Source: Proteromonas lacertae (taxonomy: Eukaryota). Taken from it: DNA of 60,875 nt. Below are positions 1-60,875 of the stretch, in pieces (within the stretch, counting starts at the first letter, position 1; every line of letters starts with the position of its first letter). Both the position numbers and the translations under genes were made by a program. Location: positions 62,001-122,875 of the forward strand of contig NGBS01000310.1 in the NCBI GenBank assembly GCA_002245135.1. The letters run 5' to 3'. The notes under the pieces were generated by a model. The model was not told the origin of the DNA, made no database searches, and worked only from the letters and a program-made list of their open reading frames with translations.

Positions 1-744
1 GGAATAGACAATTGATGAATTGAAAAAGGAATTAGTAAAGAAAGAGAATGACTTAAAAAAAGTGAAAGAGTTGAAAGATAGAATGGTTGATAGTCTAAAG
101 AGGGTTAAAACTGTATTATAACGAAATTCTATTTGAGTAGGATATAGAAGGATATAAAAGTGAAATTGAATATTTGAAAAAAGAAAGTATAAAACAATAA
201 TACACTTATATTGATAGATGAGGATAAAGATAACAAGATTAAACTTCTATCATATTCTCAAGAAACAAAGAAACCTCAAAATTTACCAAAACAACATTCT
301 CTTTCTTTAGATGAAATGAAATCATATAATTTTCAAAAGCTGTATATATACAATATGAATATACCTATAAATAATAATAACATAGAATTCATGCTGCACA
401 GTATTTAGCATATCATAATAATCCAATCTCTGATTTAATGGAGTATATTTTTTCAGACACATTTTTTTATGATGATATTATTAGTTCAGTCTCACTTTAT
501 ATATCATCATCATCATCATCAGAAATATATTTACTAAATTCTATTCTACAGTCTATTCAACATGTTATATATAAGAAATGTGATAATTTAAATCCTATAC
601 CTGATTATTATTACACTATAATAAATGCAATAATTTCAATATTTAATTGTTATACAAATCTGAATCTGAATTTAATATTTTTCTTTGATTTATTTTCTGT
701 AGTGAATCATTTTGATTGTAAGTTGTTAGTTCAGTTTTGTAATG

Positions 745-775
<31 letters not shown>

Positions 776-1411
776 ATATGTAATTATAAATAGAAATGTT
801 CTGATATTTTCAATAATGAAACTGTTAAAGTAACATCAGCTGCAATAATCACAAATATACTCAATGAGGATGAAATAGATGTAAGAATATCAGCAGTATT
901 AAAAACAAAAGCAAAAATAAAGTTAGAATTAGTATATAACAGAATATCTTCTTTAATATCATCACAATTAAATTGTGTAAAAATCAATTGTGATTGTTTT
1001 ATCAACTTCTTATGTTTTGAATTATTATCAAAGTTTATGAAATGGGATCAATATCAGAAATCAGTGCAGCTCTTATGGTCATTATATCCACAAGCTAATA
1101 TTCATATTCAATGTTTAATAATTAATTATGTGAAAAGATTTATGGATAGTAGTTTGAGGTGTAATGAATTAAAAGATTTTGATGTTTTATTTAATAAGTT
1201 ATCAATGATGCTTCTTCCTAATGATCAGATTAATATAGGAACTATCACATGGTCAGTTCAAATTGGAATTGTAGAATATATGTTGAAATTGAAACAGAAT
1301 AATCGTATGTCTCAATCTATTACAAGTATATTAAAGCAATGGTATGCATCATTGAATGATTTAATGAAAAGTAGAATATCAAGAAAGATATTTGATGAAT
1401 TAGAAGAATAG
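1..1411 (+). CDS. Partial multi-exon hypothetical protein (coiled-coil N-part, helical C-part); 5' end outside window
   Basis: ORF pieces 211-408, 438-833 and 1037-1411 can be joined by short GT-AG introns; TAG at 1409-1411; no motif recognised. Confidence 0.5.
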
Positions 1412-1485
1412 ATTTTTATCTTTTTAAACTTTGTGGGGTATGTAAAAAGTGCAAAATTGCTTGGCTTGAAAGTCGTTTAGATTTT

Positions 1486-2496
1486 ATGAGGTATTTTTCT
1501 TATTATCTAATCCAAGTTTTTCTTTGAAAAAGCAAGAGAATGGCAAATTTGCCCCAATAAAAGGAATTTTACTTAAAAATGTAAATTCAATGGCTATTCC
1601 ACACACAGTTTCTGATTGCAAAAAAATGCAAACAACTCTTTATGACTGTGACATTATTTATGATTCAGGTACTATTTATTTGTAATTTATACAATAGATA
1701 AATTCGATGAAAACATTCTTTTTATATACCCACTATATTGTGAAGGTAATCATTTTAAATTTGTATATTTGTAACTATAATGCATTAAATAGCATCAAAT
1801 TGGAGCAACTTCTGGAAAATGGGTAAAAGATGCAGTTAATATGTTTCCTGGAACAAAAAGAAAGGTGATAATGGATGATAGCGATGATGATAGTAGTGAT
1901 AGCGATAAAGACAAGAAACCTGTTATAACAACTCCAGTATAATAATCTGATTTAATATTAATCCATAGGAAGCATATTATTTATCTCAACACTCAACTCA
2001 TACAGATATATCTGACTTACTACAAAAATATCCATTAGCTCCAGAGACAATACAAGCAATTAATGATAAATATGGATCAAATTATGTATTTATTGTAATA
2101 AGAGGTGAAAAATTGACTAAAGAGAATGTAACTCCACATTTATCATTCTGTGCAACACATACTTACCAATCAAATCGTTTGGTATATCCTACATACAGAT
2201 ATACTGAAGATGAGAGTGAAAATGCTAATTGTTTTTGGGATCATCGTATAATATCTGTAAATAGTGTAAGAAAAGCAGGAATGGGTGGTGGTGGCAAAAC
2301 ACCAGCTGAAATGTTGGATGATATGAAGAAAAGACATGCTTCTGGCTCTTTTGTAGATATAGTACCACAGTCTGTAACATGGGGAACATTTATTAAACAG
2401 ATTCCAATAAAAATGGAGGATTTCAAATGTGTTAGAATTCAGAGAATAGTAGCCACTCATCCTAACATTGATTATTATATTGATTTAATGGATTAA
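1486..2496 (+). CDS. Hypothetical protein, multi-exon
   Basis: ATG 1486, GT-AG introns of 26-32 nt, spliced frame MSFSLKKQENGKFAPIKG...WDHRIISVNS...IDLMD*. Confidence 0.6.
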
Positions 2497-2625
2497 TTAT
2501 TGAGGAGTATTTCTAGTTGTTAATATATTGTTTAAACAATGTTTTTTTAATTTTTAAAAATTCTTCTCAAGCTTGATGGTTTGAGTTGTAATTTATTCTT
2601 TTCGTTTTTTGTGAAGATTACTTGC

Positions 2626-5600
2626 ATGAGCGACGAAAAGACAGAAGATTATGATATAAGTGTACATTTACTTGATGAAGATGAGGAGAATATTCCAATT
2701 AAGAAGAAGAGTATTTGAATCGTTATTGTTCTATAGAGGATAGGATTCTAACAATAAACGAAAAAAATAAATGTCCAAGCAATAGAATTACTACATCAAA
2801 GTATATTTAGATCAATTCATTCTTATAGATATAATATAATCACGTTTTTACCAATATCATTGTTTGAACAGTTTAGAAAATTAGCAAATTTATATTTTCT
2901 AATAATATGTGTAGTTATGGTGTATGGTACTTATGTTCCAAAAGCATTTTTCAAAAGTCCATTGTCACCAGTCTCTACTTTAGGTCCCTTAATAATAGTA
3001 GTAGGAATAACGATGGTAAAAGAAGCATTAGAAGACATACAAAGACATAAATCAGATGATGAAGTAAATCATCGAAAAGTTCAAAAATTAAAGAATGGAG
3101 AAATAGAAACTATCAATTGGGAAGATGTGCGAGTAGGTGATACTTTAAAATTATATGAAAACGATGAGATTCCAGCAGATATTGTTTTACTGTCAAGTAC
3201 AGATAAAAATAAGTGTTATATAGAAACATCGAATGTAGATGGAGAAACGAATTTAAAGCTGAGAGAAGGTGTAAGAATAACAAAAGAAGAAATAAAAGAA
3301 GCAGAAAATGGATATTTAACTGGAATAATAAAGTGTGAACCTCCTAATGCGAATTTATATAGTTTTACTGGTGTATATACATCATCTCAAAAGGAATATC
3401 CATTATTCAATAAAAACTTATTAATTAGAGGATGTTATATTAGAAGAACTGAATCATTAATTGGTGCAGTAGTTTATACAGGAAAAGAAACAAAAGTAAT
3501 GAGTAAAATAACATTAACAAAATTAAAAGTTTCCACTGTAGATCGTAAAATTAACATGTATTTGTTAATTATTATATTTGTTCAAATGATATTATGTGTA
3601 TGTACAAGTCTTTATAAAGGAGTATGGGAAGATAATAATATAGATAAAGTGACTTATTTGGTTCTTACAAATGATGACATATTAGGTAAAACAAAGAGAT
3701 TTTTTGGTGATTTTATTGTCACTTTTATATTGTTAAGTAACTTTGTTCCAATTTCATTATATGTTACTATTGAAATGATTCATTATATATTGTCGAAATA
3801 TATAGAAAATGATTTGTATACTTATTCATTATATTTATTTCAATAATAGGGAGATGTGTGATGAAATAAAAAACCATCCACCTGCAATTGTTCGATCATC
3901 AAATCTGCATGAAGAATTAGGTCAAGTTGAATATATATTTAGTGATAAAACAGGAACATTGACAGAGAATGATATGATATTTAGAGTTGCGTCTATTAAT
4001 AATGAAATATATACAATGGATAGACAAAGTATAATAAATACAAATATCATTAATATTATATTTTCATAGCAATATTAGCAGCATCTAAGAATATAAATGA
4101 ATCGAAAAGAGATCATAAACAAAAGTATATTATATATAATATTCTGTTATTATTATGTTAATAGAGAATCAGTAGATGAATATTTCCGATGTATTACACT
4201 TTGTCATACTGGAGTAATAGAAAATTCACATGGAAAATTATTATATCAAAGCCAAAGTCCAGATGAAGTTGCTTTATTAAATGGAGCAGATCAGAATAAT
4301 TATAAATTTGAAGGTGATAACGATGAATATAGAACTATCAGTATAGATGGTAGAAATGAAAGATATGAAATATTAGCAGTGAATGAATTTAATAGTTATA
4401 GAAAGAGAATGTCTGTTATAGTAAAATCTGAATCTGGTAAAGTATAAATATATTATTATTATTATTATTTAATTAGTATATATTATATTGCAAAGGAGCA
4501 GATACAACTATATTTCCATTATCTATCAAATCATCTATTCCATCTAATTTAGAAAGTCATTTATATTCATTTGCTAGTGAAGGATATAGAACTTTGATAT
4601 TATCAAAAAGAGAATTAAGTAAAGAAGAATATGAAAATTGGATGGTCAAATATAATAAAGCAGTGTATATAATAATATACATTAGTAATAATAATAAATA
4701 GAACAAGCTTGAAGAATCGAGCCTCTTATTTAAACAAAGTAGCTGAAGATATAGAAACAAATTTAGAAGTGTTAGGAATAACAGGTATAGAAGATAAACT
4801 ACAAGATGGAGTACCTGAATCCTTAGAAACATTAAAAGAAGCTGGAATAAAACTATGGATCTTAACAGGTGATAAAATGGAAACAGCTATTAATATTGGT
4901 TATAGTTGTGGCTTATTATATAATGAAGGAAGAACAATTCAAATAAATAGTTGTGTAGAAGATGAAGTTCATAAACAGATAAGTAATTTATTTGATAAAT
5001 TATCAATGGAACATAAGAATGTGAAGAAAAATACAATATTTTATACAGGTGTGCCAAAAATGAGTACTAGAGAAATCAATAAAAACAATCAAAATCCACG
5101 TATATAAAACAACAATTATTATTATTATTATCATATTTATTATTATTTACATAGAAGATTATTATATAGTAATCTCAGGAAATTCACTTTTATTTGTCTT
5201 AAACTCAAAAGAATATATCAAAAAATTTCTATTTATATCTCAATTCTGTAGTGCGGTAATTGCTTGTCGTGTATCACCTGGTCAAAAAGCTGAACTTGTA
5301 GAAATAGTGAATAATTATATAAAACCATCTCCAGTTACATTGGCAATAGGAGATGGTGCAAATGATGTGAATATGATAAAAGCTGCTAAAATTGGAATTG
5401 GGTATATATATATATTATTATTATTATTTATTTTTAATAGTATTTGTGGTAAAGAAGGTACTCAAGCTGTAAATTCCTCTGATTATGCAATTTCTCAATT
5501 CCGATACTTAGTTAAATTACTACTTATTCATGGTCAATGGAATTATAATCGAGTTAGTACAGTAATATTATACAGTTTCTATAAGAATATAACATTAGCG

Positions 5601-6647
5601 ATAATCTTATGTATGTTTAACTGGAGTGCTGGATTTTCTGGAACTTCTTTATTTGAGAGTTTAGTTTATGCTGGTTATAACTTCTTTTTAGGAGTGACAG
5701 TGGTAGGAATTGGTATATTTGATCGATATGTAGATAATGAAGTGTTATTAGATTATCCTCAATTCTATGTATCAGGAAGATCGAATATATTTTTCAACTA
5801 TTTGAAAGTTATAAGCTATCTCGTAAGATCATGTATTGATAATAATTATTAATATAATGTATAAATAGTTTTACATGCAATAATAATCTATATAGTAGTA
5901 AGATATAGTCTTCAAACATCTACACCATATGATGAGTATTAATATATATATATTAATGTTTTCATATGTTACTATATTTATAGAGGATCATTAGGTTATT
6001 ATGGTACAATTGTCTATACAAATTTAATACTGATAATGAATTGGGAAGTATCATTTCTAACAAAGACTTGGACAATTATCAATGTAATACTATTAATATT
6101 ATCAGTTGGTGCTTATTTCCTATTCATCTATTGTTATTCGTTGATAATATCTAAAACTGACTTCTTTAGTGAAATTGGTAAATTATTATTTATAGCAAAT
6201 GGTCATGGATGGTTTGAAATCCTATTTTGTGGTATTTTAGTAATCTTAATTGATTATTTGTTAATTTATATAAAAGATAATTACTATCCATTACCTGTTG
6301 ATATCCTTAATAAATACAATGAATTAGTAAAATCAGTTGACAGTATGAATTATAATCAAGCTGATACAATTGGTACAAAATTGTCATGGGATTTTATAAT
6401 AACAGCTCCAATGGCAGTTGGTAAAACAGTTGCTCACGGAATAACAAGATTTATACCGAATGTATATTGATTATTGTATTTATTAAAATAGAAGCAAGTA
6501 AACAAAAATGAAGAAGAGGGTGAAGATAATAAAGAAGAAATAGAATCAAGTGGATCAAGATTAATAAAAGGTTTAAGTGGATATGCATTTAGTTATCCTG
6601 ATGATTTTGAAGATGAGCAAGATAGTTTGAGTGAAGAAGAATTTTAA
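2626..6647 (+). CDS. P4-type ATPase phospholipid flippase (DRS2/ATP8-like)
   Basis: Motifs [74 protein letters not shown] spread over about 12 exons. Confidence 0.95.
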
Positions 6648-6740
6648 AGTAATATGTATTATTTTATTATTATGGTTATGTTATTTAAGTAAATTTAATC
6701 CCCAAAATAACAAATTGAAGAAATTGACTGAGAATAGTGT

Positions 6741-7485
6741 TTAGAATAGTAATATAAATGCAATAATTACTACTAAAGATGGTAATATTCCTAATGCGCT
6801 ATTTTCTTTCTTCATTTTCTCAAACACTTCTTCATTAGAAGCTACTGTAAATTCCATATATTCATCAGAAGAAACAGATTTAGCAATGAAATATTTATTT
6901 TTATTATTTTTGTATGCAATAAAATCATGTCCATAAAGTAATTCATTGTATATTAGTATTGTATATTGGTATAATTCAGGACAGGTTGACTCAATTTCTT
7001 TGAATGTAGCAATATAAGGTAAGCTACATCCTAATCCTGTAGCTATATTTTTAAATTCACCTTTCATAACGATGAATGATAATTCTTTATCACATTCAAT
7101 TGCAGTAACTCGAGTATAAGTAGCTTGATTACTTCTTTCTATCTTAGCAACTACTTTAAAATGTTGAACCCCTTCATCATTATCATGTGCTTCTACTAAA
7201 CCAAAGTATTTATCTGTCAAGTATGCAGCAATATATGCATTATTAACAGGATTTTGTTTTTGAAGAAATAAACCTTGATTGTAAGAAAGAGGGTAAGTTT
7301 CATCCAAAATATCAACTGCTTTCGATCTTTTAAGGTTGCTTTTAAACATTGTCAATCCTTTTTTCGTTCTTTTTAATAATAACTCTGTCACATTCTTTTT
7401 TTCTCTCGCTTCACATAAGGCAATTGAAACTATATGTAAAATATAGTAATATAATACTCATCAAAACAATAAAGAATATTCTCAT
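6741..7485 (-). CDS. Secreted/GPI-like surface protein, family copy 1
   Basis: MRIFFIVLM|ISIALC signal peptide after a 28-nt phase-1 intron; hydrophobic C-terminus PSLVVIIAFILLF; homologous to 7931-8711 and 11779-12564. Confidence 0.75.
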
Positions 7486-7930
7486 AGTGAAATAACCAAA
7501 AAAATATCTTTTAATGAATAAATCAATAATTCGTTAATTCATTAAACCATCAAAATATGAATTTTAAACCAAGAAAAAAGCTTACACTTTATTTAGCCAC
7601 TTTTACCATCAAATAAGTGACAAAAATGGTTGTACATGAGTTTATTTAACAGTTCACATGCTTTTCAATGTAAGTACTAAAAGATTTCATGATCTCCCTT
7701 TACAATAGTGATACAATAAAAATTATCGTGAAAAATAGATGATACAATATTAAATACTGCCATTATAAGTATTTTATGCTTCAAGTTATGTTATGACGCA
7801 TAGTATTCCAATTCTATGCAAAATGAGTGTGATAATCAACCATGCTAATTAATTAACCATAATAATATATATTTTATGATGCTTTATTTCATATACACAA
7901 CATAGTGATGAAAATCAATCAGTAAAGTGT

Positions 7931-8711
7931 TTAAAAAAGTAATATCATAGTAATAATTACTACTATCGATGGATATAACAGTACACCTGAATTATCCCTA
8001 TTTAAGTCCTGTGATACTGCTTCATTTGACGAAGAACTTACTTTCAAGTTATCAGGATTATCAATTGATTTACCTAAGTAATATTTAGATTCATCTCCTT
8101 TAATACTTCCACAATTTGAATAAGCAGCAAAAGTTCCACCAAAATCTTTATTTTCATATTGACCAACTAATTTTGAACCAAAACCTTCACATGTTTTCTC
8201 TATTTCATTTAAATACACTGTTCCTGATATATCACATTTATTATCTTTGACAAAAGCTGCTATGTCTCCTTGAATAACAAAGAATGATAACTCAGTATCG
8301 TAATCTTTGGTTATAATCTCAGTGTAAATGTTATGATGTTTTCTTTCTATATTATAGACAACCTTGTATTTTTGTACTTTATCAACACCTCCAATCTTTT
8401 CTTTCTTAGAGTAAACGTATCCATATTTAGCGTCAGTCAAATATCGAGCCTCGTACACATAGTTATCTGGTTTATCACTTTTATACTGGTAATATAATCC
8501 TTGATCATTTGAAAGTGGACAAGTTTCGTCAACTATGATATTAGTTTTTAACCCTTTGCAATGATTACTCAGTGTTTCTGTATTTCTTTTTATGTTATTT
8601 ACCTCTACTTCAGTTATATTTTGAGTTAGTTTAACTTCACCCATTACAATTGAAACTATAATAAATATAAGTAATCATTATACTCATCAAGATAAGTATT
8701 AAGTGTCTCAT
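7931..8711 (-). CDS. Secreted/GPI-like surface protein, family copy 2
   Basis: MRHLILILM|ISIVMG with the same intron position; shared motifs DETCPLS, YLTD, IER, SSNE, PSIVVIITMILLF. Confidence 0.75.
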
Positions 8712-9103
8712 TATTTATAAAAATAGGTAACTATAAAATGCAAAAGATAGACCAATAATTTCGCATTTCATAAAACGCCAATATAACGTAGTGATTTGAC
8801 CTAATAATTTAGTTAGCTTTTTTTAAATGCCTATTTTCACACTGTTACGAATTGTATAGTTTCAGAATTATGTATAAAGCAAATAATATACATAATTATT
8901 AATTTTTGAAGCTACAAAAGTGAAGAAGAAGAAGTTTATCTTAATATACTATTACACTGGAAATTAGTATGGTTTGTGTTGAGAATAAATATTATAATAG
9001 CTTTTATTGTGTGTAGAATAAATATGGCGACTTGTTTTACAAATAACATAGAGATATGTTAAAATAAAACATACTATGAATTATTATAACATCTACATTA
9101 TAA

Positions 9104-11646
9104 TCACTCAATATTTATTGAAGTAATACTTCTAATATCTTCTGTTTCTATGTTAAATATTATACGAAAGTCAGTCTTTATGATTTTCATATATAAATCA
9201 TTCTTTAAAATTATTCTATCAATATCATTCTTAGATAGACTGCATTTTCTTAACAATGAAATAACACTTTCATATAGTTTGTTTAATATATCTTCGCATA
9301 TATGTTTAAAAATTGATAGACTTAAATCTGTATCAATTCCTTCCTCTTCAAGAAATTCACATTCAATCTTATATTCTATATTACTATCATCAAGAAATAA
9401 AATTACTTCTTCACAAGCATTTCTAAGTCTTAATAGTCTCTTTTGACTTACTCTTGACTGTCCAGTTACTTCTTCATACTTCTTTAAGTAATAATCAACT
9501 AATCTATCTGTAAACATATCACTTCCTATTTCCATTTCTTCAGAACTTATTATACTCATTGTTTTAGTTTTGTGATTCATTTTTACAATTGAGGATTGAA
9601 ATTGTAAGTTATTCAAATCACATATTAATAACTTTTCTGTTTCTTTTTTTATTTTAGTATTGTAATTACGATAAAAAGAACCACATATAGCTATTGGTGT
9701 TGGAATTAGTTTTTCAACTATCACATCAGCTTCTTTTGATGAAGCTATTATTTCTTGCTTTTGCCTGTCATTAAAATTAACAGGAATTGACATATTAACT
9801 TTCAATTTTTCTGAATCCTTCTCATAAATTGATTTATCAACATTTTTTTTAATATACTTCAATATCTCTATAAAAACATCTTTAGCTGATAAATGAATTA
9901 TTCTGTGATTAAATATTACTTCATATTTAGGAATTCCATTATCATTTATAATTTTTATTGGCGAATGATGAACTACATTTTGTACAATTGGATCAGCATA
10001 ATTTAATCCAACCATCTGCATTGGATATTTTATCAATTCACTAGATTTGGGCTTAGATTCTGCTATTTTCCCTACATTAATTTCATTCATACTTGCGTTA
10101 TAATATACATAATTTGGAACACAGTTTGAAATATCATCAAATACCACTTCTTCAATTCTATCATTCTTTATTATTGAAGATGATGAAGTAGAATTATTCA
10201 ATTCAATTCCTACTTTGATCTTATTAGATTTTGTAAGTTTATATACCACATCAGAATTATTGAAAGAATTTGGTTGTGGTTGTGGTGATGGTATAATAGG
10301 TGGAAAAGCATTAAAGGTTTTAACAGGAAAATCTTTATCTTTTATATCTTTTAGATATTCATTTATTTTATCTTTATTATCAATATTAGCAGATTTTAAC
10401 ATTTCTCTCAATATATCATCTCCTAACCAATAATTTACTAGCTCGATTATGAATGCTAAACAAGTTATAGATTTAAATATATACTATCATCTAAAAAATA
10501 GGATAAACATTCCATTATTAATAATTTTTCTTCTTTATTAGATTCATATTTCTTTATTAGCAGTCTAGTAATTTTTTGAACATCATCATCTTCAAGTATT
10601 AATTTATTCTTTTCTATTTTCAGTCTTTTTATTATTCTCAATATTGTGATGATTTCTATTAAATATTCACTTCCTTTTAAATAATTACTAATTTCAATAA
10701 ATATATTTTCACATGATAATATATTCACAATCTTCGTCTATTTTAAATGAAATAATAATAATTAATTATATACAAAACATATCTTTTACTGAATCAATAT
10801 CTCTGAAACCATTCAATATCATCTCGTCTAATAAATCATTTCTTGTATGAGGAATTCTGCCATATTTTCTTTTTATTTGATGTTGAATTTTACTTTTCTT
10901 CATTATATTCATATCAATTACATCTAAATCATTTTCATCCATTTCTTCTATTTTTATATCTTTCCAGTTTAAGTTTTTCATTACTTTATTGTATTGCTCA
11001 TCTTTATTTTCCATTCTTTCAATGTTTTCATGATAATGTTTCAAGATCTTCTCTAATAAATATTTCTCATTTGGAATTAATAAATTCTCAAGGGTTATTA
11101 TGAATTGTAGATTAATTAGATGTAAGCTTTGGAATATTGCATTGTCATCTAATATTGATATACATCTCAATCTCACATAATCACTAACTATCAATTTTAT
11201 ATCACCTAAATGATTGTCTGGCATTTCATTAATTAAATTCATCATATCAATCACAATTCTATTGTTAAGATGAGATAATATATATTTTCGACATTTATAC
11301 AGTAAATCTACTTCATTCAGACAAATACAACATATCAGCAATTCACACACATTTTCTTCATTTACATATATCACTCCATATCCATAGTAATTGCACAACA
11401 ACGAAAATGCTTTCTTTGTGATTATTTCTGGGAGTAGAACTTTATCTTCAATTTTATCATCATTTATTATTTTATTCAATCTTTCATTGGATATACATAA
11501 AAGTGAGGAAATACAAGGTAATTCTTCATTTTCGATCTTCAACACCACATCTTTGAACTTTATATTTAGCATTTTTGGATATAATCTATTCAAATAAATA
11601 ATAGTTAAATATACCCATCTCCTATACTCTTCTTAAACACTTTCAT
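9104..11646 (-). CDS. BTB-BACK protein fused to a degenerate Hsp70-like nucleotide-binding domain
   Basis: BTB-like KDVVLKIENEELPCISSLL...VNEENVCELL and BACK-like IPNEKYLLEKI; Hsp70-like IPVNFNDRQKQ, IPTPIAI, IGSDMFTDRLVDY, LRLRNACEE; ORFs joined by short GT-AG introns. Confidence 0.7.
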
Positions 11647-11778
11647 TTTTTAAATTTAGAAAACAAGCTTTTTCAAGCCAAAATATTTTCAAAAGAAAAT
11701 AAAGTGAAACATAGTGAAGAAATAATAACAAAATTAACTATAATAGTAAGATTAGAGTAAATTAACCAGTTATATAGT

Positions 11779-12564
11779 TTAAAACAGTATTAAGAAGGCA
11801 AATGTTACTATAAGTGAAGGATAAAGTATAACAGCACTGTTATCTTTTTTCATTTTTTCTAGCACCTCGTCATTTGAAGATGCAGTTGCTTCTCTTGCTG
11901 AATCAACATCATTTATTGAACTGCTCATATAATATTTTGTTGATAATTGCCTTCTTCTTCCACAGTTAGAAAAGGCTACAAATGAATTATTCCCAAATAA
12001 TAACTCATTGCATAGTTTTTCTGCCGTATTGTATAAATCTTTACATTCGTTCTTTAAATCTTTTAAATACATTATTCCAGATATATCGCATCCATGATTC
12101 TTTGCTTCTGCTTTAAAATCTCCATCAATATCCAAATAAGATTCTATTTCATCACATCCTTTGTTTGTAATTTGTGTGTATGCATCTTGTTGTGATCTTT
12201 CTATATTTGCGATTACTTTATATCTCTTTTCTGAAATATGTCCACTCAACCATCTTCCCTCTTATTAGACATTAAACCGAATTTTTTATCAGTCAAATAA
12301 GCACCTTCGTATTTATAATTATCATTCGATTTCACTTCATCTACATAGTACAATCCAAAATCTTCAGATATAGGGCATGTTTTATCGTTGTTATTAATTA
12401 TTCTCGATTTATAAACATTTCTTAACGACAGCAATGGTATTTTTATTGTTTCTTCATTCTTTTGAATCATGTTTAAGTTGTCTCTCACATCAGATAGAAC
12501 AAATGTGACTATATATTATAAAACTCAATAATGTACTTATTGCAATAAGAAGTAGTGGCCTCAT
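11779..12564 (-). CDS. Surface protein family copy 3, with a 1-nt frameshift near 12250 (pseudogene or assembly indel)
   Basis: MRPLLLIAI|ITFVLS with the same intron; ORFs 12246-12488 and 11779-12249 are colinear with copies 1 and 2 but in different frames. Confidence 0.7.
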
Positions 12565-12731
12565 TGACATGAAATAATTATTGAGAAAAATCAAACCTTT
12601 TATTTGGATTTACACTAAACCGTCAAAATACAGATTTTACCTACTTTGTTACTTTTATTTTCTATAAATAAAATCATGTCATAAACATGGTTTGAAATAA
12701 ACAATCATAGTCAGCTCAGTAGATTTAGTGA

Positions 12732-12915
12732 TTAAAATAGTAACATAATTGCAAATATCACCATTAATAAAGGAAATATCATTCTTCCTCCATCACCCAT
12801 ATCTTTCATAGTACTATCTAACACTTCTTCATTGGGAACTCCTCTTGCCTCAGCTATAGCGCTTGCATTTGTAGTATGATGTTAATAACTGTTTCGTTCT
12901 TCCACAATGAAAGAT
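12732..12915 (-). pseudogene. 3' remnant of a fourth surface-protein family copy
   Basis: CGRTKQLLTSYY (compare CGRRRQLSTKYY), then in another frame NEEVLDSTMKD...IFPLLMVIFAIMLLF*; no 5' part found. Confidence 0.65.
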
Positions 12916-13126
12916 GTATTTTTGCTTGAATGCATTTAATAACAAGTTTTTGAACAATAAAAATAGAAAGAAATGAAATCAAGCGATACTTGCTGTATAA
13001 TAGAACAAAATGTCATTTATGTAATACTGCTTATCATATATTAGCTATGTATTAATTATTATTTTTTGTACTACATCAAGTTCTTAATTAAACAAAAACA
13101 CATTAAAATCAAATTTATATATTAAT

Positions 13127-13640
13127 TTATGAATATATGTGAATATATCTATCAATATTATTTCTACATATTGGACATTTTCTCATATTTGTGGAAATAC
13201 ATTGAAGTTTACAACTTTTGCATAAGCCTAAATAATATACAACTAACAAATATAATACATAAATGACCACATGGTAATGGAGCATAAATGGCAGTTTCAT
13301 CTTCACATATAACACACATCTTTACCACATTATCGTTTATTTTTAAGTTTTCTTTATTATTTCTTCTTGAAGAATAGTATTCATCTATTCTGTCAGTACA
13401 TGATTGACACGATTCACTCAAATACCTTAAGATTCTTTCAACAAAATAAACTATAGCATGTATCATCTGCAAAAATGTATTGATAATATATAATGGATAT
13501 AACACAAAAGGACAAATGTTAACGACAAACCATGGAAGGAGATAATGAATAGAATAATATAAAATTACGATGGTAATAAGAATTGGCAAAAAATTATCAA
13601 ATGTGTATTTTATTATATCATAAATGAATAATACTGACAT
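13127..13640 (-). CDS. Membrane-anchored C3HC4 RING E3 ligase
   Basis: CVICED...PCGHL|CLCKSC...CPICR after removing one GT-AG intron; hydrophobic N-terminal half. Confidence 0.8.
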
Positions 13641-13786
13641 TAATTATCCTCAGGTTAATGAGAAAATGTAACAACTGATGATAATAAACTTGAGAGAATC
13701 AAGCTTATATTGTAAAATTTGTTTTTCTTTGTTTTACAGACTAATATAAGAATAAAATATATATCAATTATATTTAATAATCAAAT

Positions 13787-14698
13787 TCATTCTATATTAT
13801 CTTGTAAATATTCAAGGTGTTCTTTATACTTTTCAATTACATCTTTATATTTTTCTTTATCTTTTAATTCAACACTTTTTATTAACTCTTCTATCATAGA
13901 AATTAAATTAGGAGGTACTAATTCGTCTGTCGTATATTCATGAGTGATTTCATTCATTCTAATACTCGTTATAATACTATCAATTACTATAATTGATTTG
14001 TTTATATAATCATCAAACTATATTTGGATTATAGAGATAAAATACATTTTTGTTGTTTTTAATGGAAGTACAATAACACGTACCACAACTTGGAACTAAA
14101 TTCACTGTTGTTTGTGACTTTAACATCTTCGACATCCCTAAATACATTAATATTGGAAAACCAACAATAATAAATGGTAGAGCATATTCAATTTGATTAT
14201 TCGAATAGAAATAATAGAATATTGAAGTAACTATTGGTATTATTATACCAAGTATATAATAATCTATAAATAAATTAAACTAATAAGAAGAATTAAATAC
14301 ATTTTGATGATTTTGTATTTGTTTTCTTCATTTCTTTGAGATTATATTTCAAGAAATTGGAGAAATCTTCCACTGTTGTATTAATCTATTAGTATGCATA
14401 AATATTAATAAGCTATAATACTCCAACGCAGTACATTGGTCTTATTAACTCTAAATAGTCAACTAACAATTTCATATCATCTGAAAACTTTGGTAACATT
14501 TCAGGGTCGCTTTGATCAATCAAATGAGTTAAACATTGGCATGAATCTTGTAAAGCATCACATCTAATTGAATCACAGGATGTAATTAAGAATGTTAATT
14601 GATGAAATTCCACACATAGTTGATCAGGCTATTATTTTAATCTTCATAAAAAGTCATACAGACAATTGATCACTCTTTGAAAGTATTTCTTTAGTCAT
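13787..14698 (-). CDS. Hypothetical membrane protein, multi-exon
   Basis: Exons joinable by GT-AG introns; two hydrophobic segments; boundaries uncertain. Confidence 0.45.
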
Positions 14699-14881
14699 CA
14701 GCAACAAATTATCATTTTTACTATCAAATTTTTTGTTTTCACTTTTTTCTTCTTCTTTCATTCACTTTAAATTGATTGATTTTAAATTTTAAAATAAAAA
14801 TATATTCGTTTTAAGTGTGTATTTTTGTGTATTTTGTTAAAAACCTAAAATAATCCATAATAACAGTCTATTAACACTAAA

Positions 14882-15020
14882 TTACATATTAAATGGCTTT
14901 TTATTTATAGGAGGAGTATATAAAAACTTATTATGTCTATTAGACTTTTTTATATTCTCAAATGTTTTTGATATATTTGTCTTTAATGTTATTCCTTCTT
15001 TTTTATCATCCTATATCCAT

Positions 15021-15062
<42 letters not shown>

Positions 15063-18000
15063 CATACATCTGATACATTCTCATCATATATTGGTGTATT
15101 AATCACTTTATATCTCTATTAAAATATTATTCTCAATACTATATATACATCAAAAGCAACTGTTCTAGAAATACCAGGGAAAACAGGAATTGGATCACTA
15201 ATATAAGGATCATTATCAGTATCTGATGTTGCTCTGTTTGAAGAACTGTTGTTGTTTTTTATATTCTTTTTACTATTCATTGTAAAAGACTTTTTATGCG
15301 TATGAATTTTATTATTATTTATATTGTTATTATTATTATTATTATTTCCTTCTGATAATTGTGTTTTTAATTGTTCTTCTGCTTCATGCAGCTCTTTAAG
15401 TTTCTAAATGATAATCTAATAATAATAATATATACTTTTTGTTCATTAATAATTACATTTTTGTTTGAAATGATATTTGGTATTTTATTTGGTTTAGAAA
15501 TGATATTATTATTATCTTTATTCTGTGAAGAATTATTTGTTGTTGCTTTTATAATATCTTCATCATCATCTTTAATAAGATCATTATTCTATTTCAAAAA
15601 TATATATATTAATATGAAAATAACTAATACAAATGGATAAGTAATAGCTGTATTTCCTGATAACAATGCTTGCAGTTTCTATACAAATTAAAATAAAACA
15701 ATTATCAATATATACAAGATCTGCATCAAATTTCTCTTTAATAGCTCCACTTTCCCCAAAGGCAGTTAATAAAGTAGAATCAGGTATTTGTGAAAATGAG
15801 GGGAAAACTCCTTTATTATTCTCAGACATATAAACACATTTTAATATATCGTCAGGTTTAATATCAGTAAGATTTTCATTTATTACTTTTATCCTACCAA
15901 ATAGCTTATTCTTACATAATGTATCTTTAAATGTTTCCCAATCATATGATAGTTGAGATGCACTTTGTATGAGTGACTTCTGTTTAGTATATAAGATTGT
16001 ATTACTTATTTGTTTCTTAGTTAAAAGATTACTTTCAGATGATAGATTGGTTATATTCCATAATAACTTCAACTCATCTCTATCCAAGATTGGTATGAGA
16101 GGAATCCATCTATATTTTACTGGACAATTATTTGGATCTTCTTCAATATTCTCTGGAAACCATTTATCTATTTCTCCATTATGTTCTTCTAACTTCTTTT
16201 GAATTGATTCTGGTAATAAATGAAAACTATATTTTGGTATAACAGTCAATAATTGTAACAATGGAGTTAATGGTTTTCCTATTTCAAATGTACTAAACTG
16301 TTTTGAAATCTTTTTATTAGTATCTTCTCTCATTTTCCTACTTTCTGATGTAGATGGTTCATTGGTTATTTTATTCTGTAATTTATCTGTTGAGATAATA
16401 TTATGATCTATTCCATATTGTGCTATATCTGATGGACATGGAGGCATATGATATGGATAATACCAAGTCCAAGATGGACAACCACGATGATAATATAAAT
16501 TAACCCAATTCAAACCTTCTAGATATTTCTCAATTATTTCTGACTTATTAATTGATTTATTGGGGAAATATCTTTTGAATTTTTGTGAGTAATAAGATTC
16601 TTTCCAATTATCATCATAATAATCAATCTATTAATAATTATAAAGAATTTAAAATATTATATACTCCATCACTGCAATTATTGGCAATTTGTGAATCATT
16701 ATTTGCTTGTCTTAATTTCATATCAAAACTATTTACAATTAATAAAAATAAAAAAACAGAAATTTATACTATTTAATTTCATCACCTTTTGGTAGTGTTT
16801 CAACTAACTTTGTTCTTACATTATTCGAATCAAATAGAAAGTGTTCTTTATTCAAATATTCATTAGGAACTCTACCTGAGTAAAAGTTATGATATGAAGA
16901 AAATCTATATTGATATTAAATTTTTAAAGAAATATACTTGCTATAACCTCTCAAAAATGCATTTTCCATATTTCCTAATACTTGAAACAGAATCATTGCA
17001 CTTTCTAAATTGACAGTTCTATCTTCATTAATTATATAATCATTCATTTGAGGTAATGTGTGTTGATAAACTGCAAATAATTTATATACACTATCATTCA
17101 CTAATTACAAAAGGATTAAAGATATACATAAATGAGAATTAGATTATTAAAAAAAAAGATATATCAAAACCTGGAAATGCTGGTAGGAAATCATTTCCTA
17201 CTAAATAAGTCATAAATATAAAATCATTTATTAATCTATCAAATTTGAATTCAAATGACATTTTTGATTGTAATGGAGCCCATTCTTTATATAAACAAGT
17301 TCTGAATAATGCAGTATCAAATGCCTATTTAATTATTTGATTATTAATATGACAAATAATAATATATAATATACAACAAATTTAGTTTTCATAGATAATC
17401 TATCATCTAATTCAGATGGACCAGTTTTTCTCAAACTTTCAGAAACTTCTAAACAATTTTCTTTTTGATGTCCAAATGATCCACATAAATAACATCTCAT
17501 TTTCCATACATCTTCCATTAGAACAGTACATAATGGTTCATGTGTAGTTAATGATAATACTGTCAAATCAGCATCTAAACCATAAAAACAATGAGTTTTA
17601 GGATGGTTGTTTCTTACACGAGTTAATAATCCTCTTTTTTCTTGTGATATACATTGACTTCTTACAAAATTCATTATCTTGTGTTCACCTTCACCTGGAC
17701 AATTCACATCGCTATAAATGACTTTAAGATCATTCCATTTCTCATCATTTTTCAGTCGATCTATAATATAATCCTTTATTACTGGTGCTAAATCATTCAT
17801 AAACTTTGTTCCTGGTGTTACCATATTTCCATCGAATGGATGATGTAGTGGTGGATCAGGTGATATACCATAATATGTTTGAAATATTAATTTCATGTTA
17901 TCTTCTATTTGTTTTGAACTCTCTGATTCCTAGATAAATAAACATCATGTTCTATACAATTTTTACTCTAAAACGTCTTCCTCTTTGTTGTATCATTTTT

Positions 18001-18354
18001 GCCATTGGTGGAACTCCATCTACAGCAAAATACACTAAATCTTTCGGTTTTGCTATATCCATAATACTGTCAATATATCTAATAATATTATAAGTAATTG
18101 AAATACTGGTATATATTTTCAAAGACATCTTCTTGCGTCATTGGTGTTCTATTCAACAATGATCCATGAAAGCAATTGTGAATAATGCTATTCAGATCTA
18201 AATACAAATTATCAAATCTTTTTTCAGTGTCTGAATAAACTGTAGTAGAAGGTCCTTTAATTAAACCTGGAGGAGTATAATGAGACACTGATATTTCTTT
18301 AACTGATTTGGGGAATGTTCTTCTTATCCATTTAAAAAATAATGGAATACCCAT
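14882..18354 (-). CDS. 5'-3' exoribonuclease, XRN family (CCHC knuckle as in XRN2/Rat1)
   Basis: MGIPLFFKW, DNLYLDLNSIIH, AVDGVPPMAKMIQQR, VTPGTKFM, PGEGEHKIM, YGLDADL, GNDFLP, SWTWYYPYH, CYLCGSFGHQKENC. Confidence 0.92.
17105..17162 (-). other. U12-like AT-AA intron in XRN gene (58 nt, phase 0)
   Basis: GAT|ATATCTTT...TCTTTAAT-CCTTTTGTAA|TTA GTG; removal gives PGFD-LVNDSVYKLF, in register with the XRN motif. Confidence 0.7.
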
Positions 18355-18433
18355 TGATGATTTTTGATTGAGATGGAATGACTGAAATGTTCCCAAACCT
18401 ATAGGTTTGACAGATTGTTGTTTTTTGTATTTA

Positions 18434-18981
18434 ATGAATAAGGAGGTATATTGGATGAATATAAATGTGTAGGTGTCACAGCCAGTTAGAGGAACTATTG
18501 ATATATATGGTTTTGTGTTTTATATCATATCATTAGTTGTTATAAGTATATTATATAATGAATATAATTATTGTTTGATTACCATAGTTTTGTACATTGT
18601 ATTTCTGATAATGCCAGAACATATTTTGAAGAAATATAATGTGTTTGTTATTTCTCATTATTGGCTTTTAGTAATACCAGTGTTTATCATGTCATTAGCT
18701 GTATATGCATATTTTGCAAATATATCCCTTTTTTGATGTTAAGAAAACTCTTTTTCTTAATATATGAAAGCATTTTATTCAAATTCACTTACATCTTCAC
18801 CAACATCGAAATTAGCTTATTGTGATCATTATTCTAGAAACAGAGAAGAAGTTGAGAAGAATTGTAAATTTGATGTTTCTCCCCAGTATGATATAAATCC
18901 TATTGATTTATCTAAAGTATTTGTTATGCGTTTTTTATAACTATTATATTCTAGATCCTTTATTTGAAGAAAAATACATGA
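18434..18981 (+). CDS. PIGP: GPI-GlcNAc transferase subunit P (PIG-P/Gpi19)
   Basis: IYGFVFYIISL...MPEHILKKY...HYWLLVIPVF...DHYSR...YDINP pattern of PIG-P; three GT-AG introns plus one AT-AA intron. Confidence 0.75.
18722..18769 (+). other. U12-like AT-AA intron in PIG-P (48 nt, phase 0)
   Basis: AAT|ATATCCCTTT...TTTCTTAAT-ATATGAAA|GCA; contains three in-frame stops; no GT-AG pair I tested restores the frame. Confidence 0.7.
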
Positions 18982-19131
18982 ATTTGTGAAATTAATCAAT
19001 AATTTAACTATTTATGTTTTGTAAATCTTTTGTAGATTATATTTTCTTCTTAAAACAATCGTTAATTAATGTTTATATGAAGTGTAAAAATTCCATAACA
19101 TGTCAATATCTGTAATTTACAGCAGAAATTT

Positions 19132-20230
19132 ATGTTTTCTTCTTATGATGCTGTGAAGCTATCTGATGGCTTGAAAAGAGCAAGAATAAGATGTAGTCTA
19201 GTATACATTTCATTTACTAATATAATAGATTGATGGTCAGATAGGTGATAAAGTGTTGAGATTGAAAAACTCTGCGTTAGATCACGATAAACGAGGAGAA
19301 ACATCTTTAGCTAGAATGGATGTATAACTATAGTATATATTTATTTTATAGGCTAAAGGTTATATTTTGCAACAAAGACAAAAATATTTATACTATACTG
19401 CTGCAAGTATTTGTCAATCGTTGTTGACTTTAATGGTATTTAATAAAGTGTTATTACTACTGTCATTATAGAAATCCATAACTGAAGCTAAAGGAAAGAA
19501 TGTACCTCAAGATGTGTTAGAACCACTCCATACATATTTATATTTAAGAGATAGGTTACAAATTGATGAGTTTCAAATAATTGATAAACAAATTAAAGCT
19601 AAATTTGGAAATATTAAGTGTAACGAATCGTGTATAGTGCAAGAATGTCTCAATTATGCAGCTACTGCAGTAAGTGATACAGAAATAGAGATGGCACTCA
19701 ATGAAATAAAAGGAATTCAAACAACAACTCAACCAACAACAGCAGTACCAGCAGCTACAATGTCAGCACCAACTACAATGACAACACCAGTGATGACTAC
19801 ACCTATTCCACCAAGTTATCCTGCAGGACAACCTCCTAATTATATACAAATATCAAATGAACCAAATAATCAGCAATTTTTACCAGGTCAAAGTGATTTT
19901 ATTCAACCTTCTTCTGGAGTTATTCCTCCTGGTGGATTTGTACCTCCTTCTCAACCTAATCCAGTTAATCCTAATGTTGGATTTCCTAATTTTGACCCAA
20001 CTACAGGTCAACCTCCAATAATACCAACTAATAATCCATATTATCCTCCATCAGATAATAATAATAATTATCAACCACCACAACAACCAAGTTTTCCACC
20101 TCCTTCGAATTATCCACCTCCTGGTAGTTATCCACCTCCAAATAATAACTATCTACAGCCACCACCCAGTAATTATCCTCCACCTTCTAATTATCCACCA
20201 CCAAACAATAACTTTCCTCCACCATATTAA
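19132..20230 (+). CDS. IST1-like ESCRT-III-associated protein with Pro-rich tail
   Basis: MFSSYDAVKLSDGLKRARIR...EFQIIDKQIKAKFG resembles the IST1 N-domain; NYPPP repeats at the C-terminus. Confidence 0.55.
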
Positions 20231-20397
20231 TTATTTTCATTTTAGTTAAAATAATTGGTATGTAGTTATATATCATTATCTCTATTGAATGATTTGTTTG
20301 TAAAATGAAGATTTTATTAAAAACACAAATAATTGTGGTTTGCTCAGATCTTGTCTGAATCGAAAATTCATTTTTTGATTTTCTTGCATATAAAGAA

Positions 20398-21752
20398 ATG
20401 GATCCAGAAAATAAAGACGTAGTTGAACAAGTTCAAGAATCTGATCTTGAAGCTAGATTAGTTACTCCATCAGAACCTGATATCAAAACTAGAATCTTAG
20501 GTACAACACTTAGAGGAACTATATTTGTCATCATGAACTCAAGTTTAGGTGCTGGATTATTAGCATTACCATTGACTTTCTATAGAAATGGACTTGCTTT
20601 TGGAAGCTTTATGATTTTTGCAGTTGGAGTAATATCAATATTATCCTCTTATTACATTCAATCATCAGCATATGCTGCAAATGCAAGCACTCTAGGAGAT
20701 ATTGCTCAAAAATGCCAAGGTAAAACCTTTCAAATAATCGTAGATATAACTCAAATTTTATTAAATTTTGGATTCTGTATTACCTATGTAATTATCATCA
20801 ATGATCAAGTTCCTCATGTATTAGACCAATTCACAGGATGGAGACCACCTACAGCCTTAGTATCTTCTCTCTTCGGTTTATTAATATTATTCCCACTATC
20901 TAGTTTAAAAGATATTGGTAATCAAAAATATCCAAGTTTAGCTGCAATTACATTCATTTTCTTATTCATTATATTATTGATATACACAGCTTTTACATCA
21001 CCAACAACAGAAAAATTAAGAATCATACCAACTTCTTATTATGAAATATTACAAACATTCCCTGTATTATTTTTCTCATTCTGTTTTCATGTAAATATCC
21101 CCAAATTATTCTTTGAAATAAGAAGACAAAGTACTGATAAAAGACCTAGTCATTTCGCTACTAGAAGAGATAAAGTGTTATTAGGTACAATCATTGCATG
21201 TTTATCTGTTGCTATGTTATATATATTTGCTGGAGTTTGTGGATATTGGTCCTTTGGTAGTAAATTAAGAGCTGATGTTTTATTGAATTTCAATGATAGT
21301 GGAGGTGTATTGATTAGTATTATTAGATTGGCTTTCGCTTTGGTTGTTTCATTTTCATTCCCTATTTATGGGTATATTTATATATATATTTATATTTTTA
21401 TAGTGTTCCATCTATTGTTGCAATATGGCATTTTTATTCATTGGAAGAATTGCCTACTAAATATAGATTACTATTATCATTTGCATTTGTGACGGTTTCC
21501 GTGGCTATTGGAACTGGTTTCCCTGATATTTCTATTGCATTTGGATTGGTTGGTTCAACTGCATCTGTACTAGTTTTGTATATTCAATAGTTTATATGAT
21601 TTATTAGATTTATCTATCCATCAATATTTTATCTAAGAACACATCCAGATTTAAAGACATGGGAGAAAATACTTGCATGGTTTATAATGGTGTTAGCTGC
21701 AATTATTGGAATAGTTTGTACTGTAATTACTATTATTGATGCGTTCAAATAA
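20398..21752 (+). CDS. Amino acid transporter (AAAP/SLC38/AVT family)
   Basis: NSSLGAGLLALP, FFSFCFHVNIP, GYWSFG; about 11 hydrophobic segments. Confidence 0.9.
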
Positions 21753-21881
21753 ATTACCAAAATAAATATGCCTCTTAAATAATGTTTTTATGGAATATAT
21801 TTTGTAATTTTGCTATTATATAAAGAATAAAAAGAATTTTAAAATAATGAAACGATAAAATATATATAATTTGTTCCAAAA

Positions 21882-22823
21882 ATGAGCAGTGAAGAAACCA
21901 AAGAAGAAATAGAATTAAAAACAACAGTATCATCAGAAGAAACACCATTGTCAAAGAATGCAAGGAAGAAATTAATGAAAAGAAAAAGATTAGAAGAAAA
22001 ATGGGCAAAAATAAAGGAATTGAAAAAAGAAGAAAAGGAAGCGAAGAAAATAAAACTAAAAGAAACAACTGAAACAAAACCGATAGGTATATAATCAGAA
22101 TATACTCTAGATCCTCTAATTAGAGAAGAAAGGAAGAAAAAAATTATAGAACAAAAACAGCAATTCAAAGAAGCAGTTGATAAAAGCCAAAGAGTGATAG
22201 TAGACTTTGGATTTGAGAATATGATGTCAGAAACTGAAAGAAAGAGTTTAGCATGCCAAATTTTGTATTTATATGGTGATATTAAGAAGAGTAAAATACC
22301 AATAAAACTCTATTTATCTGATTTTCATGATGATATAAAAATGAAGTTAGAAAAAATGGCAGGTTTTCATGATTGGGTAGTATATCCAGATGAGCGACCA
22401 TTTCAAAACATATTCGCTAAAGATCAATTAGTATATCTCACTGCAGATTCACCATACACAATAGAATCATTAGATCCAAATAAAGTCTATATAATTGGCG
22501 GAATAGTAGATAGGAATAGATATAAAGGTTTAACATATGACAGAGCTACTAATTTAGGCATAGAAACTGGTAGATTGCCTATTGATGATGGTATTAAGCT
22601 TTTATCATCAAAAGTATTGACTGTAAATCATGGTATATTTTGAAAGTGTTATTTTGTAATAGTTGGTAATATTTTATTGAATTATCAGACTGAGAAAGAC
22701 TGGAAAGAAGCACTTTTAAAGGCTATACCTAACAGAAAACTACAAAATGAGGATCATCTCAGTAAAAGACAGAGGAGAAGGAAGAATATGAAAGAATTAA
22801 GTGACGAAAAAAAAGATGAGTAG
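21882..22823 (+). CDS. TRM10: tRNA (guanine-N1-)-methyltransferase, m1G9
   Basis: LSKNARKK, VYLTADS, VYIIGGIVDRNRYKG, RLPI, VLTVNH, AIPNRK. Confidence 0.93.
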
Positions 22824-23172
22824 TTTGTTTTGTGTTTGGGGTTGATTACACAAATATGTCTCAATTTCATAAAAGTAATGCATTTTGAATATTTCATTTA
22901 GAATAATAATTTATTTCCGCATAATAACATTTGCATGAATTATTTTTCAGATTTAAACAGAAAATTTACATACAAAGTTATGCAAGAAATGGATTTGTAA
23001 TTCTTTAACATTCATCGGCATTATTATAGAATTCATAAAATACTGCCAGACGGAATTTAGCTGAATTTACATAAAGGCGGTATTTAACAAATCTAAAGCA
23101 AGCTCGAGCTTTCTGTGTAGTAAAAATAAATTCTTTCATAATTTCATAAACACTGTGTGTTACTCTTTTTCA

Positions 23173-24555
23173 ATGGCTAGTCCTTACAATTTTCCCAATG
23201 CCAATAACTATATGATGGACAGAACCCCAAGAGAAACAAGCAATTATTATAAAAGCGATAATCAAATGAACTGGGAAGGGCTGTATGTTGAAATGATGGA
23301 CTCTTTTAATAATGTACCTTCTAGTTCAATGAAATGGGATGGAATATCGCTAAATACACACCCATTAGATAACTTGTTAGATATTGCACCTTCGACGATC
23401 AGAAACTATTATATCGATAATCCTCCACATTTAACAAATGACTGTATGCTTAATGCTCCCGCGCTACATCCAATGCCTTCATCCATTCCAGATATTGTTA
23501 CAAACTCTCCAAGAACAGTGCCATCAGTGTCAAACCCTGCTTTTGAAGATAATTCAGCCAATCATAAGCAAAATTATCCTTTAAACTCTTCCTATAGTCT
23601 TAAACAATTATCATGTCAATCAGTAAATGATGGAAATGATAATTCTGAAGATAGTAATGATGAAGATAAGCAATCTGCATCTGTACCACCACCTGCACTA
23701 GTATTTAATATCGAAAAACCAAAGAAAAAATCATCAAAACCATCAGAACCAATAAATGATGAGAATAATCTAATGATTAATTATTACAACCAAATCATGA
23801 GGAATTCCAAGAAGAAATACAGAGATATGAGTCCATTATCCAATATTGATGGTACAGAGAAGTATGTAGAAGGTATTACAGACATTCCAGATGAAATACC
23901 TGAAGATCAAATCGAAAAATTTAATGAATATAGTAAACTCAATTTTGTATGTAAAAAATGTAGTAAAACATTTCCATTGCTTAAGGCTTCTACTTATTTT
24001 AATGGTGGATTATGTTGCATACAATGTTGTAGCTGTATACATCGTGAAACCATTGGATTGTATGATTATATGAAAGATGTATATTTTGAGAATGAAAACT
24101 TGTACAAATGTGATAGGATTATCCATTATAGACCGTTATGGCAATTTTTGAAGTTTGAAAAGAAGAAGAAAACTTGGAAGATTGCTAAATTATGTATATA
24201 CTGTAGAAATTTGAAGTGTTGGGAATACTTAAATAAACCAAACAAAAGAAGAAAAACTATGCAACAACTTCAAAATGAAAAAGTAAAACAACTAAAACAA
24301 CATAATATTTCTTCAGTAATTAATCCAGATGATCATTTAGTTATTTCACAAGATGATGAAATAAATAATAGTAGCAACAGCAAAAGGAGTAGATGTAGTG
24401 ATGGTGATGATGATAATGTGAGAAAACCACCAAAAAAGAAAAGTAAGAAGAATAATAGAAAGAGAAGTAGAAAGTTTAAGTATGATGATGATGATTATAG
24501 TGATGATGATGAAGATGATAAATATGAAGATGATTCTGAAGGGTATACTTTTTAA
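23173..24555 (+). CDS. Intronless hypothetical nuclear protein with Cys-rich (putative Zn-binding) core and basic/acidic tail
   Basis: 460-codon ORF with CKKC, CCIQCCSC and CIYC; NLS-like KKKSKKNNRKRSRK. Confidence 0.7.
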   Translation: MASPYNFPNANNYMMDRTPRETSNYYKSDNQMNWEGLYVEMMDSFNNVPSSSMKWDGISLNTHPLDNLLDIAPSTIRNYYIDNPPHLTNDCMLNAPALHPMPSSIPDIVTNSPRTVPSVSNPAFEDNSANHKQNYPLNSSYSLKQLSCQSVNDGNDNSEDSNDEDKQSASVPPPALVFNIEKPKKKSSKPSEPINDENNLMINYYNQIMRNSKKKYRDMSPLSNIDGTEKYVEGITDIPDEIPEDQIEKFNEYSKLNFVCKKCSKTFPLLKASTYFNGGLCCIQCCSCIHRETIGLYDYMKDVYFENENLYKCDRIIHYRPLWQFLKFEKKKKTWKIAKLCIYCRNLKCWEYLNKPNKRRKTMQQLQNEKVKQLKQHNISSVINPDDHLVISQDDEINNSSNSKRSRCSDGDDDNVRKPPKKKSKKNNRKRSRKFKYDDDDYSDDDEDDKYEDDSEGYTF

Positions 24556-24716
24556 AAATCATCTCTACATGTATTATTTTGTATTATTTTCTATATATTA
24601 TTGATAATTATAAGTGTAATGATTCTTTTTTTTATAATGATATGATTCTTTGTTTGTGTGGTTTAAAACCAATAAAACAATGATATTTAAGTAAAAATAA
24701 ATATAAAATTGTCAAA

Positions 24717-25560
24717 TTATTCATAATAAGATATAAATTCGTTATAATCGATTATTCCTTCCTTCTTTCTATCAAAAAATTTCACTAAATTCTCATATTG
24801 AAAATCATCAATTCTTACACCACAATCTGCTAGTGATATTCTAAATGTCTTCAAGTCCATTTTACCTGATTTTGATTCATCATTCATATTAAATACTTTA
24901 TACATACTTTCTGTATTTACAGCGCCATATTTATCAATTATTATTTTTCGTATTTTATCAATAACCAATGGAGCACCTGGATTTTTACGGATTGTTGGTG
25001 GTAAATACCTTCTTGTTGTTTCACCTTCTTTTATTTGTTCTCGTATTAATTCTGTTGTATATCTTCCTCTTAAATCTGGATCGTCTTCTGTCCATCTTCT
25101 ACGGTATTCATCTAAAGCATCTCTATTCTTAGTCATTATTGTTGGTTTTAAATGAAATTCTGTTCCAAATTCTGTGCCTGTATTTACTTCAGGATCTCTG
25201 TAAGATGAGTGTGAAATACTTTCCCAATTACCACTGTTTTGCCTTTTCTGATAATGAATTACATTGTCGTAATCTATTTGATCATCATATGCTGGAATAT
25301 GGTTATAAGGTATTAGAGTTTCTATTCACAATTAAAGGAATAGTCAATACTGTGAGCATGTTCCAATTGTAATGAAGTAGTTGATTTAAAATCGACTGGA
25401 GGTTCTGCAACAGGTTTAGCAAGATATCCAGGTTCATGTCTAACAAGATAAAGCCATAAATATACCTTCCTTCAAACCAATTTCCTTCTAATACTTCGTA
25501 TCTGTATGTACGAATGCCACCACGTAATGCATTAGCTCCATGTTCCCTCTCGTATTCCAT
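24717..25560 (-). CDS. EF-hand protein with N-terminal GNWFE motif (axonemal microtubule-inner-protein-like)
   Basis: YEVLEGNWFEG; two EF-hands NDESKSGKMDLKTF and FDRKKEGIIDYNEF; two GT-AG introns. Confidence 0.7.
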
Positions 25561-25740
25561 TAATCAATAAAACAATCAAAAAACGGCAGAAAAAGCTTGT
25601 GTCACTCGAGTATTTACTAAATCAAATTTTTATTTTTTCTTTCCTTTGATTGTTCATTTTCTCTTCGATTGTATATTATTAGCATAAATATGCATTTCTT
25701 TATTGGTTTTATTATTTTATTTCTATAGAGTGTTGTTGAA

Positions 25741-27011
25741 ATGCCTTTTATCTCTACAGAAACAGAGTATGTCTATTATTTGTAATTTTTTCATTAGAAA
25801 AGAGCATTATAAATGGAAATCAAATGAGATAATTATCATAGCAGGTGAAAAATTCACTTTTCCTATTTACGTTGAAAGACCTGGCTCTGAACTAAAATAT
25901 TATTTTGAAACACGTGAAAATGATATAGATTTTCATATAGAGTTAGAATGTGATGATGGAACAAAAGAAGATATAATTCCACTTTCCAGAAAACAGAGTA
26001 ATGTCCAACCAGAAGAAGGAAGAATAAAAATAGAAAAATCTGGTAAACTCATTATTACATGGGACAATTCATTTTCATGGTTTAATGACAAAACTGTAGT
26101 TTATACATTAGAATTAGAATTGCCACTACCTACTAAGAATGATCTATCAGCCAAAACAAAGTATATTTAATTCATTTATATTACTGTAATAGAGCAATAA
26201 TAGCAAAAATAGAAGATAAAAAAGTAGAATTAGAGAAAATAAAATCAGGAATAAATGTAAATGAAAGTCAAATTAGTGTAGTGAATGAATCAATGGATAA
26301 ATTGCAGCAAACAATTGAGAAATATATGAAAGAATTAGAAGAGAAAAAAAATGAGAAGAATAAGATATTAAAAGATATAGAAGATGATAAAAACAAATAT
26401 GATTATGAATTGAATGAATTGGAAAGTATTTTTATTTTTAATTATTATTTGAATAGAAATTCGATTTATTTCATTATTTGAGATATTAGGTAATGATATA
26501 TTATCATATTTACATTCCAATGATATTCTTCGATTAGGCGTAGTTTGTCGTTCAATATTACCATATACTCGAGATTTAGAATTATGGAAATATATATTTG
26601 ACAATGAAGATCCTAATATGTTGAAAACATCATTATATTCACCATGGTTATATCAATTATACAGTCAAAGTGATCATGATCAGACTATTGTACCAAATAT
26701 ATGGAAAACTAATAATACTGAAACTCCTAACACTGAAATAAATAATAATACAAATGTTATTAAAGATATAAAACAAGAACAAGAACAAGAACTAGTACAA
26801 AATGTAGAAGAAGAAGTACCACCTGTACAATCACAACAACAACAACCGATAGAACCAGTAGAACAACAACCAGTACAACAAGTAGAAGTAATTCAACCAA
26901 TACAACAAATAGAAGTAATTCAACCAGTACAAGAAGTAATACAACCTGTTGAACAAAGTGAAGAACCATCTAATCCAATTTTAACAACAGCTGAAATAAA
27001 TGAACTAATGC

Positions 27012-27050
<39 letters not shown>

Positions 27051-27496
27051 ATTCACAGCAGTATGAACAACAATATCAACAACAACAACAAGTTGATGAA
27101 CAATATCAATACCAAGATCAACAATACCAACAACCACAAATTGAACAACAGCAATATCAAGAAGAGCAATATCAACAACCACAATATCAACAGCCACAAA
27201 CAACAGATGAAGAATATATACCAATTGCAGATGGAAGAATAGGTGAAACAGGATGGTACAAGACAAAAGCAGGATTAGTATCATATTTATACTATGGCAA
27301 CGACATTAGACAAGTATTAGTTGATAATATACTACCACAAGAGTTGAATGACTTGATTGAATTAGCTAGATCAAAAGACTATTTAATTGCATGTCCTGGA
27401 ACAGAGCAAGGAGAAAGTGGCTATTATTTAAACAGAAACGGAATTATTAGTAAGTGGGATGTAGTTGATGAAAGTTGGATGAAGGTACAAATTTAG
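25741..27496 (+). CDS. GOLD + coiled-coil + F-box + Gln-rich protein
   Basis: GOLD: YFETRENDIDF...GKLIITWDNSFSWFNDK; F-box-like NDILSYLHSNDILRLGVVCR...LWKYIF; polyQ encoded by (CAA)n. Confidence 0.7.
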
Positions 27497-27616
27497 ATGT
27501 AAATCATATATGCTATTGTCGATTTCTTTATTATTGTTTGTTTTTTGTGAGGATTTTTTAAACGTAGGCTTGATTCTCTTCTTTTCAGCTTGTGATCTAT
27601 TTTCATCCTAACAGTA

Positions 27617-28685
27617 ATGAATTTACCAACAATTAGTACAATTAAATATATATCATATATATGCAGATGTTTCAGAAGATTCAAGGAAGTTTAGGATGAG
27701 GTAAGCTGATGTTACTCATTTTGTAGAGTTGAATGTGAAGAATTTGCTAAAACAGAGTTAATCCATCCTATAGTCAATTTCATGACTAATATAGATGAAC
27801 TACTATTTCTGTTAGAATCAGTAGAGAATAGCATCAATGACTTACAAGCAACATTAAATCTGTTATTTAAAACTCCATATGTAACTTCAGAAAGATTAGT
27901 AGATTGTATTGACGAAGTGGAATCAATATATAGAAGTATTGAATCTTCTTTCTCCTCTATTCATGTAGAATATAAAATTAATAATTAACAACATATATAT
28001 AGTTAAAAATAATGGATTTATTATTTCAATACAGAACAAGAGAACTAACTGTATATCCTTCAGGATTTCAACAGAAAGTGAGATTTAATCACAATTTATA
28101 TATCCAATACAAAATACAGAATGTTTTGAATTATTACGATTTAATAAGATATCAATTGTTAACTAATCTATGGAGATTTGTAATGATAGAAATCTCTCAA
28201 ATCGAAGAAGATAAATCAAAAATTCCACAAATCATTTATGTTATAAAACAAGATATTATAGAAAATTTATCTGTTTCATATTTAAATAATAATAACAGCA
28301 CCTCTCGTTCTAGTGAAGAAGATTTGATAGAAAATACTCCAATTAAGAAAGATCATTATTATTGTATTAAAGATATGATTTATTTCTATTTAACAATGTT
28401 TCGTTTATTGAATATAGAAATATATGATCTGAATGACTTTCCAATTTATGAAAGTAGTAGATCTTTTAGTGTATAAATAATAATAATGAATAATATTATT
28501 ATTGTATATTTATATAGGAAATTTCTAAAATGTTTATAAGATTTACAAAACGTAATGTTAAAAAAGAAAGAGAAATTCTGTTAGAATTAGCAATGAAATA
28601 TAGAAAGATTACTATTAATAGTGTAATTGGATTTGTAATTTTAATATTCGTTGTTGGAGCATTACTTGTTGTTTTGTTAATGTAA
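27617..28685 (+). CDS. Hypothetical tail-anchored helical protein
   Basis: Five exons joined by GT-AG introns; ends in the transmembrane segment VIGFVILIFVVGALLVVLLM*. Confidence 0.55.
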
Positions 28686-28786
28686 TGATTTATCTTATTA
28701 TTTTTTTAAGTTTATTAATTAAATATTTATTATTTTTCTCACACAATCACAAAAATAATCAAACCAAATCAAAAGCATTTAATAAT

Positions 28787-29620
28787 TTATAATTTAATAT
28801 CAGGAATTGGAATATCTTTATATTCTTTTCCAAATTCATCTTCATATATGAGATGTTCTGGCGAATATCTTTTAGATATATAATGATGAGCTCCTTCAGC
28901 TGCATAGCCTACTCCAATTATTAACTGTGGAACATATGTCTTTGGCACTTTCAATACTTCACATACTTTTGCTTCATCATATCCTCCCATTGGAAGTGTT
29001 GCTAAACCATTACCTGTACATAACAACATAAAGTGATCAGCTATTAAACCAATATTTTGATTAGCCCAAGACTATATAGACTATATAATATTATATATAC
29101 AATTGCTGGATTTATATATTTACCACATTTACATGGTTCATCTGCACATTCTGGTGGAAATCTCATATCACAGTATTTGAAAGTGATTTGAGTTTGTTCA
29201 GCTGATTTTCCTGACTCTTCTGATAGTTTCTTAAATGCATCAAAGTTCTGACTTGGTTCTATTCAACCACAATATAAAAATAAGCATACTACAATCACCA
29301 CAAAATACTACAGCAGCTTGAATATTCTTTGTTGCTTCCAAATTAAAGTCTCTATAACAATCATGTAATTTTTCTAACATCTTCTTCTCTTTTACTACAA
29401 CTAAACGAAAGGGAGCCATGTTCAAAGAAGAAGGAGCTCTCTATTATATCTCATATTAACATTAATTATACTAAAGTATAACCTAATATTCTTTCCAATA
29501 AACCATTGGGAAGAGGTTTATCAAGGAATTTTCTACAACTAAATCTCTCACTCACTATCTTTTCAGCAACTTCAGCAGTTTTCTATAATAAAATAGTTAT
29601 TTTATATATACACAACTCAT
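28787..29620 (-). CDS. Nitroreductase family protein
   Basis: ERFSCRKFLDKP, RAPSSLNMAPFRLVVV, GLATLPMGGYDE, IIGVGY. Confidence 0.88.
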
Positions 29621-29685
29621 TTGAAGATATTCTATAAAATACACAAAATACAAGCTGTTTTTGTATTAATCGTTTAAATTTTGAA

Positions 29686-30860
29686 ATGTCAAATATAAAC
29701 CCACCAGATTTCAATCAAGGTATTAAATTATATTAGTAATATTCTATATAGCTGTGGTGCTTGATAATGGCTCAGGATACATAAAAGGAGGCTTTTCAGG
29801 TGATGATGCTCCTCGTTCGGTGTTTTCATCAGTGGTTGGTATTCCAAAGCATGAAGCTGCTATGATGGGAATGGATGCAAAATGTCATTTCATTGGAGAG
29901 GAAGCTGAAGGTAAAAAAGGCATATTAGTCTTAAAAAATCCCATTGAACATGGTATTATAACAAACTGGGATGATATGGAAAAACTATGGCATCATGCAT
30001 TCTATAATGCACTTCATGTTGTTCCAGAAGAACATCCAATATTACTAACAGAACCACCATTAAATCCAAAGCAAAATAGAGAAAAAATGACACAAATAAT
30101 GTTTGAAACATTCAACGTTCCTGCAATGTATTGTCAAATTCAAGCTGTTTTGGCTTTATATGGATCTGGCCGTACAACCGGTTGTGTATTAGATAGTGGA
30201 GATGGTGTAACACATACAGTACCAATATATGAAGGTTATTGTTTACCATTTTCAGTGAAAAGATTAGATTTAGCTGGAAGTGATTTAACAGACAATTTAC
30301 TAGAGATTCTTCATGAAAGAGGATATAGTTTAAGTACAAGTAATGAGAAAGAAACAGTTAAAGATATGAAAGAGAAAGTATGTTATGTAGCTGAAGATTT
30401 TGACAAAGAAATGAAAATATCTAAAGAATCAAACTCATTAGAGAAAGTATATGAATTACCAGATAATACAACCCTTACATTAGGTTCAGAAAGATTCCGT
30501 TGTAGTGAACCATTATTCCAACCATCCCTTCTACAGAGAGATATACCAGGAATTCACGATTGTACTTTTAATACTATTTCCAGCTGTGATAATGATATTA
30601 GAAAGGATTTGTATGGTTCTATTGTATTGTGTGGTGGTAGTACTATGTTTGTTGGTATTGATAAGAGAATGACTAAAGAATTGTCAGCTCTTGCTCCTCC
30701 CAGTATGAAAGTGAAAGTAATATCATCTCCTGAAAGAAAATATGCCACTTGGATTGGTGGTTCAATATTATCTGCTTTATCCTCGTTTCAAAATATGTGG
30801 ATTACAAAGAAAGAATATGATGATGCAGGTCCTAGTATTGTTCATAGAAAATGTTTTTAA
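29686..30860 (+). CDS. Divergent actin
   Basis: [55 protein letters not shown]; one intron. Confidence 0.95.
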
Positions 30861-30971
30861 TTTTTAACATTATTATTTATATTCTTATAATTTTGCTTAT
30901 ATTATGGAAGATTTTGCATAATAGAAATGCAAATATTTTGGCTTGATTGATTGATTCAATTTTTGCTTTTT

Positions 30972-32242
30972 ATGCCTGGTGTGTTGGAGAATATTCGAAA
31001 AATCGATGCTTTTCCAAAAGTAGTGGATGAGTTTAGAAGAAAGACTTGGTCTGGTGGTATTGTTACAATCTGTTCCATATTTTTAATTGGGTTTTTAATA
31101 TTTAATGAACTTTGCTCATTTATAAAGGGAGTATATCATTAACTAATTGTAAATTGTAGGATGTAGATGAATATATAGGTGTAGATACTGATCAAAATAA
31201 ACCAATAGCAGTTAGATTTGATATTGAATTTCATAAGTATTATATTTGCATTAATTATTCATCAATAGATTGCCTTGTGTACTTTTGACAGTCAGTTATG
31301 AAGATAGTTTAGGACATTCAAAAACAGACATAAAAAATAACATCTACAAAATCCGTCTAGCATCTGATGGAAAAGTAATAGGTAAATCATCTTCAGCTGA
31401 AGTAAGTAAAGTTTTAAGAAGTTCAGAATTAGATGAAAAGAATGAAACATTAACAGAAGTAGATAGAAGAAAATGTGGTAGTTGTTATGGTGCAGCAAGG
31501 AAAGAAACATGTTGTCAGACTTGTGATGATGTAAGAGATGCATATATTAAAAAAGGATGGGCATTTGAACCATCTCCAAGATTTGAACAAGTATTTATTA
31601 TTATTTATTGTTTTATTGTTATTTAGTGTGCTGGTGTTTATTTTAAGAAAGAATTTGAAAGTGAAAGATATGAAGGATGCAGAGTAAGAGGATATATTGA
31701 AGTTGCTAAAGTAGTTGGACAGATAGATTTTGCTCCAGATAAAGCGCTAGAATATAATTTTCCTAATAAAACTGAATTATTAGAATTTACTAGTTATGAA
31801 TGGAATGCTACTCATACAATTCATAAATTATATTTTGGACCAAAAATTCCTGTATATTTGTTTTAATACATTAACATAGAATTATGATGGTGCATTATTA
31901 CATACTTATAAATCTAGAAATGAGCCAGGTTTATATCACTATTATACTAAAGTAGTACCTACAGTGTATATTCCTAAAAGTGGTCCAACTATAAACAGTA
32001 ATCAATATGCAGTAAATAGCCTATTTCACCCTTTAAATAAACATTCAAGTGATTTACCTGGTATATCAATACATTATGATATTTCACCTATTGTAATGAA
32101 GATAACAGAAAGTGGATATTCTATTTCACACTTTATAACATCTGTTTTTGCAATTATTGGAGGAATGGTCTCAATCATGAATTTTGTTGATATATTTGTG
32201 TATAATTTTGTACAAGCATTCCAGAAACAAGCTATAATTTAA
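30972..32242 (+). CDS. ERV46: ER-Golgi intermediate compartment protein ERGIC3/Erv46
   Basis: DAFPK, CGSCYGA, CCQTCDDVRDAY, EGCRV, LPGISIHYDISPI, AIIGG. Confidence 0.9.
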
Positions 32243-32512
32243 ATTATATATTCTTTTTTCCAGTTGTTGTGTTTATACCAATAATTAAATAATATCTCTC
32301 AATATATACTCAACTATAACACCAATCAATGTTAATACTTTTTTTTTATTATAGGCATATGATTAGAAGGAAAAAAATCTGATTCATTCCACATAATAAA
32401 CAAATTAAAATATCAATATATTTTAGTATAATGTAATAAGTAATATATAATATATAATTAGGAATAAATTTTATATGCTTTTATTAAGTAAACATTAAAT
32501 AAACATTATACT

Positions 32513-33913
32513 TTATAAAGCTGTAGTATTATCTATTCTTGTTATTGCTCTTATTAGACAAGGACCAAATTTACGAGTAATGTAATAATCGACACTTATA
32601 TAATAATTTTTATCATCTGGAGTTTTTTGAATTTTCATTTTTATATATATATAATCTTGTCCTAAATAAATATCATAATCATTTATGTAACTTTGATTTG
32701 GTTCTACAACATCATTCTCACGTCTTACTTCTGTATGCAATACATAAAAATTTGTATTTCCTTTTATTGCTACTTTCACAGAATATTTATTTGTTATTAA
32801 TTTGATTGGTTCTTTTAATATGAATGTATAATAACCTCTTTGATAATGATAACCTTTATCAAGGATTATTGATTCATTATTTTGTTCGAATATTAATTGA
32901 TAATAAGTAAATTCTCCAACATAATATTTTACTGCTATTAAATATTCATTATTAATATATGTTGTATTAAATACATTCTTTGTACTTCCTTCTAATTCTG
33001 GTATTTCTATTCCATATTCTTCGGTTATATTATATTTTTCAAAAAATCTCCATTCAAGGATATTAATGGAAGGATTATCATAAGCATAAGTCTTGATTGA
33101 CTTATCTATAAATAAAGATTTATCAATATTTCCAAATGAAAAAAAGTAGAGCATATAATTATCATATGATATCCACAAATATGTAACATTTTTTATTCCA
33201 AATACTTTCATCAAAAAAGCACCGTCTCTAAAGGGATTTTTAATAAAATTTGATTTACTGTAATTATCATTCCAACCAATTATTATACAATTAACTGGAT
33301 TAGACAAACGCCTAGCATTACTGTAACAATTTTGTTTTTCATAATCTATATCTTCTTCTTTTATTTCTACTTGTCACAACACTTCACCATATTCTTTCAC
33401 TAAAAATTTGGCATATGAAACACCAGCCCTATTATAGATTATTGTATTTGCATGATAAGGTTTGGTTATATTTGAAGATACTTTAACTGTGAAATTTTCA
33501 CTATTTACGATGTTTATATCTTCAATCTCATCAGTAATTACAGGACCAGAACCATCTAAAAAATAAGATATTAAGTCTGTAGGTGTCATTTTCTGTGTGT
33601 GATTGTTAAATGAAGTAATATTATAATATTGAAGTATATGAAACTTTGAAAAATTAACATCATTATTACTTTTTATCTTTCCTTGCTTTAGTAAAGCTAA
33701 TTTAAACGAACATAAAAACACTTCTATCATAAACAGAAAATAATTTGTAAATGAAGATCCATTTGCATAACTAGATGTAAATGATATTTCATTTATAAAT
33801 GAAGGTTTATAAATGGTTTCATTTGGTGTAATTCTTAAAATTGTTTGATCATATACTTCATCCATGTCATAATCATCATAAGGGGAAGTTCTTCTATCTG
33901 GAGTAGAACCCAT
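32513..33913 (-). pseudogene. Intronless papain-like (C1A) + lectin-like domain protein of prokaryotic type; catalytically degenerate; one in-frame TGA at 33374-33376
   Basis: IIIGWNDNYSKSNF...DGAFLMK...YLWISYD, LIAVKYY, GYYTFILKEPIKL, NQSYI, CLIRAIT; both ORFs are in the same frame with no other stop between them. Confidence 0.65.
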
Positions 33914-34079
33914 TATTTAAAACAAGACTTTTTAATTAACTGGTTTATGTAAATTTTCGATACACCAAATAATTAAAAGAAGAATATCTTGTGGAGTCAA
34001 ATACATAAATGGATTTTATGGATTAAATGTAAAAACATCAAATGATAATATAAATAAAATATATTTAAATTAATAAAAT

Positions 34080-35926
34080 TCATGATTCACATCTAGTTTG
34101 AGAATTTCTTTTGTTTCCTGTATTATTATTCTTAATAGGAGTTAAGGTTGATTGACATTTATTTCTCATTTTAGCATTTTCCAATATTTCTGTCATAGAT
34201 AATCTTCTTGAAGATCCTGTTTGTGATTGCTTACTTAAACTTTGTCTATTTGTATTATTAGATTTAGATTTACTATTTTTCAATGCTATTAATTATATAT
34301 TATTAAATCAATAATACTTTTAACAATGTTCTGATATTTTGGATCTTCCCAAGGATCAATTACTTTTTCTTTTTTACTATCTTCTTGAAGTAATTTCAAT
34401 TGATCATCTACAGATCTTTCAATTTCATTATAATTATTATTCTCTTGTTGTTGTTGTTGTTGTTTCTTTAATCTTTTTTCTTCAATTTGTTTATGAGTTC
34501 TTGGAGTTATTTCTGGTATTACATATCTATTCTTCATATTATCACCAATTGAACCATCAACTGGATTGTACAATGATGCATCTAATATAAATATAAATAT
34601 TTATATAATATACTTGCATTGGCACATTGTCCTGCATCTTTCATATTATCAGTTAAAGTAAATCTTTTTGAAACACCAAATGTACCAAATGGACGTGGAG
34701 GAGTTGAATTAAACTGTGATTTAGGAGAAAATGTTTGTGGACCTGAATAATGACCTTTATTGTATATTATTGGATAATTGAATCTTTCATATTCCTCTAC
34801 TTCTGGTGGTCTTTTTAATGTTTTTTTATTGTTATTGTTATTTGTATTTTCTTCATTAGTTGGTGATGATGATGATGATGTGGAACTGGTTACAAACGGA
34901 TGAGATTCTGGAATTTTTGAATTTTGAGTACTTTCCTATATACAATTATATAATAATTACAATAATATATACAGAAAATGGATGTTTTGGTTTCATATTA
35001 TTACTTATACTATTATCTACAGGATCATACATTATTGCATCTAATAATAATAATAATAAATATATACTAACATCTTTCAATTGTCCTGCTTTTTTCATAT
35101 TATCAGTTAAAGTAAATCTTTTTGAAACACCAAATGTACCATATGGTTTAGGTGGAGGAATCTCATCAAATTTTGATTTTGGTGGATATGTTTGTGGTCC
35201 AGAATAATGTCCTTTATTGTATATTTCTGGGTAATAAAATCTGTCACTATCTTCAATAAAATCTGGTTTCTTTGGAACTTTCTAGAAAATAATAAAATAT
35301 TAATAATTATTCTTTAATTATATATATACAATTGGACTTGATGTTGATCTTTCCATTGATAGGCTATTTCTTCGTGTTGATGACTTTCCATTTGTATTAA
35401 CTGAATTTGGTCTATTGCTTTGCTTTGAATTTAAATTACTTCTAGAAGGCGAAGAATCTTCCATTTTCTTGTATTTTGGTTTTGCTGAAGTTGAAACAGA
35501 ATAGTTCTCTGGTGCATATAATGCTGCTTCTATTCATCTATTAATTAACTGATAATACCTGATGTATGTGTTAATTTACCTGCATATTTCACATTTTCAG
35601 TTAATGTGAACTTTTTAGAGTATCCAAATGTACCTGCTGCTGATATTGGTCTTTTTAAAATCTATTTGAGTATGTATTATTTATTGTAATACTTCTTGAT
35701 GATAATCATCTAAGTTTGATTGTTTAGACCTTGAAAAAGTAGTTTTCGATGTAGGAGATATAGTTTCACATGATTTAGACATTCTTAATTCATCTGGAGT
35801 GGCATATGGATCATAAGTTCCTGGTCCCTAAACAATAATATGCTCAATCTATACTGGATGAACATCATATGTGATTCTTTCTCTGAATGAGTAAGAAAAA
35901 TCCTGCAACGGCCCTAAATCCTCCAT
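34080..35926 (-). CDS. PGP/SHIPPO-repeat-like (ODF3/STPG-type) protein with internal repeats
   Basis: FSYSFRER...HPGPGTYDP; repeated YSGPQT and GTFGVSKRFTLTDNMK units; many short introns. Confidence 0.55.
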
Positions 35927-36008
35927 TTTATATTTTTCTTACTGAATAAACGAATCTATTTTTAAAAATAAAAAATAACGTTTTTCTCTTTATTTATTGA
36001 TAGAGAAG

Positions 36009-36782
36009 ATGTTTTTTATAATAAAATATGGAATTGGTATATTTAAAATGATAATAGTCAATAGAAAAGGAAGCTATGTTCAATATTGAAACTAGAGCAA
36101 ATGTTCTACTAGATGCTATGCGAGACTTTTGTATTACACAAATATTAGTATAAAATGCATATTTAATTTGCTAGGCTGATTTAAAAGCTGAAAAAAAGAA
36201 ACTAGAAACTGAATTAAAGGATCTTCAACAAAAGATTGTAGTATGGAAACCACCAGAAGAGCCTCGTATATAAAAGATCGTTTATTGAATGAATAGCTGA
36301 GGAAACACCTCCACCTAATGCAAAAGGAGCTAAAAGATCAAAGACTCCCAGTAAAGGCAAATTACCACCTGTAGATGCAGAATTGCAATTAATGAAACGT
36401 ATAGAATAATATATTAATCAAACTCAATAGAAACTGAAGAATTAGTTCAAAATCGAATAACTGCAGTAGATGAATTAGTAGTAAAATATACAGAAGAAGA
36501 ACCACCCAATACACATTACGATTTAGCTGATTTAAAAGGAGGAAAACCAATAGGTTTATTTGAAAAAGGAAATGATTATTCATCTTGTCTATTACATCCA
36601 AGGGAAGTATATAATTTCATGAGAATCAGTATAGTTAATAATATTAATATATTGTATATATAGCTCCAGCTGAAGGTAAAGCTCCACCCGCTATCTTACC
36701 AATGACTTATGATTTACCATCTACTGATCCAAATGCACCGCCTGATAAGAAGAAGGGTAATAAATCAGTGAAAAAGAAGTAA
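36009..36782 (+). CDS. Small protein resembling the CXorf65/C22orf15 family
   Basis: Spliced N-terminus MFFIIKYGIEKEAMFNIETRANVLLDAMRDF; basic C-terminal tail; family match is from memory only. Confidence 0.5.
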
Positions 36783-36904
36783 ATAAAATAATACCAAAAT
36801 AATAACTTTTATTTATTTTTATTGTGAATTGTTGATTAATGGTGATATAAATACATTATACCAACAACAGAAAAGATAGATAATAGAATAATACATTTTT
36901 ATAA

Positions 36905-38816
36905 TTAATTCTGATTGTATAATCTTCTATTTTTGAATATAATATAACTTCCATATTTTATATTCTTCTCTGACAGTTTAGGTATATAATACGATCTATA
37001 GGGCGATCTAGAATGATCTAAATCAATAAACTTATCCACAAATATAGCCTTCCAATTACTATCTTCCCTTAAATCAGGTTCTTTTTGTTTTATCAAGTTT
37101 AATTCAACGAAATAATGACAATTATTAATGTCAATATATCTAGTCATTTCTTCTTGATTTTGATCATTCATATGTGTTGGAATGATATAAGTTCCATTAG
37201 AAGTTCTTTCATATTGTTTTGGTAATAATCCATGGAAATTGGCTCTTACAAATGTGACATTTATATTGTCATGAGGAATAAAATAATGAGCTGGAAATCT
37301 ATGCCATTCTTTACCTAAACATACATTTGTGTCTTCTTTAACTATTAAAACAATATTATTGATAAAATATACCATTCATTAATTCATTGGATAAGAATGT
37401 ATAAGCTCTAATTGGTGCTCTAAAGTATTGGAATATTGCTACAACTCTTAATACAGAGAATAAAGCGATTGAAAATATCAAACTCATAATAAAGGAATTA
37501 TAATATTTAATAAAAAACTCAGTCTTTGCATTTTTACCAAATCTTTCAACAAATGCTTTCATTTTAACAATTGCAATTGCTGCACCTTCAATAAAGAGAG
37601 GATAAACAATATATAAAAATCTTTCTTCCTATTACATTAATATAAATATATACAATAATGAAACAAATATTATACTTTATGTGGTCTAGTAAACATAATC
37701 AATAACCATAAATATAACGGACAATAATACAACATCATTTTAAACAAACTTACATAGGGAGATGTTTGAATCATAAATAAAGGTGGAACAATCATACCAA
37801 GTATAAAGATTATATTCAAATTAATTAAACAATTATTAATATAATATGAAAATGGTTCAATTCCATACAGATTTGGACCTCCACTTCCAAATACATTATA
37901 TATAATAATATTAATTACAGCGATGAATAGTTTATGATAATAATAGTAATCTATTATTAATGAGTAACTGAACAGACCAACTGCAAGTATAATAGCCCAT
38001 TGTAATACTTTGAAAAAACCTTTAACATACAAAGCTTAAAAATAACATTAAAGAAAACATATAATTATTATAAAGTAAAAATGATATATGTAAACCAATT
38101 GGAATAAAAACAACACCAACAAAAGGCCATCCAATACAAACAGCTGTAGCACCATAAAATAGACTCCAAAAGAAATTATCTTTATACCAATTACCATATG
38201 ATAAACATAACATATACATAGCAAATGTTGATGGTAAATAAGCTGTGGAAGCAGTGAACATACCACTTGATATAATAAGAAATAGTAAAGTATAAAACCC
38301 TACTGATTTACCAAATCTATATTTTATTCCACTAATGAATGTCAATTCAGAAATTGTTGAGAATAAGGCTAATGCAATTCTAATTCCATAAAATACATAG
38401 ATTTTGTTGGATGTAAAGAATTTTATTATTTCACCAACAAATATATGTGGAAGCAAGTAACTATATGAACGAAGTGCATACACAGGACTAATTATTATAT
38501 AAACAGGATTCATATACCTATATTCCCATGTCTGAAATCCAAATCCATACATCAAGTAATGGGAAGGTTCCCAGAAATTGAAGGTCTCATCACAATCGTT
38601 GATAATGTTATATATTGCACTACACATTCTAACATACCATAATTAAGAATATAATAAATTATTGATGATAAAAAATGATATAATTAATAGCAGACATGAA
38701 AGAAATGTGAATGGATACCAAGGTTCATGCAATTTCATTTCAGATTTATCACCTTTATTTTCTTGATTCCTTGTATATTCCTTTTCAACCTTATTTTGTC
38801 TCTTTTGTGGGTTCAT
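36905..38816 (-). CDS. ALG9: Alpha-1,2-mannosyltransferase
   Basis: DCDETFNFWEP, FQTWEYSPVYALRSY, YLPSTF, GWPF, PHKEERFL, VCLGKEWHRFP, MNDQNQEE. Confidence 0.95.
38036..38087 (-). other. U12-like AT-AA intron in ALG9 (52 nt, phase 0)
   Basis: CAT|ATATCATTT...TTTCTTTAAT-GTTATTTTTAA|GCT; joins ORFs 38022-38627 and 37670-38032 in frame (IGLH-ALYVKGFF). Confidence 0.75.
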
Positions 38817-38931
38817 TTATGAAATAATCACAAAATTCTTACTAATAAGCTTGATCAAAGCTCGAAAATATTTAATTTCTATTTTTCTCATTCATTTGAT
38901 GATATCAACACAAAAATAAAACATATTTACA

Positions 38932-41227
38932 TTAATAAATAAGCAAATAAAATAATAACGCATAAAACACACTTATACAGAAGTTGATGAAGAAAGATTG
39001 GGATTTATTTGGCTTTAAACAAGGATTTCCATTTCCATTATAATTTACACACTTGAAAACATATGTCATACTATTCTCTTTTACTTTTATTTGACTATTA
39101 TATCCATCACTATAATAACAACCATAACATCCAGGTATGTTATTACACAAAATATAATTTGTATTTTCACTACAATTACCAGTATAATTATAATGAAATA
39201 TATGAATCTGGCTTTCATACACTTCATATATAACTGATTTAAATGTGATATTAAACCATTCCATATTATTCATATTATTAATTGAGTATTTATAACTTTC
39301 ATTAATTGTTATTTCAAGCCTAAACTTCATTATCTCATCTGGTTTAAAAACAGTATATGAATTATCAACTGGAATATAGCTTGTATGCCATTTGTAGGAT
39401 AAAGCTAGATTCTGTTTATATGGAGATAGTGTATAAGCAGTAAATGGAATAACAGATTTGTTACTATTATTAATTACATCAAAATAATTTGTTAGAGTTC
39501 TTTTTGTTATTTTTTCTATATTTATATAATGATGATATTCGTTTTCTATAAATTCAATCTCACAGTATGAATAATTCATAAAATCACAAATACCACAATT
39601 GTTAATATATAAATCCTTATCACATGTTCCTCTACAATCTATTCCATAATCTAATGGTATTCCACTTATATTCACACAATAACCACATTGGTTTTCTATT
39701 CCATACCCATTACAAGTTCCATTACAATCCATTGTTGAGTTTTTACCTGTTAAACCTCCTACACATTCATCACATTCAACATATGCATTTCCATTACAAG
39801 TATTATTACAATCAAATAAACAACAAATTAATTCATCTTTTGATTCAGTTGTAGTAGTAGAATTTGCATTCACTATTTCAGCTGTTCCATTACATTTACC
39901 AAAACAATCTAAAGAGTTAATATTACAACAAATTTTATCAATTTTTATTTCATCATCATCATCACATAATTTATCACAGGCTTTATTATATAGTACATTA
40001 TCACAACTTGAACCAAAATCATAACATTGATTATTCCCTTTGCAATAACCACAATTATCACATTCACCTTCTAATCCATTACATAAATTAGTATTCTTCA
40101 AATTATCTTGGTCAAATGTATAATAAAATTGAAGTTGCTGTAATTTAATTCTTTCAGATTGAATATTTAAATCATAATAATATAAATTTAGGATTATTCT
40201 AGAATCTTTATCAGTAATATTTTTCACTGATGGAATTAAACAGTTCAATGTGGTGTTAGAAGTTACATTACATTTACCTTCATAATTAGTATGATTATAT
40301 TCAAAATCAAAACTAAATTTCATTTTTAAACATACAATTCTATCAGCAGATAATGTAATATTACTTCCACTTGAATAATTGATATAAAATGGAGTTAAAC
40401 AAAATGATCTTGGTATTGGATAATATTCTAGTGTTATATCATCATTAAACATTCCACGAGATGGGTAATAACCATTTATTGTATTATCACCCCAGTCTTT
40501 ACCATCTATTAATATATATATTATATCATATAATAAACATACAATTTGAAATTTTGTTTGGAATGAATGATAAATATGTAGTTTTTGGTACAATTAATCC
40601 ACCTACAAATACTTTGTATTTATTATCATCTTTTAAATAGTCTGGTAAGTTATTATCAATTAATTTTAATTGATGGATTGTATATATTTTGTAATAATGA
40701 ATTTTAATTTTACCTGTTTCATATAATTTTATAGAAAAGCTATATCGAAATGAAGATTTGATATTCAATAACCCCATATTATGGTATAACACTTCTATAT
40801 TATCTCTTGATAATTTGTAATATATAAATGTATCATTGTATTGAAAAGGAACGAAATTTGTTAAAAGTGGGGTTATTATTCCATTATAAGCATCCAATGG
40901 GTTAACATAATAGTAACATTCTCCATGAATTAATGAATAACCACAGGGAGGTTCAGGTTTGAAATGTAAAGCACCATTGGGATTTATAAACACATAATTA
41001 TAGATTTCTTCATAGAATGGGAAATGAAACTATTTAGATTAAATATACTAGTATACAGGTAGTTTTACAGTTTCAAAGGGTACATCATCCACATATGATG
41101 TAAATGATTTAACATATTCATCATCAATATTCACATGTAGTTTTTCTTGAGTTGCTTCAATCACATATTGATTACCTAATACAAAACCAGCGAAAAACAC
41201 AAAATAGAAAAAATAAAGTCGTTTCAT
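38932..41227 (-). CDS. Cys-rich cell-surface protein
   Basis: Signal peptide; FINPNGALHF...FSIKLYETGKIKIHY domain; DCxGxCxG repeats; hydrophobic C-terminus. Confidence 0.75.
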
Positions 41228-41316
41228 TATTTAATTCTTCTCTTTTTCTTTTTCTTGATTAATAAACACAATTTTATCATAATAACAGTTTAAATATATT
41301 ATTAACTATTACTGAA

Positions 41317-43402
41317 TTAATCTTTATGAGTAATTGATTGTAATTCAATTAAAGAATTTCCAGAACCACATGCAAATGAATATAATGGAGAAGGTAAATC
41401 TTTAACAAGTAAAACAGGAGATGAATTATTATGACTAATCCAAAATTCTCTTTTATTCATATCAACAATTACTTCATATATTGAACCATCTCCATGATTA
41501 TTGAAATTTGGATTTTTATTAACAGCTCTTCCAATATGACAATATGGAGTAATATTCACACTACTATCACCCCAAGCAGCATAGTTACATGTTGTAGATT
41601 GATTAAAAATATCTTTACAAGATAATGAATTATCAGTTGATAATCCTAACATTATTGAATCATTATTACTTCCATTTTGATTAAATTTATATTTGATATG
41701 ATAAACTCCATTTTCTATTTTCAAATTTAAATAACAATGATTCCAGCTTCCATTTGTATTTGTTATTAATTTTCCATTATTTGAGATTGATGTTCCATCA
41801 CTTTTGTTAAATTCTAAGGATATTTTGAATTTCATTTCACTTCGATTATTCTTACAACTTATTTCATATTCTCTCTTTTCGATTTCTTTATTCATTTTTC
41901 CATGAATTATTCCATTTTCTTTTTCTATCATTATTCCATCAGGTAAGGAAGGATTGATTGAAAATTCACATTTATCTCCATCAAATGAAGGAATTATTGA
42001 GATTTCTTCATTTAATATAAATAAATATTCAGATTGAGGATATGAAAATAATGATATTTCTTTTGTATTTAATTCTTCCAATAATTCTTTATCCAATATT
42101 ATTTTACTCATTTCTTCTTCATCTTTTTCACTCAATTTCATTTCTTGAATGTATTGAATTAATAATTCTTTGGATTTTTTGCTTAAACAATATTCATTGT
42201 TAAATATTCTATATAAAATTTCTTTTCCACAAAGATATTTCATTGTTGTTATTGATTCTTTATCATCAACAAATAAACATAAACATTTTAATGTTCGATT
42301 TCTTTTACATCTATTGAATTCAACACATATTCTTCCTAATAAAACATTCTTCATTTCATTTGGAATAACCTGATCATATTTCATTTTCATTAATATCTTT
42401 AATATTATTTCTACCAACTTTATATCATCATTACTTAATAATTTTACTAAATCTTCTTTCATTTCTTCTTTATCCAACATTTTTATCTCATTTTCATTTA
42501 ATTCTATTTCACTTTCTTCATCAATGTAATATTTGTTTATTTTCATTTTCAACTCTTCATTATCTATATCATCTATATCAACATAAATATGATTACTATC
42601 ATATTCACAAATTTCAATACCCAACTCTTTTAATTCACTCACATTTTCTTCTTCAATTTCTTCTTTCTTTATCTCATTTAAATAAACTTTTGTTTTTATT
42701 ATTGTAATAAACTCATTCAACTCATCTTCATTTTCTTCTTTAGCTTTTAATATACTCTTATACCATCTCAATAATCGATTTAATAACCACGTCTCATTCT
42801 TCATTATCAATTTTTTAATATTCAAAATGAATTTTAAAGAATCTAAATTCAGTTTTAAAAATAATTTATCTATTCAAATAAAATATAATATTATACCATC
42901 ATTTAAGTATTTAAAACCATTCTTAATTATATATTCTTCACTGATTTCTTTCAATTCATTCAGTTGGCTTATATTTATTTCATTTAACATTGAGAATATT
43001 TCAATCATTATTAAATCATTTAAATGACTTTTCAAATATCTTTTACATACTCTCATTATTCGATTATCATTGTAATACACACTGAATTTCAAAATATCAC
43101 AGATATTACTCTCATTTAATTCCATATAACCACCACTGTAGTATTTCTCTATCTCTAAAAATGAGTTTATTTCACATTTTTCAAACAGTTCTAATACTCC
43201 ATTCTGCTTTTCATCCATCAATAATTTTTTAATTGTATCATTGCCATTCATTAATATACTTTTTATACAGGTTATCTCTTCTCTTCCTACTTTCACTTTC
43301 AAATCACCATAACCATTATTCACTAGGATTCGACTGAGTCTATAAACTATATTATAATTATTTATACCCATTTTCACCAATTTCATTATCAATTACTTTC
43401 AT
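41317..43402 (-). CDS. BTB-BACK + Ig-like + SPRY/B30.2-like protein
   Basis: GDLKVKVGREEITCIKSIL...ELNESNICDIL; FSINPSLPDGIMIEKENGIIHG; IMLGL...YEVIVDMNKREFWISHN...LPSPLY; two introns. Confidence 0.75.
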
Positions 43403-43815
43403 TTCAGCAAAATATTGATTTTGGAATTATTTTTGTAATAGATTCGTTTCGTTCTCATTCAAATCAGTTACATTGAATAAATCAAGAATAAGAAATGATA
43501 GATACAGATAAGAATATGTAATGAATACAATGAGCATAATTGTAATGAAAAATTTATGAAAGATATATTATAATTGCTCAGAAAGTGATTTTGATAAGTT
43601 GATTATTTATTGTTATAATGTTGATATATACCAATAGAATAATGTTTTTTATTCAGATATTTTATAATATTTACTCTTCTTAAACATTTTTTAACTTCAG
43701 GTTGTTCAATTGCATACAGTATATCAATATTAATATAGTATTCATTTATCTCACTTAAATATCTACAAACAATCAAACTATATTTCAAATTTTCAAAATT
43801 TATTAATTACCATTA

Positions 43816-45586
43816 TTATAGAAGATCTACATCACTTACTTTCACTGGAATTAATTGATAAGATTTCTTTCTTCGATTTTGACATTTATCATATATCGAA
43901 TACCATAAACAACAACTAGCACAGATTCCACAGATCAAACTTAAATAATAAATATATGGAGTAATATAATATTCTGAATTATTCACTGATTCATTATTAT
44001 TTCCACTAATCAAACCAACACCCAAGCTCCATTCTACTTCACCGCCATTTACATTACCAACAAAATGGACATTATGACTATCACTACTAAATCCATATCC
44101 TTCATGTAATAACACTAAAATATAACTTAATTGAAAACATCGATAAGGTAATGTTCCAGCATCTGTATATTTATCACTGTCTTTATAATTTGTGCTTAAT
44201 TTATCCCAAGGAATTTCACATAATGCTTTTGTTCCTTTTTCTAAATCATTTATACTGGGGGTTTTATTTTCATTTATATCTAATAAGTTTGTATAGGATT
44301 TAATTGAATTTAAGGCGAAGTAGAATAAGCTCATGGCGTAGAATTCACCTCGAACTGGTGGGATGTTTAAACCAAATAATTTACAACTTACAAAATCAAA
44401 ATTAAAGAAATATACAAAAATAAAAAATGATATTAAAAAAATGATATTTGTTCCATTACAATTTGAATCAGGTTTTAATAATAATGCTATTAAATTATGA
44501 CATTCTTCATAATTCCCTGTTCCAACTGTCTTTAATGATGGATATGAACTATGGTTATCAATATAACCATTATGATAACAGGGATTATTTATCATTGAAT
44601 TATTATTATTTAAATATTTTTCTCGATTCATTAATATATATCTAATAAATCGATCTCTAATTTGTTCAGCACCAAATCCTAAAAAACTATACATAAATCT
44701 ATTTAAATAATAATGATAAATAATAATAACTATACAGTTTATTTGGATCTAATGGATCAGATTGTTTATATTCTGTTGGTTCAAATAATATTTGTGTTGA
44801 AGCTCCACCTAAATCTAAAGAACCAAGAGTTTGTTTCAATCTTTTCAAATTTGCAGATATTGATCCACCTAAATAATTTGCAGCTAACCATCCATAATAT
44901 GCTTCATCTTTACCTGATATTGTCTTCAATGAATCTCGATTTAAATTAAACAAAAATCCATCATTCTTAAATCCTTCATATATATTATCATATATTGCCT
45001 TTTGAGTTTCTGCTGGTAATAATCTCATCCCTGCTGTAGCAAATACATAGATTGATACATCCTTTTGTTTAGAATATGGAATTACTGTTTTGGCATAGTT
45101 AAATAGACTTTGATAGGAAATTTTATAAACATCATTTGGATGTGAAGCAAATGAACTTAATCCTGGTTTTTGCTTTTTTGTTCCTATTTCTTTGATTCCT
45201 GTTAATTCACTCTTTTTGTTACGTTCAAATTGGAAAATGTGCAATCGAGATCCAGTACTATTTAAAAAGTATTTATATAATATATAATTCATAATTCATA
45301 CCTTCCAGCATCAACAACCATTGCATACATTGGACTTATATTCACTTCTCTTTTTGAAAAGAGTAAATGTAATACCAACACTATAATAATATTATTAAAA
45401 GGAAAAAGAAAATACAAAAAGTAAGAATGATTGTTGGAAGTAGTTGAGGTATATCTCTAGCAAACTTACACTATTGTAAATATTGATAAAAGCATATACA
45501 GGTACATATAACATTCTCATAAGATATATTTCACAAGAGGAAGGTGATTCAAGCATCATATCAGGGTTATTTGAATGATCTTTCAT
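43816..45586 (-). CDS. Apyrase / E-NTPDase (GDA1/CD39 family)
   Basis: ACR motifs DAGSTGSR, KPGLSSF, ATAGMRLL, SGKDEAYYGWLAANY, DLGGASTQI, SFLGFG, EWSLG. Confidence 0.95.
44388..44447 (-). other. U12-like AT-AA intron in apyrase (60 nt, phase 1)
   Basis: ACA A|ATATCATTT...TTTCTTTAAT-TTTGATTTTGTAA|GT; removal deletes an implausible T-rich 20-aa insert and gives CNGTSCKLFG. Confidence 0.7.
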
Positions 45587-45710
45587 GCAGTTATAAACTT
45601 ATTCTCTAAAATAACGCTCTAGTTTTTCAGCTACAGGATCAATTTAAAAAACTGAGCTTGAATTTGAATCACTTCCCTCTGACATCAAAAAGTCGCTTTA
45701 TGAAACGAAT

Positions 45711-46641
45711 ATGAGCCACTTTGAATTTTCTGAAGTTTTACCTAATGCAGATGTCGATTTTACTGAATATTTTGAATATGTATGTCTAGAGATTGATAGT
45801 CAATATGCCAGCACAACATTGAAAGATTTAACAAAGAAATTTCCATTACCACTTGAAGTATTGATTATTTTGTTAATTTGTTAGTTGAAAGATATAAAAA
45901 GAGCAAGAAAATATCCTGATAAAACTATCAAAAAAGTTCAATTATTACTCGTTCCGAAAGAAGATAAAGACAAACCAGAATCATTTTTATCATCTTTAGA
46001 AATACCATATTCAATTTCTGATTGTCTAATTCCAAAACATAAACCACTCACAACAGAACAGTTCAACATTTGTAATTCAATGTGGCCAATTTCGTTTCGT
46101 TATAATACTATGTACAATCCACTAACACCAAAACAAATCACTGAAATGATTCCATTTATGAAAGAAGCAATTGAACAAGCCAAAATAGGAATAAATAAAG
46201 GATTTGTAGGAATAGGTGGTATAATAGTAAATCCAAAAGATAATTCTATAATTGCAAAATCATATGATACTAGCAGAGATAAATCTGAAAATATAATTGG
46301 TCATCCATTACATCATTGTACGATGAATTTAATTGAAGAATTATCAACACAATTATCATCTTATATTAATAGAAAAAGAGATCATCCTGCTGGTTTAGAT
46401 GATCAATATCTCTGTACAGGTTATGATATATATTTGACAAGAGAACCGTGTATTATGTGTTCAATGGCTTTAGTTCACAGTAGAATAGCTAGAATAATAT
46501 GGTGTAGATAATAAAAATGCTGGTGGTGTAGGATCTAGATATATATTACATAGTTATTCTAGTATTAATCACCATTATAAAGTCTATCGTTATTTATTAT
46601 ATGATGAGTGTAATAATTTGTATAATTCTCTTAGTATTTAA
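45711..46641 (+). CDS. ADAT3: tRNA adenosine-34 deaminase subunit Tad3/ADAT3, with apparent frameshift at about 46497
   Basis: WPISF, HPLHHCTM (no catalytic Glu), YLCTGYDIYLTREPCIMCSMALVHSRI; the conserved GGVGS...INHHYKVY tail lies in another frame. Confidence 0.88.
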
Positions 46642-46744
46642 CTTTAATAAATAAATTTTCCTTATTATTTATCGTTTTTTATTGCTTGTGATGTTTTTCT
46701 ATTTTCGATAGGTTTGATTCCCTCAAGTTCCGTTTTTAATAAAA

Positions 46745-48650
46745 ATGTCTTTTGTATAACATATACATCTATCTTAGAAAAAATATCATCAAAGTAAAGA
46801 AGAAATCAAGTTTTTCCTAGATTCTCAAATGCCAAAAGACATTGAAGAACAACTTACACAACAAATGACATTTACAAAACTGACACACACATTACAATCA
46901 GATAAAACTATACTAAAGCAAATAAAAGAATTAGTTGTATTAAAATAAGTGTAATAAAATAATAGGAAATGCACAATTTAACACCTAATGGAGCAATATT
47001 GTTCAGAAGCAAACATTCACAAGAATTATTAGTAAGAGTGTTATATAGAAATAAAGGAAAAGCCGAAATTGAAGTATTGATAATTTAGTTTATAAATTAG
47101 GAAGCTATAATTCAAGCATTTGCATTAATAGCTGGACCTTATACAGGTGATTTTATGACAACAAAAATATTAGTTTTAGGTAAATATTACAAATTATTTA
47201 TAAAAGAAATACCAAATTATAGAGATAAACCATTAATATTAGTATAATTCTGTATATATAATCACCTTAGCATTATATATTAATAATATTACTTGGAATG
47301 ACTGTTGTAGATGTTGAAAAGATGTTGGATCTGATCGTTAAACCAATATTTTTTGAGTGTTATTTTCCATATTTTACAATTACATCAACTGCAGAGTTTA
47401 TTAGCGATTTATGTAAATTATTGTATAATTATATTCATTTATTATATAATAGTTATACTATATTAAAATATGGAAGTGATAAACAATGTGAATGTTTGAC
47501 AATGATGGTTCATAATCATTATGAAGGATTTGAATTGTTATTGTCTTTATTAGAAGATTTGAATATTGACAAAGTTAAAGAAAGTGAAAGTGAAAATAAG
47601 CATTCTGAGCATTCCCAACACTCAGTTCATTCTGAATTTTCTGATGATTTTGAAGATAGTTTTGAGTGTAGTAGTAGTAGTAGTAGTAGTGGAAAGACAA
47701 ATACAAATGAAAACGCAAATATAAACACAAACACCATATCTGACAAAGATAAAGATGAAAAAATAAATAATGACAATTACAATGTAAATGAAGAAGAAAT
47801 AAATGAATTACATATGCAACTTGTTAGTGTACTTTGTGGAATGGGAGCAAGATGTCCTTTAATATGTGAAAGAGTATATAAACATTTTATAATGAATATA
47901 TCTAAGTATAGTTCAAACCAATTGGAATGAAGAACAAAATATACAATTACATATACAAATATATCGAATGTAAAGATATTCAATTTTTCTTTCCCACTGT
48001 ATATATATATAATCAATTTAATCATAGTTTATAGTAAATATATTTACTAATCGTTCCTTAGTTCCATCTCTTTATCCTCCATCTCCATCTCCACTAATGG
48101 TTCAATCACGTAAAACTTCTCCAATAATTTCACCACCACACAAGAATGTTCAATATGATTCAAGTAATAGATATTCACCTACAAAATCACCATCTGAATC
48201 GCCTCGTCATCGTGAAGAAATACATACTCCATTATTTGAGAGAGTAAAATCAAAAAGAAATTTGAAAAGGCCTGTTTCTGCTTCATTGCCAAGAACAAAA
48301 AGAATAAGTGATGATTTGTATGAAGTAAAGGAGTATATATAATGTTATAATATTTTTATTATATATTTAATAGTTATCCATATGGATATAGAAACAGAAT
48401 AAAAAGAAGACCTCAATCTGCTATACCAAAATCATCAGCAGAAAAACCAAATGAAGTGAAAAGTGATTTGAATAACATAAATAAACCAAAAACAAGAAAT
48501 AGTTTTATGAAAGAGTTGTTAGAAATGCAAAAAAACAAAAAGACTAAAGAAAAGGTGAAGATTGAGTTGAAAGAATGTATAAAAGCATATAATTTAGCTC
48601 CAAGTCAGAAATCCTATCTGAAGAAATACTTATCAAAAACAAAGCAGTAG
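46745..48650 (+). CDS. Hypothetical multi-exon protein
   Basis: ORFs 47298-47930, 48097-48342 and 48456-48650 joinable via GT-AG introns; start uncertain. Confidence 0.5.
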
Positions 48651-48776
48651 TTAGAATCTGCGCTACATTAGTACATTAGTATAATTATTTATGTGATATT
48701 ACAATCCTAAAAAAAAAACATATTACAAAAAAAAATATCGTTTCAAATCATGTGATTTTCATAAAAAAACGATTGA

Positions 48777-49956
48777 ATGATAGATAATATACCGCAAGGT
48801 GAAAAATGCAACAGTGAATACATCTGTTTTCGTTTCGTATTTTTATTATCAGTATACCATGTTTCAGGAAAGAGCTATAGAAATGATGAAATCTCAAACT
48901 AAAACGAGACATCAGCAATTGATTTATAACCTGTCAGATACAACAAATTTGATTTGTAAATCATTATTCTGTATAAGATGCTTTACACATTATTCTTCTA
49001 ATAGTATCCAACAACGAAGTAAATGTCATTATATACTCATATTTGAACATGTGGTCTAATGACCCACAATATGATTATGTAGATAGAAAAGCTATCGAAT
49101 CTTGTTTTGAATCAGAGAATAGAGGATTCATAACTTCATTTTTTAAGAATGAGCAAGTTTCCTGTGATGATTATGTGTTGTTTATTTGTTTTTTTCTGTT
49201 CTACGATAACAAAGACATTTTAACGATTTTATTATCAATGATTGGAGTTCAAAGTAATATTTTTATATCCAATATTCAAGTCAGTCAATTTATCCGAACA
49301 TATTCATTAAATTTGAATAATAGTCAAGAAGAAGAATATATCTTTAAATTAATATCTGAGCAATTATTTTCAGAGTATTTATATTCATAATAAAATCTTA
49401 TACTAATAGATGTCAATCAGACCAATGTAGTTTAAAGTCTTTTCAATCATTTATGATGAAAGATAAACTGTTCATATTAAGACTGACTGGATTAAGACAA
49501 GACATTAGTCATTTAACATTGAATTTCGAAGATATTGATAAAATAATAATAAGAAACTATTATTACTATGAAAGAATAAGCAACAAAATGATAGAAGATG
49601 AAGAAAATACAAGAATAAAAATATCAAAAGAATCTTGTATATGCAAAATCAATAGAATAATATTTACATCTAAACCAGATCCATTCTATTGTGACTTTTG
49701 TCTTACATCTGATATAGATAATGTTAGAATTGATGTTATAGGTAAGATAAAGTCAAAATTCTGTTTAAGAAGAAGAAGCACATCAACTTGTTTTACAACT
49801 TCATGCAGATCTAAGTCTTTAGGATCAAGAAAAGTAACAGAGAATAGAATAATTCTTCCAGTTAGTTCTTCATCTACATTTAGTAGAACAATCCCCTCAA
49901 AAGAGTATTCTACTAGTAACAAAAATAAAATATTTCCTTCCCTTTCTGATAGTTAG
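48777..49956 (+). CDS. Tandem family copy A (degenerate EF-hand-like central region)
   Basis: Shared exon structure and motifs CKxLF, SNNEVN, ESC, SKPxPxxxDF, IxP with the three following genes. Confidence 0.7.
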
Positions 49957-50704
49957 TTAAGACATATTAGTATTCTCATATTTTGTCAATAATTCACATA
50001 TATTTAGTTAATAAATAGTATTTATGATGGTTTGTTAATATCGTGTATGTTTATCTTCATTTAGATATGTTTGTCCCAATTAAATAGAAATATATCTGTT
50101 TCTCATAACGAATCTATTTTTTAAATGAAATTTTAATTTGATTGAAATTGTGGATCATAATCATATTATGTGAATATATGAATGTTCAATTTTATCAATA
50201 ACTATTTTGATATTTGAGAAGTTTAATATAATAGAGAAGATTAAAATGGATTAACTAGAAATACAAGCTCAATAGCTAAATTTATAAGCACAATATCACA
50301 ACAAGAACTAGTAGGGGTGAGACAAATAACTTACGGAATACACTCCCAGTGTGATACTGTATGAAGGAAAGTAAAGTCAATGTTAACAAAGTTATAGATC
50401 AAGAGTAGTTATAATAAAAGATTGAATTATAGTTAATGTAGATTCTATTCTATTCTGAAAGAAATTGGTAATGACGAACTTTATGAAATGAAATAAAATA
50501 AAGAACTAACAGAAAGACGAGATTGGATGTAGAAAAGAGTATAAAAATGTATAATTGAAATGAAGTATGATAAATTTTAAATAGAAAAACTTATCCACTT
50601 CAAAGAATGTTTAAATAAATGCTTATCAATAAAATGAAGTAATTATATAATAATATTGTTTTTGTTTTATCCCAAATAATGTGATATTCAAAAAATATTC
50701 GTAC

Positions 50705-51347
50705 AATTTTGTTGTTCCCCGTATGGCGGAAATCCCCGTATGGCGGAACTCTATATTCCAGAATGATTCAATCAAAACTAATATGATATTCATGATGTTC
50801 GGAGTTAGTTATTAACAAATATATAGTTTGTCATATGACCTACATCTGTGATATACTTTTTTATGAACTTCATTATTATCAATATTAAACTAATTTTCAT
50901 TACATTCTCTATTTTAATGTATCAGTCACTAATACAGTCTAAAATACATTATCTGATATGAATATATTACAATAAATTTAAAAAAAGCTTATTTAAAAAA
51001 GAAATTGAACAGAAGGCTTGAGTGAGGCTTGAACTTATTTTTTCTTATTTCTTTTTTCAGAACCTTAATATAAAAAAGAATGTATTTTATTCATATCAAA
51101 TAATGTATTTTAGACTGTATTAGTGACTGATACATTAAAATAGAGAATGTAATGAAAATTAGTTTAATATTGATAATAATGAAGTTCATAAAAAAGTATA
51201 TCACAGATGTAGGTCATATGACAAACTATATATTTGTTAATAACTAACTCCGAACATCATGAATATCATATTAGTTTTGATTGAATCATTCTGGAATATA
51301 GAGTTCCGCCATACGGGGATTTCCGCCATACGGGGAACAACAAAATT
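50705..51347. mobile_element. Non-autonomous foldback/MITE DNA element: 260-bp inverted arms around a 123-bp spacer
   Basis: 50705-50964 is the reverse complement of 51088-51347 (one mismatch noticed, no indel); tandem TCCCCGTATGGCGGAA near each end; outer AATT may be a target-site duplication; no ORF. Confidence 0.88.
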
Positions 51348-51376
51348 TATCTGATTTGGTATTAAACAAGATAATC

Positions 51377-52565
51377 ATGTCTAACGCTATATTGCTTAGT
51401 AAAAGGAGTATGATTGAGGGCAACACTTTTCTTTATGTATATTGAGGTACACTATAGTCTGTTTCAGGAAAGAGCATTAGAAATGATGAAGTCTCAGACT
51501 AAAACAAGACATCAGCAATTGATTTATAACCTGTCAGATACAACAAATTTGATTTGTAAATCATTATTCTGTATAAGATGCTTTACACATTATTCTTCTA
51601 ATAGTATCCAACAACGAAGTAAATGTCATTATATACTCATATTTGAACATGTGGTCTAATGACCCACAATATGATTATGTAGATAGAAAAGCTATCGAAT
51701 CTTGTTTTGAATCAGAGAATAGAGGATTCATAACTTCATTTTTTAAGAATGAGCAAGTTTCCTGTGATGATTATGTGTTGTTTATTTGTTTTTTTCTGTT
51801 CTACGATAACAAAGACATTTTAACGATTTTATTATTAATGATTGGAGTTCAAAGTAATATTTTTATATCCAATATTCAAGTCAGTCAATTTATCCGAACA
51901 TATTCATTAAATTTGAATAATAGTCAAGAAGAAGAATATATCTTTAAATTAATATCTGAGCAATTATTTTCAGAGTATATATAATATAAAAATTAAGAAT
52001 ATTTTCTCTTGATAGATATGAAAGTAATCAATTTGATTTGAAGTCGTTTCAATCATTTATTTTGAAAGATAAACTGTTCATATTAAGACTGACTGGATTA
52101 AGACAAGACATTAGTCATTTGACATTGAATTTTGAGGCTATTGATCAAATATTAATCAGGAATTATTATTATTACAGCATTTTAGAAAAGAAAAAAAGTA
52201 ATGAAACAAAAAATACTGAAATAGAAATACCTAAAGAATCTTGTATATGTAAATTCCACATATTAGTATTTACATCCAAGCCAGATCCATATTACTGTGA
52301 TTTCTGTGTTGATTGTCAAGCTGACAATATTAGACTTGATATTGTAAGTAAGATAAAATTAAAGTTCGGTTTCACGAGAAGAAGTAAATCAACACACTTT
52401 AAAACATCCATCTCGTCAAAGTCGTTAGGATCAGGTAAACGGAGAGAGAGAAGAATAATACTTCCAGTTAGTCATTCATCAACCAATAGCAAAATATCTC
52501 CTTCCAAGAAATACTCTTACAACAACAATAATATAAGAGTATACCCTTCAAATTCTGTTTGTTAG
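51377..52565 (+). CDS. Tandem family copy B
   Basis: ATG 51377 and the same intron positions; middle exons nearly identical to copy A. Confidence 0.7.
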
Positions 52566-52715
52566 TCTGTGTACATTCTTTATCATAATTTCTTATATTA
52601 TAGATGTATTCATGTCCTTAGTTCATTAATATTCTATATTTTAATTTTTAATATTCTGTTTAGGAGTTTCTAAGAAAATAAATTAAAATATGTCCGTTTT
52701 TAAGATTTGTTGTTT

Positions 52716-53923
52716 ATGTCTTTACTCTCAACAGGATCAGTGTACAGCGTATCTTACACATATAACTGCTCCTATGTATATTTAATTATGTCAAATGTAG
52801 AAAAATGCTGAACTGTTGTTGAGAAAAGAGATTAAGAAAAGAAAGCAGAAGCTATGTTTTCCTATTTATTATACAACTCTCTTAATTTGTAAAACTCTAT
52901 TTTGTATAACTTATTCTATATTTTTGTTGTTAGTATCAAATAATGAAGTGAATCTTATAATAGCTAGGTATTTGTCGTTATGGAACAAGCATCCTAATGT
53001 GGAATGCGTATATAGAAGTGAAATAGAAGAGTGTTTTTCTCCAGATAATAGAGGATTTGTAACAGCATTCTTTTTGGATGAAAAAGTGAGTTGTAATGAT
53101 TTTGTTCTATTTGTCTTTTTCTTTTTGTTTTATACTAAAGAAGATATCTTGAATGTACTAATAGCAATGGTTGGCATAAATAGTAAATTATTTATAACAA
53201 AAGAACAAATAATTCTGTTTTTCAACACCTACAATTTAGATATAACAAATTATTGTGAATTAGTATATATGTTAGATTTATCTAAACCAATTTTGCCGAA
53301 GTATCTATATTGCTTATAGTCATTTCTTGTTTAATAGTTATCCATCTGAAGCGTATAGTTTAAAAACATTTCAAACTTCATTAATACATAACAAATCGTT
53401 TTTATCAGAATTGAGTAAACTGAAAGAAGATATAAGTAATTTAACCATAGATTATGAATCTGTAGACAAAATAATACTGAGAATGAGTTATTATAACAAA
53501 TTATTAACAAAATCAGAGGCAATATTAGAAAAAGCAGTTGATGATAAGATTGATATTAAAGAATATCCAAGAGAATCTTGTACATCGAAATTAAATAGAT
53601 TCTTCTTTTCTAACAAGCCAAATCCTTATCATTATGATTTTAGCATAGTTTACTTACCTGAAACAGCAAAGAATGATGTTATTCTACAAATCAAACAAAG
53701 ATTTCATCTTTCAAAGAAGGATAGTCTAACATGTTTCAAAATATCTTTTAGTATTTATTATTATCTACTAATATATATTACTTTAGATAAAAATAGTCAG
53801 CAACCATCTAATAATATAATAATATACCCTTCAACGAATTCTCCCAGTGATCCTGGTTTTAGATCACCTTTATATTCTAATCGAAGTAACAATAAAGTTT
53901 ATCCATATAAAGAAGATTTTTAG
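52716..53923 (+). CDS. Tandem family copy C
   Basis: Same motifs and intron positions, more divergent. Confidence 0.7.
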
Positions 53924-54300
53924 AATATTGTAAATAGTCTATAGGATGGAATTATATATGATTTACCTTAATGTAAATAGTTAATATTATAGGATATATA
54001 AATATACATGATTGAAATACATTTAATGTAAATAAACCAGTTTACAATTTAAAATCCTTAGTTTATACATATTTCTTAATATTTTATAATGTTTCTTTTG
54101 TCTATCCCCAAACCTAAGTGTTATTACAACTAATCATAAACACTATAAATAAAGTGAGTTAATTATATTTATAACTACCTCTGAAACGATTTGATAAATG
54201 GAATTACTTTGTTTTCTTTCTATCATAAGAATTACGTCACTAATTAAAAAATAGTCGTTTTAGTAGGTTTTTATTTGTTGTTTTTAAATTTATTTAGAGT

Positions 54301-55524
54301 ATGTTAGACAGACATAGTATCGAGTATAAAAGCAACTTGGATTATGGAGAATATAATTATGTATTTGATTTGTTTATTGTTTTTAGAACGATGCTTATAA
54401 TTACCTTCATAAACACATTAGAAATAAAAATCATAGTGTTTGTATGACACTATCCGAAGTTTCGCTGCTGATGTGCAGAACACTTTATTGTATTTAAATA
54501 TAGTCTATTTTTATTAGTATCAAATTATGAAGTGAACAGTATAGTAGGTTCTTATTTAATTTTTTGGAACAGAAACAGGAACGTAAATTATGTGTATAGA
54601 TTAGTGTTAGAAATGTGTTTTAAACCCTTAAATAGAAGAATTATAAATCACTTCTTTATTGATGAAAGAATCAATGTAAATGACTATTTATTATTTGTGT
54701 GCTTCTTTTCCTTCTTTAGTTATGAAGATATAGTTACTCTAATGATTTCTATGTCAGGAATCAACAGTAAATTATTTATATCTAAAGAACAATTAGATTT
54801 ATTCTTTGTAATATATGATTTAGATAAAAAAGAGTTTACAGATATGGTTGAAGTTCTTAATTTTACAAAACCCTCTCTACCAGAGTATATTCAAAAAATA
54901 TATTACATATTGAATAGTTATCCATCTGAAGCATATAGTCTAAAAACATTTAAATCATATTTACTAAAACAATCACCATTTCTATTTCAGTTGTATAATC
55001 TTCAACAAGAAATTAGTGCTTTCACATTAACTAAAGATGAAATATATAAAATCAACATAAGAAGAAGTTATTATAATTATGCTACCACAGTGAGAAATAG
55101 TTTAAATAATTATGAATTAGATTATAATAAGCATGTTCAAGATACATATGCTAGACCAAATGAATCATGCTTTGAAAAAACAATCAGAATTTTATTCACA
55201 TCAAAACCCAACCCTTTTCATTACGATTTTAGTCTCAATTATTCAGCTGATGCAGCAAGAAATGAAATATTGTGTAACTTAAAGCAGAAGTACTGTGTTA
55301 ATAAGAAAAATACTTCTACCTGCTTCACTACTTCTTTATTTTCTCGATCAACTTATTCAAAGTCGAATTTCTCCAAATTAAACATAGAAAGAGAAAATAA
55401 GTCATGTTTACTCAAAAATAGGATTATATATCCTGCCACAAGTTCTTCTTTTAATAATTCAGAATCATTATCACCAGCAAAATCAAAATTGTCCAATGCA
55501 GCAAGAATATTTCCTGAATTGTAA
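54301..55524 (+). CDS. Tandem family copy D
   Basis: Same motifs; third intron appears in frame within ORF 54532-55524. Confidence 0.7.
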
Positions 55525-55866
55525 ATTATTTACATGCCATTGATAATTTAAATGTTTAAATTAGAATAATAAAAAATAATGTCGTTTTAAGCTTTTTATT
55601 TTGTTGTTCGAAAGATCGTGGGGTTATTCAATAAAGATGTGAATAATAAAACTTTAAAAAATTATTATAATATACAGAGTTTCATTCACTACAATAAAAT
55701 CTCTATTTTATTATGAATATTTTGATATTATTAATCATTTTTGCAATAATTAATAATATATCGTATATGAAGCATAGATGTTGAGGATTTATGAAAATTT
55801 ATACACGTTTTCAACAGTTAATTGTAGAATCCTTTTGTTTACATAAATAAGTGCATTAAAATATAT

Positions 55867-55983
55867 GTATAACCGTAAGAATATCACTGTAGGTGGGTAA
55901 CCCGTACCAGACTATTCTTAGGTGCCTTCTACAGGTAAGAATAAGCGATTTGAGTGTAAATTAGTTTTTGGTACGGGTTATAC
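55867..55983. repeat. Nested inverted-repeat cassette (structured DNA/RNA candidate)
   Basis: TAACCCGTACCA 55898-55909 / TGGTACGGGTTA 55969-55980; TATTCTTA 55913-55920 / TAAGAATA 55876-55883 and 55936-55943; CTGTAG 55887-55892 / CTACAG 55929-55934; GTATAACC 55867-55874 / GGTTATAC 55976-55983. Confidence 0.7.
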
Positions 55984-56124
55984 TGGAGCAAGTGGTGAGT
56001 TTAAATTTCTTTATATATTTTAGTGTATGAGTAATTTTATGGGTTAAAATTTTTCTTTTGTTTTTTGTATATAATTTCATTTAACTTTTTCTTATTGTTT
56101 TTTATCAATCATAATTTCAAAAGA

Positions 56125-56466
56125 ATGTCAAGAATTTGGATCGAGAATGTTAATATAGAAGATAGAAATAAGCGTGAAGATGAAGACTTTGAAAGAATCT
56201 ATGCAATCATTGAAAGTGAAGTAGCTAGAATAGTAGCTGAGCCACCTCCAGTAGTAATGTGGTATACTTCTGATACAGCTGATGAGGATGACAGAAAGTA
56301 TGAAGAATGGCGTGCAATTCATAAACCAACCAGAGTAGCACAAGCAACCATACGCCCTAGAAAATGGGTTGATCCTGAAGAAGAGCGCAGAAAAACAAAG
56401 ATGTTAAAGCGTTATGGTATTGATGAAAAGAACATCATTGAAGAAAGACTAAGATTTCATAACTAA
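56125..56466 (+). CDS. Element-encoded hypothetical protein
   Basis: Intronless charged 113-aa ORF from ATG 56125. Confidence 0.65.
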   Translation: MSRIWIENVNIEDRNKREDEDFERIYAIIESEVARIVAEPPPVVMWYTSDTADEDDRKYEEWRAIHKPTRVAQATIRPRKWVDPEEERRKTKMLKRYGIDEKNIIEERLRFHN

Positions 56467-56594
56467 TTCTTAAATCATTGGTTTTAATTGAATTTTTGTT
56501 TTTTGATTGGTTGAATAGAAATAAACATAATATTACATAATTCTTTTCATTCATAAATTTCTTGCGATTTTTGAAATAATCTACATAAATTAAA

Positions 56595-57179
56595 ATGAGT
56601 GATATACAAAACGAATTAGATGCTAATATTGAAAAACACTTACAAGAAGGTGAAATGTATGAGAATGATATGTCTGAAGTAAAATCATTAATTATTAAAG
56701 TATTCAAGGATATGTTGGATGGTATGTATTCTGTGATTGAAGAGTATGAAGATGATCCAGAATGGAGTGAACAACCAGGTGATGATATTGATATAACAAT
56801 GGAAGAAGAAGAAGTGAAGGAAGAAAAACAAAGTGAATCTAAATCTAAAAAAAGAAAGGATATAACAAAGTCAGATTCAGATTCACAAGTGTGTAGTACT
56901 TGTGGTAAGAAGAAAGCTAATGATGAATTTGGTTATAAGAGTGAAGGTGTATTCTATAAATCTTGTACAGAGTGTAGAAATAAGAAGAAGAGAAGATATG
57001 AAGAAGTAAAGAAAGGAAGTGATAATAGTGGAGAAGATAAGAAGCGTAAAGTAGAGAATAGTTCCACTGCCGAGGGTCGACCAAAGGTAGATATTGCTAA
57101 AGTAGATTGTTCTACAAGTCCTATCCCGGGGGTAGCTACAGTAGATCTAACTACATCACCTACCTGTATAATTAATTAA
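56595..57179 (+). CDS. Element-encoded C4 zinc-finger protein
   Basis: CSTCGKKK...FYKSCTECR; acidic N-terminal half; C-terminal VDLT motif. Confidence 0.7.
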   Translation: MSDIQNELDANIEKHLQEGEMYENDMSEVKSLIIKVFKDMLDGMYSVIEEYEDDPEWSEQPGDDIDITMEEEEVKEEKQSESKSKKRKDITKSDSDSQVCSTCGKKKANDEFGYKSEGVFYKSCTECRNKKKRRYEEVKKGSDNSGEDKKRKVENSSTAEGRPKVDIAKVDCSTSPIPGVATVDLTTSPTCIIN

Positions 57180-57243
57180 CTTTTGGTTTAAAATTCATTT
57201 TTATATTTCTATACGTTTTTATATATAAATAATTTCACATAAT

Positions 57244-57627
57244 ATGCCATATAATTCATCTTTAGTTATGTTAGGTGATATGAAAGATACTTTAAATGGT
57301 TTGAAACAAGAACTGTATATTTTATTAGGTTGTGTAGTTCTATGGGTTCTTTATAAATGCAAGAGAATATGTGCATGGTGTTATCATAAAGCCTGTCCTC
57401 CAGAATTAAGTGAAATATTAGCTGAGCCAGAACCTGCTGTTCAATTAGCATTAAGAAAATCTACTATTGTTTCTGCTATTCCATTTACTTTAACACCTGA
57501 AAATAGTAGAATAAATTCTAGAAATGCTAGTGATAATGAAGATGAAGAGCAATTAGAAACAGAAATAGAAATTATTCCTATTAATAAACCTGAGATTGAA
57601 ATTCAAAAACCAATCATAAATATTTAA
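57244..57627 (+). CDS. Element-encoded single-transmembrane protein
   Basis: LYILLGCVVLWVLY followed by Cys-rich CKRICAWC; acidic tail. Confidence 0.65.
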   Translation: MPYNSSLVMLGDMKDTLNGLKQELYILLGCVVLWVLYKCKRICAWCYHKACPPELSEILAEPEPAVQLALRKSTIVSAIPFTLTPENSRINSRNASDNEDEEQLETEIEIIPINKPEIEIQKPIINI

Positions 57628-57809
57628 TTTTATATATAGTCTTTTTTTCGTATTTGATTTTTGAAAGTTATTTTTTGTACCCCCTTAAATATTACATAAA
57701 GAAAAACCGTTTTATTTTTCATTCACACTTTTCTTACTCATTTTCAGTATTTTATTTTTTTCATTTTTTACTTTAATAGAAAATTAATTATTCAATCATT
57801 CAATCAAAA

Positions 57810-58982
57810 ATGCCAGCAGACAGAGTCAAACAACCAACCAATTCAGAATTATGCTCCCAGCTTCCATTAAAGGGACAGGCTTATGAGTTCTATCAGAAAG
57901 TGAGTCGTAACATCCAGCATTTAAAGACATTTTGCGACGAAATGTATATTCAAAGTTTGGCTTATGATGACAGCAAAAAATCAAAGAAGAAGCAAAGTCC
58001 ACCACAATTCAACTATATCGAATTAGAGAAGTCAGCTACAGCAGTTTATTATTGCTTTTCATGTAAGTTTGATAATCAGAAGTTAATTCCCATTAAACAT
58101 CTAGAGACATTAGATCAAAATGAGTATATGAATTTATACTTTAGTGACGAAGAGATGAAGAGTATAGTAAAACCAGATGTAAAACAGATTAAACCTTTTA
58201 TTCAACCTCAGTTAAAACAACAACAACAACCACAACAAGAACCACCACCACCAACTGTACCTCAAAAACCTAAAAGAGTTTATAAAAGAAGAACTGATAC
58301 TGTAAAGAAACCTAAAACAAAAGCAGTTATTGATAGTGATGATGAATTAATTCATTTAAAGAAAAGAAAGATTGTTAAGGATTCTGATTTTGTTGACGAA
58401 CCAGTGGGTATAATTGTGAAAGATACTGAATCAAGAACATCTGCTGATGATTTATTAAGTAGCCAAAGTCCTACCTTTACACCTCCAATGTCACCAAGGT
58501 CTGATACTACACTTCTTGATGTTACTGATATTGATATTCTGGATGCTGAATTGAAATATTTTAATGCTGAATTAACTAAAAAAGATGAAGAAAAACAAAA
58601 AGAGATAGAAGAGAAAATTAAACATCAAGATGCAGAGAGAAAGAAACAAGAAGATGAAGAAAAAAAGAAAAAACAACAAGAAGAAGAAAGAGTTAGAAAA
58701 GTACAAGAAGAAGCAGAGAGAAAGAGAAAACAAGAAGAAGCAGAAAAGAAAAGAAAAGAAGAATTAGTTGTTATTAGAATGCTTCAAGAAGAAGAGAATA
58801 TGAGACAACAAGAAGAGTTAAGAAAGAAATGGGTATTAGAACAAAAGAGACAAATGGAAGAAAAGATGAAAAAAGAAAACGATGAATTAGAAAAGAAAAT
58901 GGAAGAAGAGTTTAAGAAAAGAATTGAAGAAGAGAAAAGAAAGAAAGCTGAAGAGTTTGAGAAGATGATGAAGAACTTATAA
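57810..58982 (+). CDS. Element-encoded protein with Pro-rich linker and long E/K/R-rich helix
   Basis: 390-aa intronless ORF; EEEKKK-type charged C-terminus. Confidence 0.75.
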   Translation: MPADRVKQPTNSELCSQLPLKGQAYEFYQKVSRNIQHLKTFCDEMYIQSLAYDDSKKSKKKQSPPQFNYIELEKSATAVYYCFSCKFDNQKLIPIKHLETLDQNEYMNLYFSDEEMKSIVKPDVKQIKPFIQPQLKQQQQPQQEPPPPTVPQKPKRVYKRRTDTVKKPKTKAVIDSDDELIHLKKRKIVKDSDFVDEPVGIIVKDTESRTSADDLLSSQSPTFTPPMSPRSDTTLLDVTDIDILDAELKYFNAELTKKDEEKQKEIEEKIKHQDAERKKQEDEEKKKKQQEEERVRKVQEEAERKRKQEEAEKKRKEELVVIRMLQEEENMRQQEELRKKWVLEQKRQMEEKMKKENDELEKKMEEEFKKRIEEEKRKKAEEFEKMMKNL

Positions 58983-59134
58983 GTATTAATATATACTTTA
59001 AATTTGTCTGGTTTATGCTTTAATCCATATACTTGAAAAAGCACTTTGAATTCATTACTTTTGATGAAAATTGGTGTTTGTTTTATATGTAAAAAATAAC
59101 ATAAATAAAAAACATAAAAAATTATACGAAATCA

Positions 59135-60283
59135 TTAAATAGCGAATTTTTTCTTATATACTCTACCATATCTACTTTTTCTGCCTTCTGGTACTGGTTG
59201 AATATCTGGTTCTATAGGTTGTGCTTCATTATTTATACTATGAATTTGTCTTAATCTAAACTTACCATTTGTTGTAATACTATTAACTGGTACTCTTTTT
59301 ATTTCATGAGATTTGAATCTATATGAGCCTATATCTCTAGGATTGAATTCTCTAGGTATTGTTCCATCCAAGTTCTTAACAGAATATGAAAATGGTCCAA
59401 CTTTGTGTATTTGGTATACTTTATCAGTATAATAAGTAGTTTTTTGAAGTTTGTTATCTCTACGTTCTTTTATTCTGACAAAATCATCAGCTTTAAAATG
59501 AGTATCACTTTTACGCTTCTTTAAGTTTCTAGCATGGGATTCTTTATACAATCTATCTTGGACTTCAAAATCATTGAATACTTCATTTGGAGTTAGATTA
59601 TTGAGTGCAGAATGTGGTTTTGCATTGTAATCATCTACAACAGTATATACTATATTACACAATGATTCAATATTGTTAATTTTATCAAATTCTTCATCAG
59701 AAAATGTATTAATTTTTCTATAAAACATATCTTTAATAGTTCTCACACATCGATCCAATATTTTCATTATATTATGTTCATTACGTTCTTTAAGTATAAA
59801 TCGTATATGATTTTTGTTAAACAAATCTAAAAATTTCTTACCATAGATAATACCAGACTCTTCATCTGACAATATACTTCCTACAAAACGAGCGTTTTCA
59901 TCCTTAGGTTGCATACCCTGATAAAACCATTTTTCAAACACTGGATATACATCATTTTCTGATTTAGATTTAACATAATATATCCAACACTTACGACTAA
60001 CAACTTCTATAATTAACAAAAATGGAACTTTTGTATTGTTGAAAAACACCAAATCTATTTGATATGACCCAGGTAACTTTTCAATTTCATATTTAATTCT
60101 ATTCCTTTTAGTTGCAGTGATTTGATAATCTGGTTTAGACTCTACAAGTTCACTACTAGCTTTTTTAATGTCAGATTTTTTAAAGTTATTCTCAAGTTCA
60201 TTTACAGAGAAATTAATAAAGTCTCGTTTGTTTAAATAACCATATGTTTTGTATAACTCATTTATTTTATCTTGTAGTGACAT
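59135..60283 (-). CDS. Retroviral-like (rve) integrase, Polinton/Maverick type
   Basis: YQIDLVF, IEVVSRK, ILSDEE, LDRCVRTIK, YNAKPHSAL...TPNE, FKADDFVRI, YSVKNLDG. Confidence 0.88.
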   Translation of the reverse strand: MSLQDKINELYKTYGYLNKRDFINFSVNELENNFKKSDIKKASSELVESKPDYQITATKRNRIKYEIEKLPGSYQIDLVFFNNTKVPFLLIIEVVSRKCWIYYVKSKSENDVYPVFEKWFYQGMQPKDENARFVGSILSDEESGIIYGKKFLDLFNKNHIRFILKERNEHNIMKILDRCVRTIKDMFYRKINTFSDEEFDKINNIESLCNIVYTVVDDYNAKPHSALNNLTPNEVFNDFEVQDRLYKESHARNLKKRKSDTHFKADDFVRIKERRDNKLQKTTYYTDKVYQIHKVGPFSYSVKNLDGTIPREFNPRDIGSYRFKSHEIKRVPVNSITTNGKFRLRQIHSINNEAQPIEPDIQPVPEGRKSRYGRVYKKKFAI

Positions 60284-60348
60284 TCAAACAATATATAAAA
60301 AATATGAATGATATATATTTAAAGAATTAATGAATTAAAATAATTAAA

Positions 60349-60875
60349 TCATTCTTCTACCTCTCCCAAATCCTTATCACTTAAAGCGTTACCAAAGTTA
60401 ATAGACTTAGCAGCACTAATAAAACCATTACTAATTACTTTCTTAGCAGGGAATGGTCTACGAGTACTAATTAAATCACTATCTTCTATCTTAGTTCTCT
60501 TAATTCTTGGAGGTGAAACAAATTTGTTTTGATTAGCTTGTTCTTTCTTAATTTTCTTCTCATTACTTCTTCTAATAGTTGTAGCTAAATCAGGATTTTC
60601 ATCATAACCAACAATATCACTACAAACTCTATGATTAACAAAGTTTTGAGTACCATTACTCTTAATAGAGATTTGATTATCAACAACACTTACAGCAATT
60701 TTACTACCAACATCAACATCAGATGGAACTCTATAGTTACTATTATCCCATATCATAATAGAATTGAAATTGTGGAAGTATTTAATACCATGTTGAGGTT
60801 CTCTACATCCTACACTAATCAAATATCCACGAATGATTTTTTCTATAAAGTCATTCTCGTTTCTATCATAAATTT
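60349..60875 (-). CDS. Element-encoded protein, 5'-truncated by window edge
   Basis: Frame of ORF 60349-60822 stays open to position 60875; intronless. Confidence 0.65.
   Translation of the reverse strand, partial: IYDRNENDFIEKIIRGYLISVGCREPQHGIKYFHNFNSIMIWDNSNYRVPSDVDVGSKIAVSVVDNQISIKSNGTQNFVNHRVCSDIVGYDENPDLATTIRRSNEKKIKKEQANQNKFVSPPRIKRTKIEDSDLISTRRPFPAKKVISNGFISAAKSINFGNALSDKDLGEVEE

Follow-up and report, generated by a model that had tools for sequence, protein, structure and literature searches.

Five candidate minor-type introns were found across four ordinary genes of the window, by which we mean the whole 60,875-nt stretch of DNA that was analysed. Judged by their sequence, the inserts very probably belong to the A-type (AT-AN) U12 introns, a class already named, and the analysis supports minor-type introns with non-canonical ends. 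Introns of the minor class are rare, with AC as their usual ending. What is unusual here is the mix of ends, four AA, one AT and no AC (n = 5), a free last base being in itself already known. The first-pass annotation had described four of the inserts, whose positions, starts and AA ends were confirmed, and had proposed AT-AA as the standard class. AT-AA is indeed the commonest end in the window (4/5, 95% interval 28-99%), but the fifth intron (ALG9, 38634-38681), missed earlier, ends in AT, so that the class is AT-AW and not purely AT-AA. The features are:

14882..18354, minus strand: XRN2-like 5'-3' exoribonuclease, host gene (Pfam XRN_N and XRN_M, homologues; approximate model)
17105..17162, minus strand: minor-type intron AT..AA of the XRN2-like gene, 58 nt, phase 0; ATATCTTTTTTTTT; TCTTTAAT, putative branch A at -12
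18434..18940, plus strand: PIG-P (GPI-GlcNAc transferase subunit), host gene (ends by eye; weak Pfam PIG-P)
18722..18769, plus strand: minor-type intron AT..AA of PIG-P, 48 nt, phase 0; ATATCCCTTTTTT; TTCTTAAT, putative branch A at -10
36905..38816, minus strand: ALG9 mannosyltransferase with two minor-type introns (Pfam Glyco_transf_22; ALG9 structure 9s6s, E 1.3e-39)
38634..38681, minus strand: first ALG9 minor-type intron AT..AT, 48 nt, phase 0; ATATCATTTTTT; TTCTTAAT, putative branch A at -10
38036..38087, minus strand: second ALG9 minor-type intron AT..AA, 52 nt, phase 0; ATATCATTTTT; TCTTTAAT, putative branch A at -13
43816..45586, minus strand: GDA1/CD39 apyrase, host gene (Pfam GDA1_CD39; approximate ends)
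44388..44447, minus strand: minor-type intron AT..AA of the apyrase gene, 60 nt, phase 1; ATATCATTTTTTT; TCTTTAAT, putative branch A at -15
44422..44433, minus strand: repeat of the donor motif (ATATCATTTTTT) within the apyrase intron, 14 nt in; with the same acceptor it would break the frame

The donor ATATC-H-Y-TTTT is common to all five introns and lies at or near the U12 donor [AG]TATCCTT, with ATATC and T at both +8 and +9 in 5/5; a perfect ATATCCTT donor is present in none (+6 is A, A, A and T, and PIG-P has C at +7). Close to the 3' end stands a branch-like motif, TTCTTAAT in two introns and TCTTTAAT in three, which was counted as similar to TTCCTTAAC in all five and occurs in 0 of 126 core major introns. 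In the four segments described earlier it was again placed 8, 10, 11 and 13 nt before the end. The presumed branch A lies a short way from the acceptor (9, 9, 11, 12 and 14 bases); the optimum for U12 introns is 11-13 nt (PMC3584512). The lengths first given (58, 48, 52 and 60 nt) also held, and exceed those of most local introns, since predicted major introns have a median of 32 nt and 11 of the 126 predicted core GTA..TAG introns (a set of up to 60 nt) reach at least 48 nt. The five make up 3% of about 166 predicted introns (interval 1-7%), which hints at high minor-intron density. Neither a G-type U12 intron nor, as noted in the first pass, an AT-AC intron was found in the window; AC ends that keep frame with the same donors delete 9-15 residues, and there are none for PIG-P or the second ALG9 intron.

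A scan for the motif pair (ATATC[ACT][CT]TT with TTCTTAAY, TCTTTAAY or TCCTTAAY) returned 6 sites in the window against a mean of 0.62 and a maximum of 3 in 100 block dinucleotide shuffles, an excess that is partly circular because the pattern had been derived from the four introns described earlier; looser motif scans gave only a small excess over shuffles (36 vs 28.7 and 31 vs 19.9). TT at +10/+11, which was not used in selection, is present at 6/6 motif sites with the branch motif and at 1/17 without it (P = 7e-5), and TTTT at +8..+11 occurs in 2/126 major introns. With a gene model blind to the branch motif, three of the five donors and no others were picked at the strictest penalty, and all five donors plus four others at the next; the proposed acceptor was chosen in 1/5 only. 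ATATC candidates at 48735, 51093, 24734 and 24643 (middle penalty) were dropped, being without the strict branch motif and the T-run.

At each of the five introns a single boundary restores both frame and protein register, and the terminal dinucleotides (AA in four, AT in one) are set by frame and register only, protein profiles settling the length class and not the exact base. In all four segments known from the first pass, removal of AT..AA restored register and AT..AG was one base out of frame, as had been claimed. GT-AG alternatives are about 10 bits worse or delete at least 15 residues. Retention of the XRN intron gives stops and a frameshift, whereas Pfam XRN_M positions 30 and 31 join at the proposed junction; removal of 58 nt is the best length class, and the proposed boundary ranks 12 of 572 against the protein profile. 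Scanning metagenomes by pattern for XRN genes that have a minor donor at the same position gave 5 loci, consisting of 2 intronless XRN genes and 3 chance matches, and no distant orthologue sharing the intron was found in that one scan. In a related-locus scan the XRN query matched 19 viral loci at 32-42% identity.

The retained second ALG9 intron causes a frameshift, and the protein spliced there aligns without gaps to P0122/P0123; its boundary ranks 4 of 1222. At this intron and in XRN, the alternative that the major spliceosome acts, or that other junctions are used, with the minor-like signals as relics, has some footing, because frame-keeping GT-AG pairs exist (70 nt at a cost of 4 residues in XRN, 61 nt at a cost of 3 residues in ALG9). 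The donors required, GTTTTG and GTTTAC, violate the local GTAT consensus (GTA in 144/161 donors), and in both genes this best GT-AG rival scores 10.5 bits lower. A junction shifted by 1 nt to TA..AG had been said to keep frame in all four segments; it does so in three, scoring equally in ALG9 (84.2 vs 84.0 bits), but fails at the first ALG9 intron and at XRN, where the shift gives TA..AT. The proposed cuts would leave the joins GAT|TTA (XRN), AAT|GCA (PIG-P), and CAT|GCT and ATT|GTT (ALG9); moving a junction by 1 nt changes the mRNA, apart from leftward slides at the apyrase and first ALG9 introns, which leave it unaltered. We regard such splicing at other junctions as improbable. In PIG-P, retention of the intron gives three in-frame stops, and no frame-keeping GT-AG or GC-AG option was found within 60 nt.

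The PIG-P gene, whose Pfam match is under the curated cut-off (E 2.4e-4), offers a further argument against relic signals, since the minor donor and branch signals appear, from the protein sequence, to be kept in a relative. This protein, P0160, is identical to the PIG-P exon at 31/39 positions and, from the same codon, runs on into an insert that matches, continuing as ISF...TLFL-stop with 0/14 identity to the next exon. ISF was obtained by chance in 25 of 20000 trials; P0160 and the window intron share a 4-residue word, as did 79 of 5000 shuffles. The comparison with P0160 is at the protein level.

It is highly improbable that one or two of the segments are something other than introns, with the apyrase keeping a 20-residue insert or ALG9 beginning at a downstream ATG. 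When retained, the apyrase segment preserves the frame and contains no stop, and the exon upstream of the first ALG9 intron gives only a loose alignment that has a gap of 7 columns. Both segments nevertheless carry the full signal set. Removal of the apyrase segment closes Pfam positions 287 (+2 residues), the junction codon and 291 exactly, whereas its retention splits the NTPDase1 match by about 20 residues; the GT-AG rivals cost 15-31 residues. Retention of the first ALG9 intron gives an in-frame stop, the best GC-AG and AT-AC rivals are 9.2 and 23 bits lower, and the proposed boundary ranks 15 of 822. ALG9 also has a major intron that is in frame and stop-free (a 10-residue gap against 9s6s). 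No related loci were found in prokaryote or viral contigs with ALG9 and P0152 as queries.

The ends might instead be assembly errors, either a dropped G in the GG of true AT-AG ends or a wrong call of AA for AC. A G directly follows three of the AA ends, and AT-AG accounts for a third of the Blastocystis ST1 introns in the portion of S11 Data sampled. Against this, the unbroken long frames, 30,714 nt in all, contain 551 isolated GG pairs, so that three G losses at intron ends are improbable, and XRN (AA|T) and the AT..AT intron would be left unexplained; error of this kind is therefore very hard to credit.

We infer U12 dependence from these signals. On the more probable reading, the introns would be removed by a near-canonical minor spliceosome that ignores the last base, with a likely AT-biased drift from C to A or T. 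U11 and U12 would bind the donor and branch site. In both branch variants, one of the two G's that U12 uses for pairing would face a C and the other would form a G-U wobble, so that no change in U12 is required. Pairing of the T-run, which extends to +11, with the five A's of the U11 5' end (AAAAAGGGCU; PMC7960923) would make up in part for the missing C at +6. As acceptor, the first A-N at least 9 bases past the branch A would be taken, so that AA would be used over an overlapping AG; the rule fits 5/5 introns, with the threshold fitted afterwards. AT content is 85% in intron bodies and 89% at fourfold sites, and AT pressure alone predicts such ends (P = 0.45 for 5/5 A/T ends if the last base is free). 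The last base leans to A over T despite T-richer intron bodies (P = 0.07).

A variant minor spliceosome, in which U11 and/or U6atac is altered opposite +6, the second step prefers A-A ends and AT-AA is standard, seems to us rather unlikely, though several observations point to it. The position +6 is not C in 4/5 introns (A, A, A, T and C across the five), and +6A occurs in 3/5 against 0/339 ATATC introns in the ST1 data covered (P = 1.5e-6). Computed pairing of the three +6A donors to canonical U11 is -0.1 to -0.4 kcal/mol, compared with -4.4 kcal/mol for a canonical donor without the T-run, so that the offset by the T-run is incomplete. T ends the branch motif in 5/5, AA ends are found in 4/5 against 5/120 in the ST1 subset (P = 6e-5), and co-change of an snRNA has a precedent in Physarum U12, in the part of that study drawn upon. 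On the other side, the mixed +6 suits loosened pairing better than a single compensating change, one intron ends in AT, the TTC and TCT branch forms coexist, as unchanged GG allows, and base composition accounts for the A/T ends. Equally doubtful is the fuller claim of a minor system that is dense (about 3% of introns) and entirely A-type, in which AT-AA replaces AT-AC and U11/U6atac have changed for a donor with a T-run instead of C at +6. If true, it would be the second case of minor spliceosome-intron co-evolution after Physarum, and the first to involve the 5' splice site.

In the sections used of de Wolf et al. (2021, PMC8280824), A-type (AT-AN) is a described human U12 class with a last base of A or T allowed; the introns here share the ATATC donor and the U12-like branch motif near the end, but AT-AC is dominant among human A-type introns, whereas AC is 0/5 here and the window yielded no G-type intron. 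AT-AA makes up 1.1% (animal) and 3.0% (plant) of minor introns in conserved sets (PMC10639083, Table S1). For Blastocystis ST1 (Gentekaki et al. 2017, PMC5608401), last dinucleotides counted by eye for 120 of 339 ATATC introns in S11 Data were AC 73, AG 39, AA 5 and AT 3. Within these data ST1 likewise has short A-type introns exceeding its major ones of about 30 nt, but it uses all four last bases, against AA and AT only here. Its minor introns are mostly 37-42 nt and loose at +7/+8, compared with 48-60 nt and a T-run to +11, and have C at +6 in 336/339, so that the relaxed +6 suggested in the first pass was borne out as far looser than in that set. In the portion of Larue et al. consulted (bioRxiv 10.1101/2020.10.12.336362), Physarum polycephalum has +6T donors, as here, and among its non-canonical U12 introns AT-AA accounts for 27% and AT-AT for 8%. 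The non-canonical group is itself the smaller part there, compared with 5/5 non-AC here; the minor introns of Physarum number more than 20,000, their branch site is TTTGA, and a change in U12 has been shown. Annotation pipelines limited to GT-AG and AT-AC mis-model such genes, so that counts of minor introns in AT-rich protists may be too low.

Rfam searches at gathering and at E-value 1 gave no match in the window, and no tRNA was found in it. Homologue searches and comparisons with PDB and Atlas gave no placement of the lineage. None of 6 window reading frames was present in the protein collection, and the human XRN, PIGP, ALG9 and ENTPD names had 0 matches in 8 supplement files of PMC6717393. 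The window differs from human-type Blastocystis (PMC12129017) in GC content, about 26% against 39-55%, and in the TGTTTGTT element after genes, TTTGTT standing near the stop in 3/31 gene models here. Cilia genes are lost in human-type Blastocystis (PMC12129017), whereas the window holds a microtubule-inner-protein-like gene (weak leads).

Five inserts in the window are a real feature and, judged by donor, branch motif and reading frame, very likely A-type minor introns (n = 5) with predicted ends, AT-AN being a named intron class (PMC8280824):

17105-17162 (-), XRN, AT..AA
18722-18769 (+), PIG-P, AT..AA
38036-38087 (-), ALG9 second intron, AT..AA
38634-38681 (-), ALG9 first intron, AT..AT
44388-44447 (-), apyrase, AT..AA

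The first-pass annotation had described the four AT..AA segments, and the window sequence matched its description. The window is eukaryotic, gene-dense and in standard code, and a self-trained gene model predicted 31 genes with 161 GT/GC-AG introns (median 33 nt), starting with GTA in 144 and ending with TAG in 145. Because this model has evident errors, a core of 126 GTA..TAG introns of at most 60 nt (median 32 nt; 85% AT) was used as the reference set.

A scan blind to the 3' end found 23 ATATC[ACT][CT]TT sites, six of which had TTCTTAAY, TCTTTAAY or TCCTTAAY 15-75 nt downstream (shuffle expectation 0.62; 100 shuffles, maximum 3), the donor and branch motifs having been derived from the four introns annotated first. 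The six were those four, a second donor copy within the apyrase intron and a new ALG9 site at 38681. TT at +10/+11, a feature outside the search motif, occurred at all six sites with a branch motif versus 1 of 17 without. Looser donor/branch motifs across the window gave little excess over shuffles.

Protein profiles set the removal length and not the exact base; the predicted boundary rests on the ATATC donor and the reading frame. Retention of the XRN segment gave stops and a frameshift, and with a profile of 120 homologues, mostly fungal, all of the top 8 among 572 frame-keeping joints removed 58 nt; the AT..AA joint ranked 12 (67.8 bits) and the sole nearby GT-AG joint 245 (57.3 bits), and the junction brings together Pfam positions 30 and 31. 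Retention in PIG-P gave three stops, and no frame-keeping GT-AG or GC-AG joint was found within 60 nt. These two genes lie head-to-head, with starts about 80 nt apart (18354-18434). For ALG9 (profile of 30 homologues), the second-intron joint ranked 4 of 1222, with the GT-AG rival 10.5 bits below and a class of 31-nt removals scoring equally well; its excision aligned the protein without a gap to the ALG9 homologues P0122 and P0123. Retention of the first ALG9 intron gave one stop, and its 48-nt AT..AT joint (rank 15 of 822) scored 94.9 bits, with GC-AG at 85.7 and AT-AC at 71.7. A 30-nt GT-AG intron of this gene (38488-38517, -), in frame and stop-free, appears as a 10-residue gap relative to the ALG9 structure 9s6s (PDB). 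The apyrase segment is in frame when retained and splits the NTPDase1 match, and excision closes the Pfam register exactly; GT-AG rivals would lose 15-31 residues. The shifted TA..AG junction, said earlier to keep frame in all four segments, does so in three; in XRN the shift yields TA..AT.

When representatives were searched with a PIG-P exon, the single match was P0160, a relative's PIG-P homologue, with 31/39 residues identical, followed by ISFLIFIEHTLFL and the sequence end. Its ISF is compatible with ATATCnTTy at the same codon as the window intron, and its TLFL is an other-frame reading of that intron just 5' of the branch motif. This fits a homologous intron with its signals kept and indels free of frame constraint, on a reading that uses protein evidence only, assumes that the record stops at a stop codon and leaves the intron 3' end hidden. 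The match counts against an assembly error. The neighbouring transporter has relatives with 88% and 61% identity.

The Blastocystis subtype 1 (ST1) sheet in S11 Data of PMC5608401 holds 339 ATATC introns, and a by-eye count of rows 1-90 and 310-339 gave last dinucleotides AC 73, AG 39, AA 5 and AT 3; all four last bases are in use, and ST1 thus already tolerates variation at this position. A or T ends occur in 5/5 window introns versus 8/120 in ST1 (P=5e-6), and non-C at +6 in 4/5 versus 3/339 (ATATCA 0, ATATCT 3, ATATCG 0; P=3e-7). The AT-AG share of 39/120 is found although the PMC5608401 text says typically AT-AC and a review (PMC3584512) terms AT-AG disfavoured. AT-AA accounts for 1.1% of an animal and 3.0% of a plant set (PMC10639083 Table S1); in Physarum its share among non-canonical U12 introns is 27% (bioRxiv 10.1101/2020.10.12.336362). 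A literature search, which reached few subscription papers, found no report of a genome whose minor introns are chiefly AT-AA. Within the A-type, the window's introns are distinguished by their predicted AA/AT ends, loose +6 and T-run.

A near-canonical U11/U12 machine would remove the five introns. The U12 pairing region GUAAGGA, taken from the first-pass annotation and in agreement with the Physarum paper (bioRxiv 10.1101/2020.10.12.336362), would accommodate both branch forms through wobbles, and donor T's from +7/+8 through +11 would face every A of the U11 5' end (AAAAAGGGCU in human; PMC7960923). Computed U11 duplexes were -8.3 (PIG-P), -3.4 (XRN) and -0.1 to -0.4 kcal/mol (+6A donors), with controls at -4.4 (canonical donor) and +1.0 kcal/mol (+6A without T-run). 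The T-run improves pairing yet a deficit remains for +6A donors, which is the best argument for an altered snRNA or extra protein help; a variant minor spliceosome, favoured by this deficit, is considered unlikely. With a near-canonical machine, the acceptor would be the first A-N, any N, at least 9 bases beyond the branch A, as found in 5/5 introns with a fitted threshold; a free last base gives P=0.45 for A or T in 5/5 and P=0.07 for at least four A.

An EF-hand gene (24717-25560, -), with an N-terminus resembling Toxoplasma TLAP4 (E 0.026), RIB35 (EF-hands) as best PDB match and Atlas leads below 0.9 for named families, likely encodes a microtubule inner protein. It hints that the cell has flagella or cortical microtubules. 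This gene, a GC content of about 26% and the absence of the TGTTTGTT element of human-type Blastocystis speak against that organism as the source; a flagellate related to it, for example Proteromonas (27% GC), is compatible with the window, nothing more. A PGPG-containing repeat protein (34080-35926, -), whose scanned exons gave no fitting Pfam match, and a small protein (36009-36782, +) presumably resemble ciliary families. Other features were a nitroreductase gene with four introns (28787-29620, -), a candidate old bacterial transfer; a predicted BTB and Hsp70-like fusion (9037-11646, -) and a second BTB gene (41317-43402); a long frame (59138-60283, -) that weakly matches the integrase core (rve, E 0.0055) and is possibly a mobile element; a divergent actin (29686-30860, +), for which Actin-1 entries had the top PDB scores by a slight margin only; and two almost identical copies of a coding segment that spans an intron, with divergent upstream parts (about 48860-49100 and 51470-51700, +).
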